64,000 nucleotides of DNA, taken from contig NC_057717.1 in NCBI RefSeq assembly GCF_004010195.1, positions 107,482,709-107,546,708 of the forward strand, in the 5' to 3' direction. The notes below the pieces were generated by a model. It was not told the origin of the DNA, made no database searches, and saw nothing but the letters and a program-made list of their open reading frames with translations. This document shows, one piece after another, positions 1 through 64,000 of this stretch; within the stretch, counting starts at the first letter, position 1; the number at the start of each line of letters is the position of its first letter. The stretch comes from Chiloscyllium plagiosum (Eukaryota). A program made the position numbers and the translations under genes.

Positions 1-99
1 ATCCTTTAGTCAGTTAGGAGTTAGACTACTGATTAAAATGCAAAACACAGATTTCTTTCAAATCTTTGTCCCTAGATAATTAAAGATTTTATTTATGTA

Positions 100-350
100 C
101 AAGAGGTGACATCTCAGGTTAAACAATGCACTTCAGGTGTGAGGTCCCGCTTCGAACCTGACCTCAGTTTAAAACATAGACAGCTGGTTTATGATGTAAT
201 TTCACTTCCCATACCAGCTGAGGTTACCATGAAGGTTACTTTCCTTCTCAACTTTGCCTGTGGTATGGTCATCCTCCCTCAGGTTAAACCACCATCAGCC
301 ATCTCCCGAATGAGAATGCAGCCCTATCGTCTGGTAAGATTATGGTGACC
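100..350 (+). mobile_element. Degenerate tRNA-derived SINE-like repeat (second copy on the - strand at ~8640-8785)
   Basis: B-box-like ttcgaacc at ~151. The core accagctgaggttaccat..aagg...ccttctcaac recurs inverted at 8660-8712. Confidence 0.5.
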
Positions 351-1224
351 TTTGCTGAAAAACCACACATGCTATTCATTTTATCAAATGGAAATTCAGA
401 GCTGCAGGAATGTAATTTCTCAACATCATTCCCAAGAGATAAAGCCATCTCTCCGGAGCACGCAAGAGACAAATTTACCCTAACCTCGCTTCTTGCTGAA
501 AATACACAAGTTGTATATGTTTCTTTACTTCATCAACCATGTAATTAATGTGATCCCACATTCCAGCTGGTACTATGTACCAAACAATAACAGAAAAGGT
601 TACAAGAAAATAAAAGTTTCTCTTTGCTCTTCAGTATCGTTGATTCTCACCTGGCTTAGGTTTCCAGAGATGTTCAGACCACTTAAAGACACTTTTCCAA
701 TGGAGATCATTGTTACATAGAGCTGCAATAATGGGATAATGTTAATGATTAGAATCGACTGATGCAAACTATATGTTTGTTACATGTACAGCTTACAAAG
801 TGATAATTCATAGCAGGTCTTTTTGAAAGAAGAACTGAAATGAATACTTGCTAGTAGTTTGTATAATTTCCAGCTGAATATGTCTGAATTTTCAGCAAGC
901 AGCCCAGCTTTTAAACATGCATAGCTGATCATTATCCAAACTTTACAGACACATACTTTCCACCTCCAATTTTGGTGATTTTCAAAAGCATCAAAATGTC
1001 TGACATTTTTAAGTTGCCCTTAAATGGACTATAATCCACTGCACGTTATTTGTTTGACATGATTGTTTTAGAATTGGAGGGATTATAGACACAGTTTGTT
1101 GCTCTACACTAGCGGTTTTGGAAAATTGGTGAGCATTAATAAAGTTAGACAGCAAATTTTAAACACAAACATTTCCTTGTGGAGATTCAGTTTCTGGTGA
1201 TTAGACATTTATTAATCAATCATA

Positions 1225-1410
1225 CAGAGTCAGAGAGGTAAACAGATACAAAGCACAGGAACAGACCCTTTGAACTTGTCCATGCTGACCAGATATCCTA
1301 AATAAATCTAGTCCCATTTGGCTCATATCCCTCTCAACCCTTTTTATTCATATACTCATCCAGATGCCTTTTAAATGTTGTAAGTGTACAGCCTCATTTC
1401 ATACATGCAC
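1225..1410 (-). mobile_element. CR1 LINE 3' end fragment
   Basis: Matches the CR1 3' tail that recurs through the window (ccagatgccttttaaatgttg, ccatatccctc). Confidence 0.7.
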
Positions 1411-2249
1411 CTCCCTACAGAATTGCATAATTCGGCGTAGCAGTAATGTACATAATAATGGGAAACTTCACATACACTCCAGATGATGAAAATGGTAATT
1501 AGATTCTCAAAGGATGGGAGAGAATGGCTATAACACAGAAAGAGGTCATTCAGCCAGTATGTATGAAAGAGCAATCAACCATTTTTCCTCTGTCTTTTCC
1601 CCATTGCCCTGTAAATATATTCCCATCAGGGAACTCTCCCAATTCATTCTGAAAGACATGACTGAAAGCGCCTCCACCACATTCTCAGAGATGTCATTCC
1701 AGATCTTAACCACTCGCTGTGGAAACATTTTGCCTCGGATTGCTACTGTTTCATCCGTCAAGTTCCTTAAACCTTTGTTCTTGGGTTCTCAACTCTTCTG
1801 TTAATTAGAACAATATCACTTTTTGTATTCAGTCTGACTCCTCATGACTTAGAACACCTCTCAACGTCTGAAGGATACTCTAAGTTACCGAAGAAATTTG
1901 GAACCAATCTTATAAACAATGCTGATCCTGGGTTCAAATCTCTCCTGTAATAACATCTCTGAACACATTGGTCAGAAAATATCTAAAAATATTTTCTACA
2001 GTCTCACCTAACTGCCTACATATTTTCGAAAATGTGGTGCCGGTACTGCAATCAATATTCAAGTTGAAGGCTAACCAATGTTTTACAATTTGTCACTCGA
2101 ACATTCGTGATTTTATATTTCATACTTCTAAATATGAAATCTAGAATCATTATTATAAGCTTTTGATTATAATTATAGGTTTTTTATGGGTGTTTTAGTC
2201 AGTCATCCATCCATCTACATTTCCTTGAGATCTTACCGCCTGAGCTGAC

Positions 2250-2420
2250 ACAGTGCGCGTGCTCTGGGCAACTGCTCGAAGCGCGTGTGTCGCCATGACC
2301 GGGGACACCCCGCGCGCGGCGCCGAGCTGTGCCGTGATTGGCTGCAGGGCTGGGTTGCAGTCACAATGGGCTGCCGCATGCCCGGGGGTTTCACACCTGG
2401 CGGGGATCAAGATGGCGGCG
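2250..2420 (+). promoter_or_regulatory. CpG-rich promoter/5' UTR of the spliced membrane-protein gene
   Basis: Dense CpG patch (cgcgcgcggcgccg) in an otherwise CpG-poor window, directly upstream of the ATG at 2412. Contains an inverted CCAAT box (ATTGG 2337-2341), X-box/RFX-like motifs (GTGCTCTGGGCAAC 2259-2272; GTCGCCATGAC 2289-2299) and a YY1-type CAAGATGGCGGC (2408-2419) overlapping the start codon. Confidence 0.75.
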
Positions 2421-2472
2421 GGTGGTGGTTACCTGTTGCTCCTCACCTGTCTCGTGGGTCAGCTTCCCCTGG
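2412..2472 (+). CDS. Coding exon 1: signal peptide MAAGGGYLLLLTCLVGQLPL-G of an unidentified type I membrane protein
   Basis: Strong Kozak context (aagATGG), hydrophobic core LLLLTCLV, consensus donor G|gtaagt at 2473, phase 1. Confidence 0.85.
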
Positions 2473-2744
2473 GTAAGTACTGTCCGTACAGGCCTCCAGG
2501 GAATAGTATAACAAGACCCTTCCCAAATCTCATACCCAAAGGTCACCAATCAGCACTGCCCATGCATCTCTGGAAATTGCATCTCAGCCAGATGATAGAT
2601 TTTACCTTTAGTATACAATTTATCGTCAAGAGAAGTTGAGGAAATCTGTTTTTCATGGTATCAGGACCCAAAGCCCTTCATAACTAATAAATTATGATTC
2701 ATATTTAGTCATTGTCATATAAAGGAACATGGTACCTATTCTTT

Positions 2745-4400
2745 CCTTCATAGAAAGTGGGTGTTACTGGTGGGTCAGCTTTTATTGTCCATCTCCAATT
2801 GTCCTGGAGAAGGTGGTCGTGAGCCACTTATTTGAACCATGGTAATCTGTTTGGTTTAGCTTCAGCCACTATACTGTTAGGAGGGGTGTTCTAGGATTTT
2901 TGCGCAGCAACAGTGGAGAACGATGATGTATTTCCAAGTCAGGATGGTGAAAGTCTTGGAGGGGAACTTGCAGCTGCTAATGTTTCCATGTATCTGCTGC
3001 TCTCTTGACCTTCTAGTTGGAAGTAGTGATTTTGGAAGGTGCTGTGGATGGACCCTTGGTGAGGTACTGCCATTCATCTTGATGATGGTACATACTGATG
3101 CTACTGTGCATTGGAAGTGAAGGGAGTGAAATTGAATGTTACAGAGAGGGTGACATTCAAGTGGGTGGCTTTGTCCTGAGGCATTTCAGGAGATGCAACC
3201 ATCTGGGGAAGTGGAGAATATTCTATTACATTTCTGACTTGTGCCTGCAAATACTAGAAAGGCTCTGGGGAGATGGGATGAGTTGCATAAATCCTAGCCT
3301 CTAATCTGCTGTTGCAACAACAAATATATTTGGCTGGTGTAGTTCACTATCTGATAAATGGTAATCTCCAAGATGTTGTTAATAGAGGATTCAGTGATGT
3401 AATGTCATTGAATGTCAAGGAAAAACTTTTATATTTCCTCAATGTTGGGCATATCCATTGCCTTATGTCTGTGAGTGTGAATGTCATTTACCCATGAGCA
3501 CTCTAAGCCTGAATATTGTCCAAGTTCTTCTGCATTTGGATCTTCCCAACGTCAGTAACTGAGGTGTCATGAAAATTGCTGAACATTGTGTAAGTAAAAG
3601 TGGAACACCCCCACTTCCGATGCTATTATGGAGGCATGACCATTTATGAAGCAGCTGAAGAAGGTTGGGGCCTGGGACACTATCCTGAGGAACTCCTACA
3701 GAAATGTCCTGGAGCTTAGATAACTAACCTTCATAAACCACAACTATCTTTCTTTGTGCCAGGTGTGTCTCCAAACAGTGGGGAGATTTCTGTCTGCAAG
3801 GGCTCTTTCATGCCACTCTTGGTCAGGTTCTCCAATAATGTCAAAGGCAGTCACTCTCGCTTCATCTCTGGAGTTCAGTTCTTTTGCCTGTGCTCTGGAC
3901 TTGACTGTGTGGCCCTAGTGGAACCCACACTGTGTGTCTTTGGAAATTGTAAGGTATTATTCCATGTGTATGACTATGTTGCGCTATTCATAGAATCATA
4001 AAGTCCCTACAGTGTGGAAACATTGCTTGACTTGACTAGACTGTGAGACAGTTCTCCCAATTTTAATACAAGCCCCAAGATGTTGACAGGGAGGAGTTTG
4101 CAGGATAGACAGGGCTGAGTTTCCAGTGCCTAGGTCGATGCCGGTTTCACTCCTTTGTTTATACTTTGTTGCAGTTTGGTGCAACTGAATATCTTGCTCG
4201 GCCATTTCAGATGGCAGTTCAGAGTCAACCACTGTTGCAGTGGATCTGGAGTCACATGTAGGCAAGATCAGATAAAGACAGCAAATTTCCCTCCCTGAAA
4301 TATTTTGGTGAACCATATGAGTTTTTGCAATCATTGACAATGGTTACATGTTCACCATTAGACTAGCTTTTTAATTTGAGATTTTTTATGCGCACAAGGT
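2745..4400 (-). mobile_element. Degenerate CR1/L2-clade LINE
   Basis: Reverse strand at ~3640-3700 reads GVPQDSVPGPTFFSCFIN (RT motif). Same family as 16230-17190. Confidence 0.75.
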
Positions 4401-4489
4401 TCCCCAGTTGTACTGAGATGAAAGAACACATTATCTAAGATTAGATAATCATAACCAGAAGAATTGCTCTACTTTTCTACAAATACTTT

Positions 4490-5300
4490 GAGGGTAGTAC
4501 AGTGGATGTTGTCAACATGGAGTTTGGTAAGCATTTGACAAGGTCCCACATGGCAGACTGGTCAAAAAGGAAAAGCCCCTGGATACAGGATAATGTGTCA
4601 CACTGGATCCAAAGTTGGTTTAGTGGCAGGAAACAAAGGGTAATGGTCCCATGGCTGCATTTGCAAATGGAGAGCTGTTTCATGTGGTGTTCCACAGGAC
4701 TTTGTGTTGGGGCCCCTGCTATTTGTTTTATACATTAATGATTTGGACTTGAACATGGGAAACACAATTGGGAAATTTGCAGACAACACAAAAATTGTTG
4801 GCCATATTGTGGATAATGTAGAGAATAGCTGTAAACTCCAAAATGATATAGTTGGTTTCGAGGAGTGGGCAGGAAAGTGGCTGATGGAGTTCAATACATT
4901 TAGGGAGATGAAACAGTAAAAGGAAATACATAATAACTGCGAATATACTGAGAGGGGTAGATGAAGTGAGAGATCTAGGCATGCAAGTGCCCAGCTTCCT
5001 AAAAGTAGCAGTACAGGTAGATAAACTTGTAAAAAAGGTATATAGAATTCTCCCCTCCATTGGCAGAGATATATAATATTCCACAAAAGTGGGGATAAAA
5101 TGATGAAACTATATAGAGTATTGTGTGCAGTTCTGGTCACCACACTATAGAAAGAATGTAATTTCTCTGCAGAGAAGATTTAATAGAATGTTGCCAGGAC
5201 TCGAGAAATGTAGCTACGAGCAGAAATTCAAGAAGTTGGAGTTGTTTTCCTTGGAACAGAGAAGGCTGAAGGGTATCATGATTGAAGGACGTATAATTGA
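4490..5300 (+). mobile_element. CR1 LINE RT fragment
   Basis: ORFs 4704..4919 (LGPLLFVLYINDLD, KFADNTK) and 5125..5346 (QFWSPHYRK, QRRFNRMLPGL). Confidence 0.9.
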
Positions 5301-5424
5301 AGGGCAGAGAGAGAGAGAAGAGACAGGAGGAACCAGTTTTCCTTGACCTTTTTAAAAACAGTTATGGAGAAGGCTAGGTCTGGTCCACAAGTTCAAGTTT
5401 CAAATTGAGGCAAGGTCACTTTTT

Positions 5425-5585
5425 TTAGATTAGATTAGATTCCCTACAGTGTGGAAACACGCCCTTCGGCCCAACCAATCCACACCGACCCTCCGAAGAG
5501 TGACCCATTTCCCTCTGACTAATGCACCTAACACTATGGGCAATTTAGCATGACCAATTCACCTGCCCTGCACATCTTTGGTCTG
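5425..5585 (-). mobile_element. HE1-like SINE 3' fragment
   Basis: agattagattagattccctacagtgtggaaac...cccttcggccc; matches the full copy at 14971-15325. Confidence 0.75.
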
Positions 5586-5589
5586 TTGA

Positions 5590-8130
5590 TGATATTAAAC
5601 AGGAACTTTGAAAGAGTTGACTGGGATAGCTGTTCGCAGGTAAAGGGACATCAGGGGGGTTCAAAAGCAAGACAACAAGAATTCAGGGCTGGTGTTCCTA
5701 TTTGTGTGAAGGGCAAGGCTTGCAGAAGTAGGGAACACTGGATCACTAGAGATATTGAGGCTCTGGTCAAGAAAAAGGAGGAAGCATATGTCAGGTATAG
5801 ACAACTGGGATCAAGTGAATCCCAGGGGATGTAGGACAACAATGAAGAGGGAAATCAGGAGGGCAAAAAAGAGACATGCGATAGCTTTGGCAGATAAAGT
5901 TAAGGAGAATCCAAAGAGATTCTACAAGTATATTAAGGACAAAAGAGTAACTAGGGAGAGAAAAGGGTCTCTTAAAGATCAACAAAGTCGCTTGTGTTTG
6001 GAGCCACAGGAGATGGGTGAAATCCTAAACAAATGTTTCTCCTCAGTATTTACCATGGAAAAGGACATAGATGCTAGGGAACTTGGCGAAATAAATAGTG
6101 ATGTCTTGAAAAAAGTCCACGTTACAGAAGAGGAGGTTTGCAATTTTTGAGAAGATTTGTAGCTCAAGTTGAGGTTCAGGTTGTAAGTTTGCTCGTTGAG
6201 TTGGTAGGTTTGTTCTCAGGCGTTTTGTCACCATGCTAGGTAATATCAACGTGAGCCTACATTGAAGCACTGGAGTTCTGTCCCACTTTCCATTTATGTG
6301 TCTTGGTCTCTTAAGGTTGGTGATATCAATGTTTCATTGCTTCAACGGAGGCTCATTGATGATGTTGCCTAGCTTGGTAACGAAACGTCTAAGAACAAAC
6401 CTACCAGCTCAGGGAGTAAACTTGCAACCAGAAGAGGGGGTACTGGAGGTCTTAAAACACATAAAGATAGCTAAATCTCTCTGGGACCTGATCAAGTATA
6501 TCCCAGGACTTCATGAGAAGCTAGGGAAGAAATTGCAGGCCAATCATGGAGCCATGGGTGAGGTGCTGATAGACCAGAGAGTGACTGATGTTGTGCCATT
6601 ATTTAAGAAAGCCTGTAAGGAAAAGCCAGGAAACTACAGATCAGTGAGCCTGATGTCAGTGATGGGTAAGTTGTTGGATGGATTCTGAGAGACAGGATCT
6701 ACATGCATTTGCAAAGGCAAGAACTGATTAGGGATAGTCAACATAGCTTTGTGTGTGGGAAATCCTGTCTCACAAATTTGATTGGGATTTTTTGCAGAAG
6801 TGACCAAGAAGATAGATGAACGCAGAGCGGATTTTAGCAAGATCTTGGATAAGGTTCTGCATGTTAAACAGTTTAGGAAAGTTACTTCACGTGGAATCTA
6901 GGGAGAGCTAATCAACTGAATACAAAATTGGCTTGACAGTAAGAGACAGAGAGTTGTTGTTCAGACCGGAGGCCTGTGACCAGCAGTATGCCACAAAGAT
7001 TGGTACTGACTTCACTGTTGTTCGCCATTTATATAAACAATTTGGAAGAGCAGATAGGAGGCATGGTTAGTAAGTTTGCAAATGACACCAAAATTGGCGG
7101 TATAGTGCACAGTGAAGAAGATTAACTAAGAGTACAACGGGATCTTAATCAACTTGGCCAGTGGACTGAGGTTTGGCAATGGAGTTTAATGCAGATAAAC
7201 AATAGGTGTTCCATTTTGATAAGATGAAATAGTGCAAGACTTACACAGTTAATGATGGGGAGTGTTGTCGAACAGAGAAATCTAGAGGTGCAGGTACACA
7301 TTTCCTTGAAAGTCCCTCCCTAACGGTATTGTGGGTAAACCCACAGCAGGTAGACCCGTAGGTTCAAGAAGGCAGCTTATCACTATTTTCTCAAGTTTGG
7401 CAATAAATGGTGACTAGCCAACATTGCCCAGATTCCACAAATGAATAAAGAAAAAGAAAATGGCATTTGAAGTAGATGGTGGTGAAGAAAGCATTTGGCA
7501 CTCTTGCTTTCATTGATCTCAGTGCTCTGAGTACAGGAGTTTGGTCCATCATGTTACCTCTGTACAAGATATTGGTAAGGCACATTTGGAGGAATGCATG
7601 TAATTCTGGTCGTCCTGCTATAGGAGGGATGTTATTAAACTGGAAAGGATGCAAAAAATATTCACAAGGATATTAACGAGACTGGAAAGTTTGAGTTAAA
7701 AGGAGAGGTTGGATAGGCTGTGACTTTTTTTCCATGAAGCATAGGAGGCTGAGGGATGATCTTATAGAGGTTTATAAAATCATGAGGGGCATAGACAAGG
7801 TGAATTGCCAAGGTTTTTTCCTGAGGGAAGGGGAGTCCAAAAGTCAAGGGCATAGGTTTAAAGTAAGAGGGGAAAGATTTAAATGGGACCTGAGCAACAA
7901 ACTTTTCACACAGAGGGTGGTGCGTATGTGGAACGAGCAGCAGGAGGAAGTGGTAGAGGGTACAATTACAACATTTAAAAGACATTTGGATAGCTACATG
8001 GATGGGAAAGGTTTAGGGTGTTATGGGTCAAATGCAGGCAAATGGGACTAGTTTGGTTTAGGAAACTTGGTTGGCATGGACGAGTTGGGCTGATGGGTGT
8101 GTTTCTGTGCAGTATGACTATATGACCCAG
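5590..8130 (+). mobile_element. CR1 LINE ORF2 plus 3' UTR, frameshifted, interrupted by a Penelope-derived insert (6138-6428) and an L2-like fragment (~7310-7460)
   Basis: ORFs 5755..6150 (KENPKRFYKYIK), 6296..6688 (VVPLFKK...PGNYRSVSL) and 7734..8051 (RLRDDLIEVYKIM, FTQRVVRMWN). Confidence 0.9.
6138..6428. mobile_element. Penelope-derived fold-back insert with a hammerhead-like core (6356-6389, +)
   Basis: Inverted arms ~6179-6270 and ~6335-6429. 13-bp TSD cagaagag(g/a)ggt-type at 6125-6137 and 6429-6441 with one mismatch. Core TTGATGA-T-GTTGCC/GGTAAC-GAAAC-GTC. Confidence 0.75.
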
Positions 8131-8809
8131 AAAGTTACAAGCCAATGTTATAAGCTGTTTCTGGTTCTAATATTTGAATGCTGGTTTTGCTTTGTTTTCT
8201 TGGGAAAATTATTGAGCTAGATGTAGAGTCATAGAGGTCTGCAGCCCAGAAGAAGGCCCTTTGGTCCATCGAGTAAGCGTCAGACAAAACCCATTAAAAT
8301 CACAATGGTAATTGTAAAGTGAGAGAACAGAAGTTTGCTGTCCCACACTTCTGTGTTTATAATTCTCCACAGTGCACTTTATTTCAGAGCTTACTCATCT
8401 CCCTGAGAAGAGAATTCCACCTGAGGAGAATGCTCACAGACAACAGAACCAAATCTCCATGGAGGGCCGTAGAAGTGACCCCCCTCCCAGATTGCATGGA
8501 GGTGAGGAAAAGCACTACAGTCAAACAATAGTGAGTGAAACTTTAAATGTATCACAGTTTAGGAACATTGTAAGTTAGCACATTCTCCTTTCACCTTGCA
8601 GGTCAGCTTCCATAATGTATAGAGGGACTAGTCTGAATTTTTAAGGACCACCACGCCTTAGGCAAGGGGAGAGGTTGAGAAGGAGAGTCCTTTATGGTAA
8701 CCTCAGCTGGTGTCGGAATTGAACACATCCTGTTAGCATCACACTACGTCGCGAACTTACTGTCTAGCCATTGAGCTAAACCGATAAACAAATTATAGGC
8801 TTTAAAGAA

Positions 8810-9455
8810 CTTTAGTTGGGCCACATTAGGAATATTGCATACAGTTCTGGTCACCAAGCTACCAGAAGGATGTGGATGCTTTGTAGATGGTACAGAAAAG
8901 GCTTATCAGGATGTTGCCTAGCATGGAAGATTTTAGCTGTGAAGGAAGGTTGGATAGATGGGTTTGTTTTCATTGGAACGCAGGAGGTTGAGGGATGACC
9001 TAGATTGTAAATGGCATGGATAAAGTGGAAAGTGTGGAGGTGTCAATTACTAGGGGACACAGCATCAAGGTGAAGAGGCAAAAGTTTAAAAGAGATATGC
9101 AGGTAAGTTTTTCACACAAAGAATAGTGAGTGTCTGGAATGCGCTGCCAGAAGTAGTAGTGGAAACAGACACAATAACAGCATTTAAGGAGCACCGAGAC
9201 GAATACTTGAATAGGAAGGGAATAGAGGGACTAGGCAAAAGTGAGGACTGCTTATTCCTGATGAAGGGCTCCTGCCTGAAATGTCAATTTTCCTGCTCCT
9301 CGGATGCTGCCTGACCTGCTGTGCTTTTCCAGCACCATTCTAATCTTGAGGGAATAGAGGGATACAAATCCTGGAAATGAAGAGTTTTAGTATGGAAGGA
9401 CAAAATGTATAGGCGCAGGCTTGGAGGGTCTGTTTCCAGTGCTGTATTGTTTTTT
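8810..9455 (+). mobile_element. CR1 3' fragment carrying a Penelope-derived insert (9231-9348)
   Basis: SVWNALPEVVVE motif (ORF 9126). 14-bp TSD agggaatagaggga at 9217-9230 and 9349-9362. Confidence 0.85.
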
Positions 9456-10894
9456 ATTTTAAAGTGCTGGAGAAACTCAAGTCTGGTAGCATCTGTGGAG
9501 TGAGAAAGAGACATTTCTCCAGCACGTTCTTTGTTTCAGATTTCCAGCATATGCACTATTTTGCTTTTTTTAATTCCAGATGTCTTTATTAATTCAAAGT
9601 TCACCTTCTGTCAATTGAAACTTTGTACCCAGCACATTATTTGAGGCTCTGAACTGCTGGTCCAGTGACATTACGGCTATGCCACTGTCCCCATCTTACT
9701 TGCAATGCTGAAATTTAGAGAAATACAGTACTTGTTATATAAGACACCTTTTATGACATCAGACAAATTAAGTTAGTTTCTTGAAATGCAGTAATTGTAA
9801 GAGAGGAAATATGGAAACTTGTAAACAGAAAGAAAATAATGATGTTGGTTGAGAGATAAATATTAGCTCAGACATTAACGAGAACTTCCCTGTGCTGCTG
9901 TAGATTTGTAGCCTTTGATTTTTGACTTTTACCTCAGCAAACATTTTGGGGCTCAGCCTTATCTCAAAGGTGCTGAATTAAAGTACCAACATAGACTATA
10001 TGCTAAATTTTTTGTCAAAAGTCATACGACACCAGGTTATAGCTTTCGGAGCGTTGTCCCTTCGTCAGGTGAAATCTTTGTGCTGGACTTTAAACCTGCA
10101 AGTTTCTGACTTCAAGGCAGAAGTGTTACTTCTGATCCATGACTGATACCTTGGCTGTACTATAAGAGACCACATGTTTGTTTTCCTTTTGAACTGTAAA
10201 ATGGAAGAAAAGTCAGAAACTGCTATATTGATAACATATCAGGAGTGTTATGCAACTTGAAACATCAAGTGGGGCACATTTTTGGCTGGACAAGACTAGG
10301 GTGTTTTTGGAGCAGTGAGATCACTCCATTATTGAGACAGAGTAGCTTGACGGCATTGCTAAAATCAAAAGAATTGTGAGAAATAGCTCTGCATTTTGCA
10401 ATCTGGAGTTTTGATCTTCAGCACATTTTGTTTTCCATATCTCTGTTTCCCACCTATAATATTTGTGTCAAAGCATCTGTCTTTAATCTATCCTATTTGT
10501 AATAAATAAATTGATGGGTGTATTTATGATTTTAAAGGGGTATAGTTTAAGTTACAAAGTAGATTAGTAATCTTTTTCCATTTGTTAACAAGTAAGTTTG
10601 TTTACACTAAATAGTTATTTTCCTGTTTTTGACAAAACATGGTGTGAATTGGCTTTGTCCTGAACCGCAGTTAGTCAGGTAAATTGATCATCTTGGTGTT
10701 TTAAAGTGGGTACCTAGACATTTGTGATGGCTTGTGCAATAGTGGGGCTCAATTATTGGCACAGTCTTCCCAGTAACTACTTAATAGGGCAATGTTTCCT
10801 CCTTTGTCATGAAAGTGCTGTCTTTTATTTGGGTTAAGGTCACTTTAGCCTTCTGATAAAGCCTTCTGATAATTCTTCAAATTGGGACTTTTCT

Positions 10895-11070
10895 TAGAGT
10901 CATAGAGTCATACAGCACGAAACAGACCCTTTAGTCCAACCAGTTCATGCCGAATATAAGCCCAAACTAAACTAGCCCCACCTGCCTGTTCCTGACCCAC
11001 ATCCCTCCAAACATGTCCTATTCACGTACTTATCCAAATATCTTTTAAATGTTGTAGTTGTACCCACATT
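10895..11070 (-). mobile_element. CR1 3' end fragment
   Basis: (tagagtca)n tail and TTFKRYLDKYVNR in ORF 10972..11166. Confidence 0.8.
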
Positions 11071-11738
11071 GAGCCTGCCTTTATCATATTTCCTCCTACC
11101 AGGCAGAATCCTTGTAGAACTGTGCTGTATTCCCTTCCAGATATCTTTGGCCTGAATTTGTTTCATCTTTTAATATTATCCATCAAATTGGACCCCACCT
11201 CCAGCTAATTCTAATCAAATATACAGTAAATAGCATAGTAACTTCTTGAACACCATCTCACAATTCCGACTACTGAGAAATGAATCTGAATTCCTGCTTT
11301 GTTTCCTTCCATCAATCCCTGTGTTTAAAGCAATTTGCTATCCTCCCCCTAATCCCATGTCCCTTCCTCCTGCATAGCACTTTGTCAATGATTTTGAAAG
11401 TCTATATACACCACTATATCAACTCAGAATTTCTCAAGTTTGTCAGTCATGGTCTTCCTTTCTGTAATCTAATTTTTAGAATTATTTTTGATTTAGCTAG
11501 GCATTTAATTATTCTGATGGAAAGAAATTAGTGAAATATATGTGGCATGTTTCTTTCTCTTAATGTTAGCCAAAACATATCACATGCAAAACCTAATTCA
11601 TTTTACCTGGAATTATCTGTCAGCATGAGAAAACTGTTAAAGTAGGAAAACACAGTCAACCAAAGAGTAAGGTGGTCAACTGTCACGCCATCTGGTCCTT
11701 TTCTTAACTCAATATTTTTTAAATTTTCCTTATTTTAG

Positions 11739-11807
11739 GTCACCCAAGGAAAGTGCCACAGTTCCCTGGAGGAGAGCAGCTGAAAAGCAACCAATTGCAG
11801 CTCAGGC
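11739..11807 (+). CDS. Coding exon 2 (G)HPRKVPQFPGGEQLKSNQLQLR
   Basis: Acceptor ttttccttattttag, donor C|gtaagc, 69 nt, phase 1-1, open in the frame set by exon 1. Confidence 0.75.
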
Positions 11808-12124
11808 GTAAGCGTTACAATTCCCATGCTTTACGTGAGTAGCACAGCATCATTTTTGTGTAAAATACAAATTAAATAAAGTATGCTGCCAGTGAAATAA
11901 ATCTTTTAGTAAGCAGCATGAAGGTGGCACTGCATGAAAAGCAGTAGGACTGGGATGCTGAATGATGGCAGAGATTGGGATTAGAATGAAACTATGAAAG
12001 TAACAGCAGGAATTGTACATAATGCAATGGAATCTTAAGGATAGCATAACCATTGTATTGGCTGAACAGAAACTGCAGTGTCAGTGTAGAGATTTTAGAA
12101 ATTAAACAGGTGTCACATGAACAG

Positions 12125-12255
12125 CTCAGAAACTATAGAGACAGTATCTAGATTATAATGTTAGCACATAAATCACAGAGATAGCACCTGGATTATAATG
12201 TTAACTCAGGGATCTTAGAGACAGCATCTGGATTGTAATGTCACACAGAGATCAT
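12125..12255 (+). repeat. Diverged ~39-bp minisatellite, about 3 units
   Basis: agagacagtatctagattataatgtt / agagatagcacctggattataatgtt / agagacagcatctggattgtaatgtc. Confidence 0.8.
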
Positions 12256-12484
12256 TGAAACAATTCAATCTACAGGATTTTAAAATCCACATTTTCTAGC
12301 AACTACTGTTACTTCCTGATTCACCTTATCCTTTAGTATTTTCAATTTTTTCCACAATATGACTATCACCTTGTATTCTCTGCTGGGAACTTCAGAGCAA
12401 TTGTTGAATATTTGATGATTCTGAATTAAGAAGTAAATATGAAATTAATGCAATGAGAGGGTTAAAAAAAAATCTAAATTGGAT

Positions 12485-13320
12485 TGTTACCACACGGAGG
12501 CGAACCCCTCTGTTAAGTAAACCAAACACCTAGAAAAGTTCACCTCACCTCATAATCATTTAAATTATGAGTGACAGAAAACTCCCAAATTCCACTATTT
12601 AAAGAAAATAATATCAATTTATTTTCTTACTCTAAAAATGAACATTAAACAAAAACTATTCACAAATCTAAGCACCCCCCCCTTTCACTTATCTGCTTAC
12701 TATCTGCCTCCAACCCTACAACAATATGGTGTTCCAATAAGGTACTTATTAAAATTAATAAGTACCTTAATTTCAACTTAATTTCAAAACCACATAGCGT
12801 CTGTCTTCTTATGTGTTTTCACTTTTCCAGCTGCTGATGGCTCTAGGTCGTCATCTTTCTTTTTACTGCGAGTATGTTTCACGTGAAAAGGTACCTTTGA
12901 TAGAGAGTGTTTTCTAATTTCTTTGAGAGCAAGATGTTAAGATGGGCAAATAGCTCTCCAGCACTTTCTCTATCTATGCAGGTCCTGTCTGACCAATTTT
13001 CAAGTTGTCTGCATTTTTATACGCTGCCTCAATATCGGATCATCTCATTGGTTCAATGTTGACAAAACAATAAATTCAAAATCAATTGAGTTTTGGTATC
13101 CTGGGGCATAATTTAAACTGATTGGTTAAATTTGAATTGTTGTGAAAACAGCAAACAAAGCTCAAGTATCTATTTCACAACCAAATGTTATGTATTTTCC
13201 ATTATCCAATACATGATGGGACTGCCATCTGGTCATATACACAGGTGCTTGTAAGCTCTCAGTTCAGAACTGCACTCTCTCTCCTGTGAAGATAGAGTGC
13301 ATGCCTTCAACCTTATAACA
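12485..13320. mobile_element. Probable solo LTR
   Basis: 836 bp bounded by TGTTA...TAACA inverted termini. No clean TSD seen. Confidence 0.45.
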
Positions 13321-13368
13321 ATTTGTTTTGCTTATTTTGTTACCACTGTTTTACTTTTTTGTTTGCAG

Positions 13369-13476
13369 ATTCTGTAGGCGATGAAAACCGTTTAAAGAAT
13401 GAGGATGCAGTGACTGGACACAAAGAATATTATTTGCCCAGACCGCCTCCTAGAATGCATCCACATGTGTATGAAG
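13369..13476 (+). CDS. Coding exon 3 (H)SVGDENRLKNEDAVTGHKEYYLPRPPPRMHPHVYE
   Basis: Acceptor ttacttttttgtttgcag, donor AAG|gtacga, 108 nt, phase 1-1, open. Confidence 0.8.
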
Positions 13477-13874
13477 GTACGAAAAAATTTCTGGTTATAA
13501 GTATGCAGAGAAGTATTCACAGCTTGTAGGAGAGAAAAGTGATCTGTTTTTTTCAAATATCACTGAATCAAAGAATTGTTAACGTGCAGCAGTAGGCTAC
13601 TTGAACCAACACTTCTACACCGGTTCACAGACTCTTCAACTCACTGTGTGTGTTCTAACCATGATGCTATTCTAAACCAATCCCATCTGCCTGTAATGGC
13701 CCATATCCCCTTTATTCTCTGCCTGTTCATGTATCTGTCTAAATGCCCCTTAAACATTGCTATCATATCTGCTCCATCACCTCCCTGGCAACTCATTCGA
13801 GGAACCTACTACTCTCTGTGTTTTAAAAGAAAATCTGCCTCGCCCATGTCCTTTAAACTTTCCCTTCTCACATT

Positions 13875-14510
13875 TGTTGTGGACCAGGCCAGAGCCCCAC
13901 AAAACATTTCAAGAAGGTAGCCCAGATCCTAACTTTTCTAGTTGTTTAAAGCAGGTGTATAACGGATATTCCAGGAGTGATGCAGCTAGTCAAACAATTC
14001 AGTTTTAAACAAAACAGAATTTATTTACAGACTACTGAATGAAACATGAACAAAAGAGAACAGAATATAGAATAACTTAACCTAACTGAAAACCCAAACG
14101 ACTTTATCGCAACTTAATGATGCTGTTCTAATTTCCTGCAACATCCCCATAAAGACCCCTTCGCAAAAATGGTAAAATCAAACACAGGTTCTTACAGGAG
14201 AGATGCCAACGATGAGTCAACCAGAAAACCTCTGTTCAATCAGGGACCTTTTTTTCCAGCAGTCTTCTTTGACCAGCAGCTTCAAACTAAGCCAATCTAG
14301 AAAAACAAAACCTGAGCTAGGAGAGCTGGCCACTCCCCTTTCGTTGTTTAAAAAAAAAACCTTAAAGGCCTCCTCTGATTTAAGACTTAGGCAGTATCTG
14401 TTAGCCATTATTAAAGTAGCCAGTTCAGACATTTGGCACCTCTGTCTTTACGACTCCTCTTGGAGAAAACAAGGGTGAAATAAACTTGTTAATGGGGCAG
14501 CATCATCACA
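13875..14510. mobile_element. Probable solo LTR inserted in a - strand CR1 3' fragment (13570-14970)
   Basis: TG...CA termini. The CR1 sequence breaks at ctcacatt and resumes at tcttaaac, giving a degenerate 4-bp TSD. Confidence 0.55.
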
Positions 14511-14970
14511 TCTTAAACATATGTGCTTTAATATTTGACATTTCCACTCTGGGAAAGTCACCCTTACTATCCACCCTGTTCATGCCCCTCATATTTTATA
14601 AACTTCTATCAAGTTTCCCCACAGCCTCCGACTCTCTAGCAAAAACAATCCAAGTTTGTCTCTCATTATAATTAAACAGTCCGATCCAGGCGACATTCTG
14701 GTAAACCTCTTCTGCACTGTCTCCAAAACCCAGATTCTCCCTATAGTGCAGTGATCAGAACTGCACACAGTACTTCAAATGTGGCCTGACCAAAGTCTTG
14801 TACAGTTGCAGCATGATTTGCCAACTTTATACTGAATGCCCCAAATGATAAAGGCAGACTTGAATATGTTGTCTTTACCACCTTAACCACCTGTGGTGTC
14901 ACTTTCAGGGAGCTATGGACTTGGACTGCAAGATCTCTCTGTGAATCAATGATCCTAAGGATTCAGCCAT

Positions 14971-15325
14971 TTAGAATTAGAATCTCTATAGTGTGGAAAC
15001 ATGCCCTTTGGCCCAACAAGTCCACACCGACCCTCTTATGAGTAACCCACCCAGACCCATTCCCCTACCCTATTACTCTACATTTACCCAACTAAAGCAA
15101 CTAATCTACACATCCCTGAACACTATGGACAATTTAGCATGGTTAATTCACCTAACCTGCACATCTTTGGATTGTGGGAGGAAACCAGAGCACCCAGAGA
15201 AAACCCACGCAGACACAGGGAGATTGTACAAACTCCACACAGATAGTTGCTCAAGGCTGGAATTGAACCTGGGTCCCTGGCACTGTGAAGCAACAGTGCT
15301 AACTACTGAGCCACCATGCCGCCCC
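14971..15325 (-). mobile_element. Full-length HE1-like tRNA-derived SINE
   Basis: Reverse strand begins ggcggcatggtggctcagtagttagcact...ccaggttcaattcc (A and B boxes) and ends in a CR1-like tail. Confidence 0.85.
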
Positions 15326-15719
15326 GTACTGTTTCTACTTAATCATCCATCTACCATCAGCTATCCTCTTAGCCTTCTTTCCATGGAAAACAATCCCAAC
15401 ATTTCTAATCTATCCACATAACTGAAATTTCTTAATCTTAGAACCATTGTGATAATGGTTTTATGAACTCTCTCCAATGCATTCATATCTTTCCAAACTG
15501 AGGAACACAGAAATATACCCAGTACTCTAGCTGAGGCCTAACTAGTATCATATATAAGCTCAGCATAACTGTCTTACTCTTATATTCTATGCCCTTAGTA
15601 ATTTCGCCTTGAATACTCTATGTTTTATTATCAGCTATCTCTACCTGTCTTTCCGCCTTTAATAATTTATGTATAGATGTGGCCAGGTATCTCTGCTCTG
15701 TATCTCTTTTAGAATGTGC

Positions 15720-16220
15720 ACATGGGAGATATGTTTAGTAGGTTTGCAGATGACACCAAAATTGGTGGTATGTGGATAGTGAAGAAGATTACCTCGGAGA
15801 ACAATGGGATCTTGATCAGATGGGCCAAAGGGCTGAGGAGTTGCAGATGGAGTTTAATTTAGATAAACATGAGGTACTGCATTTTGGAAAAATAAATCAG
15901 GGCAGCACTTAGAGTCATAGTGTCATAGAGTCCTACAGCATGGAGACAGGCCCTTTAGCCCAAACTGTTCTAAAGCCGAACAAAATGTCCGTCCACGCTA
16001 ACCCCATTTCCCTACACTTAACCCATATCCTTCTAATCCTTTCCTATCCATGTATTTGTTCAAATGCCTTTAAATGTTAACATATCCACCTTAATCACTT
16101 CCACTGGCAGTTCATTTCATATGTATACCATGCTCTGTGTAAAAAAAAGTTGCCCCTCAGGTTCCCTTTTATTCTTTCCCCTCTAACCTTAAACTAATGC
16201 CCTCTAGCCCTTGATTTTTT
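15720..16220. mobile_element. Two CR1 fragments: RT (+, 15720-15910) and 3' end (-, 15910-16220)
   Basis: tttgcagatgacaccaaaattgg (FADDTKIG), then tagagtcatag tail repeats. Confidence 0.8.
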
Positions 16221-16229
16221 TTCTTGTTC

Positions 16230-17190
16230 ATTTGTGGGCATTATTGATAACTCATCCCTATTTACCCTTGGGAAGATGGTGGTGAGCTGCCTTTTTGAAT
16301 CGCTGCAGTCCACTTGCTGTGGATTGACCTACAATACTGGTAAGGAGGGAATTCCAGGATTTTGACCTGAAGACTGTGAAGGAACGGCAACATATTTCCA
16401 AGTCAGGATGGTGAGTAGCTTGGAGGGGAACTTGCAGGTGGTGGTGTTCCCAAGTACCTATTGCCCTTGTCCTTCTGAGTGGAAGCGGTCCTAGGTATCT
16501 AAGGATCTTTGGTGAAGTTCTGCAGTGCATCTTATAGATAGTACACGCTGCTGCTCCTGAGCACCAGTGGTGGAGGGATTGAATGTTTGTAGATGTGGTG
16601 CCAATCAAGCAGGTTGCTTTGACCTGGATGATATCAAGCTTCTTGAGTGTTTTTGGAGCTGCACCCATCCAGGAAAGAGAGGAGTATTCCTGGGGTGTCA
16701 GGAGTGAGTTACTCGCCACAGTATCCCTCATCTCTGACCTGCTCTTGTAGCCATTGTGTTTATGTGGTGAGTCCAGTTGAGTTTTGGTTAATGGTAATCC
16801 CAAGGATGTTGACAGTGGGGGATTCAGTGATGGTAATACCATTGAATGTCAAGGGGCGGTATTTAGAGTGTCTCTTATTGGTGATGGTCATTGTCTGGCA
16901 TTTGTGTGGCGCAAATGTTATTTACCACTTGTCAGCCCAAACCTGGATGTTGCCCAGATCGTGTTGCATTTGAGCATGGACTGCTTCAATATCTAGGAGT
17001 TGCGAATGGTGCTGAACATTGGCGAACATCCCCACTTCTGACCTTATGACAGAGGGAAGGTCATTGAGGAAGCAACTGAAGATTGTTGGGCCTAGGACAC
17101 TACCCTGAGGGACTCCTGCAGAGATATCCATGAGGTGAGATGACTGACACTCCACAACCACAACCATTTTCCTTTGTTCCAGGTATGACT
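16230..17190 (-). mobile_element. CR1/L2-clade LINE 3' portion
   Basis: ORF 16922..17251 [27 protein letters not shown] 16258..16842 KSWNSL...GLQRFKKAAHHHL. Confidence 0.9.
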
Positions 17191-17380
17191 CTCTGATGCT
17201 GGGGACCACTGGGTGTACTTTAAAATTCAATGAAAATACAGTTAATACCAATCACGTTGACAGGTATTGTTAAGTGAATATAGTGGCTGAATCCAAATTA
17301 CTTTTTAGAATTACTACTGCACTTGAATGCCAAAACTAATCCCAATTATTAATATTAACAGAAAGTGAAAGTAAGTTTGT

Positions 17381-19300
17381 GGGCTGAATCTTACTTTTCT
17401 ACTGGCTATGCGTCAGTTTCATCGAGGAATTCTTTCTATGATGCCAAGAGAGTTATCTCATTCTATTGTCCCAAACTGAACTATCAATTACCTATCTCAT
17501 CACAGTGGAATCCTCATCACAATGGAGTCCCCTATATCTGAGGTTAGCCTGTTTCTATCACTTACTGTTGCCTGAAGAACTGTCCATTACCAAGATGAAA
17601 TAGACTAGCATCTTTGGCACACACACTATCTTTGAAAAGGCCATTGTGCACCCACATATGCACTGTCAGTCCGGAGATGCCCTGTATGATTGTGACATTT
17701 GCTCAAAATGTGGCAGATGAGAGGAAATCGATGGTCTTCTTTGTAGCCAGCTACTTGGATGAGGTAGTGCAGAGCAGGAATATCCTCCTCCCCCAGGACT
17801 GGCAGTGGAGGTCATGTCATCAGATCCTGCTAGTCTGGTCTGAGACTGCTGCTTGGGTCATTGAAATTTCATTCAGCTGGAGAAATACACAACAGTGAAG
17901 GAAATTGGTCAGTGACTATACACTTACTATTACATGCAACATCTTCCCTCACTCACTCCAACACATCTGAATGCCCTCCTAATCCTGAATGGCCTCAGCT
18001 GTGCCTGCTCAGTTGCCACTTCTCCACCCCACTAGCAGTAGTAGCTTTGCAACCCGGTTTCATCTGATTAAATCCATCCCTTTCAATCGTTCCTGAGGAA
18101 AACAGCCCACAATGGGGCAGAAGAAGGCAAGACTGGCGGTGGGCTGCCTTACGTCCTGCTCTTACTCCCTTTGCAAAGAAGGATCTGATCCTGACTGCCC
18201 CAAGTGGCCAACTGACTGTGCCCAAGACACTGGACTGATATTGGAGTCTGGAAAAGCGCAGTGGGCCAGGCAGCATCCGAGGAGCAGGAGAATCGATGTT
18301 TCGAGCATAAGCTCTTCATCAAGAGTTAATGCTCGAAACGTCGATTCTTCTGCTCCTCAGATGCTGCCCGACTGGCTTTGCTTTCGCAACATCACACTCT
18401 TCGACTCTGATCTCCAGCATCTGCAGTCCTCACTTTCTCCTAGTTAATCTTGGAGTCTGCTTAATGTGCCAGGATGCCACTGACAGAAGATCTCTACCTT
18501 GATTGAGGATTACTGACAACCATGCAAACCTTCCTTGCTGTGCTATACAGCAAGGCAAAACAGAAATATTATGAGCCTGGTATCTGTATCTGAGTAGTTA
18601 AAGGGCATGAGGCAAGGAAAGGCAGGGATGATGTGAGCATCCAGGTAGGGTTTAGGTGAGGGAACACTAAGAAAGCAAGTGGACAACCTTAAGATGCACC
18701 CTTGGTCCAATCTGTGAGCTGGGTTTGTGTCCCTGTATGCAAAGTGTCCTTGTGACAGTATTGCAGTGCTAGTTGCCACTGCACCCTGAAAGGCAGCTTT
18801 AAAGTGTTGAAGTATGTATGGTCATGCCATGAGGGTCCAGAAAGATTGTCAAGTGTTGGATGCTAGCTTCCATGGATAGGGTGGTTGCAGCAGGTGTCGT
18901 GGAGTACCCACAGAAATTTTGTTGCCAGGTGTCCAAGATTGTGGTCCTTTGGAACAAGTGACAAGCTGAAGTCACCAGGTACTTTCTCAACTTTAATCTC
19001 GGGAATTGTTGACGTTTAGTCTCCTTTTTGGGAATAGGGAGCTGCATGTCAATGAGACAAATTTGCAATTAATGATGATGACAACAAGCAATCATCGCTG
19101 TTAACAGACATCTCACCATCTGGAACTGAAAATGCAATGAGTTGCTTCTGATATTAAGAAAGGTCTCGACTGACTTCTCACGTGATTCTCCCAGATTTCT
19201 CACCATAGCCCACATCATCCAGGACCCCATGAATTTCTGTGCCACACTTATGGATCGGCTATTCATCAAAGCCTGTAAACTACTAATGATCAGGGAAACC
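17381..19300 (+). mobile_element. PIF/Harbinger DNA transposon relic with a Myb/SANT-like fragment
   Basis: Terminus gggctgaatctt. ORF 17614..17898 (LDEVVQSRNILLP...LVWSETAAWVIEISFSWRNTQQ) resembles Harbinger Myb/SANT proteins. The right boundary is uncertain. Confidence 0.55.
18251..18449. mobile_element. Palindromic Penelope-derived insert with opposed hammerhead-like cores
   Basis: gcagcatccgaggagcaggagaatcgatgtttcgagc...gctcgaaacgtcgattcttctgctcctcagatgctgc. TSD ttggagtctg at 18241-18250 and 18450-18459. Confidence 0.85.
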
Positions 19301-20364
19301 CTGAGTATAGAATAGGAGAAAATGTGTCAATTTGTGCATCTCCAGGAACAGATTCCATGCGACCTCTGAGTCTTTCATTTCTGAGATTATAGTCCTGTGA
19401 TCTGTTGAGTCATATGCCACCACACCAATGGATAGAAATATCATACTGCATTTACTTCATTATAGAGACATTGCAGGGTGACAGTGCAGCTGGAGTGTAG
19501 AGGCAAATGTAAAAGCCCTTAATAAAAACACTGTACATGCTGTAAAACTGATATAAAAACAGTGAATGGTGGAAACATGCTTAAGTTCAGGGTCATCAAC
19601 CTGAAAAATGATCTCTGTCCCTGTCCACAGGTGCTGTCTGATGCTTCTGAGTTTCCAGCATTTTCAGTTTTTATCAAATGCAAGCAAGCTATACATCTGT
19701 ACCTAGTAGCGTATCCCTCCTATCATCTTCAAACTAAGCAATCTCGGTGAGTTGTTGACTTGCTGTATGACTCTATGAAATACAAAGAATTAAGGACAGT
19801 GAACAACATATTTATATACGTGTATATATATTCTATATATACATATATAATTAGCTAGACAATTTCAGTTTCCTTGCTATAAATGTCTCAGATCTACACC
19901 ATAAGATAGCAAAACTACACTACACATATTCTCCATTCTCACAGGGATGTAACTGGCATTCATTTATTATCAGTGGAGATGCTTTTTACATTTAATTTAT
20001 TTTACTAATCAACCAATCGGCTTCCCCTAACATTGTAAACTTTTATTTTCCACAATCACCTTTGATATGGCACCATCACACTGCACTTCAATAAATCATT
20101 CTTTTTATGTAAAGTTTTGCAGTGTTTTGGCATGGTTGAGTCTTACGTAAAGTATAATCATAAATTATATGACCAACAGATTTGGATTATTGAACAAGTT
20201 GTGTCTTACAGAAATTAGGAACCTAATTTGTTACTTGGTAACTTGTAATTATTGTAGCTGAATTTTGATTAGGCAGCTAAATAGAAGTGACAATCCTACT
20301 GTGATTCACTGCAAAAGGTATAGAGGCAGCAGTTAAGCAGATATGGCCTAATACATTAAAAATA

Positions 20365-21880
20365 AAACAGGCTGCAGATGCTAGAAATCTAAAACAGAAA
20401 TTGCTTGAGAAACTCAGCAGATCAGGTAGCATCTGTGGGAAGAAAGCAGAGTTAATGTTCTGAATCCAATGACTCCTCATCAAAGCTGTTAGTAGTTAAC
20501 TGCTAGGAAAATGTGGGATTTATGCTCAATCTAATTTTTTTTCTGGGAGGGACACAAATGGGAAGGGAAGGGGTGAGCAGATAACTGGAGACAAGTGGGT
20601 AAAAACCATGGAAGGAAGGAATCAGACTGTAAAGTTGTTGGACTCCAAGAGACTGCAGGGTTCCCAAGTGGAACACTATCATTGTTGTGAAGGGAAGAGA
20701 AAGGGTGAGGGTAGAAGTATGGGAGATGGGTCAAACATGGTTAACAGCTCTTTGACCACAGTGGTGGCAAAAGATGGACATTTCTGTGCCCCCCCCCCGT
20801 GAAAGGTGGCATCATCAGAACAGATGCAATGGAAATGGAGAACCTGGGAGAATGGAGTGAAGTAATTACAGGAAGCAGAGTGTGAGGATGTATAGTCAAG
20901 GTAACTGTGGGATTCAGTGGGTTTGTAGTGGATAATGGTGGCCCGCCTATCCCTAGAAATGGAAACTGATATCGAGAAAGGGAAGGGAGGAATTGGAGAT
21001 GGACCAGGTGCAGGGTGGAAATTGGAAGTGAAATTTACAGTTCCAAATGAGAGAGTGAAGCAGCACCTTTCTCTGGTTCATACCAACTCTGAACTGGAGA
21101 AAGAATTGTGTGGTGAAAACCGAGTAAGATTGGATCAAGCCATGTTGCACTTATCCCAGAAAGTGATGGGCATAACTGAGGCTCATGGTCACACCTTTAT
21201 CTGAAGAAAGTCAGAGGAGTTAAAGGAGAAGTTGTTGAAAGTGAGGACGAGCTTGGCCAGGCAGAGGAGGTTGGTGGTGGATGGGAACGGTTCAGGCCTT
21301 TTTTCCAGAAGAATTGGAGAGCCCTGAGACCATCCTGACGTGAATAGGATTGCACGACCATGCTGAAAAGGAAGAGGCAGAGATCCATGAACTGGAAATT
21401 TTGAAATTAACATAAAGCATTAGAAGAATTGCAGCTTTAAGTGGGAAGGGACCTGTCAAGAGGATTAAAAAAATAGTTGAGGTAGGAAGAAGATGGGTCA
21501 GGAACAGGCAGAAACAGACTTGGTTGTTTATTTTGAGGAGAAGGCAGAAGCAGGCTTTGTGAGGTTAGGGAACTTTGAGCTATAAAGCTGTCTGTGGGGG
21601 AGATCCCCAGATGAGAGGAGGTTGTTGGTAGTTGGTGAACACAATAACTGATGCTCAGGTTGGTGAACACAATAACTGGAGTTAAGGTGCAGAGGGAGAT
21701 TGGAAGGGGTGTCCCTGAACTGGCACTAAACCTCCACAATATAGAGGTCACTAAAGCAGACAACACAACACCACCCTTGTTGGCAGGCTTGATGACAAAG
21801 TCAGAATTGAATTTGAGAGCTCACAGTGCAGTCAGTTCAGAGGGAGATGAGTTCAAGTGGGTGGTTGGGGGGAAGTGGAG
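20365..21880 (-). mobile_element. Decayed Penelope-like element
   Basis: Terminal gcagatgct...aaactcagcagatcagg repeat and reverse-strand SISNSSLPFLDIS (PLE RT motif, ORF 20953..21150). Confidence 0.65.
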
Positions 21881-22262
21881 AAAATAAGGGGACCTGTGTC
21901 ACGTTGACAGTTCTTGATGAACCAGTCGAGTACAGGTAAAAGGCCAGAGGGAGAGGTCCAGGTAGAGGGAGAGTGTCAGAAACGAGCGATGGTGTCTGTG
22001 GGACGGGGAGAAGAGTTGGCCCAAAGAAATGGTATGGAGGCCATGGAAAAAAAAGAGTTCAACGTAATGTAATGCCCAAAATACATTGAGGTAGGGCTCA
22101 AAGGGATAAAACTTAACACATACCTGTGTGAAAGACCTTAATACCCAGTGTCTCAATACTTGGAAGCCACTTGAGTTTCTAGATAAAAGAGTAAAATAGG
22201 GGAGAAAAATATTGTAAAGTGCACAAAAGTTCAGATGATAATCCTAAAATATATAATTTTAG

Positions 22263-22361
22263 ATCCTGTCAATCATGGTGAAGAGGAAGTTATCAGAGAC
22301 GGATCCAGAGAAGTTATAATTCCTGAATCTTCATTTGGAGTCACTCCACATATATATCAAG
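22263..22361 (+). CDS. Coding exon 4 (D)PVNHGEEEVIRDGSREVIIPESSFGVTPHIYQ
   Basis: Acceptor ataattttag, donor AAG|gtttga, 99 nt, phase 1-1, open. Its end (PHIYQ) resembles the end of exon 3 (PHVYE). Confidence 0.7.
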
Positions 22362-23984
22362 GTTTGAAAAGCAATTTTCTCTAAATAATTAAACTGAAAT
22401 AATGTGACATTAAAAATTGATAGTAAGTCTTGATTTTGTTGTGCTGGCCTGAGCAATTCAGTGCATTTGATGCAAAGTGATTCTGACCCAGGAAGCAGAA
22501 AGAAACAATGAATAAATTGCCTCTCTCCAAATCCTAATTGTAGCTTTATTGAGGAATGGCTCTTGGAGTACTCCTCAGATAGGATAAGAAACAACATCAT
22601 GGATTTTTGAAAAAAATTAAAATAAATGATTGTCTTTATTACTGAATGGGAAAAATGGTCTGAAAGACATTTAATGTTACTCATAACAAGGTTTTAATAT
22701 GCATTTTTTACCTGAAGGTGTTGACCTTTACTGGGATGCTGTTCCATAGACATTGGAGTCTTTAAACTATCTCATGTTAGTGCTTATCTTTATTTCTGAA
22801 CCTAATGAGTCATTATAGAGTATATCAGAGATTAGCTTGCTTTTCTTCTCAGTTCAGTTTATTAACCATGCGTATGCATTTTTACATACTGCATAGTGGT
22901 CAGTTGCAGGACCCCTGACATTTTTGTCATTTTCTGACCAAGCTACAATGGAAGATTGTAGGTTCCTAACCATAAAAAAAGTTTGTTTTACTGGACCACT
23001 AGCACCCAGTGTAGAAACATTGGGTGGAATTTTATTTAAGCCTGAACAATGTAGGTCAGAGTGAGAAGTTCATTGATCCCATTTCAGTGCAGTGTTAGGA
23101 ACATCTTACTGCATCTTTTGATTAAGTTCAGGGTGTTGAGGCAACAGTCTCTCTAGGCAGCAGTTGGGTGCCTATTAAGTGGCATTATTACTTTTCAATG
23201 ACCTTCCTAACTGCAGATTTTGCTTCTTTAATATCATACCACCTGCTACAAGCAAATTGAACACAGAATTCTCAAAATGGAATTCAGAACAGGTACTTGG
23301 CAACTTCAGCTCGCTACTTTCTCCAAAGGAGCTTCATTTTGGTCAGAAGGCACCAACAACATGGGGCACATTATATAGATATTGGCCTCACATGCATGTC
23401 TATGAACATTGGCAGTATTTACTGTATACTTGCAGTATGCTTTTGCATTCACTGCTGCACCACAACTCAATAACAACTTTCATTGTAATGCTGCAGCAAA
23501 GATACTTTGTGCTCAAAGGCATGCCCTCCATTAGTGTTCTGTCACTTTGAGTGTGCCTGGATGCTCACAGCATCCTGCTTGTTTTGCCAGGTTCTCAGTC
23601 CTTCTATATTGCTTAGCACAGATGGAAATCCAAGAGTTTATCATAGTTGTCAGCAGTCTTCATTGGGGGTCCAGCACAGTAAATCAAGGGCAGCTTCTGA
23701 TACCAGCCCAGGGTCTTGGATAGTCAGTCACCAGATTGAGGCAGAAAGAATCTTCTCCTCATATGGAGTGAGCAGTCAAATGTCAAACAACCCATCACCT
23801 ATCTTGACTCTTGCTGACTTGTTGGCTGTTTTCCTCCTGAAATGAGAAAGAGAGAGAGAGAGGTAGGTGTTAAAGGAGATGAAAATGGGTTACTCTTGGT
23901 GTGGACAGGAGTATCCTGAGGGACAGAACAGATATCCCAGAGGGCATAGAACAGTAAAGCATGGTACCGGCCCTTTAGCCCATG

Positions 23985-24106
23985 ATGTTGTGTGTGGGGG
24001 GGGAAAGGAGTGTGTGTGTGGGGAAGGAGGAATGTGTCTGTGTGTGTGTGGGGAAGGAGTGTGTGTGTCTGTAAGGGAAGTATGTGTGTGTTTGTGGAGA
24101 GGGAAG
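23985..24106 (+). repeat. GT/GA-rich minisatellite running into the assembly gap
   Basis: Repeated gtgtgtgtgtggggaaggag units. Confidence 0.85.
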
Positions 24107-24941
24107 NNNNNNNNNNNNNNNNNNNNNNNNNNNNNNNNNNNNNNNNNNNNNNNNNNNNNNNNNNNNNNNNNNNNNNNNNNNNNNNNNNNNNNNNNNNNNN
24201 NNNNNNNNNNNNNNNNNNNNNNNNNNNNNNNNNNNNNNNNNNNNNNNNNNNNNNNNNNNNNNNNNNNNNNNNNNNNNNNNNNNNNNNNNNNNNNNNNNNN
24301 NNNNNNNNNNNNNNNNNNNNNNNNNNNNNNNNNNNNNNNNNNNNNNNNNNNNNNNNNNNNNNNNNNNNNNNNNNNNNNNNNNNNNNNNNNNNNNNNNNNN
24401 NNNNNNNNNNNNNNNNNNNNNNNNNNNNNNNNNNNNNNNNNNNNNNNNNNNNNNNNNNNNNNNNNNNNNNNNNNNNNNNNNNNNNNNNNNNNNNNNNNNN
24501 NNNNNNNNNNNNNNNNNNNNNNNNNNNNNNNNNNNNNNNNNNNNNNNNNNNNNNNNNNNNNNNNNNNNNNNNNNNNNNNNNNNNNNNNNNNNNNNNNNNN
24601 NNNNNNNNNNNNNNNNNNNNNNNNNNNNNNNNNNNNNNNNNNNNNNNNNNNNNNNNNNNNNNNNNNNNNNNNNNNNNNNNNNNNNNNNNNNNNNNNNNNN
24701 NNNNNNNNNNNNNNNNNNNNNNNNNNNNNNNNNNNNNNNNNNNNNNNNNNNNNNNNNNNNNNNNNNNNNNNNNNNNNNNNNNNNNNNNNNNNNNNNNNNN
24801 NNNNNNNNNNNNNNNNNNNNNNNNNNNNNNNNNNNNNNNNNNNNNNNNNNNNNNNNNNNNNNNNNNNNNNNNNNNNNNNNNNNNNNNNNNNNNNNNNNNN
24901 NNNNNNNNNNNNNNNNNNNNNNNNNNNNNNNNNNNNNNNNN
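24107..24941. other. Assembly gap (835 N)
   Basis: Run of N. Confidence 1.
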
Positions 24942-27560
24942 CTCTGCACCCTCTCCACAGCTTCCACATCTTTCCTAAAGTGAGGCGACGAGAACTGCAC
25001 ACAGTACTCCAAATGTGGCTTAACCAAAGTCCTGTACAGTTGCAACATCACTTCACGATTCTTGAATTCAATCCCTCTGCTAATGAACGCTAATACACCA
25101 TAGGCCTTCTTACAAGCTCTATCCACCTGAGTGGCAACTTTCAAAGATCTATGAACATAGACCCCAAGATCCCTCTGCTCCTCCACCTCACTAAGAAACC
25201 TACCGTAAACCCTGTATTCCGCATTCGCATTTGTCCTTCCAAAGTGGACAACGTCTCACTTGACAGGTTTGAACTCCATCTGCCACTCCTCAGCCCAGCT
25301 CTGCATCATATCTAAGTCCCTTTGCAGCCAACAACAGCCCTCCTCACTATCCACAACTCCACCAATCTTCGTATCATCTGCAAATTTACTGACCCACCCT
25401 TTGACTCCCTCTTCCAAGTCATTAATAAAAATTACAAACAGCAGAGGACCCAGAACTGATCCCTGCAGAACTCCACTTGTAACTGGGCTCTAGGCTCGAG
25501 ACTGTTGTGCTGGAAAAGCACAGCAGGTCAGGCAGCATTGGAGAAGAAGGAGAGACGACGTTTCAGGCATACGCCCTTCATCAGGATTCCTGATGGAGGG
25601 CTTATGCCCAAAATGTTGACTCTCCTGCTCCTTGGTTAATGCCTGCTCGGCTGTGCTTTTCCAGCACCACACTCTCGACTCTGTTCTTCCACACTGCCAA
25701 GAATCCTTGCCATTCAAATTCGACCTTCCAGAATGATTCACTTTGCATTTATCCAGGTTGAACTCCAACTGCCACTTCTCAGCCCAGCTCGCCCTCTTAT
25801 TGTAGCCTGCAACAGCCCTCAACACTATCTCCAACATGTGTCATCGGCAAACTTTCTAACCCACCCTTCCACTTCTTCATCCAAGTCATTTATAAAAACT
25901 ACAAAGAGCAGAGGCCCAAGAACAGATCTGTGATATCACTGGTCACGGACCTCCAGGCGGAATACTTTCCACTTGCTGTCTTCTTTCGGCCAGTCAATTC
26001 TGTATCCGGACAGCCAAATTTCCCTGTATCCCATAGCTCCTAACTTTCTGAATGAGCCTACTGTGGGGAACCTTAGTTTGCAGATAACACGAAGGTTGGT
26101 GGAGTAGCAGAAAGCATAAGGGACTGTCAGAGAATACAGGAGGATATAGGTAGACTGGAGAGTTGGGCGGACAAGTGGCAGATGGTTTTCAATCCAGACA
26201 AATGTGAGGTGATGCATTTAGGCAAGACTAAGTCTAGAGCAAATTGTACAATGAATGGAAGAGCCTTCAGAAAAGTTGATGGGCAGAGAGATCTGGGAGT
26301 GCAGGTTCATTGTACCCTGAAGGTTGCTGCACAGGTGGTTAGAGTGGTCAAGAAAGCATATAGTATGCTTGCCTTCATTGGACGGGGTATTGAGTATAAG
26401 TGCTGGCAAGTCATGTTAAAATTGTACAAGACATTGGTTCGACCGCATTTAGACTACTGTATACAGTTCTGGTCGCCATATTACTAAAAGGATGTGGACG
26501 TTTTGGAGAGGGTGCAGAGAAGGTTTACAAGGATGTTGCCTGGTATGGAAGGTGCTAACTATGAAGAGTGTTTGAGTAGGTTAGGTTTGTTTTCATTAGA
26601 AAAAAGGAGATTGAGGGGGGCCTGATTGAGATTTACAGTCATGAAGGATATAGACAGGGTGGATAGCAATAAGCTTTTTCCCAGGGTGAGTGATTCAATA
26701 ACGAGAGGTGAAAAGTTTAAGGAGGATACACGCGGCAAGTACTTCACACAGAGGGTGGTGGGCATCTGGAACGCGTTGCCAGCAGAGGTGGTAGAGGCAG
26801 GCACGGTAGATTCATTTAAGATGTGTCTGGACAGATGCATGAGTAGGTGGGGAGCAGAGAGATACAGATGCCTAGGAATTGACCCACAGGATTAGACAGT
26901 ACATTTGGATCGACTCAGGCTTGGAGGGCCGAAGGGCCTGTTCCTGGGCTGTAAATTTTCTTTGTTCTTTGTTTAAATGCCTTACTGAAATCCATATGCA
27001 CCACATCCACTGTTCTACCTTCATCAATGTGTTTTGTCACATCCTCCGAGAACTCAATAAGTCTTGAGAGGAATGACCTGTCTCTCACAAAGCCATGCTG
27101 ACTATCTTTAATAAAACTATGTTTTTCCAAATACTCATAAATCCTATCTCTCAGAATCCTTTACAGTAGCTTGCTCACCACAGACATAGGCCTGACTGGT
27201 TTGTAATTCCCAGGGAGATCCCTAGTCCCTTTCTTGCACAGAGGAACAACATTCACCTCCTTCCAATCATCTGGTACTATTCCCGTGGAGAGGCACAGCA
27301 GTCTCATTCCTTGCTTCCCTTAGTAACCTTGGATATATCTGGTCCGGCCCAGGGGAATTATCTATCTTGATGCTTCCCAGAATTTTCAGCACATTCACTT
27401 TCTTAATATCAATCTGTTCATGCCGACTAACCTCATCCATGGTGTTCTCACTATCAACAAGATCCCTCTCTCTAATGAATACTGAAGCAAGAAACTCATT
27501 TAGGGCCTCCCCTACCTCTTCAGATGTCAGGCACAAATTCCCTCCACTATCCCTGATCTA
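24942..27560. mobile_element. Cluster of CR1 fragments in both orientations (- 24942-25494, - 25690-26070, + 26075-26970, - 26975-27560)
   Basis: RDLGVYVHRSLKV...LVKPHLEYCVQF; FNPDKCEVMHLG; FTQRVVGIWNALP; SPGPDQIYPRLLRE. Confidence 0.9.
25495..25683. mobile_element. Palindromic Penelope-derived insert with back-to-back hammerhead-like cores
   Basis: ...gacgtttcaggcatacgcccttcatcag gattc ctgatggagggcttatgcccaaaatgttgac..., with ~90-bp inverted arms. Confidence 0.85.
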
Positions 27561-28046
27561 TATGTAGAGTTACTGGTGACAGCAAATGAGGGAAGATCTT
27601 GCAGGCAATAGTCAAAGTGTTAGAGTGTGACCCTTGATGGGAGGTGGATGAAAGAGCAGAGAGTGAATGAATGTGGGGTATTGGAGAGAAGATGGTGGCA
27701 ATTATGCCAGAAGAATGCAGAATATCTTCTTACAATGTTGTGATTTCCTCCAGATGGCTAAAACTGCATTGAACCAGTTGACAACTTTGCACCAGGCTGG
27801 CAGGGTCTGGTATCAGGGCCTCCATATGGCACCAGGGACGCAGATCCATTACTGGGAATCCCAACAGCGGCAATTTATTCTGAGTATACCAAGTGGTAGA
27901 ATGGGGACAGATGAGAGGGTCATCTTGAAGTGGGGTAGGTTGTTAGTGAGGAGCATTTGGTAAAAAAAAGGTAAGAAACACAGAAAAACTCTCTATAAAA
28001 CTTGACAAAACTGACACTTAGCCAAAAGAAGTGTGAGATTCAGCCC
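27560..28046 (-). mobile_element. Second PIF/Harbinger left-end relic
   Basis: Reverse strand starts gggctgaatctcac...tggcta.g.gtcagttt, as at 17381, and encodes YQTLPAWCKVVNWFNAVLAIWRKSQHCKK (Myb/SANT-like). Confidence 0.6.
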
Positions 28047-29949
28047 ATTGTGATTTCCATTTTCAGCTAGTCTAATTGTTGAATTGTAACTCTCAATGCA
28101 GGATAAATTACCTTGAGACATGCAGGGCTGCATTTTCAAATTGGGGTCAGGAACCCAACAATCTGCTCCAAACTTCAGAGTGCTGGCCAGTCTGCAAGGA
28201 AACAAGCTCAGCACCCAGTTAGAAGTGCAGAGCATGTAGCAGCTAAGCTGTGGGATTTGCAGTCTTGCTGAAGAAAACAGGCCACTCAGTACTATTTGAT
28301 GTGGGTGGAAGGCAGCTTGAAAGAAAATTAAAGTTCAGCATTTGCACTGTCAGAAACAGGTCCCAGAAGGCATACGTAACTTACAAAGACAAATGAAAGT
28401 TGATTGGCCCGTGCAGAACTCAACAGCTGTGCAGTAATATTTATCAGACCTTTGGGTGAAATAAATTGAAAAATTAAATTTTGTATCTGACAGGCTCCTA
28501 ATAAACTCCTTAAGGAGCTTAAGGGAGCATTAGTTGGAGATGAACAGATTCCCCATTGTCTCCCTTCATCAGCTGTTTGAAAATTGCATGCTGTTCCATC
28601 AGCATCAATGTCTCAAGATAATCTTCAGGACTGTAATTCTCACATCCTGCCTGTTCAATGTCCTAATCCTACCACCTTTTAAAATTCCAGCCTGTGATTT
28701 ATGTAGCTCAGTACTACAGAAGATAGTGCATTATTTACTGAGCTGTTGGTGGTTATCATTGTGGAGATGCTGAAGAAAACAACAAGTTAAAGATAATTTA
28801 TTCTGCAGACCTTTGCCACGGAATCAAATTAAGTACTGTCTGTGGCTCTTAAGGTATTTGGTGTTGAATATATTGTGAAGATACCAAGTTCATTCGATCT
28901 TTATTATCTGATCTCAGACATGCCAAGTTGACTAGGCAAGGAAAAGTTAACTTGGTCCTCTTTCCTAATTAAAGAGTGCTGCATCCAAAGCCTCCATCCA
29001 TGCACAGTTGTTCTTTTTTCTGCAGAGCTGTAATTGAGGTACCAATTCTTTTACAGTTCATCACTAAGAGGATAATTACACTCCTCAATGGTTCACTAAA
29101 AGTATTCAAAGAATTCTGTGGTGATGGACGTTCTGGAAAATCCAGCAAAAATGTTTCTACCTGAAGCCTTAAATCAAATTAGACTGCATAAACAGAAAAA
29201 AAGTAAACGAGCTGGAATATGAAAAAGAGCATGAGTTGTTGCAGATGTGGGAGGAAGGATAACATGCAATGGCAACGATGGTGATGTGTGCTTAAGCGAC
29301 AATGAGAAAGTAGGTTAGACAAAGATGGTAATAGTATAAATTAGCGTTAGTAATAAAGAAAAGAAAGGTACATAGCTTCTGAAATGTTAATATGTGAAGA
29401 AGCCATAAAAGCAATGTCCTCCATACACCGAGTGAACAATGTGTTTGCAGATATTTACTGCTTATAGCTGTATGCCTCTTTGCCACTTATGTAGAATAAC
29501 ACCCACTCGGTGATGAGTAAAACATGAAAAAGCTCATTATTGACAGGTAGTGCTGACAAAAATAAATCATGCTGCCATTTGTTACCTTTTGTTTGTGCTA
29601 AACTTAAAGCTGTGAAGTACAGTCGAAGATGAGTCACAAGTTTCTAAACTTTCAAAATTGGGCAATCTTAGGTGTAGATCTAATATTATTTCTAAGCAAC
29701 ACGTGCGTGCATTTATTTGCAAAGTCCTTAACCAATGCTATTGCTGAAGTTCCTATTTTCTAATTGTGAGAAACTTATTTTAGGAGCATTCTTCTGTTCT
29801 TATAAGAAATATGAACAAGAGGAGACCATAAACGCCTCATGCTTATTGTATAATTAATATGTTCATGGTTGATTGGATGCCTCACTTCCTATACCTTGCT
29901 TCATTGAGAGATCAAAATGCTGTCTATCTTGACTCAAATTTACTCAAAA

Positions 29950-30265
29950 TAGAGTCATAGAGAAATAGACCCTTCGGTCCAGCTCGTGCATGTCGACCAG
30001 ATATCCCAACCCAATCTTGTCCCACCTGCCAGCACCTGGCCCATATCCCACCAAACCCTTTCTATTCATATACCCATCCAGATGCCTTTTAAATGTTGCA
30101 ATTGTACTAGTGTCCACCCTTCCTCTGGCAGCTCATTCCATACACGTACCATCCTCTGTGTGAAAAAGTTGCCCCTTAAGTCTCTTTTATATCTTTCCCC
30201 TCTCACCCTAAACCTATGCCCTCTAGTTCTGGTCCCCACCCCAGGGAAAAGACTTTGTTTATTTA
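29950..30265 (-). mobile_element. CR1 3' fragment
   Basis: ORF 30066..30425 RTRGHRFRVRGERYKRDLRGNFFTQRMVRVWNELP. Confidence 0.9.
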
Positions 30266-33088
30266 TACATGAAAGCAAAATATTGCAGGTGCTGTCAATC
30301 CAAAATACCTTGCTTTTGTGTTGAATATATTGAAATCTGACATAGACAGTGTGACCTGCAGAGCTGTAGAGAAAAATATACTTAATAATGGAACATACAA
30401 ATTCCTTTAAAATAGAGAATTCCAAAGATTCACAAACCCTTGAAGAAATTTCTTCTGATCTTAGTCCTAAATAACAGAACCTTTATTTAGAGGTTGTGTT
30501 CCATGTTCTAGATTCCCAGCCAAGGGAAAAAGCCTCTTTGTTTCCACCCTGTCAAGCCCCTTCAGAATGTCACTTGTTTCAGTGAGATCACCTTTTATTT
30601 TTCAAAGCTTAGGAGAATGTAAAATCCATTTAAATCAGTCTCATATCATGGGTGAATCCTTCTATGAATCTTCAATGCACCATCCCTAATGCAAGATTAT
30701 GCTCCCTCAAATGTGGAAACCAAAACTGCACACCACTGCAGGTCTGATCTTTTGTGATTTCTGTTCTTGTGCTATTGTGGTACATCACCTTGGCTTTAAC
30801 AAGACTTGACATCTCTGAACCTGAGATTTTAATGTGAAGAGTGTGCATGTGCATGTGTTTGTATGTGTATATTTGAGGCATATATAAAGATAAGAGTTGA
30901 TGCTCCTACATTATTGACTTTGTGTATTAACCAGTTGTTGCATCATGAGTGAGTAGGTTTTGTTTTGATAAATCAGTAATTGCATATATTAAGAAACCTG
31001 ATTAGTAGATTTTTTTATTTAAAACTAGATGTAGACAAAATATTGAAGGCCACCCTGGTAACTAGAAAAACGTATTTTTATTTTATGTTGTGACCCATGG
31101 GGAGTGAGACTAGAATAACAGTGCGCTTCTGTAGCCTCAGTTGTAACACCTTGCTATCAATCAACACTAAAAAAACAGCAGACCAGATAGATTCCCAATT
31201 ATTTCTGAATAAAGTAGGCTAATTAAACTCATTTTGTCTGGAGTGGCACTACTTGGCACCATTCACCTCAATTGAGCAAACTATGATCAGAACCAGAAAC
31301 TTTGAAACAATCTTGCTAATTTAGGTGGCTCATGCAAGAACCCTGTCACATGATTGAAACTTCTGTATTCCATAAACAAGTTTAAATATAATTCTGATCT
31401 GCCTTCCTTTAGTCTTGGAAGGGCCAGCCCTCTGTTAATCTCACTGCTTGCAAAATGTTATCTACAGAAGACCATAGTTGGCTGAGCCTTCCTCAAAAAC
31501 TGGTTTCTGGAAGAAATCCTACATGTGCCTTTAAAGTGAACCATTCTCACTGCTATACCTCGAACCACTACAAAAAAGGATTATTCAAGATCAGACTATG
31601 GAAAAGGCTCGCCATGAATTTCAAGATTCAGTCCAAAAAAAAAGTGAATTATTGTTCATAGCTTTATGTTTTAAACAATTCCTAATTGTGACCTCTTTCC
31701 TTTCCTTTTTCTCTTCTTTCTTCCTTGTTTGTCTATTTTCATGCATGTGCTTCAAAAGTATTTGACTGCTTGAATGCTGCCTTTCATTTTAACCATAAAG
31801 TGAGTTTGTTGTATGTCATTTAACAAATGTACTTCACAAACAGAGATTTAGGGAAACATGCCATAGCCTACTTTAAAAGAGAGAAGGAAAAGAAAAATTA
31901 CAAACACATCTGCTGTGGACAAAAGAGGAGAAAAATTAACATAATTAGATTCATATCTTCTCCCTTGTCCGTAACAGATGCCAACTGAGCTGCATAAATG
32001 AACTGTATATAAAAAAGGGAAAAATTCATAAATCCACAACTGCTGAAGATTGTGAGAAACTTCTGTTGAAGACATTGCAGAAGGATATGATGTTTACCAG
32101 TCAAAGCTTTTTATGAGCAATTCCTACTATCCGATAACAGGCACAACGTCTGCTGTTGTGAGGCTGATTGTGACTCAAGAAGAAGAACACATGCTGCTTC
32201 TCTTCCAAATATTCTATCATCCAGATGACACTGGTTCTAGTTGCAAACTTGACATGCAGGTTAAATTTACTGCAGAAATAATGTGTTAATAAATGTCACA
32301 AAGAGTTGATGTGGAAGGCCTAATTACTTTATAGATCTATACAATGTACCATAGTACTTCAGTGGCTCTGAAAAACCAACTTGAAAGATTTTACTCACTG
32401 GGTTGGGAACATTGCAATTTTGCATTAACATGGTATTAGAGTGTTAATTGAGTCAGAAGATCCCAATTTGTATGTAATTAAGCGGTCACTGCCTGTACCT
32501 TATCTGACTCTAAAAATTCTTTGGATAAGATAATTGCACACTTGAGCACATTGGAAACAGTGCAAAAAGTAATTATGCGAGATTGCACTTGGACCTTTGA
32601 CTTTGATGGAGATTGATCCAAGGTTGTACTAATCTAAGCAATTATGTTCTTGATGTTATGGTCAGGCTTTGGGTGAGATTCCCCATGTTACTTTGGTTCC
32701 AGATGGATACCACAAATTGTTAAGATTCTGGGTGAAGAGGAAAGAATTAAGGACATAAGAACTAGAAGGAGGAGTAGCCTGTCTGTCCCTTCAAGCCTGC
32801 TCCACCATTCAACAAGATCATGGCTGATCTTTTCGTGGACTCAGATCCACTTAAACATGCTCTCACCATATCTCTTAATTCTTTTATTGTTAAAAAAAAT
32901 CTATCTTAGCTTTAAAAACGTTTACTGAAGTAGCACCAACTTCACTGGGCAAGGAATTCCATAGATTTACAACCCTCTGGGTAAAGAAGTTCCTTCTCAA
33001 TTCAGTCCTAAATCTGCTCCCTCTAATTTTGAGGCTACGTCCTCTTGTCCTAATTTCACCCGCCAGTGGAAATATCCTCTCTACTTCT

Positions 33089-34229
33089 CGGTAAAAACAA
33101 TGACTGCAGATGCTAGAAACCAGATTCTGGATTAGAGTGGTGCTGGAAAAGCACAGCAGTTCAGGCAGCATCCAAGGAGCAGGAAAATCGACGTTTTGGA
33201 CAAAAGCCCTTCATCAGGAATAGAGGCAGAGAGCCTGAAGGGTGGAGAGATAAATGAGAGGAGGGTGGGGATGGGGAGAAAATAGCATAGAGTACAGTAG
33301 GTGAATGGGGGAGGGAGGTGATAGGTCAGGGAGGAGGTAGCAAAGAGTACAATGGGTGAATGGGGGTGGGGATGAAGGTGATAGATCAGAGAGGAGGGTG
33401 GAGTGGATAGGTGGAAAGGAAGATAGGCAGGTAGGACGTTTGGAGGTGGCGGAAATGTCATCGGATGTCGTCAGAACCCCCTTGGTGCTCACCTTCCACC
33501 CTACCAATCTTTGCATAAACCAAATCATCCGACGACATTTCCGCCACCTCCAAACGCTCCCCACCACCAGGGATATATTTCTTTCCCCACCCCTTTCTGC
33601 CTTCCACAAAGACCGTTCCCTCCGTGACTACCTGGTTAGCCTGTTAGAGATTTCAAAATTGAGGGGTTTGGATGAGGTAATTCTGGAAAGAAACTAATCA
33701 AATCCTGGAAAATCTAAGGTCAACATCTCAGAGAAACAAAGGGGACAGGAGACAAGTAATGTTTTATTTCATGAGGCTGAGATGTTTAGGATGTAGAATG
33801 GCCTGATGGAAACCTAATATGCAGGTGTATAGATGCTCCTCCAGAATAACTGTTCAAAGTAAAATGGAAAGCAGCATTTGGAAATTATTAACAAAAGAGT
33901 GACATAAAATGAGCAAAGTGATGGAACTAAATGGAACATTGTTTCAGAGATCTTGACTCTGAATGATATGTCAAATGGGTCTTACGTAAAACATTCTGAC
34001 ATACTCAGTAGCAACTTGAATGAGGAGTCAACTGATTGAAAACCACATTAGTTGCACAAAAGCAATCTGAAGGGTGCCTGAAGGGTGGAGAGATTTATCT
34101 CTCCATTCTTCAGGCAATCTGCCTGTATTCCTGATGAAGGGCTTTTGCCCGAAACGTCGTGCCCAAAACATCAATTTTCCTGCTCTTCAGATGCTGCCTG
34201 AACTGCTGTGCTTTTCCAGCACCACTCTA
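33089..34229. mobile_element. Composite Penelope insertion with inverted termini and captured internal DNA
   Basis: 15-bp TSD atcctctctacttct at 33074-33088 and 34230-34244. PLE ORF fragment RTPLVLTFHPTN...PPLSAFHKDRSLRDYLV (ORF 33356..33697). Hammerhead cores at ~33190-33217 (-) and 34131-34158 (+). Confidence 0.85.
34131..34158 (+). ncRNA. Minimal hammerhead ribozyme core
   Basis: CTGATGA-A-GGGC-TTTT-GCCC-GAAA-C-GTC: conserved core, perfect 4-bp stem II, palindromic ACGT stem III, GUC cleavage triplet. Confidence 0.65.
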
Positions 34230-36294
34230 ATCCTCTCTACTTCTATCTTAGCTATTCCCTTTATAATTTTCTATGTTTCTATAAGATCCCTCCTTATTCT
34301 TCAGAATTCCAATAAATACAACCCCAGTCTACTCAGTCTCTCCTCATTAGCCAACCCCCTCAACTCCGGAAACAACCGAGTGAACCTCCTCTGCAACCCC
34401 TCCAGTGCCAGTACATCCTTTCTCAAGTAAGGAGACCAGAACTGCATAGAGTAGGTGTGGCCTCACCAGCACCCTCTACAGCTGCAATATAACCTCCCTG
34501 CCTTTAACCTCAATCCCTTTAGCAACAAAAGTCAAAATTCCATTTGTCTTCCCAATGACTTGTTGTACCTGCAGACCAACCTTCTGTGGTTCATGCGCGA
34601 TAATACCCAGGTCCCTCTGCATAGCAGCATGCTGCAACATTTTACTAATCAAATAATAATCCTTTATACTATTACCAAAATGGATGGCTTCACATTTATC
34701 AACATTGTATTCCATCTGCCAGACCTTTGGCCACTCACTCAAAGTATCTGTGTTCCTCTGCAAAGTTTCACAGTCCTCTGCACACTTTACTCTGCCATTC
34801 GTCTTCGTGTCATCTGCAAACTTTGACACACTACACATGGTTCCCAACTCCAAATCATCTATATTGTGAATAATTGCAGACCCAATACTGATCCCTGAGG
34901 CACACTACTAGTCACTAATTGCCAGCCAGAATAGCATTCATTTATCCCCACTCTTTGCTTCCTGTTAGGCAACCAATCCTCTATCCATGCTAATACTTCA
35001 CCATAACGCCATGCATCTATATTTTATGCATGAGCCTCTTGTGCGGCACCGTGTCAAAGGCCTTTTGGAAATCTAGGTACACCATATCCACTGGGTCCCT
35101 GTTGTCCAACTTGCTCATAATGTTTTCAAGGAATTCCAAAGGAGTTGTTAAACATGTCCTGCCCTTCATGAATCCATGCTGCGTCTGCCCAACAGGATGA
35201 TTTCTATCGAGATGCCTTGCTATTTCTTCCTTGATAATAGACTCAAGCGTCTTCCCCACTACAGCTAACTGGTCTATAGCTCCCTATCTTTTGTCTACCT
35301 TCCTTTTTAAACAATGGCGTCACACTTGCTGTTTTCCAATCTGCTGGGACTGTTCCAGAGTCCAATGAATTTTGGAAAATTACCACCAGTGCACTTGCTA
35401 TTTCACCTGCCATTTCTTTTAGCACCCTGGGATGCATTCCATCAGGGCCAGGAGACTTGTCTATCCTTAGCTCTATTAGTTTACCCAATACTACCTCTTC
35501 CATAATAATAATTGTTTCCAGGTCCTCACCTACCTTCATCTCTTTGTCAATTACTGGCATGTTATTAGTGTCCTCCACTGTGAAGACCGATACAAAATAC
35601 ATGTTCAAAGCCTCAGCCATTTCATCATATCCAATAACTAAATACCCCTTCTCATCCTTTAAAGGACCAACATTTACTTTAGCCACTCTTTTTCTTTTTA
35701 TGTATTTATGGAAACTTTCGTTATCTATCTTTATATTCTGTGCTAGTTTTTTCTCATGTTCTATCTTACTTTGCTCTACCTCTTTTTGTGGCTTTCTGTT
35801 GACCTTTAAAGTTTTCCCAATCTTCTAGTTTCATGCTATTTTTGGTCACATTGTATGCCTTCTCTTTTAATTTGATAGCCTCCCTTGTTTCCTTAGACAC
35901 CCATGGCAGATTACCCCTTTTCTTACAGTCCTTCCTTTTCATTGGAATCTACTTTTGCTGAGCGCTTTGAAAGTCCTCCACTGCTCGTCAACTGTCCCAC
36001 CATAAAATGTTTGTTTCCAGACTACTTTAGCCAAGTCCTTCCTCATTCTATTGTAGTCTCCCTTATTTAAGCACAGGACCCTGGTATTGGATTTTATCTT
36101 CAAACTCTGCATCTGTATTCTAAATTCAACCATACTGTGATCGTTCCTTCCAAGATGGCCCTTAACTATGTGGTCATTAATTATTCCTGTCTCATTACAC
36201 AGGACCAATCTAGGATAGCTTGCACCCTCAGCGGTTCATTACATACCATTCAAGAAAACTACCATGGATACACTCAACAAACTCCTCCTCAAGG

Positions 36295-36426
36295 TAAAAA
36301 CAAGGACTGCAGATGCTGGAAACCAGAGTCTAGATTAGAGTGGTGCTGGAAAAGCTCAGCAGGTTAGGCAGCATCCAAGGAGCAGGAAAATCGACGTTTC
36401 GGGCAAAAGCCCTTCATTAGGAATAG
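36295..36426 (-). mobile_element. Penelope terminal-repeat insert; hammerhead core mutated to CTAATGA
   Basis: 15-bp TSD aactcctcctcaagg at 36280-36294 and 36427-36441. Confidence 0.85.
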
Positions 36427-39339
36427 AACTCCTCCTCAAGGCCACCCTGACCGAGCTGGTTCGACCAATCGACTTGTAGATTAAAATCCCCCATGATAAT
36501 TGCTGTTCCATTTTTACAGGCATTAGTTATTTATTTGTTTATTGTCAGCCCCAATGTGATATTATTTGGTGACCTATAGACTACGCCTATAAGTGACTTT
36601 TTCTTCTTAGAATTTCTAATTTCCACCCAAATGGATTTAACCTTATTCTCCAAAGAACCTATATCATCTCTCAACACCGCCCTGGTGTTGTCCTTGAATA
36701 TCAAAGCTGCTTCACCCCCCTTACCTTCCTAGGCAAAAGTAAGTACTACAAATTCTGGAGATGAGAGTGGTGCTGGAAAAGCACAGCAGGTCAGGCAGCA
36801 TCCAAGGAGCAGGAAAATCAACATTTTGGGCAAAAGCTTGATGAAGGGCTTTTACAGTCATGGAGATGTGCAACACACTCTTTGGTCTAACTTGTCCGTA
36901 CCGACCAGATATCCCAACCCAATCTAGCCCCACCTGCCAGCACCCGGCCCATATAGCTCCAAACCCTTCCTATTTATATACCCATCCAGATGCCTTTTAA
37001 ATGTTGCAATTGTACCAGCCTCCACCATTTCCTCTGGCAGCTCGTTCCATATACGTACAACCCTCTGCGTGAAAAAGTTGCCCCTTAGGTCTCTTGTATA
37101 TCTTTCCTCTCTCACCCTAAACCCATGCCCTCTAGTTCTGGAGTACCTCACCCTAGGGAAAAGACTTTGTCTATTTATCCTATCCATGCCCCTCATGATT
37201 TTATAAACTTCTATAAGGTTACCCCTCAGCCTCTTGACGCTCCAGGGAAAACAGCCCCAGCCTATTCAACCTCTCCCTATAGCTCAAATTCTCCAACCCT
37301 GGTAACATCCTTGTAAATCTTTTCTGAGCCCTTCCAAGTTTCACATCTTTCCAATAGGAAGGAGACCAGAATTGCACGTATTATTTTTGTTTGAAATGTC
37401 GATGTTCCTGCTCCTCGGATGTTGCCTTACCTTCCTGTCTATCCTGCTGAATAGTCTGATACCCTTGGATATTTAACTTCCAGTCGTGACAATCCTGTCA
37501 CCATGTCTCTGTAATGGCTACTAAATCATATTAATTTTCGATGGTTTGTGCTGTTAACTCATCAACCTTGTTATGAATGCAACAAGCATTCAGGTAAAGT
37601 GCCCTTATGCTAGCTTTCTTACCTTCATGATTTCCAACATCTCTAATTACATCTCCTGAGTTATCCTTCCTTTTTACTTCCTTCATAGTCTGCCTTGAAC
37701 TTAAACTCTCCGACACATGCTTACCTAGTGCTTATCTTTTTATTTACCATCATACTTCCTGTCGTGTGTCTCCCTCCCCTCCTCCCCCCCCCGACACTAG
37801 TTTAAAGTCCTTGTTTCCTCTTCTTGACAATCCTCCCTGGGTTGGTCACAATGTGATTATCTTGTAGATTCCTTTCTCAAGCAAAATAAATCTGCATTTT
37901 GAAAAGAACTGGAGGCTTTCTTGCATTGACAAAAGAGTTACTAAACAAAAAAGGAATTAATAAATAACATATACACAAAGACTAGGAATAAGAAAAGAAT
38001 CCAAAAGAATCTAAAAGAGATTACTCTCCCTCTGTCATTCATGAAGAGCAGATTATGAAACAGTGATAATTGAATGATTGATTTTGAGGTTCTTGGCTCT
38101 TGCAGATTGGCTGAAATCCTGTTGTCCTGTTTCCATTTGGCTGTTGGCTGGCAGCACTCAGCTGGAGATCCTTCTGTTGTCCTTCCCTTTGACTGTCTTA
38201 TTAACTAATTGGCTTCAAATATTTAGAGCAAGAGAATCCTTTTGTCTGTAATTCACGGTTGACTAGCGTGTGGTTCTTCAGTTTTGAGGTTCACATTGCA
38301 CTTGTGCTTCAACCAAAGCTGGTACACGCAGACAAAAACAGAGCTTGCTGGAAAAGCTCAGCAGGTCTGGCAGCAACTGTGGAGAGAAATCAGAGTTAAT
38401 GTTTTGGGTTGAGTGACCATTCCTCATAACATGTAAACTTCAGTTCACCAGCGTACTTGTTCCACTAGCACCTCTTCTCCCATTAGCACACACGTACCAA
38501 GGTTAACACTTTGTTTTGTCTATTCCTAGAAAGACAAAACATTAGAAAATGTCTGCAAGAGGTGGCTTTGTGCTGAGATGGTGAGATAGCTTATTATTTC
38601 TTCTGTTCCACTCTCTCCTTCTCCTTGTCTGAGGTTTCCCTGACATTCTACAGGTGTGACATCACATGGATCCCACACAAGGCTTCACCAGACAGCACTG
38701 AATTTACATCTGCATTTTTTTTTTGATTCTGGATTTGTGATTGGAAGCTCATCTCAAAGTCAAAAGGCTCCAAGTTGGTGAACAGTCTGCTTCACCTTCA
38801 GATAGAAGGATGGAGTAGATGACCAGCGAGGAGTCGACAGAAGTGGTGGTGAGGTAGAACCAGGCATTCTCAGCACACATATGGAATCTCACCTGTTTTT
38901 GAACGCTGTCACTAATGGGAAACATGTAGAAATAAGAGCGGTCAAGGTCAGATGTTTGGGGCCCAAGAGGTACCCAAGGAGTGAGAAAAGAGTAAGACAT
39001 CACAGGTGGCTGTCTGATGATGATGAGTTAAATAACAATTAAAGCTACAAAAGCTGGATGATAGCTGAGCGAGTAAAGTTATCCTGCAGCAGTTTAATAA
39101 ATTGGGTAGTAGAATGCATCTCTCTGTCTTGCAGTGTGACAGCAGAACCATCAAGGGAAGTCAGAAATCATTCCACATATCATTAACCAATACTTGGATT
39201 AACATGGACACAAAGTTCTGAATTCCTTTGGTAAATTGTTGTTTATACATGGAATTGTAATAAAATGTGATATGTTAAATTATCTGCAATTAGTGTAATG
39301 CTTATCATTGTCAGAAATATGTTCACTGTGACCATGCGT

Positions 39340-40460
39340 AGAAACAGTAAATAGAAGCAGGAGTAATCCATTTGGCCCTTCAAGTTTGTTCTGCCATTCA
39401 TAATGATCATGGCTGACTCCACCCCCAAGGCTCCCAGCCTCATTCCTGATGAAGGGCTTTTGCCCGAAACGTCAATTTTCCTGCTCCTCGGATGCTGCCT
39501 GACCCACTGTGTTTTTCCAGCACTACACTCTCAACATCCAACTAAGTAGTCTGTTCCTGCTTATCCCTCATATTCGTTAATCTCTTCAGCCCAAAGCGCT
39601 ATTTGCAACTCTTTCCTGAAATCAAACAATATCTTGCTCACCCAAGGAGCAAGGAGAATCAACGTTTCAGGCACAAGCCCTTCATCAAGATGAAACATCG
39701 ATTCTCCTGTTCCTCGGATGCTGCCTGACCTGCTGTGCTTTTCCAGCACCACACTCTCAACTCTGATCTCCAGCATCTGCAGTCCTCACTTTCTCCTAAT
39801 ATTTTGCTCAACTGCTTTCTGTGTTAGGGAATTCCACTTGTTCAATACTCAATTGGTGAAGAGATTTCTCTTCATCTCAGTCATAGTTTACCCTTAGACT
39901 GTTATCCCTAATTATGGACTCCCCAGTCATTGGGAACATCCTTCCAGTGTCTACTCTTCTTATAGGTTGGAATTTTATAGGTTTATATGCAATCTCTCCT
40001 TGTTCTTCTTAAATTCAGTGAATATAATCCTAACTGGTTTAACCTACCCTTAGATATCAGTTCTGCCATCTCAGGAATCAGTCTGGTAAACCTTCAATGC
40101 ACTCTCTCTATAACAAGAACATCTTTCCTCTGATTAGGAGACTAAAACAGCACACAATATGTCAGGAGAAGTTTCTCCAAGGCTGTACACTTGCAACAAG
40201 ATGCCCCTCTTCTATATTTGAATCCTCTCTGTGAAGGCTGACATACTATTTGTCTTCTTTACCTCCTGCTGCAGATATGTCCTTACCTTCAGCAACTGCT
40301 TTTCAAGGACACCCAAGTCCAAGTGCACATTCTTGTGTCTCAATTTATAGCCATTCAAATAATAATCTGCCTTCCTGTATTTCCTACTATAGTGGATAAC
40401 CTCACATCTATCCATATTATCTTGCATTTGTTATGCTTTGCCCAGTCATTCAGTTTACCT
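39340..40460 (-). mobile_element. Old CR1 3' portion with two Penelope-derived inserts (~39420-39533; 39641-39797)
   Basis: ORF 40212..40427 CEVIHYSRK...DLGVL. TSD aatat(c/t)ttgctca at 39628-39640 and 39798-39810. Confidence 0.8.
39446..39473 (+). ncRNA. Minimal hammerhead ribozyme core
   Basis: CTGATGA-A-GGGC-TTTT-GCCC-GAAA-C-GTC, identical to 34131-34158. Confidence 0.65.
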
Positions 40461-40710
40461 GAGCCGGTTGGTTCACAAAGCCATACTCATACAGTTGTCT
40501 TTTTTTAAATTTTGGGATCTAAGAGATGACCCCTCAGTAGTTGGACAAAGTATTAATAAAGGTCAAGAAGTTTGCTATTTGATGATCTCAGTGTACTGAA
40601 GAATGCAAAAAAGAAGTGTCATGGAGTACAATTTGTAAGAGAAAACTGATCTCTTACCATGATAAGTGTAGCAAATCCTGATGGTACAGTTATCAAATAT
40701 TTCATTTCAG

Positions 40711-40806
40711 ATCCTGCTTTTCGAAATGAATGGGGCATGAATCGTCGAAGAGGCCAGACTTTGAACAGAATGCCACATTATGAGTCATTTGAAGAGATAT
40801 TTACAG
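40711..40806 (+). CDS. Coding exon 5 (D)PAFRNEWGMNRRRGQTLNRMPHYESFEEIFT
   Basis: Acceptor tatttcatttcag, donor CAG|gtgtga, 96 nt, phase 1-1, open. Starts AT CCT G like exon 4. Confidence 0.72.
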
Positions 40807-43049
40807 GTGTGAAAAACAATTACAGTCCAACATAAATCACTCCCAATGTCAGAAGATAAAGAAGCTTTAAATTTGAAATGTGTTTGTGGTTGTGGAGAAT
40901 GGAATTATGATATAGAAAGACTACACTCAGGAATATTTTCTGTTTAGTTTACTGTAGTCAGGATAGGATCAATTTATTTGGTGTAACTTTCAATGGTTCT
41001 TATGAGTTTGTTATACTGTTAGGCTGTAGATATAACATAGATTGTATAATGAATACTGGCAGAGTATACCAAAGTGCTTATGAGAGTTGTTACTGTTACT
41101 CAACCTAACAAGAATACACATCTATACAATGTATCTCACCTAGATACATGATATGCAAGAAGACATGAACAATAACACTGGAAACTTAGGAGTTTTGCAA
41201 GGAGGAGCAAACACAAGGATGTGGTCAAAGAATTAAAAAGACAAAAAGTCTTATAATTACACACTTTAAGATTAGGCAGGATGCCTCAAAAATAGAGTCA
41301 CATATGGACCAGACTGTATCAAGACAGCAGGTTTTCTTCCCTACAACACAGCTCCTTTGGTGCATCCTTGGTTCATGAAGTCAGGTATTTGGACTACTAG
41401 CCCTGTAACATAATCATAGTGCTATCAAACCTCTTTCTTGGAAAAATACTCATTATCTGGCATGTTTGTGACACAAGCATTACTTGCTTCTTACCCTAAG
41501 CCAGATATTGTCCAAATCTTGCTGCACGTGTTTATGGGCAGCTGTCTTCTGAGGAAATGTAAATGGAACTGAATGCTGTCCAATTGTCAGAAATTATCAC
41601 CACCTCTGACCTAAATGAAAGAGATGAGGAAGCAAGAAATAAAGCAACTGGCAAAGACAGTAGTATCTTGATGTTAAAATGATTGGCCCCAACAATCAAA
41701 AACCATCAGCCCATGGAGAGGTTTCCACCAGTTCAGTTTTAAGGTACTCCTCAATGGAATAATTGGCTCAAATGCTATTTGATGTCAAGGGCAATGACTC
41801 AGCTCATCTTAGGATAAGTTAGGGAGATGGTTTTGGGTGGGATGCCCTTCAGAGGGTCGATGTGGACTTGTTGGGCCGATGGCCTGTTTCCATACTATAA
41901 GGATACTATTCTATTCTACTCTAACCTCCATTCTCATCAGTTTTCTTTTGTCCATGTTTGCAGCTAGGAATAAGACAAAAGCAAACTATTGCTGATGTGG
42001 AAATTCTAAAACAATAGCAGAAAACATTAGAAATACTCAGCAGATCAGGAAGCATCTGTGAAGAAAAATAGAATACATATCTATATCAGTTAGTGTGCAG
42101 ATATCTGGAGACAGGATGTAACCCCACCGATGTGCAGCTGGATCTCTTGGACATCCTTATGCGCTGACTCTATTGAAATTTCTTGAGTGGTTTAAACCTT
42201 CTTTGGACAGCTCCCCAAGACCTGCCCATTTATCTCCAACTTTGAGTTGGTAGAGATCTGAGCTACTTATCTGGGTACTTAGCCAGGAAATGTCTTAGAG
42301 ATGAAAACACCGTTTAACTTTTGGATGTTCAAACAGCTGACCCTTCACCATTGATTGTTCGTGACTCCCCCATGACTCGCTCAACTTCTCTGAAACTCCC
42401 AATATTCTGACTCCCTCCTGACATTAATCTCGGACCATTAATCCCTGACTCCTGCTTGACCCTTCCACAAACCTGACTATCCCCCCCCAATCCTAACCCT
42501 AAACTAACCCAACTCCACCTTGACATGACCTTACTAGTCTACTGCCCTGCCACCCAACCTACAACTTTTTCACTTACCCATCAGCCACTCTCCTCACCTG
42601 ATACTTGACCAACCTACCAACCAACACACCTCCACATTACTACCTTGTACCCTAGCTACTTACTTCACATACCATACTCTGTCATCCATTTACAAACCTA
42701 TGCATTTCATTCATACAATCCCACAACTACTCGGTTAAAATCTGGGAATTTTGAACTTGCCTGTGAGAAAACGCCAAAAAGGGGTATAGTTTCTGTGTGG
42801 ATATTCTCAGCTGCTCCCTCTGAGGATTCCTGTGCTGACTGAGGGTGGGAGAATCCTATATTGGAAGATCAGACAGAAAAATTGGAGAAAGTTAAGTCAT
42901 AATTTTTATCTGGCCAGAGACATTGGGCAAATGTTTCAGGATGATATCCTCTCATCTAAAGTTCTGAAGCTGAGGATTTCTGGTGGAACCCAAAGTGAGA
43001 ATCTTTGTGAGTTATTGTGAGTAACTGCTGCTTGACAGCACTGTCAATA

Positions 43050-43172
43050 GTTCCTGATGAAGGGCTTTTGATTTTTCTGCTTCTCGGATGCTGCCTGACT
43101 TGCTGTGCTTTTCCAGCACCATTCTAATCTTGACTGTAATCTCCAGCATCCGCAGTACCCACTTCTGCCTAG
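43050..43172 (+). mobile_element. Penelope terminal-repeat insert with a deleted hammerhead core
   Basis: ctgatgaagggcttttg (GAAAC missing) followed by the common ggatgctgcctgac...ttccagcacc repeat; flanked by actgtcaa on both sides. Confidence 0.8.
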
Positions 43173-44229
43173 GACTGTCAACAACACTTTCTATTACTTC
43201 ACTGACCTCACCAGAGTAATTGTCAATTTTGTTTATTTCTCATGGTGCAGCAGGTTTGGAGTGCAAATAGTAATCTAGATCCTTACTTTCATTCCAAGTC
43301 AGAAGGTAGAGACAGGACATGTCCTGGTCCTGCAAAATCAACCGGCATAAAGTGCCTCAGAAGGTCAGATTTTCCTTTTGGATTGACTGGGTTCCCTGCA
43401 AGGCAAGCCTACTGACCTTGAAACTAGAGTTAAGGCTACAGGTGCAATCTGGCACAAGGTCTGCCTCTCTGCACTGGCACTGAACTGCAGTTTTAGAATT
43501 CCTAAAGCAAGCTAGAATTCCAGTGCAAAGAGAACCAAGATGATTCCTGCTTAAGAGAAGGTAATGGTTAAGTAGGAATAACATCCTCCACAGAGGGGAT
43601 CCAAGAGATAAAATGTTCTTCAATGGAAAAACAGTTTACGGACCATATAAGATCAAGATCAGAACTGAACCAAAGACCTACAAAGCCTCCTGACTATCTA
43701 AAATTATGAAGTTAGAGACTTGGAGCAAGATGGATAGCTGTAAATTTAATTAGACATGTGAATATATAAATGCAAAGTGTTGAAAAATTATTTGGATGGA
43801 AGTGTTGTATGGGTTAATGGTTCTGAAAAGGTTAATGTTGGAGACTGCATTAAACATCACCCATTCTGATGATAGCATACCATTTTGGGTGGGGAATTAG
43901 AATAGCTCTGGATTTCAAAATGGACAGATGTGTCATCGATGCTCCCCAATAATCTGAGGAACAGCATGCGGAAATTTTCCGTGTTTTTTTTAAGAGATTC
44001 AGTGCCGGGTCTGCCAAGGCTTTTCTCTATTGCTCTTCATCTTATTGATTATGCAGCTGGGCTCTTAAGAATTGTACAGCCGGAGAGGCAAGATTGTAAC
44101 CATTGCTGGGAACCTTCCGATGTCCAGGCCAGTAACACCCATGCTTACAGCCCTGCTGCATGATATTTCAGAAGCTACAAGTCAGGAATGACTGCTCACA
44201 CTGTGCTGTTTGATCATTATCTCCAAGGA

Positions 44230-44470
44230 CATGACCCAGGGGAGAGGAAAGCAGAGTTCCCTTCCTGCTTCATATAAAAGGACCTTGAGCCCTTGGTGGA
44301 TGGTGCAGTAGAAGGGAGAGCAATCATTTTTATTTGCGGACCATTACAGGAGGCCACACCACCAAACGAAGCCAACCTGGACCCAAAATGCAGTCAGTAC
44401 TGCTTCCCAAGTGAAAAGGAATGGCCTGAATACACAAAGAGGGTCATTATCTCCTGTCCTCCACAAGTGC
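44230..44470 (+). mobile_element. Possible Harbinger Myb/SANT-like relic
   Basis: KDLEPLVDGAVEGRAIIF resembles the start of Harbinger Myb/SANT domains; heavily decayed. Confidence 0.4.
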
Positions 44471-45089
44471 TAATGCTATTATCTTCTTCCTTCACGTAAC
44501 ATCCACAGCGCCACAATGCAGTCTAACTCTGGCATTGCATACACTTCCTGCCAAGGTTCACTGACCACAGATCTCACTGTTGCATGCATAATGCCGACTT
44601 AATGGCTTTCACCCACCTCATCCTTCCAAATGACTGACACTTCCTGTTTGTGCACTTCCCTACTCACTGAATGGGGACATCCATTCAATCCTCCTGCTCC
44701 TCATCTCCACTAACTACTCCTCAATCTATGTCCATCATACTCAATCTCTCCCATTGTCTCATTGCAGGAAAAATCCTCCTCTGTGTCCCTAAAGCAAAAG
44801 ATCCATAGTTATTTGACTAGCCCGTCTATAATTCCAGACTGATTGAACTTTACCTTCAGGACTGTCCATAGTCCAATACCATGGACTACAAGGACACAAA
44901 CTCTTGGAATAAGGTAATGCTAAGCACCCAACTGTGGCTAACCCCTGGACTAGAATCACAAGAGCCCGGACTAACCCACGAACACCCTTCGCCACGCTGA
45001 GGACTGCTTCTCTTGACTTTCACATATGGCCAATGGCTTTAAGCACGTGCAGTGTATTTGTCACTTAAACTGCTGGCACATCCTGTTGG

Positions 45090-47850
45090 TCATAGGAACA
45101 GGGATAGGCCATTCAGCCCCTTGAGCCTGTTCTGCTATTAATGAGATTGTGGCTGATCTGTGATCAAACTCCACACATCTGCCTTTGGTCCTTATCTCTT
45201 AAAGCTTTGCTTAACACTTTTTTTTTCAGCAGATTTAAAACTAACAACAATTCCAGCATTCACTGACATTTGTGAACGTGAGTTCCAAACAGCTACCACC
45301 CTTTCTGTGGAAAAGTGGTTCCTAATATCTCTTCTGAATGGCCTAACCCTAATTCTCAGACAATGCCCCTTATTTTAGAATCCCCAACCAGTGAAAATAG
45401 TTTATCTTTATCTACCCTGTCCTTTCCTATTAATGTTTTGAAGACTTCAATCAGATCATCCCTTAACCTTCTAACTCCTAAACAAGGGTGGCTTAGTGGT
45501 TAGTATTGCTACCTCACAGAGCCAGGGACATGGGTTCAATTCCATCCTCAGGTGACTGTGTGGAATTTGTACATTCTTCCCCGTATCTGCATGGGCTTCC
45601 TCTTGGTGTTCCAGTTTTCTCCCGTAATCCAAAGATGTGCAGGTTAGGTGGATTGACCATGCTAAATTGCTTCATAGTGTCCAGGGATGTGCAGGCTAGG
45701 TGGATTAGCCACTGGAAATGGAGAGTTACAGGAATGAGGGGGGAGGGGTCTGGGTCTGGGTGGGATGATCTTCAGAAGGTTGGTAGTAATTCAGTGGGCC
45801 AAATGACTTGCTTCCACATTGTAGGGATTATATTCTGTGATTCTAAGACAGACCTAATTTGTATAATCTTTCTTCATGACTTTACATCCAAAGTCCAGAT
45901 TTAATTCTTGTAAATTACTTTGTACTCCCTCCAAAGCCGCTGTATCATTCCTAAAATGTATTGTTGTAACGTTAGACTAAAGTGCTTAAACTGGTTCTTT
46001 AAGGTCTGATCAAAATGAGTACAAGAAAACACATGTGCTTTGATGTAAAGCAAATTTACTACCTTAAACTACTTCAAATATACGCAAACGAATGAGTGAA
46101 TCTATTAGTGAGTCTCATGCCTTTGTACACGTCAAAGTCCCCTCAGCGATGGCTGACATTTGGATTGCGATCTCAATTCCATGGCACCATCTGTTCCAAT
46201 GGTGAAGTCCAACAAACTGTGAAAAGTCTCTGATATGAATAGTATACTGCATGCTTTAATATTACATGCCAAATTACCTCTTCTGAGTACTTTTCCAAAG
46301 ATTCCTCTGCATTTGGTGATCAAAAAAAGTTGATAAAAAAAACAAACTGTTTTCATGCTATGTTTTTCTTCTTGCAAAACAGCCTGTTATTGCATAATTT
46401 TCCATTCTCATTCAGTTGCTTCTTACCAAGCCCAGTTGACTTCTAATGATCTGTTTTGGAGTTATAAGTTTTGGATTCATACGCTACAGGTGTCCAGATT
46501 TGCACACAGTACTTCAAGTGAGGTCTAGCCAGAGTATTGTACAACCGCAGCATATCTTCTACATCCTTGTGCTGCAATCCTCTTGATACAAAGACCAGCA
46601 TTCCATTAGATTTCTTGATTATTTTCTGCATCTGTTCCTGTTACTTTAAAGACCTATGTACCTGACCCCCCAAGTCTCTTTAGATATTCACTGTATTTAA
46701 CTTCATACCATCTAGGAAGTACACTGATCTAGCCTTTTTTGGTTTAAAATAGATAACATCATACTTGCTTACATTGGACTCTATCTGCCACAATCTTGTC
46801 CATTCATTTAGTCTAACAATATCCCTTTGTAATTTTGTGCTACTATCTACACTGTCTAAATTGCCATTTAACTTTGCATCATCAACAAATTTAGATATAC
46901 GACTTTCTGTGCCATTCTCCAAGTTATTAATAATATGAATAATTGAGGCCCTAACGCAGATCTTTGTGGAACACCACTTAACACATCCTGCCAATTTGAC
47001 TACCTCCTGATTATCACTACTTCCTATCACCTGCCACTCAACGAAATTTCCTAGCCAAGTCAGTAACTTACCCTCAGTCTGTGGGCTTCTACCTTAGTTA
47101 ACTGCCTCTTGTGTGAGACTTCATCAGATGCCTTCTGGAAGTCTATAAAAACAACATCCATAGAAATTCCCCTGCCCACTACCTACTCATCTCTCCAAAA
47201 GATTCAATGAGGTTGGTCGGGCATGACCTACCTGTCACAAATCCATGCTGGCTCTCCCTGACTAACGGGAATTTTCAAGGTTTTCAGTTACCCAATTTTT
47301 AATTATAGACTCCAACAACTTCCCTGCCACAGATGTTAGGTTAACTGATCTATGGTTCCTTGACTTACCTTTTTCACCTTTCTTAAACAGCAGAGTGACA
47401 CATGCAATTTTCCAATCCAGAGGATGGCTGCAGTATCAAGGCAACTCTAAAAGATTATAATTAGGGCAACTTCAATGTGCTCCCTATTTCTTTTAACACA
47501 CTTAGATCAAAACTATCAGGTCTTGGAATTTGTCACTATTTAATTCCATTAGTTTCCTCATTATCAATGTTTTACTTGCATTTGTTTTATTCAGTTCCTG
47601 TTCCTGATCTACTATTAATTTCTTCAGGGCTTCTGACAAGCTCTCTTCCTGTTCTATGGTAAATGCAGAGGCAAAGTAATTATTCAGCGCGTATGACATT
47701 TCCCCATAGTCCTTGACATTGTCCCCACTTTGACTCTTTAGTGGACCAACTTAGCTTCTGAATACCCATTTTCCTTTAAGTAACTATAAAATGTCTTCTC
47801 ATTGATCTTGATGTCCCTGGCAAGTTCCCTTTCCTAATCCCTTTTCATAG
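45090..47850 (-). mobile_element. Old CR1 LINE, interrupted
   Basis: ORFs 46443 (LARPHLKYCVQIW), 46680 (ISKFVDDAKL) and 47502 (ALNNYFASAFT). Confidence 0.85.
45485..45845 (+). mobile_element. HE1-like tRNA-derived SINE
   Basis: A box gtggcttagtggttag, B box gggttcaattcc; body matches 14971-15325. Confidence 0.85.
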
Positions 47851-48019
47851 CTGTTACAAGCTACTTGGTGGACCTTTGCTGGCCCTTGACTGTTCAGTGC
47901 TTCCCACTGTGACAAACTGTTTGCCTTTTCCTTTGCATTCAGAAGCTGTGTAAACCACAGAGATTGGCAAACTGTTTCTGAACATGCAAGACCATGTACA
48001 CTGAAAAAGCACTGTGACC

Positions 48020-48260
48020 CAGAGAGAGGCTGGCAGCCTGTAACTTAGTGCTGAAGTCAATGAGTGTATGTTAAGAAAGCAATGCAAAAGTCTGCTGAAG
48101 TCAGTGAGTAAGCTCAGAACGCAATGAAAAGTAGACAGATGCTGGCAGTCTATAAGTCAGTGCTGAAGTCAGTGAGTGCACTAAGAAAGCAACATGAAGC
48201 ATACAGAGGCTGGTGGCCTCCAAGTAAGATCAAAGTGAATGAATGCTAAACAAAAAGTAA
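48020..48260 (+). repeat. Diverged tandem repeat
   Basis: tgctgaagtca(a/g)tgagt three times and ga(g/t)gctgg three times, at 40-70 bp spacing. Confidence 0.7.
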
Positions 48261-48613
48261 GATAAGTGCCATAAGATGCATCCTGTACACATTACATTTC
48301 CAAGAGTCAAGAAAAAAAATTATTTACTATTGCATTCACAACCTCAAGATATTGCATTTAAGTATTTTTGAAATGTAGTTACTGTTGTAATGTAGAAAAC
48401 CAGTGACAGCGAGATTGTACACAACAACTCAGATCTGTACCATGAGTCAAAAACATGGAAATCCCTCCTTACCAGCACTTGAATGCGTCAACACCACACA
48501 TGCTGCCGCAGTATAGCAATACAGCTCACCACCATCTTCTTAAAGGCAATTAGAGATGAGTAATAAATGCTGGCCTTACTAATGATGCCCACAGCCAATA
48601 AAGAGATACCACT

Positions 48614-49109
48614 TGCCTGCCCCTCTTCCGCGGTTATGTTAGAGCCCGGGTGTCCTTGGAGAAGGAGCACGCGGTGTCGACCAACAGCCTGGAGTTGTTC
48701 AGGGAGAGGTGGGCGCCGCAGGGAGTGGAGTGCATCATTTCTCTCTCCAATTCTATTTTGATTTAGTCCCTACCCTCCCCTTCACTGTTTTGATCACACA
48801 GCACTGTCCCTTGATGTGAAGGGCAGTGCTTGTCACTGGCCACCCGGGTGTTTTCCTATCTTCCTGGTGGTGGAATTTGAATAAAGATTGGTGCACTTTG
48901 TGTCTTCCACTGTGTCTCACACCTGCACACACAAACCATGGGTGCTGGGGATAAAATAAGCACTACTGCACTTAGGTGGTAGTGTGGGGGAAAAAAAAAG
49001 AAAGAAAAAAAAACAGGAGTACCCCTACATCCACCATGGGTGCTGGGGATAAAATAAGCACTACCAAAGAAAGAAAAAAAGAAGAAAAAAAAAATTAAAA
49101 AAAATAAAA
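48614..49109 (+). mobile_element. Young 5'-truncated Tx1/L1-clade LINE insertion
   Basis: Uninterrupted C-terminus CLPLFRGYVRARVSLEKEHAVSTNSLELFRERWAPQGVECII...stop, A-rich tail, perfect 17-bp TSD aataaagagataccact (48597-48613; 49110-49126). Confidence 0.75.
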
Positions 49110-50439
49110 AATAAAGAGATACCACTATGCTTTTTCAGTTCTACATCAGAGGTTCAGACCTAGATAACACACTTGCGTCTCCTGAATGGGACTTGAAACT
49201 ATAACTTTCAAACCAAGTGGCAAGAGTCCAACAACTGAACCATAGCTGACACATTCTAAACTACATTTGATGGAATTCTATGATATTTTGTGAAAATTGG
49301 AAACAGATTATGCACTTTAGCTTTGTTATGTTAGGCTTTTTTGTGCAGTGTATTGTGAAGTAGGTCTTATTTGGTATGAATATTGAATGTTACAGTTGAT
49401 TATAGTTGAGTATTTACTTGTTTGTTGAATCATTTGACAGAGATCCTGTGAATCAAAAGTAGGATGAGGTATTTCCCAAAGGAAAAGGAAGAATTATTGG
49501 AATCATTATTTGTTGACCGGAATGGTTGAGGGTTGAGAGAGTGTCAGGCAGATGTAAGGGGATTTTAAGTCTATAGAAAGTACAGTGGCTAAATGCACTG
49601 CCCACTCTGATAATTATTGATGTAAATCAAGTGTTCCCATGGTCAATATCTGTGCTCAGTTGGTGAATCAGGTCTCAGCAGTAGTGATGCTCCTTTGTCT
49701 TGGTGCCACATTTGGATGTGGTGGTCAGCAATTAAGTATTCTGTCATTGCCTAACCTTAATTAAATAAAGGTCCTTTGTACAAGGCTCCAGAAAGCTGCA
49801 AGTATCGAAGAATAATATTCCATAAGTGGTCAGCACCTTCAGGAGAGGAGAAAATTGAGTGAAAAGGAAATAAATTACTTTGAGATAAAGTATTACCAAT
49901 AAGCACAATCCTATTGATTAATCACTAAGCTAAAAAAAAGTTAGATATCAGAAACACAAACAAAATTGCTGGAAAAACTCAACAAGTCTTGCATCATCGG
50001 TGGAGGAAAAGCTTTCTGTATTAAACACACTGCCACATCTCCTCCAAGTATGCCTACCTGAAGAAGTTCTGCTTCTCTCTGACAGTTCTGAAGAAGGATC
50101 TCTGGACCTGAAACATTCACTCTACTTTCTCACCACCGGTCCTGCCGGACCTGTTGAGTTTTTCCAGGAATTTCGGTTTGTGTCCCACTGGTTAATTGTT
50201 TATTGTTTGTGTGTGCATTATTTGATCCAATCAAGTTACTAAAACTATGTGCAAATCATTTGCAAAACAACCAGATATATCATGGAACAGGGCATTCCTT
50301 ATATAAAAAGATTAGTGACCTATTCTAACATGCCATAAAACTGTTTCCAGAATTCAAAATTATATGAACTTGTTCCAGTTACTGACTTTTCGCAAAAGTC
50401 AGAAGTACCATTTTCAAATGTCAACAAGGTTTAAACACC

Positions 50440-50790
50440 AAAATGGGGCATGGACAGGATAAATAGACAAAGTCTCTTCCCTGAGGTGGACGAGTCCAGA
50501 AGTAGAGAGCATAGGTTTAGGGTGAGAGGAGAAAAATATAAAAGACCTAAGGGGCAATTTTTTCACGCAGAGGGTGGTATGTGTATGGAATGAGCTGCCA
50601 GAGGAAGTGATGGTGGCTGGTACAGTTGCAACATTTAGAAGGCATCTGGATGGGTATATGAATAGGAAGGGTTTGAAGGGGTATGGACCATTTGCTGGCA
50701 AGTGGGACTAGATTAGGTTAGGATATCTGGTCGGCATGGACGAGTTGGACAAAACGGTCTGTTTACATGCTGTACACCTCTGCGACTCTA
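50440..50790 (+). mobile_element. CR1 3' fragment
   Basis: ttcacgcagagggtggtatgtgtatggaatgagctgccagagg (FTQRVVCVWNELPE). Confidence 0.9.
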
Positions 50791-51036
50791 TAACAAGTCA
50801 TACCACATCTATGGAATTAACAGTGAAGTTTACATTGAAGTTTATGCCAATATGTCTTTATTTAGATGTTGCCTGACCTGCTGAGTGATTTCAGCATTTA
50901 TTGTTTCAAATTCCAACTATCTTTAAATGTTTTGGTTTCTTAACCATCTTTTACAATCATATACCTGCTTCATGTTGTTGTAGTATGTTGTTCATTGTTT
51001 AATTGATGTTCATTCTAACATTTTGTTTATTTTCAG

Positions 51037-51228
51037 ACTTAGAAGATGAAAAGTTGAGGCAGGCTAGTAAGCACCACAACCTTGAACATGAACGTGAGCA
51101 TGAACGTGAACATGAACATAGACATGAACATAAACATGAGCATAGACATGAGCGTGAACATGGACCTACTATTGAGCATAATAATTATTGGATAGTTGGG
51201 CAAAGACGCTTCAGAATGATTGTTATCA
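51037..51228 (+). CDS. Coding exon 6: His/Glu-rich stalk plus start of the TM helix, (D)LEDEKLRQASKHHNLEHEREH...GQRRFRMIVI
   Basis: Branch-like ctaac, acceptor ttttgtttattttcag, donor A|gtgagt, 192 nt, phase 1-1. Lies inside ORF 51003..51236. Confidence 0.85.
51084..51161 (+). repeat. Coding hexamer repeat, 13 units (mostly GAR-CRT), encoding EHEREHEREHEHRHEHKHEHRHEREH
   Basis: Read directly: 78 nt of gaacat/gaacgt/gagcat/agacat/aaacat/gagcgt units. Confidence 0.95.
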
Positions 51229-51689
51229 GTGAGTAATAAAGAAGGTGGTAACTATGAAAATTCCTTACAGCTCCACCAATGTTCATTAAATCTATTAAAC
51301 AAATAACTGGCCATCACACTGCTGAAAGATCCTAAGTTTGATTTCCAATGGACCTTGTTTTTCCATTGTTGAGTGAATCAGGGGTTCCAATAATAAGGGA
51401 ACAGAGTATCAACAAATAAATGTAAAATATCTCTGAAGGCAATTCAGTGGCTGCTTCTTCCTCCGAGACAGCCAACCATCAGTGTTTACCACTGCAAATT
51501 TCAACTTCCATCCTGGCACAACCCCCAGTAGAGACTAAGCCATTCACCCACCCTTCATGTGCACTTAACTCTACAGGTAAAAAGGTTCTTGATGGAGGAT
51601 GTTCTGATTAACCTACTGACTTTACATTTCAATGGAAAATCCATCCTAACATCTTGATGAATTTGAGGAATTGGTGTGAGGATGGATGT

Positions 51690-52100
51690 GTTGTCCCAAT
51701 CAAAGTGGTGTCCTTCTTCATCTGTATATAAGGATACTAGTGATGGTGGGTCATGTCTTTTCGTGGCTGGTTGGTGGCCTGTCTGATGTAGTGTTCATTA
51801 CAGTCCTCGCATGGTATTTTGTAAATGACATTTGTTTTGCTGATTGTTTGTAAAGGGTCCTTTAGGTTCACCAGCTGCTGTTTAAGTGTGTGGGCTACCA
51901 TGATGCCAAGGGGTCAGAGTAGTCTGGTAGTCATCTCCAAGATGTCTTTGATGTATGGTAATGTGGCTAGAGATTCTGGGTGTGTTACGTCTGCTTGTCT
52001 GGGTTTGTTGTTTAGGAATCGGCGGATTGTGTTTATTGGGTAACCGTTATTCTTGAATAAGCTGTATAGGTATTTTTCATCTGCTGCTCATAGAACTACG
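51690..52100 (-). mobile_element. Penelope-like element, GIY-YIG endonuclease fragment
   Basis: Reverse strand of 51781-51838 reads KTNVIYKIPCEDCNEHYIRQ. Confidence 0.8.
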
Positions 52101-52399
52101 AGCAATACAGCCTTATCCAATGTATCCACTTTACTAATTTTGAAAGTCTTTAATGATTGAATTTCCTCCTCTGTCATCATGGTCTGTATAGCATCAGTTG
52201 CATTTATATCTGCAAGTGTATTTTACCAGGGTTTTAGTGTTCATGTACCCCAATCTTTCACTTAGACACACATTTATCCATGATTAAAGAATCAAAACCA
52301 GCTTTTTTAATTCCAATGGCAAGATTTAGGAATCTAGTATACTATCAGGATAAGGAGCCTTATTAAACAATGAAGTTTTGTACACTTAGAGCACACTAA

Positions 52400-53245
52400 G
52401 TGTGCTTAGGCAGAGAGTTGGGATAAAAGGTTCTTTTTCGGAATGGCAGCCGGTGACAAGCGGTGTCCCGCAGGGTTCAGTGTTGGGGCCGCAGCTGTTC
52501 ACATTATATATTAATGATCTGGATGAAGCGACTGGGGGCATTCTAGCGAAGTTTGCTGATGATACAAAGTTAGGTGGACAGGTGGAGAGGAAGTGGGGAG
52601 GCTGTAGAAGGATCTAGACAGTTTGGGAGAGTGGTCCAGGAAATGGCTGATGGAATTCAATGTGAGCAAATGCGAGGTCTTGCACTTTGGAAAAAAGAAT
52701 ACAAGCATGGACTACTTACTAAACAGTGAGAAAATTCGTAAAGCCAAAGTACAAAGGGATCTGGGAGTGCTCGTCGAGGATTCTCTAAAGGTAAACATGC
52801 AGGTTGAGTTCGTGATTAAGAAAGCGAATGCAGTGTTGTCATTTATCTCAAGAGGGTTGGAATATAAAAGCACCGTTGTGCTACTGAGACTTTATAAAGC
52901 TCTGGTTAGGCCCCATTTGGAGTACTGTGTCCAGTTTTGGTCCCCACAGGACCCGTGGACACAGCCTTAGAATTAGAGGGGATAAATTCAGAACAGAAAT
53001 GCAGAGGCATTTCTTCAGCCAGAGACTGGTGGGCCTGTGGAATTCATTGCCGCAGAGTGCAGTGGAGGCCGGGAGCTAAATGTCTTCAAGGCAGAGATTG
53101 ATAAATTCTTGATGTCACAAGGAATTAAGGGCTAGGGGGAGAATGCGGGTAAGTGGAGTTTGAAATGCCTATCAGCCATGATTGAATGGTGGAGTGGACT
53201 CGATGGGCCGAATGGCCTTACTTCCACTTCTGTGTCTTAATGTAT
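52400..53245 (+). mobile_element. CR1 RT plus 3' end with an internal deletion near 52950
   Basis: [24 protein letters not shown]...FADDTK; LVRPHLEYCVQFWSP. Confidence 0.92.
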
Positions 53246-53384
53246 GCTCTTTCATTATTAAGAATATTTTGATTATTCCTTTGTTTACTAACATGTCTAC
53301 TCTGTGCATTTATCAGATTCAGGGTTTACCTATTTCTAGATTTAAGTCCCTTGTTGTGATTTCTTTCTCTCTTTTTATTTACAG

Positions 53385-53475
53385 TTATTTTAGCTGTTAT
53401 CGTGAGTTTTATTGTATTGTTGATATTGACCTGGTTCCTTCTTCCAAAAAAGAATGTAAAGAAAGTAAAGAAAAC
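53385..53475 (+). CDS. Coding exon 7: rest of the transmembrane helix and Lys-rich stop-transfer, (I)ILAVIVSFIVLLILTWFLLPKKNVKKVKK-T
   Basis: Long polypyrimidine acceptor tttctttctctctttttatttacag, donor AC|gtaagt, 91 nt, phase 1-2. Continues the hydrophobic run begun at the end of exon 6. Confidence 0.85.
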
Positions 53476-54469
53476 GTAAGTCTCCTACACGTATATTATA
53501 CACACCCATTTTTAACTTGGTACTCTTCCAAAAAATACAGAATTGTGCAGTAGCAAATTCGTACTGTTAAGCCATTTAAAAAAATTGTCACTGGCCAGAG
53601 GTCACCTTTAATCACAAATTTCCCAAAGAGCGTTTAAGTGTCAATGAGATGGTTTTTCACATGATTACATGGTCACCATTCAGCTCACTTTTTATTCCAG
53701 ATTTTTATTGAATTCAGATTTCACCATCTGCCATGGTGGTATTTGAGCCTATGCATCTAGAACATTGGATTCTGGATTGTTAGTCCACCACTACACCACC
53801 ACCTCCTTGTGAGATTCATTAAACGTATACAAATGCATGGAAATAAAGATAATTGCTGTTCATTAGTAAGATTCTGAAGGGGAACATCAACATTTTTTTA
53901 CTTGATGTTTAGAATCTGATTTTTTTTCACTTTCATTGTATCTTCCCACATTTCTCACCGTTGCCCAGGGAACTCAAAAGAAATTGAAAAGCCCACCCAA
54001 TTTATAAGCTCCTATTATGCCCCCTTTAAAGGCAAATCCATGTGCAGTGATCAGTTAACTATACTGAAGAATATAACATTTTCAGAGCCATCATAACCTT
54101 TCTTTGGAGCACAACCTTTGCTCACTGCAGCGTAATGTTCAACGTATGAATCTGAACCTGTGTTAGTTATCATGCTCTGTTGTTCTCCCCTTCTAAATCA
54201 GAAGGAATGACTGGTCTACTGTCACTCTTGCATTGGAACCCCAGCACTGACCATTCAACAGGGACCTAACTTCTTTATTGGCAACTTGTTTGGGTTCCAT
54301 TTGCTGTGGGTGTGTTTGGTCTGTGATTAACTGCATTTGTACAGTAATAAATTGTTCTTTGATAATAGGTTACGTTATAGGTTACTTTGTTCACCTGTTG
54401 TTTACTTTAATCTTCCATTTTAGAAAACATTTTTGTTTTGATGACATTTGGTGTGAGACTTTTGACTTA

Positions 54470-57400
54470 AAATTAATTGATCGCACACATTCAAGTGAAT
54501 AAATATGATCCGGCAACCATTTCAGAAACATGGCTAAAGTATGACAAAAATTGTAATCAGAATAATGAGAGATGTTCGATTTGCAAGGAAATTAGTAAGT
54601 TAGGTAAAGGTGGAGAAGTTACAGTGTTAATCAAGGAAGACATTTGTGTAACAGTTAAAGGTGATCTCAGTTTAGGAGATCAGGATTAGAATGGGGTTGG
54701 ATGGAGAGGGGAAATAGTATGGGGAAGATGTCACCAATGGGAATGGTCTACATGCCCTCTTAGAGTAACCACAACGTGGGATAAGATATACAAGAAGAAA
54801 TTCTGGTGTTTGTGATAAAGGGAAGGCGATAATCAAGGATGACTTTAATCTAAACAGGAAACATCAGATTAGCATTGGTACCCCGGATGAGGAATTCATG
54901 GAAAGGTTTTTAAATAGTTTCTTAGAGCAGCATTTTCTGGAGGCAACCAGAGAGCAGGTTAAATTATTGTGTGATGCAACAGTATTAATTATTAACCTCA
55001 GAGTAAAGCTACCTGTAACTATCAATAACTGTACTACTACTGAATTTTACTTTCAGTTTGAAAGGGAGAAAATTAGGTCTATGACCTAGTATTTTAAACC
55101 TAAATAAGGGCAACTACATAGACATGGAAACTGAGCAAGCTGAAGCAAACTGGCATACTAGGCTAGAGGATAGATGAATGGGATACAGTGGCAAGCATTT
55201 AAGGGGATATTTCAGAATATTTAGAATACTTACGTTCCTACTATATTGAACAATACTAAAGGGAGGACCAACTATCTGTGATTAACTAAAGAAGTTAAGG
55301 AAAGCATCAAACCTGAGGAAAAATGTATAAGGGTGAAGGAACCTTCGATGACAAGAGATGTGGAGTGTCGAGTCAAGAGGAAGAAGGAAGCTTTCTTAAG
55401 GTTAAAGAAGCAAGGATCAGACAGCGCTCTAAAGGGTTATAAGGTAGCCAGAAAGGAACTGAAGGATGGACTTAGGATAGCTAGATGGGGACATGAAAAA
55501 TCTTTAGCATGTAGGATTAAGGAAAATCCCAAGCCGTTCTACACTTAGGTGAAGAACAAGAGGATGGCCAGTGTGAAGGTAGGGCTGATCAGGGGTAGTG
55601 AAAGTAACTTGTGCTTAGAGTCGGAGAAGCTAGGGGAGGTCCTTAATGAATACTTTGCTTCAGTATTCACTAGTGAGAGGGACATTGTTGTTTGTGAGGA
55701 CAGCATGAAACAGGCTGATATGCCTAAACAGGTTAATGTTAAGAATGAGGATGTGCTGGAAATCTTGAAAAACATGAACCAGACAGGATGTACCCAAGGT
55801 TACTACAGGAAGCAAGAGAAGAGATTGCTGTGCCTTCGTCGATGATCTTTGCGTTCTCAATGTTCACTGGAGTAGTACCAGATGATTGGAGTTAGCAAAT
55901 GTTAATCTTTTGTTCAAGAAAGGGAATTGGGATAACCCCAGGAATTACAAACCAGTCAGTCTTAAGTCACTGGTGGGCAAGTTATTGGAGAGGATTCTGA
56001 GGGACAGTATTTATGATTACTTGAAAAAGCATTGTCTGATTAAAGATAGTCAGCATGGTTTTGTGAGTGGCAGGTTGTGCCTCACAAGCCTTATTGAATT
56101 CTTGGAGCATGTGACAAAACACATTGATGAAGGTAGAGCAATGCATGTTGTGTGTATGGATTTTAGCAAGCATTTGATCAGGTTCCCCATGGTAGGCTCA
56201 TTCAGAAAGTAAGGGATGCATGGGATACAGGGAAATTTGGCTGTTGATTCTGGCTTATAGAATACAGTGAGTGGCAGTAGATGGAAAGTATTCAGCCCAG
56301 AGCTTGATGTCCAATGGTGTTCCACAAGGGTCTGTTCTGAGACATCTGCTGTTTGTGACTTTTATAAATGACTTAGATGAGGAAGTGGAAGGGTGGGTTA
56401 GTAAGCTTGCAAATGACACGAAGATTGGTGGAGTTGTGGATAGTGTGGAGGGCTGTTGTCGGTTGCAACAGGACACTGACAGGATGCAGAGCTGGGCTGA
56501 GAAGTGGCAGATCGAGTTCAACCTGAAAAAGTGTGAAGTGATTCATTTTGGAAGGTCAAATTTGAATGCAGATTACAGGGTTAAAGGCAGGATTCTTGGC
56601 AGTGTGAAGAACAGGTTCTTAGGGTCCACGCCCATAAGATCCCTCAAAGTTGCCACCCAAGTTGTTAGAGTTAAGAAAGCATACGGTGTGTTGGCTTTCA
56701 GTAGGAGGGGGATTGAGTTTAAGAGCTGCAGGCTATGCTGCAGCTCTATAAAACCCTGGCTAGACCACACTTGGAATATTGTGTTCAGTTCTGGTTATTT
56801 CATTATAGGAAGAATGTGGAAGCTTTAGAGAAGGTGCAGAGAAGATTTACTAAGATGCTGCCTGGACTGGAGGGAATGTCTTATGAAGAAAAGTTGAGGG
56901 AGCTAGGGCTTTTCTTATTGGAGTGAAGAAGGATGAGAGGTGACTTGATAGAGGTGTACACGATAATGAGAGGCATAGATAGAGTGGATAGCTAGAGACT
57001 TTTTCCCTGGGCGGAAATGGCTCTCACAGTGGGGGGCATGATTTTGAAGTGATTGAAGGGAGGTTTAGGGGAGATGTCAGAGGTAAGTTCTTTACAAAGA
57101 GAGTGATTGCATTGTGAAATGCATTGCCAGCATTGATAGTAGAGTCAGATACATTTGGGACATTTAAGGAACTCTGGGATAGGCACATGGATGATAGTAA
57201 AATGTATGGGATGTAGGTTAGTTTGATATTAGAGAAGGATAAAAGGTCAGCACAACATCGAGGGCCGAAGGGCCTGTATGTGCTGTACCGTTCTATCTTC
57301 TATGTGCAAAGATGAATGGTTAGAATATATCCAATGGCTGAGAATGACTGAAAATTTAATGATGAGAGGAATCTAGCTAGGAATGTCAAAGCAGATAGGA

Positions 57401-58400
57401 AGAATTTCCACATATATTTTAAAAAGGAAAGTGTCAGTAAAGTAAATGTTGGTCCTCTGCAGAGTGAGAATGGGGAGATAATAGCAAATAACAAGGAAGT
57501 GGTGGGTGATATGAACAAATATTTTGTTTCTGTCTTCAGTAGAGGTTTCAAAAACATTACAATAATAATTTCAAATCAGGAGATGGAAAGGGGAGAGAAA
57601 CTTAGCAAAAGTACAATTACAAGAGGAGCAGTATAATGCAAATTGATGGAGTTGAAGGCTAATAAGCCTCTGGGTCCAGAGGAACTTCATCCTATGGTCT
57701 TAAAAGTGATAACTAGTGAGGATGTAAATGCATAGGTGTTAATTTTTCTGAAATTCCCTAGAAAGTTTCCTTCAGGCTGGAAATAAACATACATAACCTC
57801 TCTATTCAAGAATGGAGCAATACAGAAAACTGGAAATATTGTAGGCCAGTTAGCTTGATCTCTGTCATGGAAGTTGTTAAAATCGATCCATAAAGAGATT
57901 ATGGCTCTACGCTTAGAAAATCTTGAGGTAATCAGGAAGAATTTGTGTGGTTTGTCAAAGGGAAATCCTGTAGAATGATTTTATTGGAGTTCTTTGAAGG
58001 AATAAAATGCACTGTGAATAAAGGGGAGCCTGTGGACATACTATAGCTGGATTTCCAGAAGGCTTTTGCTAAAGTGCAATATTAAAACCTTTTGGGTAAA
58101 ATACAAGCTGATAGTGTTGCAGTAATATTGTTACATGGATGGCTGGCAAAAAACAGAGTATACATAGATTGATCTCTCTAATTGGTAGAATGTAACAAGT
58201 GGAGTCCTGCTGCTATCCTTGCTGGGGCCTCAACATCAGGACAACATTGATTACTTAAGTGAAGGGAGCAAAGGCATGGTAGCTATATTCACAGACAACA
58301 CCAACATAGATTGAAAAGTATGTTGTGAAGAAGTCAAAAAGAAGTTACAGGGGACTATAGATAAAATGAGTCAGTGGACAAAAATCTGGCAGACTGAGTC
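54470..58400 (+). mobile_element. Old CR1 (54470-55330, 57305-58400) split by a younger CR1 (55330-57305)
   Basis: Endonuclease motif ISETWL (ORF 54477); RT motifs in ORFs 55886, 56271 and 56735; the older copy resumes at 57305. Confidence 0.88.
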
Positions 58401-59290
58401 TTATGTTTTGGTCTCTCTGACCAATATTGTCATGGCCAGATACATCTGCAGCAGGTGGATTGGTGAGGATCAGGTCAAAGATGTTTTTGCCTCTGTTGGT
58501 TCCTTCACATCCAGCCACAGACCCAGTCTAGCAGCTAAGTCCTTTAGACTCAATTAGCTTGGTCATGGGTACTGCTGCTGAGTCACTTGTGATGCTGGAC
58601 ATGGAAATCCACCGGGCAGAATACATTCTACACTTTTACCACTCTCAGTGCTTCCTCCAACTGATGGTGACCACGGAGGAGTACTGATTCATCAGCCAAA
58701 GGAGAATATTATGTAGTAATCAGCAGGAATTTCCCTTGAATATGTTTGACCCAAAGGTATTATATTTCATGGGGCCCAATGTTAAGGACTGCCAAAGCAA
58801 TTTCCTTCTGAATGTATCCCACTGTGCCACCACCTCTGCTGGGTCAGCCCTGCCTGCAGGAAAGGACCCCTCCCAATTTTGGTACTCATCCCCAGATGTT
58901 GTAAGGAGGACTTTTTTCGCTGGCAGGGCTGAGTTTCCTATTGTCGTTTCCAATGCTTCGGTTGACACCAGGTGGTCATTCTGACTTCATCCCTTTTCTG
59001 AAACTTCTTAGTGGTTGATAAACTACTGATGGATTCTTAGGTCATTTCAGATAGCAGTTAAGTGTCAACCACATTGCTGTAGGTCAGGAGTCAAATGTAG
59101 ACTAGACCAGGTAAGGACTTGTCCTTCCCAAAAGGGGCATCAGTGGACCAGATGGATTTCTATGGCGGTGGGTTCCCAGTCATCATTAGACTTTTAATTC
59201 CAAGAATTTATTGAATTGTTGTGGTGGGATTCAAACCAAAGCATTATTTGCATTGCTGGACTAATAGTCCAGTGGCAATAGCACAACATC
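58400..59290 (-). mobile_element. Decayed CR1/L2-clade LINE fragments
   Basis: Shares segments with 2745-4400 (gagtcaaccac, cattagact..ttttaatt). Confidence 0.55.
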
Positions 59291-59890
59291 ACTACTTACT
59301 TCTTAGAAACACGTGAGGGAAATCCCCAGCTTCGACTGTTGTTACTGGTGATGACATACCTGACCATTTGCAAATTGACATTTACATCTGTGATGGGCAT
59401 AAAACTGACAAGAACAATCCACGTCTTTTGAATCTCCCTTGTCACTTCTATATTCAGTTAACAATATGTGATCGTCCTTAGACTGTTGTTCACTGATACT
59501 TTCTCTTAGTATACAGTACTCCCTAGCAACCTGTAAATCAGTCTTAAGAATTAATTTTCTTGCTCATTTTTAGTTTTTGTTTAACCTCCTATTTCTTAGC
59601 CATAGCTGTGTTTGCATTGGCACACATGTAAAATTGCTGATGCCACAGGAATGCTGTTACATTAGCATCTGTTTACCTTGGATCCATAGTTTTAAATCAG
59701 TCGCTTCTTTTAAACAGGGCTTTTTCTCCTTTTCCTAACAGCTGTTCTAATTGTGGGATCATTTGATCCTTATTTTGATTCTTATTATTTCTTATACCAT
59801 AATCCTGAGTAGGACAGAAATAAGTGCTAAATGTCAAGAGATGTCTCCCTTCCGCTGATTTCCATATTTTACTTTTGATTTTTCCTTCAG

Positions 59891-59939
59891 TAAAAGTAAT
59901 ATCACAGTGAAACCAGTTACTACTTTCATTCAACATTGA
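59891..59939 (+). CDS. Candidate terminal coding exon 8a: (T)KSNITVKPVTTFIQH-stop
   Basis: Strong acceptor (ctgat branch-like, ttttacttttgatttttccttcag). Open in phase 2 to TGA at 59937-59939, followed by AT-rich UTR-like sequence. Confidence 0.5.
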
Positions 59940-61434
59940 GACTGCAACATGCTAATTTTCCATTGGGATGCAAGCAAACTTTTTTTGTATTGTGAAATGT
60001 GTTTTGCTTTGATGCCTATCTGTCTGATCGTTAGTCTATCTCTTGTGATACAATTTTTTAATTATTTTACTTTTTTAATAGTTTACAAATCAAATGTCTG
60101 GTCTTTTTATCTTGTTCTGCTAGTTTGTCAGAAATTACAAGGTTGTTTAATATATTGAAGATGTTAATTTCATTTAGTTCTTGATTATGGAATTAACCTA
60201 AGAAATAACCTTGGAGCCAATTTTCATATAAAGGCTAATATTACACTTTTATGTCTTCCCTTCACCCTTGATTTCAGTCATGAGTGATGGCTGATGTATG
60301 GTCAAGTTGTCGATAAACAAAATATTTTTGCCATTAATGTTAGCAAGACCAATCTATGCTGTTCAGACCCTGCTAGAAATTTCATTTAGTTCTTGATTAT
60401 GGAATTAATTTGAGAATTAATTACTGAAATTAACCTAATCAAAACAAATAAATGTTGTTCTCACAAGTATATGTGTGAGCCAAAGTTGAATTCTCAAATT
60501 GAAAATTAAAAGAGAATTATTATTTTAAAAAAAAGGGTATGATATAAATATACATCAATGTTTTCAGCTTCAAACCTGATGTGTATTTATATCATACCCT
60601 GTTTTTGACAGATTGATGATCAGGTTGATGTACAGTTTTAGATTCCTCAAAGTGCTTCATTTACATTAGATCTTTCAAATTTTGCCTTTGCAAGCAACTA
60701 ACTTCAAAAAATGTTGCTCAAAACTTTAATTTATCAAGACGTCATCTCAAACCATGTTTATACAATTTCATAGCTGGTCAGTTTAATTTCTGCTTTCTTT
60801 AAATTGGAGTTTCACTGCCAGGGAATATTATCCATTCAAACAGATATTGATACATTGTGCTTCTTGCTATCAACCTTGTCTACTGGTTGGTTTCATCATT
60901 GAGATGGTCAAAGCTAGAATGAAGTTGAGCTATGCACATTTTATCTGACTTCCTGCTGTTCCTAATAAACGGAATCTTAACTGGCAAATTAGGACTTTTA
61001 ACTGCAAGCTTCAAAATTACAGCTTTTAAGACCTTAATAAAACTAGTTGAATACTTTGAATATTTCTTCAATTAAAACCTAATTGTGATATATTATTTGG
61101 TCAGTCATGTATTTCTGGCTATTTGCTAATTCTGGAACAAAATTTATTATATGTGAGTAATTAAAAAACAGATAAATCAAGATGGTTTCAAATTTGCAAT
61201 GATTGTATAAGATGGTGTCTTGCTGGCTAATGACAATGAATATAATATGAAATTAATCTATAGGTGTTCTAGTTACCCATAAAAAGAACTATCTAGGCTT
61301 GCTTACAGTCAGTGCTGCTGATCCATTAATTTTCTAAGTGTAAAGTATACCTTCTATATTTGTGAAGTCTTTTTTTTTTAACAAATTTACACACCAGCAT
61401 GTTCACTCAAAATCATATTTCTGTTATATTTCAG

Positions 61435-61463
61435 AAGTGGCAAAAAATGACAACATAAATGAG
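61435..61463 (+). CDS. Candidate exon 8b (29 nt): (T)SGKK-stop after exon 7, or (K)VAKNDNINE if joined in phase 1
   Basis: Acceptor tatttctgttatatttcag and near-consensus donor GAG|gtgagt. The donor implies a further exon downstream that I could not locate in the window. Confidence 0.5.
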
Positions 61464-61739
61464 GTGAGTGATCTACGTTAGAGATATTTAAAAACTGTGA
61501 CTCTAGGCATTGATTCCAGGTGGGCCTGTAATTTTCAATATTAAGCTGTACCTAAGAAATAACCTTGGAGCCAATTTTCATATAAAGGCTAATTTACACT
61601 TTTATGTCTTCCCTTCACCCTTGATTTCAATCGTGAGTGATGGCTGATGTATGGTCAAGTTGTGGATAAACAAAATATTTTTGCCATTAACATTAGCAAG
61701 ACCAATCTATGCTGTTCAGCCCCTGCTAGAGATTTCAAA

Positions 61740-62720
61740 CATGGGGTTCCATACACTTGTGAATTCCATATAATCACAGTTATTTTGGGTGAGTATAATT
61801 GAGGATTCAGATAGACAATGCACATAAATGTCACACTTGTCTTGAATTGACTTTTCCAGTATGATCTGTGTAGACCTCCTTAGCTTCATTCCACATAAAT
61901 GCCAATTCCTCAAGAACATTACTGCCCTCATCCTGTCCTTCATTAAGTTCCACCCAACAAATCACAAAGTGCTTACTAATCTCAATAAACTTCATAACGA
62001 CAACAACAAGAGCACAATTCCCTAGATATGGTCTTGCTAAGGCGCTGTATAACTAAAGGAAAACATCCCTCATTGTGTACTACATTATTTCTGTAATAAA
62101 CAACAACATTCTATTTGCCTTCCCAGTTATCATTGTACCTTCATTCTAGCCTTTTGTGATTCATGCACCAGGATCTTCCAGATCTCGCTGTCCTGCAGAG
62201 CTTTGCAGTCTTTCTCCATTTAAACAATACTGTGTTTGTGTTCTTCCTGTCAAAATGATCAAGTTCATATTTTCCTACAGGAGAGTCCATATGTCAAACT
62301 TTTACTCACTCAGTTAACCTATCTCTTTGCAGCCATCTTGTATCTTCTTCACAAATTCCCCGCCTGCTATTAAATGTGGCAACATTGCATTGGATTCTGT
62401 CAGGAGGAGAAAGTGAGGACTGCAGATGCAGAAGATCAGTGTCGAGAGTGTGTTGCTGGAAAAGCACAGCAGATCAGGCAGCATCCAAGGAGCAGGAGCA
62501 TTGATTTTTCGGGCATAAGCCCTTCATCAGGAATAGAATGATGAAGAGCTTATGCCCAAAACGTTAATTCCCTTGCTCCTCACATGCTGCCTGACCTGCT
62601 GTGCTTTCCCAGCAACACACTCTCGACATTGGATTCTGTCATCCAAGTTATTAATATGGTTTGTAAACAGTTGAAGCATTAGCTGTGGTCCCGATGGTAC
62701 TTTGTAATTACTGCTTGCCA
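61740..62720 (-). mobile_element. Old CR1 fragment with a palindromic Penelope insert (62403-62626)
   Basis: 15-bp TSD cattggattctgtca at 62388-62402 and 62627-62641; opposed hammerhead-like cores around 62500-62565. Confidence 0.8.
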
Positions 62721-62914
62721 ACCCAAGTTGACAATATATCTCAGCTTCCGCCAGAGGTCTCTAGTGTCATGATTGCCAGCCTTCAATTCACTTCATTTGA
62801 TAGCAAGAAACATCTGAAGTCTCTGGGTACCGTGAAGAACAGACATTCTGTCGATAATACTGAAGACACATGCTCCAGAAATTGCCATGCCCCCAACCAT
62901 TCTTTTTCAGTAGA

Positions 62915-64000
62915 GCTAAGACTAAAATTGGGCCCTTGAAGACAGAAACAGGGGAATATATTACGGGGAACAAAGAAATGGCAGGAGAATTGAATTGGTA
63001 CTTCAGATCTGTGTTCACTGGGGAAGACACAAGCAATCTCCCTGAAGTAACAGTGGCTGAAGGACCTGAACTTAAGGGAATTTATATTTGTCAGGAATTG
63101 GTGTTGGAGAGACTGTTAGGTCTGAAGCTTGATAAGTACAATACTTGCGTCAGCCTGACAATGTGGAAAATTGGGAGAAAGTGAGGACTGCAGATGCTGG
63201 AGAGTCAGAGTTGAAACTAAACTGGACGAGTCATATAAGTACAGTGTCTACAAGAGCAGGTCATAGTCTAGGAATGTCCCAGTGAGTAACTCACCACCTT
63301 ACTTCCCAAAGCCTGTCAATTTTCTGCAAGACATAGGCCAGGGTGTGATGGAATTATCCACACTTGCTTGAATTGGTCAGGGACCTCGAAGTGAAGGAGC
63401 CATTGGGAAGTAGTGACCATAATACAATAAGCTTCAATCTGCAATTTGAGAGGGAGAGGGTACAATCGGAAGTGACAATATTTCTGTTGAATAAAGGGAA
63501 CTATGGAGCTATGAGGGAGGAGCTGGCCAAAGTTCAATGGTGCAATACCTTAGCAGGGATGACAGTGGAGGAACAATGGCGGATATTTCTGTGTATAATG
63601 CAGAAGTTGCAGGATCACTTCATTTCAAAAAGGAAGAAAGATCCTAGGAGGAGGCATGGGTGGCCGTGGCTGACGAGGGCAGTTAAGAAACATATAAAGT
63701 TAAAAGAGAAAAAGTATAACATAGCAAAGATAAGTGGGAAAACAGAGGACTGGGAAGCTTGTAAAGAACAACAGAGGATTACTAAGAAGGAAATACGCAG
63801 AGAAAAAATGAGATACGAAGGTAAACTGGCCAAAAATATAAAGGAGAATAGTAAAAGCTTTTTTAGATGATATGTGAAAGGCAAAAAAATGGTTAAGACT
63901 AAAATTGGGCCCTTGAAGACAGAAAATGGGGAATATATTATGGGGAACAAAGAAATGGCAGAAGAGTTAAATTGGTACTTCAGATCTGTGCTCACTGGGG
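62915..64000 (+). mobile_element. Two fragments of a young CR1 family (62915-63135; 63366-64000)
   Basis: ORF 63364..63870 (EPLGSSDHNTISF, WPWLTRAVKK). The segment TKIGPLKTE.GEYI.GNKEMA.ELNWYFRSV occurs at both 62917 and 63894. Confidence 0.9.

Follow-up and report, generated by a model that had tools for sequence, protein, structure and literature searches.

A 64-kb stretch of Chiloscyllium plagiosum DNA (analysed as a whole and referred to here as the window) carries LOC122552459, an already annotated, single-copy gene whose product belongs to an unnamed chondrichthyan family and is probably a type I, single-pass membrane protein. Its exon structure, conservation, single copy and restriction to chondrichthyans are supported directly, as are the disorder and the membrane helix of the encoded protein. 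As matters stand, this is an ordinary uncharacterised membrane-protein gene. It also provides a clear case of a taxonomically restricted family, one that is unnamed, is covered by no paper and is conserved across sharks, rays and chimaeras, whose lineages diverged several hundred million years ago.

Gene identity and exon structure

LOC122552459 has nine coding exons on the + strand, spread over 59 kb (Table 1). Joined at their AG/GT boundaries, the exons reproduce RefSeq isoform X1 letter for letter (290 aa; XP_043551128.1 / XP_043551129.1), and joined without exon 6 they reproduce isoform X2 exactly (258 aa); both isoforms are labelled "uncharacterized protein". The internal exons through exon 7 are all of phase 1-1, so that skipping a cassette exon keeps the reading frame. 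Splicing and expression of the gene are predicted, resting on public gene models and conservation.

An earlier note, made from the sequence alone, had described a hidden gene for an unrecognised protein, but the gene had already been predicted publicly (RefSeq LOC122552459), and the databases list predicted orthologues from 11 further cartilaginous fishes. The by-eye chaining of exons in that note found the true gene: it recovered eight of the nine coding exons and placed the boundaries of seven correctly. The seven peptide cores on which it was built each occur once, all on the + strand (2415-2471, 11744-11803, 13371-13472, 22265-22357, 40713-40802, 51039-51224 and 53387-53473), and each has a pyrimidine tract plus AG before it and GT after it. 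The open frame of 243 aa, with its AG/GT sites, could be rebuilt from exon 1, a shortened exon 3, exons 4-8 and the tail exon. The exons of this model (seven plus a tail) are real and belong to a multi-exon coding gene, but exon 2 was missed and exon 3 was 27 nt short, having been ended at a GTAAGC donor after 11807 rather than at 11834. Ending exon 3 at 11807 cuts through the RRKR polybasic site, and the model removes this conserved site because 38 codons of exon 2 and nine codons of exon 3 are absent. The join of exon 1 to exon 3 is also present in one public gene model of the sister species C. punctatum.

Table 1. Coding exons and sequence features of LOC122552459 (positions refer to the window)
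Feature	Position	Strand	Remarks
Coding exon 1	2412..2472	+	ATG (context atcaagATGG), hydrophobic leader MAAGGGYLLLLTCLVGQLPL; phase 1 end, donor GTAAGT; AF2 helix at residues 4-16
Coding exon 2	8388..8501	+	114 nt, phase 1-1, encodes ELTHLPEKRIPPEENAHRQQNQISMEGRRSDPPPRLHG; matched by 6/8 orthologue queries, best E 1.2e-13
Coding exon 3	11739..11834	+	96 nt, phase 1-1, donor GTGAGT; orthologue alignments reach 11833
RRKR codons (residues 81-84)	11804..11815	+	Putative polybasic motif of proprotein-convertase type
Coding exon 4	13369..13476	+	108 nt, phase 1-1; conserved motif GHKEYYLPRPPPRMHPHVYE
Coding exon 5	22263..22361	+	99 nt, phase 1-1, end ...TPHIYQ; cassette, missing from certain isoforms in other species
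Coding exon 6	40711..40806	+	96 nt, phase 1-1, ...NRMPHYESFEEIFT; cassette, absent from isoform X2
Coding exon 7	51037..51228	+	192 nt, phase 1-1; acidic helix, His/Glu/Arg tract, juxtamembrane NNYWIVGQRRFRM, start of membrane helix
His-rich tract (residues 206-234, 10 His)	51078..51164	+	Imperfect 6-nt / 24-nt tandem repeat
Coding exon 8	53385..53475	+	91 nt, phase 1 to 2; remainder of membrane helix, basic tail PKKNVKKVKKT
Last coding exon	61435..61463	+	Codons SGKK, stop TGA 61448-61450; GTGAGT at 61464

Conservation and family range

The orthologous proteins of eight other species were searched against the whole window with tblastn. Seven shark and ray queries yielded 43 matches, all on the + strand and within exons of LOC122552459, with none in the introns or elsewhere in the window, which bears out the earlier claim that the exon chain did not arise by chance; the Callorhinchus query gave no match in the window at E<=0.05. 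The gene is single-copy: eight of nine six-frame matches in the 3.56-Gb genome were exons of LOC122552459, and the ninth was weak (E 0.002, three stops).

When 1.84 billion representatives were searched with a profile, no hit from outside Chondrichthyes came up; the five hits were four named chondrichthyan proteins and one unnamed fragment of 44 aa. In each of two word-indexed searches, all 20 of 20 hits were chondrichthyan. On these searches, the lineage specificity that had been suggested for the protein holds. The Callorhinchus protein matched a profile built without Callorhinchus at E 6.1e-19, and the shark and ray proteins matched LOC122552459 at E 1e-155 to 1e-33. The predicted orthologues are LOC121271401 (Carcharodon), LOC144668998 (Cetorhinus), LOC119957214 (Scyliorhinus canicula), LOC129714397 (Leucoraja), LOC103190215 (Callorhinchus) and chiPu_0014521 (C. 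punctatum); further orthologues are unnamed models of S. torazame, Heptranchias, Pristiophorus and Narcine. The leader, the polybasic site, the motif LPxPPxRM..PHVYE, the juxtamembrane segment, the membrane helix and the basic tail are common to the orthologues and LOC122552459. Every record of these relatives is titled 'uncharacterized' or 'hypothetical', searches of Pfam, PDB and NCBIfam with the LOC122552459 protein returned no family match, and no publication naming LOC122552459 or the orthologue loci was found in the literature.

In an alignment of nine species, in which Narcine is represented by an isoform without exons 4-5, identity to isoform X1 was 34-68%, with 34% for Callorhinchus. 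Mean identity per segment over the 36 species pairs ranged from 43 to 74%, and was highest in the acidic helix (0.74) and the juxtamembrane stretch (0.68) and lowest in the His tract (0.43). With such averages, the description of the protein as 'rapidly evolving' applies only in a relative sense.

Protein architecture and predicted processing

A hydrophobic N-terminal leader is kept in all nine species. It is without a basic n-region if translation begins at 2412, and the -3/-1 rule places a putative signal-peptide cut after LVG/ILA at residue 16. Kyte-Doolittle hydropathy gave one strong C-terminal segment in each of the nine species (peak 3.2-3.9), followed by a basic tail, e.g. KKNVKKVKKTSGKK. 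The AF2 model, which was based on the nine-species alignment, had a mean pLDDT of 51.5 and helices only at residues 4-16, 189-203 and 241-274, the last with a block pLDDT of ~90; the charged, Cys-free ectodomain was disordered. These features support the order given in the earlier note, in which a leader is followed by a long ectodomain that has no Cys and no domain that could be recognised, then by one C-terminal helix and a basic tail. N-glycosylation sequons were present in one of nine orthologues and Ser/Thr residues are few, a scarcity that is unusual for a cell-surface ectodomain. The membrane helix ends ~15 residues from the C-terminus, resembling that of tail-anchored proteins.

Most likely, the product crosses the membrane once, in type I orientation, and resides at the cell surface or in the secretory pathway. 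The hydrophobic leader would direct entry into the ER, and ~225 residues of disordered, Cys-free charged chain would come to lie in the lumen or outside the cell; the conserved juxtamembrane segment and the membrane helix would form the anchor, with ~15 basic residues on the cytosolic side.

All nine species have a polybasic site in the same alignment columns. The motif R-X-[KR]-R is present there in six of the nine, and at least three consecutive basic residues occupy these columns in eight of nine; Leucoraja has RGRR. The motif is weaker in three species, with RRRQR in two lamniform sharks and HRKR in Narcine. The segment is disordered in the AF2 model. A furin-type convertase is predicted to cut after RRKR, which would free an N-terminal fragment of ~65 residues, and the remaining membrane-tethered stalk would bear the conserved short motifs LPxPPxRM..PHVYE, ..PHIYQ and ..PHYESFEE on two or three interchangeable exons. 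In this precursor the His/Glu tract would be a spacer enlarged through replication slippage; in sharks it could bind metal or respond to pH, but it is not a conserved family feature.

We infer the topology, the cleavage and any function as a ligand or an accessory subunit and, since no homologue has a known function, every other functional statement on LOC122552459. It is possible, though rather unlikely, that the family arose in cartilaginous fishes, or survived in them alone, as a membrane-tethered precursor from which a convertase frees a conserved N-terminal peptide of ~65 residues as a secreted signal. The stalk left behind would carry two or three alternatively spliced 'PH-x-Y' cassettes, together with a His/Glu spacer sensitive to metal or pH in sharks, and would serve as a tunable ligand or as an accessory subunit of a membrane partner via the unusually conserved juxtamembrane/transmembrane segment. 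Should the processing and a partner be found, the protein would represent a lineage-specific signalling or accessory protein for cartilaginous-fish biology.

Alternative interpretations

That the gene is an artefact, i.e. a chance run of open exons or a prediction copied among genomes without a real product, is extremely improbable. All homologues are themselves computational predictions, but the frames are kept exon by exon in at least 11 further species including chimaera, skate and sharks, the introns are without matches, the phases at the splice junctions are retained and the differences between isoforms amount to entire exons; this reading appears nearly refuted by conservation. It also seems rather unlikely that the protein is no chondrichthyan invention and represents a very diverged orthologue of a bony-vertebrate single-pass protein (TMEM154, equatorin, PIANP/AJAP1, podoplanin or C2orf92). 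Such clusters are among the nearest neighbours of isoform X1 and the Callorhinchus protein in protein-language-model Atlas searches, and disordered ectodomains change fast, isoform X1 and the Callorhinchus protein having only about a third of their residues in common. However, all Atlas scores lay between 0.76 and 0.84, values reached by shuffled proteins about a third of the time, and the profile search described above found no bony-vertebrate relative. The HMMs of TMEM154 (PF15102), Afaf/equatorin (PF15339), AJAP1_PANP_C (PF15298), Syndecan (PF01034) and Podoplanin (PF05808) gave no match to P0002 (isoform X1), P0003 and P0007 even at E<=10, and scans of the flanks for synteny found no anchor beyond an SLC44-like exon. 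TMEM154, equatorin/Afaf, PIANP/AJAP1, podoplanin and the syndecans, which are the nearest named Atlas clusters, share the general build, with a signal peptide, a disordered ectodomain that lacks domains and a single helix, but at scores of 0.76-0.80 no sequence relationship is demonstrable; for the most part, conserved cytoplasmic or transmembrane domains are what define these families, whereas LOC122552459 has a tail of only ~15 basic residues. PIANP undergoes cleavage by a protease of the furin type close to its N-terminus.

The type I topology favoured here has to be weighed against a large cytosolic domain that is tail-anchored by the C-terminal helix and, like membrane adaptors, docks SH3/SH2-type partners through LPRPPSR (PxxPxR-like) and through HVYEDP, HIYQDP and HYESFEE (Tyr-acidic). 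The position of the helix end, the absence of Cys, the rarity of sequons and the complete disorder of the domain would all fit such an arrangement, as would the proline and tyrosine motifs, candidate SH3/SH2 ligands in this reading, that are kept from chimaera to sharks. It is nevertheless decidedly improbable: a hydrophobic leader conserved in all nine species would engage the ER translocon co-translationally, a conserved polybasic site of convertase type makes sense in the lumen only, and isoform X1 has eight Lys in the tail vs three Arg just before the helix, an excess of positive charge after the helix that assigns the tail to the cytosol by the positive-inside rule. Metal handling as the main job of the protein is unlikely; the (His-X)n tract beside the membrane would then bind Zn2+, Ni2+ or Cu2+ at the cell surface or within the secretory pathway. 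C. plagiosum has 10 His among the 29 residues of the tract and 25 His in the ectodomain, and weak, sub-threshold compositional matches fall on exactly the tract (Zip, ZrgA, SelP_N and CbtA in Pfam; CDF/DmeF and Ni/Co efflux in NCBIfam). These matches are, however, all far under the curated cut-offs, and the tract is the least conserved segment and is encoded by a slippage-prone hexanucleotide repeat (TRF array 51083-51162); across the nine species it varies from 13 to 29 aa and from 0 to 10 His, with two His in the skate and none in Callorhinchus. The earlier label 'His-rich' names no hallmark of the family.

The best match to the ZIP zinc transporter model (PF02535; 15.5 bits against a cut-off of 35.1) covered the His tract and the helix only, and the protein has a single hydrophobic core segment. 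The (His-X)n loops of ZIP and CDF transporters are similar in their alternating His/acidic tract beside a membrane helix and in the weak compositional matches, but these transporters have six to eight helices as compared with one in LOC122552459, and the tract is variable within the LOC122552459 family.

Exon structure of LOC122552459

The seven peptides from which the earlier note assembled its gene each occur once in the window, throughout on the + strand, and each of their exons is preceded by a pyrimidine-rich tract with AG and followed by GT (donors, in order: GTAAGT, GTAAGC, GTACGA, GTTTGA, GTGTGA, GTGAGT and GTAAGT). Splicing them to a small tail exon, which begins at 61435, yields the proposed open frame of 243 aa. 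With exon 7 alone as protein query, two 100%-identical proteins were retrieved, namely isoforms X1 (290 aa; XP_043551128.1 / XP_043551129.1; P0002) and X2 (258 aa; P0001) of "uncharacterized protein LOC122552459", together with weaker matches in Heptranchias perlo and Pristiophorus japonicus. The gene, which had been described as hidden, is real, conserved and, since this RefSeq entry exists, already annotated.

The exon map was obtained with a script that let each approximate exon end shift by up to 6 nt and tested every AG/GT-bounded boundary in that range. P0002 was reproduced by a single combination, and omission of E6 gave exactly P0001. Each of the exons E2 to E7 has phase 1-1. Most exons had been reconstructed correctly from the sequence; E2 had been missed, and E3 had been ended at a GTAAGC donor after 11807, which costs nine codons and splits the codons (11804-11815) of RRKR, residues 81-84 of P0002. 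Because the resulting join of E1 to E3 is present in one public model of the sister species C. punctatum (P0020), it could be either a minor isoform or an error of prediction.

Features of the window (C8:107482709-107546708) and its downstream flank; positions are those of the window unless prefixed C8
Feature	Position	Strand	Remarks
E1	2412-2472	+	start codon, leader
E2	8388-8501	+	38 codons; tatttcag/AG...G/gtgagg
E3	11739-11834	+	donor GTGAGT after 11834
E4	13369-13476	+	
E5	22263-22361	+	
Tandem repeats	23989-24105		GT/GGA-rich, just before the gap
Assembly gap	24107-24941		835 N, intron 5
E6	40711-40806	+	left out of X2
E7	51037-51228	+	
Repeat coding the His tract	51083-51162		imperfect 6-nt / 24-nt tandem repeat
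E8	53385-53475	+	
RVT_1 fragment	56271-56828	+	LINE-type retroelement, intron 8, E 7.8e-07
E9	61435-61450	+	stop TGA at 61448-61450
GDSL-lipase-like ORF	C8:107572698-107573003	-	Pfam E 1e-08; PDB 4c1b 'ORF1-encoded protein' E 8e-12
Choline-transporter-like (SLC44) exon	C8:107638618-107639043	+	Choline_transpo E 9e-11; weak match to human CTL1 chains

The start codon could be the annotated ATG at 2412 or an in-frame ATG at 2295, with no stop between the two. P0020 starts at the equivalent of the upstream ATG, and the models of Heptranchias and Leucoraja have extensions that each open with MRP.LGGKR. A GC-rich stretch contains an inverted CCAAT box (gattgg) at about 2337-2342. Some isoforms of Pristiophorus (P0005/P0006) have an extra 25-residue segment (DDTKLGGGVSCEEDAKRLQGDFDR) directly after the leader, without counterpart in the bamboo-shark models. 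Among sequencing runs searched with exon 7, none of RNA was listed; all 15 sampled words of the exon were present in four runs of unspecified kind, from which no conclusion on expression is drawn.

Predicted protein and its topology

According to a nine-species alignment and feature table, the protein has a conserved hydrophobic leader (MAA.GYLLLL...), the motifs ELARLPE and PPRLHGG in its N-terminal part, and a polybasic cluster in the same alignment columns of all nine species (R-X-[KR]-R in six, RRRQR in Cetorhinus and Carcharodon, HRKR in Narcine). Strong conservation is also seen in the motif GHKEYYLPRPPSRMHPHVYEDP. PHIYQ and PHYESFEE.F form the ends of two further exons; the length, phase and PH-x-Y ending that these exons have in common with E4 may point to exon duplication. 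There follow an acidic helix (DLEDEK.RQA.KHH), a variable His tract, the juxtamembrane stretch NNYWIVGQRRFRM, a very hydrophobic membrane helix (Kyte-Doolittle peak 3.2-3.9) and a short, basic C-terminal tail. Mean pairwise identity is highest in the acidic helix (0.74) and the juxtamembrane stretch (0.68) and lowest in the His tract (0.43). In agreement with the earlier note, the ectodomain is free of Cys in seven of the nine models, the count for the other two including residues of the N-terminal extension; an N-X-S/T sequon is found in one species only. AlphaFold2, run with the nine-species alignment, predicted a mostly disordered protein (mean pLDDT 51.5) with helices at 4-16, 189-203 and 241-274, of which only the last is confident. 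Isoforms that differ by whole exons occur in several species.

The description of the protein as His-rich applies to C. plagiosum, whose tract contains 10 His, the maximum, and not to the family as a whole, since this count falls to 2 in Leucoraja and 0 in Callorhinchus. The tract is repeat-encoded and variable in His count and in length (13 to 29 residues), and for these reasons we regard it as a spacer expanded by slippage rather than as what defines the family. The coding repeat resembles long tandem arrays at C36:28086510-28093250 and on the unplaced contigs C60340, C35757, C12346 and C10531; about 150 of its 160 genome matches show 74-89% identity to query positions 76-169. The coding tract has the appearance of a short copy of a common repeat of the C. 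plagiosum genome.

The product might be read as a metal-handling protein, and the tract does match Zip, ZrgA, SelP, CbtA and DmeF; these matches, however, are weak and reflect the composition of the His tract only. It might also be a tail-anchored cytosolic adaptor. By the positive-inside rule, the more basic flank of a membrane helix is the cytosolic side. The best-supported reading of the predicted sequence is a type I membrane protein, because it has an N-terminal leader, because the tail after the helix is far more basic than the side before it, and because a convertase-type site makes sense in the lumen only. As a type I protein, it could be cut after RRKR by a putative convertase in the trans-Golgi, which would free an N-terminal fragment of about 65 residues from a disordered, membrane-tethered stalk showing conserved short motifs. 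Whole-exon isoforms would alter the number of motif cassettes, and the conservation of the juxtamembrane and transmembrane segment may point to lateral contact with a partner in the membrane.

Family range, conservation and copy number

A first search with a profile of five sequences (7999 candidates scored) yielded 20 proteins, every one from a shark (Chiloscyllium plagiosum, C. punctatum, Cetorhinus, Carcharodon, Scyliorhinus canicula, S. torazame, Heptranchias, Pristiophorus) or a ray (Leucoraja, Narcine), and all named uncharacterized or hypothetical. A HMMER search of 1,835,955,588 representatives with an eight-species profile (E<=0.001) returned five proteins: three family members, an unnamed 44-aa fragment (P0022) and "uncharacterized protein LOC103190215 isoform X3" of the chimaera Callorhinchus milii (P0021; E 6.1e-19). 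When P0021 was included in the profile, 20 proteins were obtained at E<=1, which were chondrichthyan only. Since all named matches are from sharks, rays and a chimaera, the family appears, within reach of these searches, to cover all Chondrichthyes and nothing beyond, and the lineage-specific character that had been proposed holds at this reach.

The absence of a recognised domain was likewise borne out: no Pfam model reached its cut-off with the full-length protein (best 18 bits against 29.4) and none matched exon by exon, no NCBIfam model came near its cut-off with nine members, and a PDB sequence profile gave 0 chains at E<=1. Matches to Orf78, DUF2417, Sec62, LapA, Zip, ZrgA, SepX/GlpR and DmeF were sub-threshold and compositional or due to the membrane helix, and were judged not meaningful. 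None of six family locus names was found in any paper of the library searched. The protein of LOC122552459 is a member of a family of single-pass membrane proteins that is unnamed, uncharacterised and restricted to Chondrichthyes. Its Atlas feature neighbours (TMEM154, equatorin, PIANP, podoplanin, syndecan, TMEM119 and a C2orf92 cluster) have scores of 0.76-0.84, all below 0.85 and in a range that according to the tool is often reached by chance, and are leads only.

That the gene is an artefact is contradicted by a tblastn comparison of the proteins of eight other species with six frames of the whole window. Matches numbered 43 and came from seven of the queries (Heptranchias 7, Pristiophorus 7, Cetorhinus 8, S. 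torazame 8, Carcharodon 7, Leucoraja 3, Narcine 3), all on the + strand within E1-E8 and none elsewhere in the window; E2 was matched by six queries (E down to 1.2e-13), and the Callorhinchus query had no match at E<=0.05. The exon frames, whose conservation in related sharks was one of the tests set by the earlier note, are thus conserved. A further alternative is that LOC122552459 is a diverged orthologue of a known bony-vertebrate gene. An SLC44 exon, the sole anchor from a host gene in the 95 kb downstream, is insufficient to name a bony-vertebrate counterpart, and no synteny link to bony vertebrates was obtained from 100 kb upstream and 95 kb downstream. In the whole 3.56-Gb genome, P0002 matched only its own exons and, weakly, a single site on another contig (E 0.002, 29% identity, 3 stops); no paralogues were found, and the gene is therefore single copy.

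Genomic surroundings

The window holds nothing else of note. There were no Rfam matches in its 64 kb, and the RVT_1 fragment was the single match among 37 of its 47 stop-to-stop ORFs of at least 110 aa, the ten omitted being six over the N run, two containing E1 and E8, and two others. The flanks comprised 100 kb upstream and, as far as the end of the contig, 95 kb downstream; of their 396 stop-to-stop ORFs of at least 80 aa, the 276 of at least 90 aa were scanned, with matches for 8 of 145 and 10 of 131. All were retroelement pieces (RVT_1, endonuclease, GDSL-like ORF) except the SLC44 exon. About 2.5 kb separate this exon from the end of the 107.64-Mb contig, and the SLC44-like gene is therefore probably truncated by the assembly end. 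The GDSL-lipase-like ORF, which matches the retroelement ORF1 protein 4c1b, seems to represent the esterase-type ORF1 of a LINE element rather than a host lipase gene. The final 1.7 kb of the window (about 62300-64000) resembles retroelement-derived repeats.

Follow-up and report, generated by a model that had tools for sequence, protein, structure and literature searches.

Minimal hammerhead ribozymes (min-HHRs) of metazoan Penelope-like elements (PLEs) were described by Cervera and de la Pena in 2014 (PMC4209133), and a citing review gives Lunse, Weinberg and Breaker 2017 as a further source. As set out in the parts of PMC4209133 drawn on here, these motifs are of type I, contain the CUGANGA and GAAA boxes and leave one base unpaired between A9 and a G10.1-C11.1 pair; they lack loop III, carry a palindromic tetranucleotide at 15.1-16.1 and have helices that co-vary between families. 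They are placed in the PLE terminal repeat region and are mostly single dispersed motifs from truncated elements, together with opposite-strand pairs 100-700 bp apart. The literature drawn on here names 5' truncation and inverted copies lying side by side as characteristics of PLE insertions, and it still regards what PLE hammerheads do as unclear.

A hammerhead of the same minimal kind is carried by PAc, a Poseidon element of Anolis carolinensis, where it overlaps the start of the ORF. In the sections of the PAc study used here (PMC11167929), unprocessed RNA serves as the template and the PAc protein cleaves and extends both DNA strands. Animal non-LTR retrozymes are characterized, in the extracts of PMC7229834 and bioRxiv 10.64898/2026.07.22.740005 used here, as short non-autonomous units with type I hammerheads of PLE-terminal origin, present in many vertebrates though not in birds or mammals, and defined by tandem arrays giving circular RNAs; an intron depletion of retrozymes in Xenopus is given in the bioRxiv extract. 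The Schistosoma Sm-alpha SINE-like elements, as excerpted from PMC6765202, are very abundant short retroposons with a canonical hammerhead near the 5' end, behind a promoter.

The elements in the window, the whole 64,000-nt stretch of DNA analyzed here, belong to the PLE min-HHR kind of Cervera and de la Pena. They share each of the features listed above for that kind, in a genome that lies outside the coverage of PMC4209133 as excerpted. With high probability, the motifs are minimal, helix-III-less type I hammerheads in 3'-terminal PLE modules, scattered as 5'-truncated, neutrally decaying copies. The genome scale is striking: a single stem II type accounts for 88,166 exact copies, compared with the about 4,000 (coelacanth) and 9,000 (Xenopus) motifs given in PMC4209133. 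Helix I of the main family has 2 contiguous pairs, whereas 4-5 bp are given there for most PLE hammerheads. The motif follows the ORF, about 100-135 nt from the element 3' end, rather than overlapping the ORF start as in PAc. Like retrozymes the elements are short and non-autonomous, but the window copies are solo or in inverted pairs, and no head-to-tail tandem arrays of hammerhead units were found in the window. They resemble Sm-alpha in abundance, brevity and a hammerhead near the 5' end; however, the hammerhead is of the minimal type and no promoter was identified.

An earlier note on this DNA had reported about a dozen hammerhead cores, and each of its 13 sites, at the coordinates it gave, carries the motif either whole or damaged. 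The minimal type I descriptor search that it suggested was run on the window. A strict form, which demanded both core boxes and GAAA, a stem II closed by G-C, complementarity of 15.2 with 16.2, and UH, had three matches (34131-34158 and 39446-39473 on the + strand, 10040-10068 on the - strand); it matched nothing in 200 window simulations under a second-order Markov model. The two + strand motifs, which had been called intact, are identical at 28/28 nt and lie 5,315 nt apart. A relaxed scan, which tolerated a single CUGANGA mismatch and required GAAA and 4 bp or more in stem II, returned 13 matches. Nine of these coincide with noted sites: 6356-6389 (+), 9258-9285 (+), 18295-18322 (-), 25557-25584 (-), 34131-34158 (+), 36393-36420 (-), 39446-39473 (+), 39661-39688 (-) and 62503-62530 (-). 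The other four (40789 +, 41718 -, 59784 - and 62429 +) are unrelated to the repeat families. The looser pattern CTGANGA-N6-30-GAAAC was observed 8 times against 1.33 expected, a count reached in 0/100 shuffles; four of the eight are noted sites and four are unrelated to any repeat family. These unrelated matches are what would be expected if the motifs were chance hits to a short degenerate pattern, a reading of negligible probability given the three strict matches against none in the simulations, the absence of the reversed pattern from the genome and the fixed motif position within alignable repeat families. For the noted sites, chance origin is refuted. A cmscan of the whole window with all 4,227 Rfam 15 families detected no hammerhead at the gathering score or at E up to 10; the Rfam 15 models may not cover helix-III-less hammerheads.

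The catalytic core (CUGANGA, GAAA and U16.1-H17 in type I order) is complete at 34131-34158, 39446-39473 and 10040-10068. It is also complete at 25557-25584 (-), where both core boxes, GAAAC and GUC are undamaged and the sole stem II change is a G10.1-U11.1 wobble. The other noted copies have changes at C3, G5, A9, G12 or the C17 region, or deletions. In families 1-3, helix II is closed by G10.1-C11.1 and follows a single unpaired base after A9: A with GGGC/GCCC in family 1, U with GUUACC/GGUGAC in family 2 and A with GGGGC/GCUCC in family 3, so that helix II extends to 5-6 bp of differing letters in the latter two. The palindromic tetranucleotide without a helix III loop is ACGU in families 1 and 2 and AGCU in family 3. 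Helix I in genomic relatives is 4 bp in family 2 (CUCA/UGAG) and family 3 (UCAC/GUGA); in family 1 it consists of C-G and U-A followed by U/U and then A-U.

The remark that stem II varies yet stays paired also held, with GGGC/GCCC in the main family, GAGC/GCUC at 18295-18322 and GUUGCC/GGUAAC at 6356-6389. The compensated variant GAGC/GCTC has been amplified to 393 genomic copies compared with ∼17 expected from the single variants (1,345 and 1,103). On comparative grounds, this compensation and the helices that families 2 and 3 keep in differing letters indicate constraint on the fold in the source copies.

The association with PLEs, as the earlier note had it, is seen in the core with its extra base, in G10.1-C11.1, in the ACGU and AGCU palindromes and in a decayed upstream ORF of RT/GIY-YIG type. 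At genomic locus L033, the module is preceded by an open frame of 382 aa that contains the motifs KIHK and RYIDD. This frame matches 47 proteins of 676-1130 aa with precomputed RVT_1 and GIY-YIG domains, and is 45% identical to P0015. In three genomic copies with long open frames (754-1170 aa), the motif is at the end of the frame or 160-370 nt beyond it; a second, upstream motif (pLTR) was found in 0/3 of them, and the classical pLTR-ORF-pLTR layout was not seen. The family-2 motif directly follows sequence read as the C-terminal end of the ORF. Within the window, the module at 33380-34228 follows a decayed PLE ORF, and the decayed RT region of another Penelope-like ORF lies at 20778..22116 (-) without an attached hammerhead. 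At least four PLE families are represented in the region. A first look at the genome gave at least 139,606 candidate PLE protein matches.

Retroposed modules of 100-135 nt, which occur singly or in head-to-head arrangement, carry the motifs. Direct repeats of 13-15 bp, read as target-site duplications, flank 6 of 13 elements examined; at the other 7 a flanking direct repeat was not found. Family 1 contributes 17 pieces to the window, the query copy included. A large head-to-head pair, at 33134-34228, is flanked by a 15-bp direct repeat (33074-33088 and 34230-34244). Its left arm is the tail module 33134..33227 (-), with a motif at 33190-33217 that has a C-to-U change in stem II and G12-to-A; its right arm is the tail module 34127..34228 (+), with the intact core at 34131-34158. 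Upstream of that core, within one arm, is a Penelope-like ORF remnant (33380..33637, +) matching residues about 577-751 of full-length relatives. The second intact core (39446-39473) lies in the module 39442..39535 (+). It is followed by the 39639-39795 head-to-head pair, which has a 13-bp direct repeat with one mismatch at 39628-39640 and 39798-39810. The tail-truncated inverted arm of this pair, 39639..39693 (-), carries a motif at 39661-39688 with C3-to-U, a G10.1-U wobble and C17-to-U.

Other family-1 modules show a range of damage. At 9231..9348 (+), 21 nt of the element's tail, in inverted orientation, precede a motif (9258-9285) with a G10.1-U wobble and C15.2-to-U, and a 14-bp direct repeat is present at 9217-9230 and 9349-9362. 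The solo module at 36295..36426 (-) has G5-to-A as the single defect of its motif (36393-36420) and a 15-bp direct repeat at 36280-36294 and 36427-36441. In the head-to-head pair at 18236..18400, the minus arm (18236-18328) has the compensated stem II in its motif (18295-18322), which is altered by C3-to-U and G16.2-to-A, and the plus arm (18313-18400) is without the box. The pair at 25498..25679 has motifs at 25557-25584 (-) and 25590-25617 (+), the latter with A9-to-G, G12-to-A, C15.2-to-U and C17-to-U. The pair at 62405..62626, with a 15-bp direct repeat at 62388-62402 and 62627-62641, has motifs at 62503-62530 (-; C15.2-to-A and G16.2-to-A) and 62538-62565 (+; C3-to-A, an A/C mismatch in stem II, G12-to-A and C17-to-U). 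An internal deletion in the module 43051..43119 (+) ends the motif after loop II, and GAAAC-GUC is lost.

Among the remaining families, the family-2 module at 6340..6433 (+) has a motif (6356-6389) with C3-to-U and an intact 6-bp stem II; its helix I is weakened, reading UAAG where genomic relatives have UGAG. The family-3 motif at 10040..10068 (-), with H17 = A, satisfies the strict descriptor only if stem II is taken as 3 bp, and an internal deletion common to a subfamily removes the helix I partner of longer relatives. The family-4 module at 50083..50183 (+) has a motif starting at 50088 with poor stem II pairing and AUU for GUC.

The 28-nt pattern of the main family, with N7, the extra base and the loop left free, has 44,050 exact copies on one strand of the 3.56-Gb genome and 44,116 on the other; the reversed-pattern control gave 0. 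About 1.6 intact copies are expected per 64 kb, so the two seen in the window are at background level. Intact motifs make up 2 of the 12 family-1 window copies that retain the box region and 17 of 38 sampled genomic and window copies, among which the CpG positions of the core are least conserved. Neutral decay after insertion accounts for this pattern. Changes at the CpG positions of CCCGAAACGTCG fall on G12, on the ACGU palindrome and on the pair that opens helix I. From so large a population, two intact survivors in the window are to be expected.

Copies tend to start at the ribozyme. Among incidental family-1 copies, 23/54 have their first base 1-7 nt ahead of the CUGA box, most often at -4; in family 4, the start of 37/40 scored copies falls no more than about 10 nt from the box. 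The copied RNA therefore had the motif at its extreme 5' end, and because the genomic copies keep the part 5' of the cut site, those templates were uncut, as in PAc. We propose that at least four PLE families seeded 5'-truncated copies, many comprising only the last 100-135 nt and starting 4-5 nt before the CUGA box, and that insertion, probably by target-primed reverse transcription, gave solo or head-to-head inverted copies. By analogy with the PAc protein, cleavage and extension of both DNA strands could underlie the inverted insertions. A different origin, which we think improbable, is that the 100-135-nt units are a discrete short RNA species of ∼10^5 copies parasitizing the PLE machinery, with ACGU joining two of them head to head, priming from both target strands or a 5'-end jump yielding the frequent head-to-head inserts with their joint at the hammerhead, and cleavage being no more important a task of the motif than the pairing of RNAs or the handling of the template.

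The same start points bear on whether the motif is kept for a non-cleavage role, as a 5'-terminal fold recognized by the PLE protein or as an RNA-RNA dimerization site. Such a role would fit the near lack of helix I in family 1, the proliferation of PLE clades without hammerheads known from the literature, and in vitro activity that is very low or protein-dependent in the published accounts as excerpted. However, the letters that stay invariant across families with differing helices are those of the hammerhead catalytic core (CUGANGA, GAAA and UH), which is hard to explain without catalysis, and in the PAc hammerhead mutation of C3 or G8 abolishes cleavage and the double mutant partly restores it (PMC11167929, sections used). 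A non-cleavage role seems unlikely. We favor a hammerhead that works within the RNA of its own element, perhaps aided by the element's protein, with a presumed cleavage activity and a likely role in processing or handling PLE transcripts. The genome offers a rich natural data set on the selective value of PLE hammerheads and on the reason why mini-elements start exactly at the ribozyme.

The hammerheads do not look like a host-gene device. The earlier note had suggested that the 34131 and 39446 sense copies, in one intron, form an ACGU-paired double hammerhead that cuts the host pre-mRNA. The identity, common strand and spacing of the two strict-descriptor cores stand, and dimer cleavage of such motifs has been published, at low rates in the accounts as excerpted; those accounts also describe minimal hammerheads as cleaving poorly even as tandem dimers or as dependent on the element's protein. 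The weak stem I conceded in the note is confirmed, with one contiguous helix I pair in the 34131 copy and none in the 39446 copy. The former has a G-C pair and then a U/U mismatch, helix I being broken by a 14-nt partial duplication right after GUC (34159-34172); the latter opens with a C/A mismatch, position 1.1 being A where the family usually has G. The modeled dimer, with helix II and intermolecular ACGU pairing, has -18.9 kcal/mol and is less stable than two inactive monomer hairpins (-11.2 and -13.5), in which the thermodynamic model pairs UGAUG with the cut-site region. In minimum-energy folds of longer + strand contexts, 34131-34158 is predicted to pair instead with 33217-33190, and 39447-39472 with 39687-39662.

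By arithmetic from the genome counts, about one copy in eight should have a same-strand neighbor within 5.3 kb by chance. No host exon or splice joint was found around the sites in the window, and 29,500-49,400 has no exon, splice joint, unique-sequence RNA coverage or read-end pile. The RNA ends anticipated at the cut sites did not appear as a pile in a 2% sample of one poly(A) single-cell RNA run, a weak probe; 23 reads cover 39474, the base adjoining the cut site, and derive from other family copies. For PAc, too, no RNA-seq ends at the cut site are given in the sections of PMC11167929 used, and cleavage there occurs only with the element's protein. ACGU-mediated cutting of the host pre-mRNA is thus highly improbable. 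The motifs give no reason to expect regulated host-transcript cleavage and have little consequence for the locus, being ordinary debris of a very successful retroelement group.

Several pieces lie beyond the earlier list. These are an inverted family-2 partner at 6175-6267 (-), its motif destroyed by a broken box, G12 = A and GCC for GUC; the full-tail arm of the 39639-39795 pair, at 39692-39795 (+), without the CUGAUGA box; and family-1 fragments at 36762-36846 (-), without the box and with G12-to-A, at 37385-37431 (+), with the 3' part of the motif only, and at 38346-38384 (-), with part of the tail and no motif.

The two copies of the hammerhead motif described as intact in the earlier note, copy A at 34131-34158 (+) and copy B at 39446-39473 (+), share an identical 28 nt consisting of CUGAUGA, an extra A, the hairpin GGGC-UUUU-GCCC, GAAAC, and GUC. 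A custom-written strict descriptor for minimal hammerheads, applied to the whole window, matched both copies and a third site at 10040-10068 (-) but had no matches in 200 second-order Markov simulations. The loose pattern CTGANGA-N6-30-GAAAC gave 8 matches versus 1.33 expected, 4 of the 8 being claimed sites. A relaxed scan gave 13 matches, 9 of them exactly at the coordinates of the earlier note and 4 unrelated. The other listed sites, namely 10041, 43054, 50088 and the opposite-strand copies at 18295, 25556, and 62500, were judged by eye and by alignment. Together, these results show that the motif had been recognized correctly and recurs far beyond chance expectation. An Rfam 15 cmscan of the window detected no hammerhead at the gathering score or up to an E value of 10. 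It gave a weak mir-4536 match (29 bits versus a gathering score of 76) to an AT-rich hairpin at 60535-60599. Positions 24107-24941 are an 835-base run of N, either a gap in the assembly or a withheld stretch.

Self-comparison of the window revealed 17 pieces, including the query copy, of one repeat, the main family found here (family 1; stem II GGGC/GCCC). Once oriented and aligned, the pieces define a common unit of ∼100-135 nt, whose 5′ start lies a few bases upstream of CUGA and whose other end is a conserved tail. In this alignment solo copies lie at 9251, 36295-36426, 39442, and 43051; head-to-head pairs, in which the two hammerhead ends meet, lie at 18236-18400, 25498-25679, 39639-39795, and 62405-62626, and a large head-to-head pair occupies 33134-34228. 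Of the 13 elements examined, 6 lie between direct repeats of 13-15 bp and the other 7 showed none. Judged from sequence, this flanking pattern is a signature of retroposition and differs from the short duplication of fixed length left by cut-and-paste transposons. At 33074-34244 two 5′-truncated copies of a Penelope-like element (PLE) stand head to head in an inverted structure of ∼1.1 kb, centered near 33500 and bracketed by a 15-bp direct repeat. The long hairpin of this structure accounts for weak microRNA-like Rfam matches at 33413-33587; similar matches at 18270-18366 and 25554-25620 are likewise hairpins of head-to-head repeats only.

At 9217-9362, 14-bp direct repeats enclose 21 nt of inverted tail abutting a unit from which the final ∼35 nt are missing, and the inverted segment stops at the point where the 5′ end of a unit normally lies. 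This layout would fit a twin-priming-like event. Twin-priming on a single RNA was considered as the source of the head-to-head pairs in general; it fits the 9217-9362 element but is less simple where both arms of a pair repeat the same segment. PLE insertions have been described as including inverted, 5′-truncated partners. In vitro, the protein of the Anolis PLE extends both strands of the target (PMC11167929). Another head-to-head arrangement, on a larger scale, occurs at a genomic PLE locus (L059, G000:C5), where a 149-nt inverted repeat with 97% identity (oriented positions 2362-2510 and 6044-6192) surrounds a PLE open frame of 1170 aa.

The assignment of the motifs to PLEs is borne out by their genomic relatives. 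The stretch 39436-39580 has at least 1,373 candidate genomic copies, of which 40 were scored, and many extend further upstream. One of these loci, L033, has in its upstream sequence an open frame of 382 aa in which KIHK and RYIDD motifs occur. In a protein search the frame matched 47 proteins of 676-1130 aa with a precomputed RVT_1 domain and, in several of them, a GIY-YIG domain; a local Pfam scan of 4 of the 47 confirmed this. The frame is 45% identical over 242 residues to P0015. PLEs are defined by a reverse transcriptase with a GIY-YIG endonuclease downstream of it (PMC4209133). The L033 frame is clearly PLE-like by protein search, although Pfam returned a single sub-threshold match (PF22807) for 35 frames lying upstream in seven long genomic copies. 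Three genomic copies carry open frames of 754-1170 aa; in these the motif overlaps the frame end or follows it by 160-370 nt, and no second, upstream motif was seen. Within the window, tblastn with five of the matched PLE proteins located frame remnants at 20778-22116 (-) and at 33380-33637 (+); the second remnant shares an arm with the 34131 motif. RVT_1 fragments at 4644-4916 (+), 16925-17251 (-), 25259-25489 (-), 35020-35283 (-), 52390-52614 (+), and 55886-56825 (+) were unmatched by the five proteins and probably belong to other retroelement classes.

In these features the window motifs agree with the minimal PLE hammerheads that Cervera and de la Peña described in 2014 (PMC4209133), a study that does not include the C. 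plagiosum genome. The window hammerheads were correctly recognized and are of a known kind. Our literature search found no paper on hammerheads in cartilaginous fishes among the papers listed; a 2026 preprint (bioRxiv 10.64898/2026.07.22.740005) sampled one chondrichthyan for tandem retrozymes.

Of 54 incidental family-1 copies that continue for 60 nt or more beyond the box, 23 start 1-7 nt before CUGA, with a peak at -4, whereas 15 start further upstream and 16 inside or after the box. In family 4, represented by site 50088 and at least 948 genomic candidates, 37 of the 40 scored copies start within ∼10 nt of the CUGA box, as read from the match table only. Together with the head-to-head joints, these starts suggest that much of the copied RNA begins just at the start of helix I.

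The observation that the helices differ between families yet stay paired also holds, as families 2 and 3 have distinct but paired stems. Genomic members of family 2 (site 6356) have the sequence CUGAUGA-U-GUUACC...GGUGAC-GAAAC-GUC and a helix I of 4 bp (CUCA/UGAG), and the motif follows sequence that we read as the C-terminal end of a PLE open frame. The window copy carries a C3-to-U change and has an inverted, destroyed partner at 6175-6267. Family 3 (site 10040) has a GGGGC/GCUCC stem II, an AGCU palindrome and, in its longer copies, a UCAC/GUGA helix I; in the window copy a subfamily-wide deletion takes out the helix I partner. Among exact genomic copies, the single stem II variants GAGC/GCCC and GGGC/GCTC number 1,345 and 1,103, and the compensated double GAGC/GCTC occurs 393 times versus ∼17 expected if the changes were independent. 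Most of the listed doubles share one common loop and N7 haplotype, and we read the excess as one source copy in which the pair was restored and which was then amplified. Because this compensation would be a single event, it provides moderate evidence of the fold being important to the elements.

The pattern CTGANGANGGGCNNNNGCCCGAAACGTC occurs 44,050 + 44,116 times in the 3.56-Gb assembly (the window lies in contig C8), with 0 occurrences of the reversed control; 1.6 are expected per 64 kb, versus 2 in the window. Most window copies are decayed. Only 2 of the 12 family-1 pieces retaining the box region are intact, the sole defect at 25557-25584 is a G-U wobble at the closing pair, and the others have changes at C3, G5, A9, G12, 15.2/16.2, or C17, or deletions. 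In a 343-kb sample, made up of the window and of loci retrieved for other purposes, with copies that had themselves been retrieval targets dropped, 17 of 38 motif-covering copies are intact (2/11 in the window, 15/27 elsewhere), and conservation is lowest at the CpG positions of CCCGAAACGTCG. Directly past the cut site of the 34131 motif, part of the GCCCGAAACGUC region is duplicated in tandem over 14 nt (34159-34172), the second copy having A at both CpG-G positions of the first (CCCAAAACATC versus CCCGAAACGTC).

The earlier note had proposed that copies A and B could pair and cut the host pre-mRNA. This functional reading is not supported by the predicted structures or by the copy counts. 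As the note had itself remarked, stem I is weak in both: helix I of copy A is a single G-C pair owing to the partial duplication after GUC, and that of copy B opens with a C/A mismatch, position 1.1 being A instead of the family-1 G. The double-hammerhead state is predicted at -18.9 kcal/mol; each monomer on its own is predicted to prefer an inactive hairpin (-11.2 and -13.5 kcal/mol) in which UGAUG pairs with the region of the cut site. In minimum-energy folds of 361- and 1,161-nt plus-strand contexts, nearly every motif base pairs with a neighboring antisense copy. Nor is the A/B pair special, since CTGANGANGGGCNNNNGCCCGAAACGTC counts imply that about one in eight intact copies would have a same-strand intact neighbor within 5.3 kb by chance. 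According to PMC4209133, single minimal hammerheads lack activity, and constructs of two or three units show weak cleavage, mostly at Mg levels that are not physiological; PMC11167929 reports that the Anolis PLE hammerhead cleaves only with the element's protein present and that RNA-seq ends are absent at its cut site.

Pfam found no host exon among 438 open frames, only reverse-transcriptase fragments and three sub-threshold matches (PF20131, PF12046). These frames were 138 stop-to-stop frames of at least 78 aa from the whole window and 150 each of 50-77 aa from 1-29,340 and 29,295-54,093. RNA reads (raw, ∼2% of one poly(A) single-cell run) covered only repeat parts of 29,500-49,400, with no splice joints, and a second RNA set gave no matches. 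At 39474, the base adjoining the cut site, 23 reads span and no pile of ends was reported, which is weak evidence because the reads come from other family copies and from so small a part of one run. Hundreds of reads from other family copies diverge at 39795-39798, immediately beyond the 3′ end of the arm at 39692-39795. In one group of 128 reads the sequence past this point is consistent and contains AATAAA; at least one copy elsewhere is therefore part of an expressed transcript.
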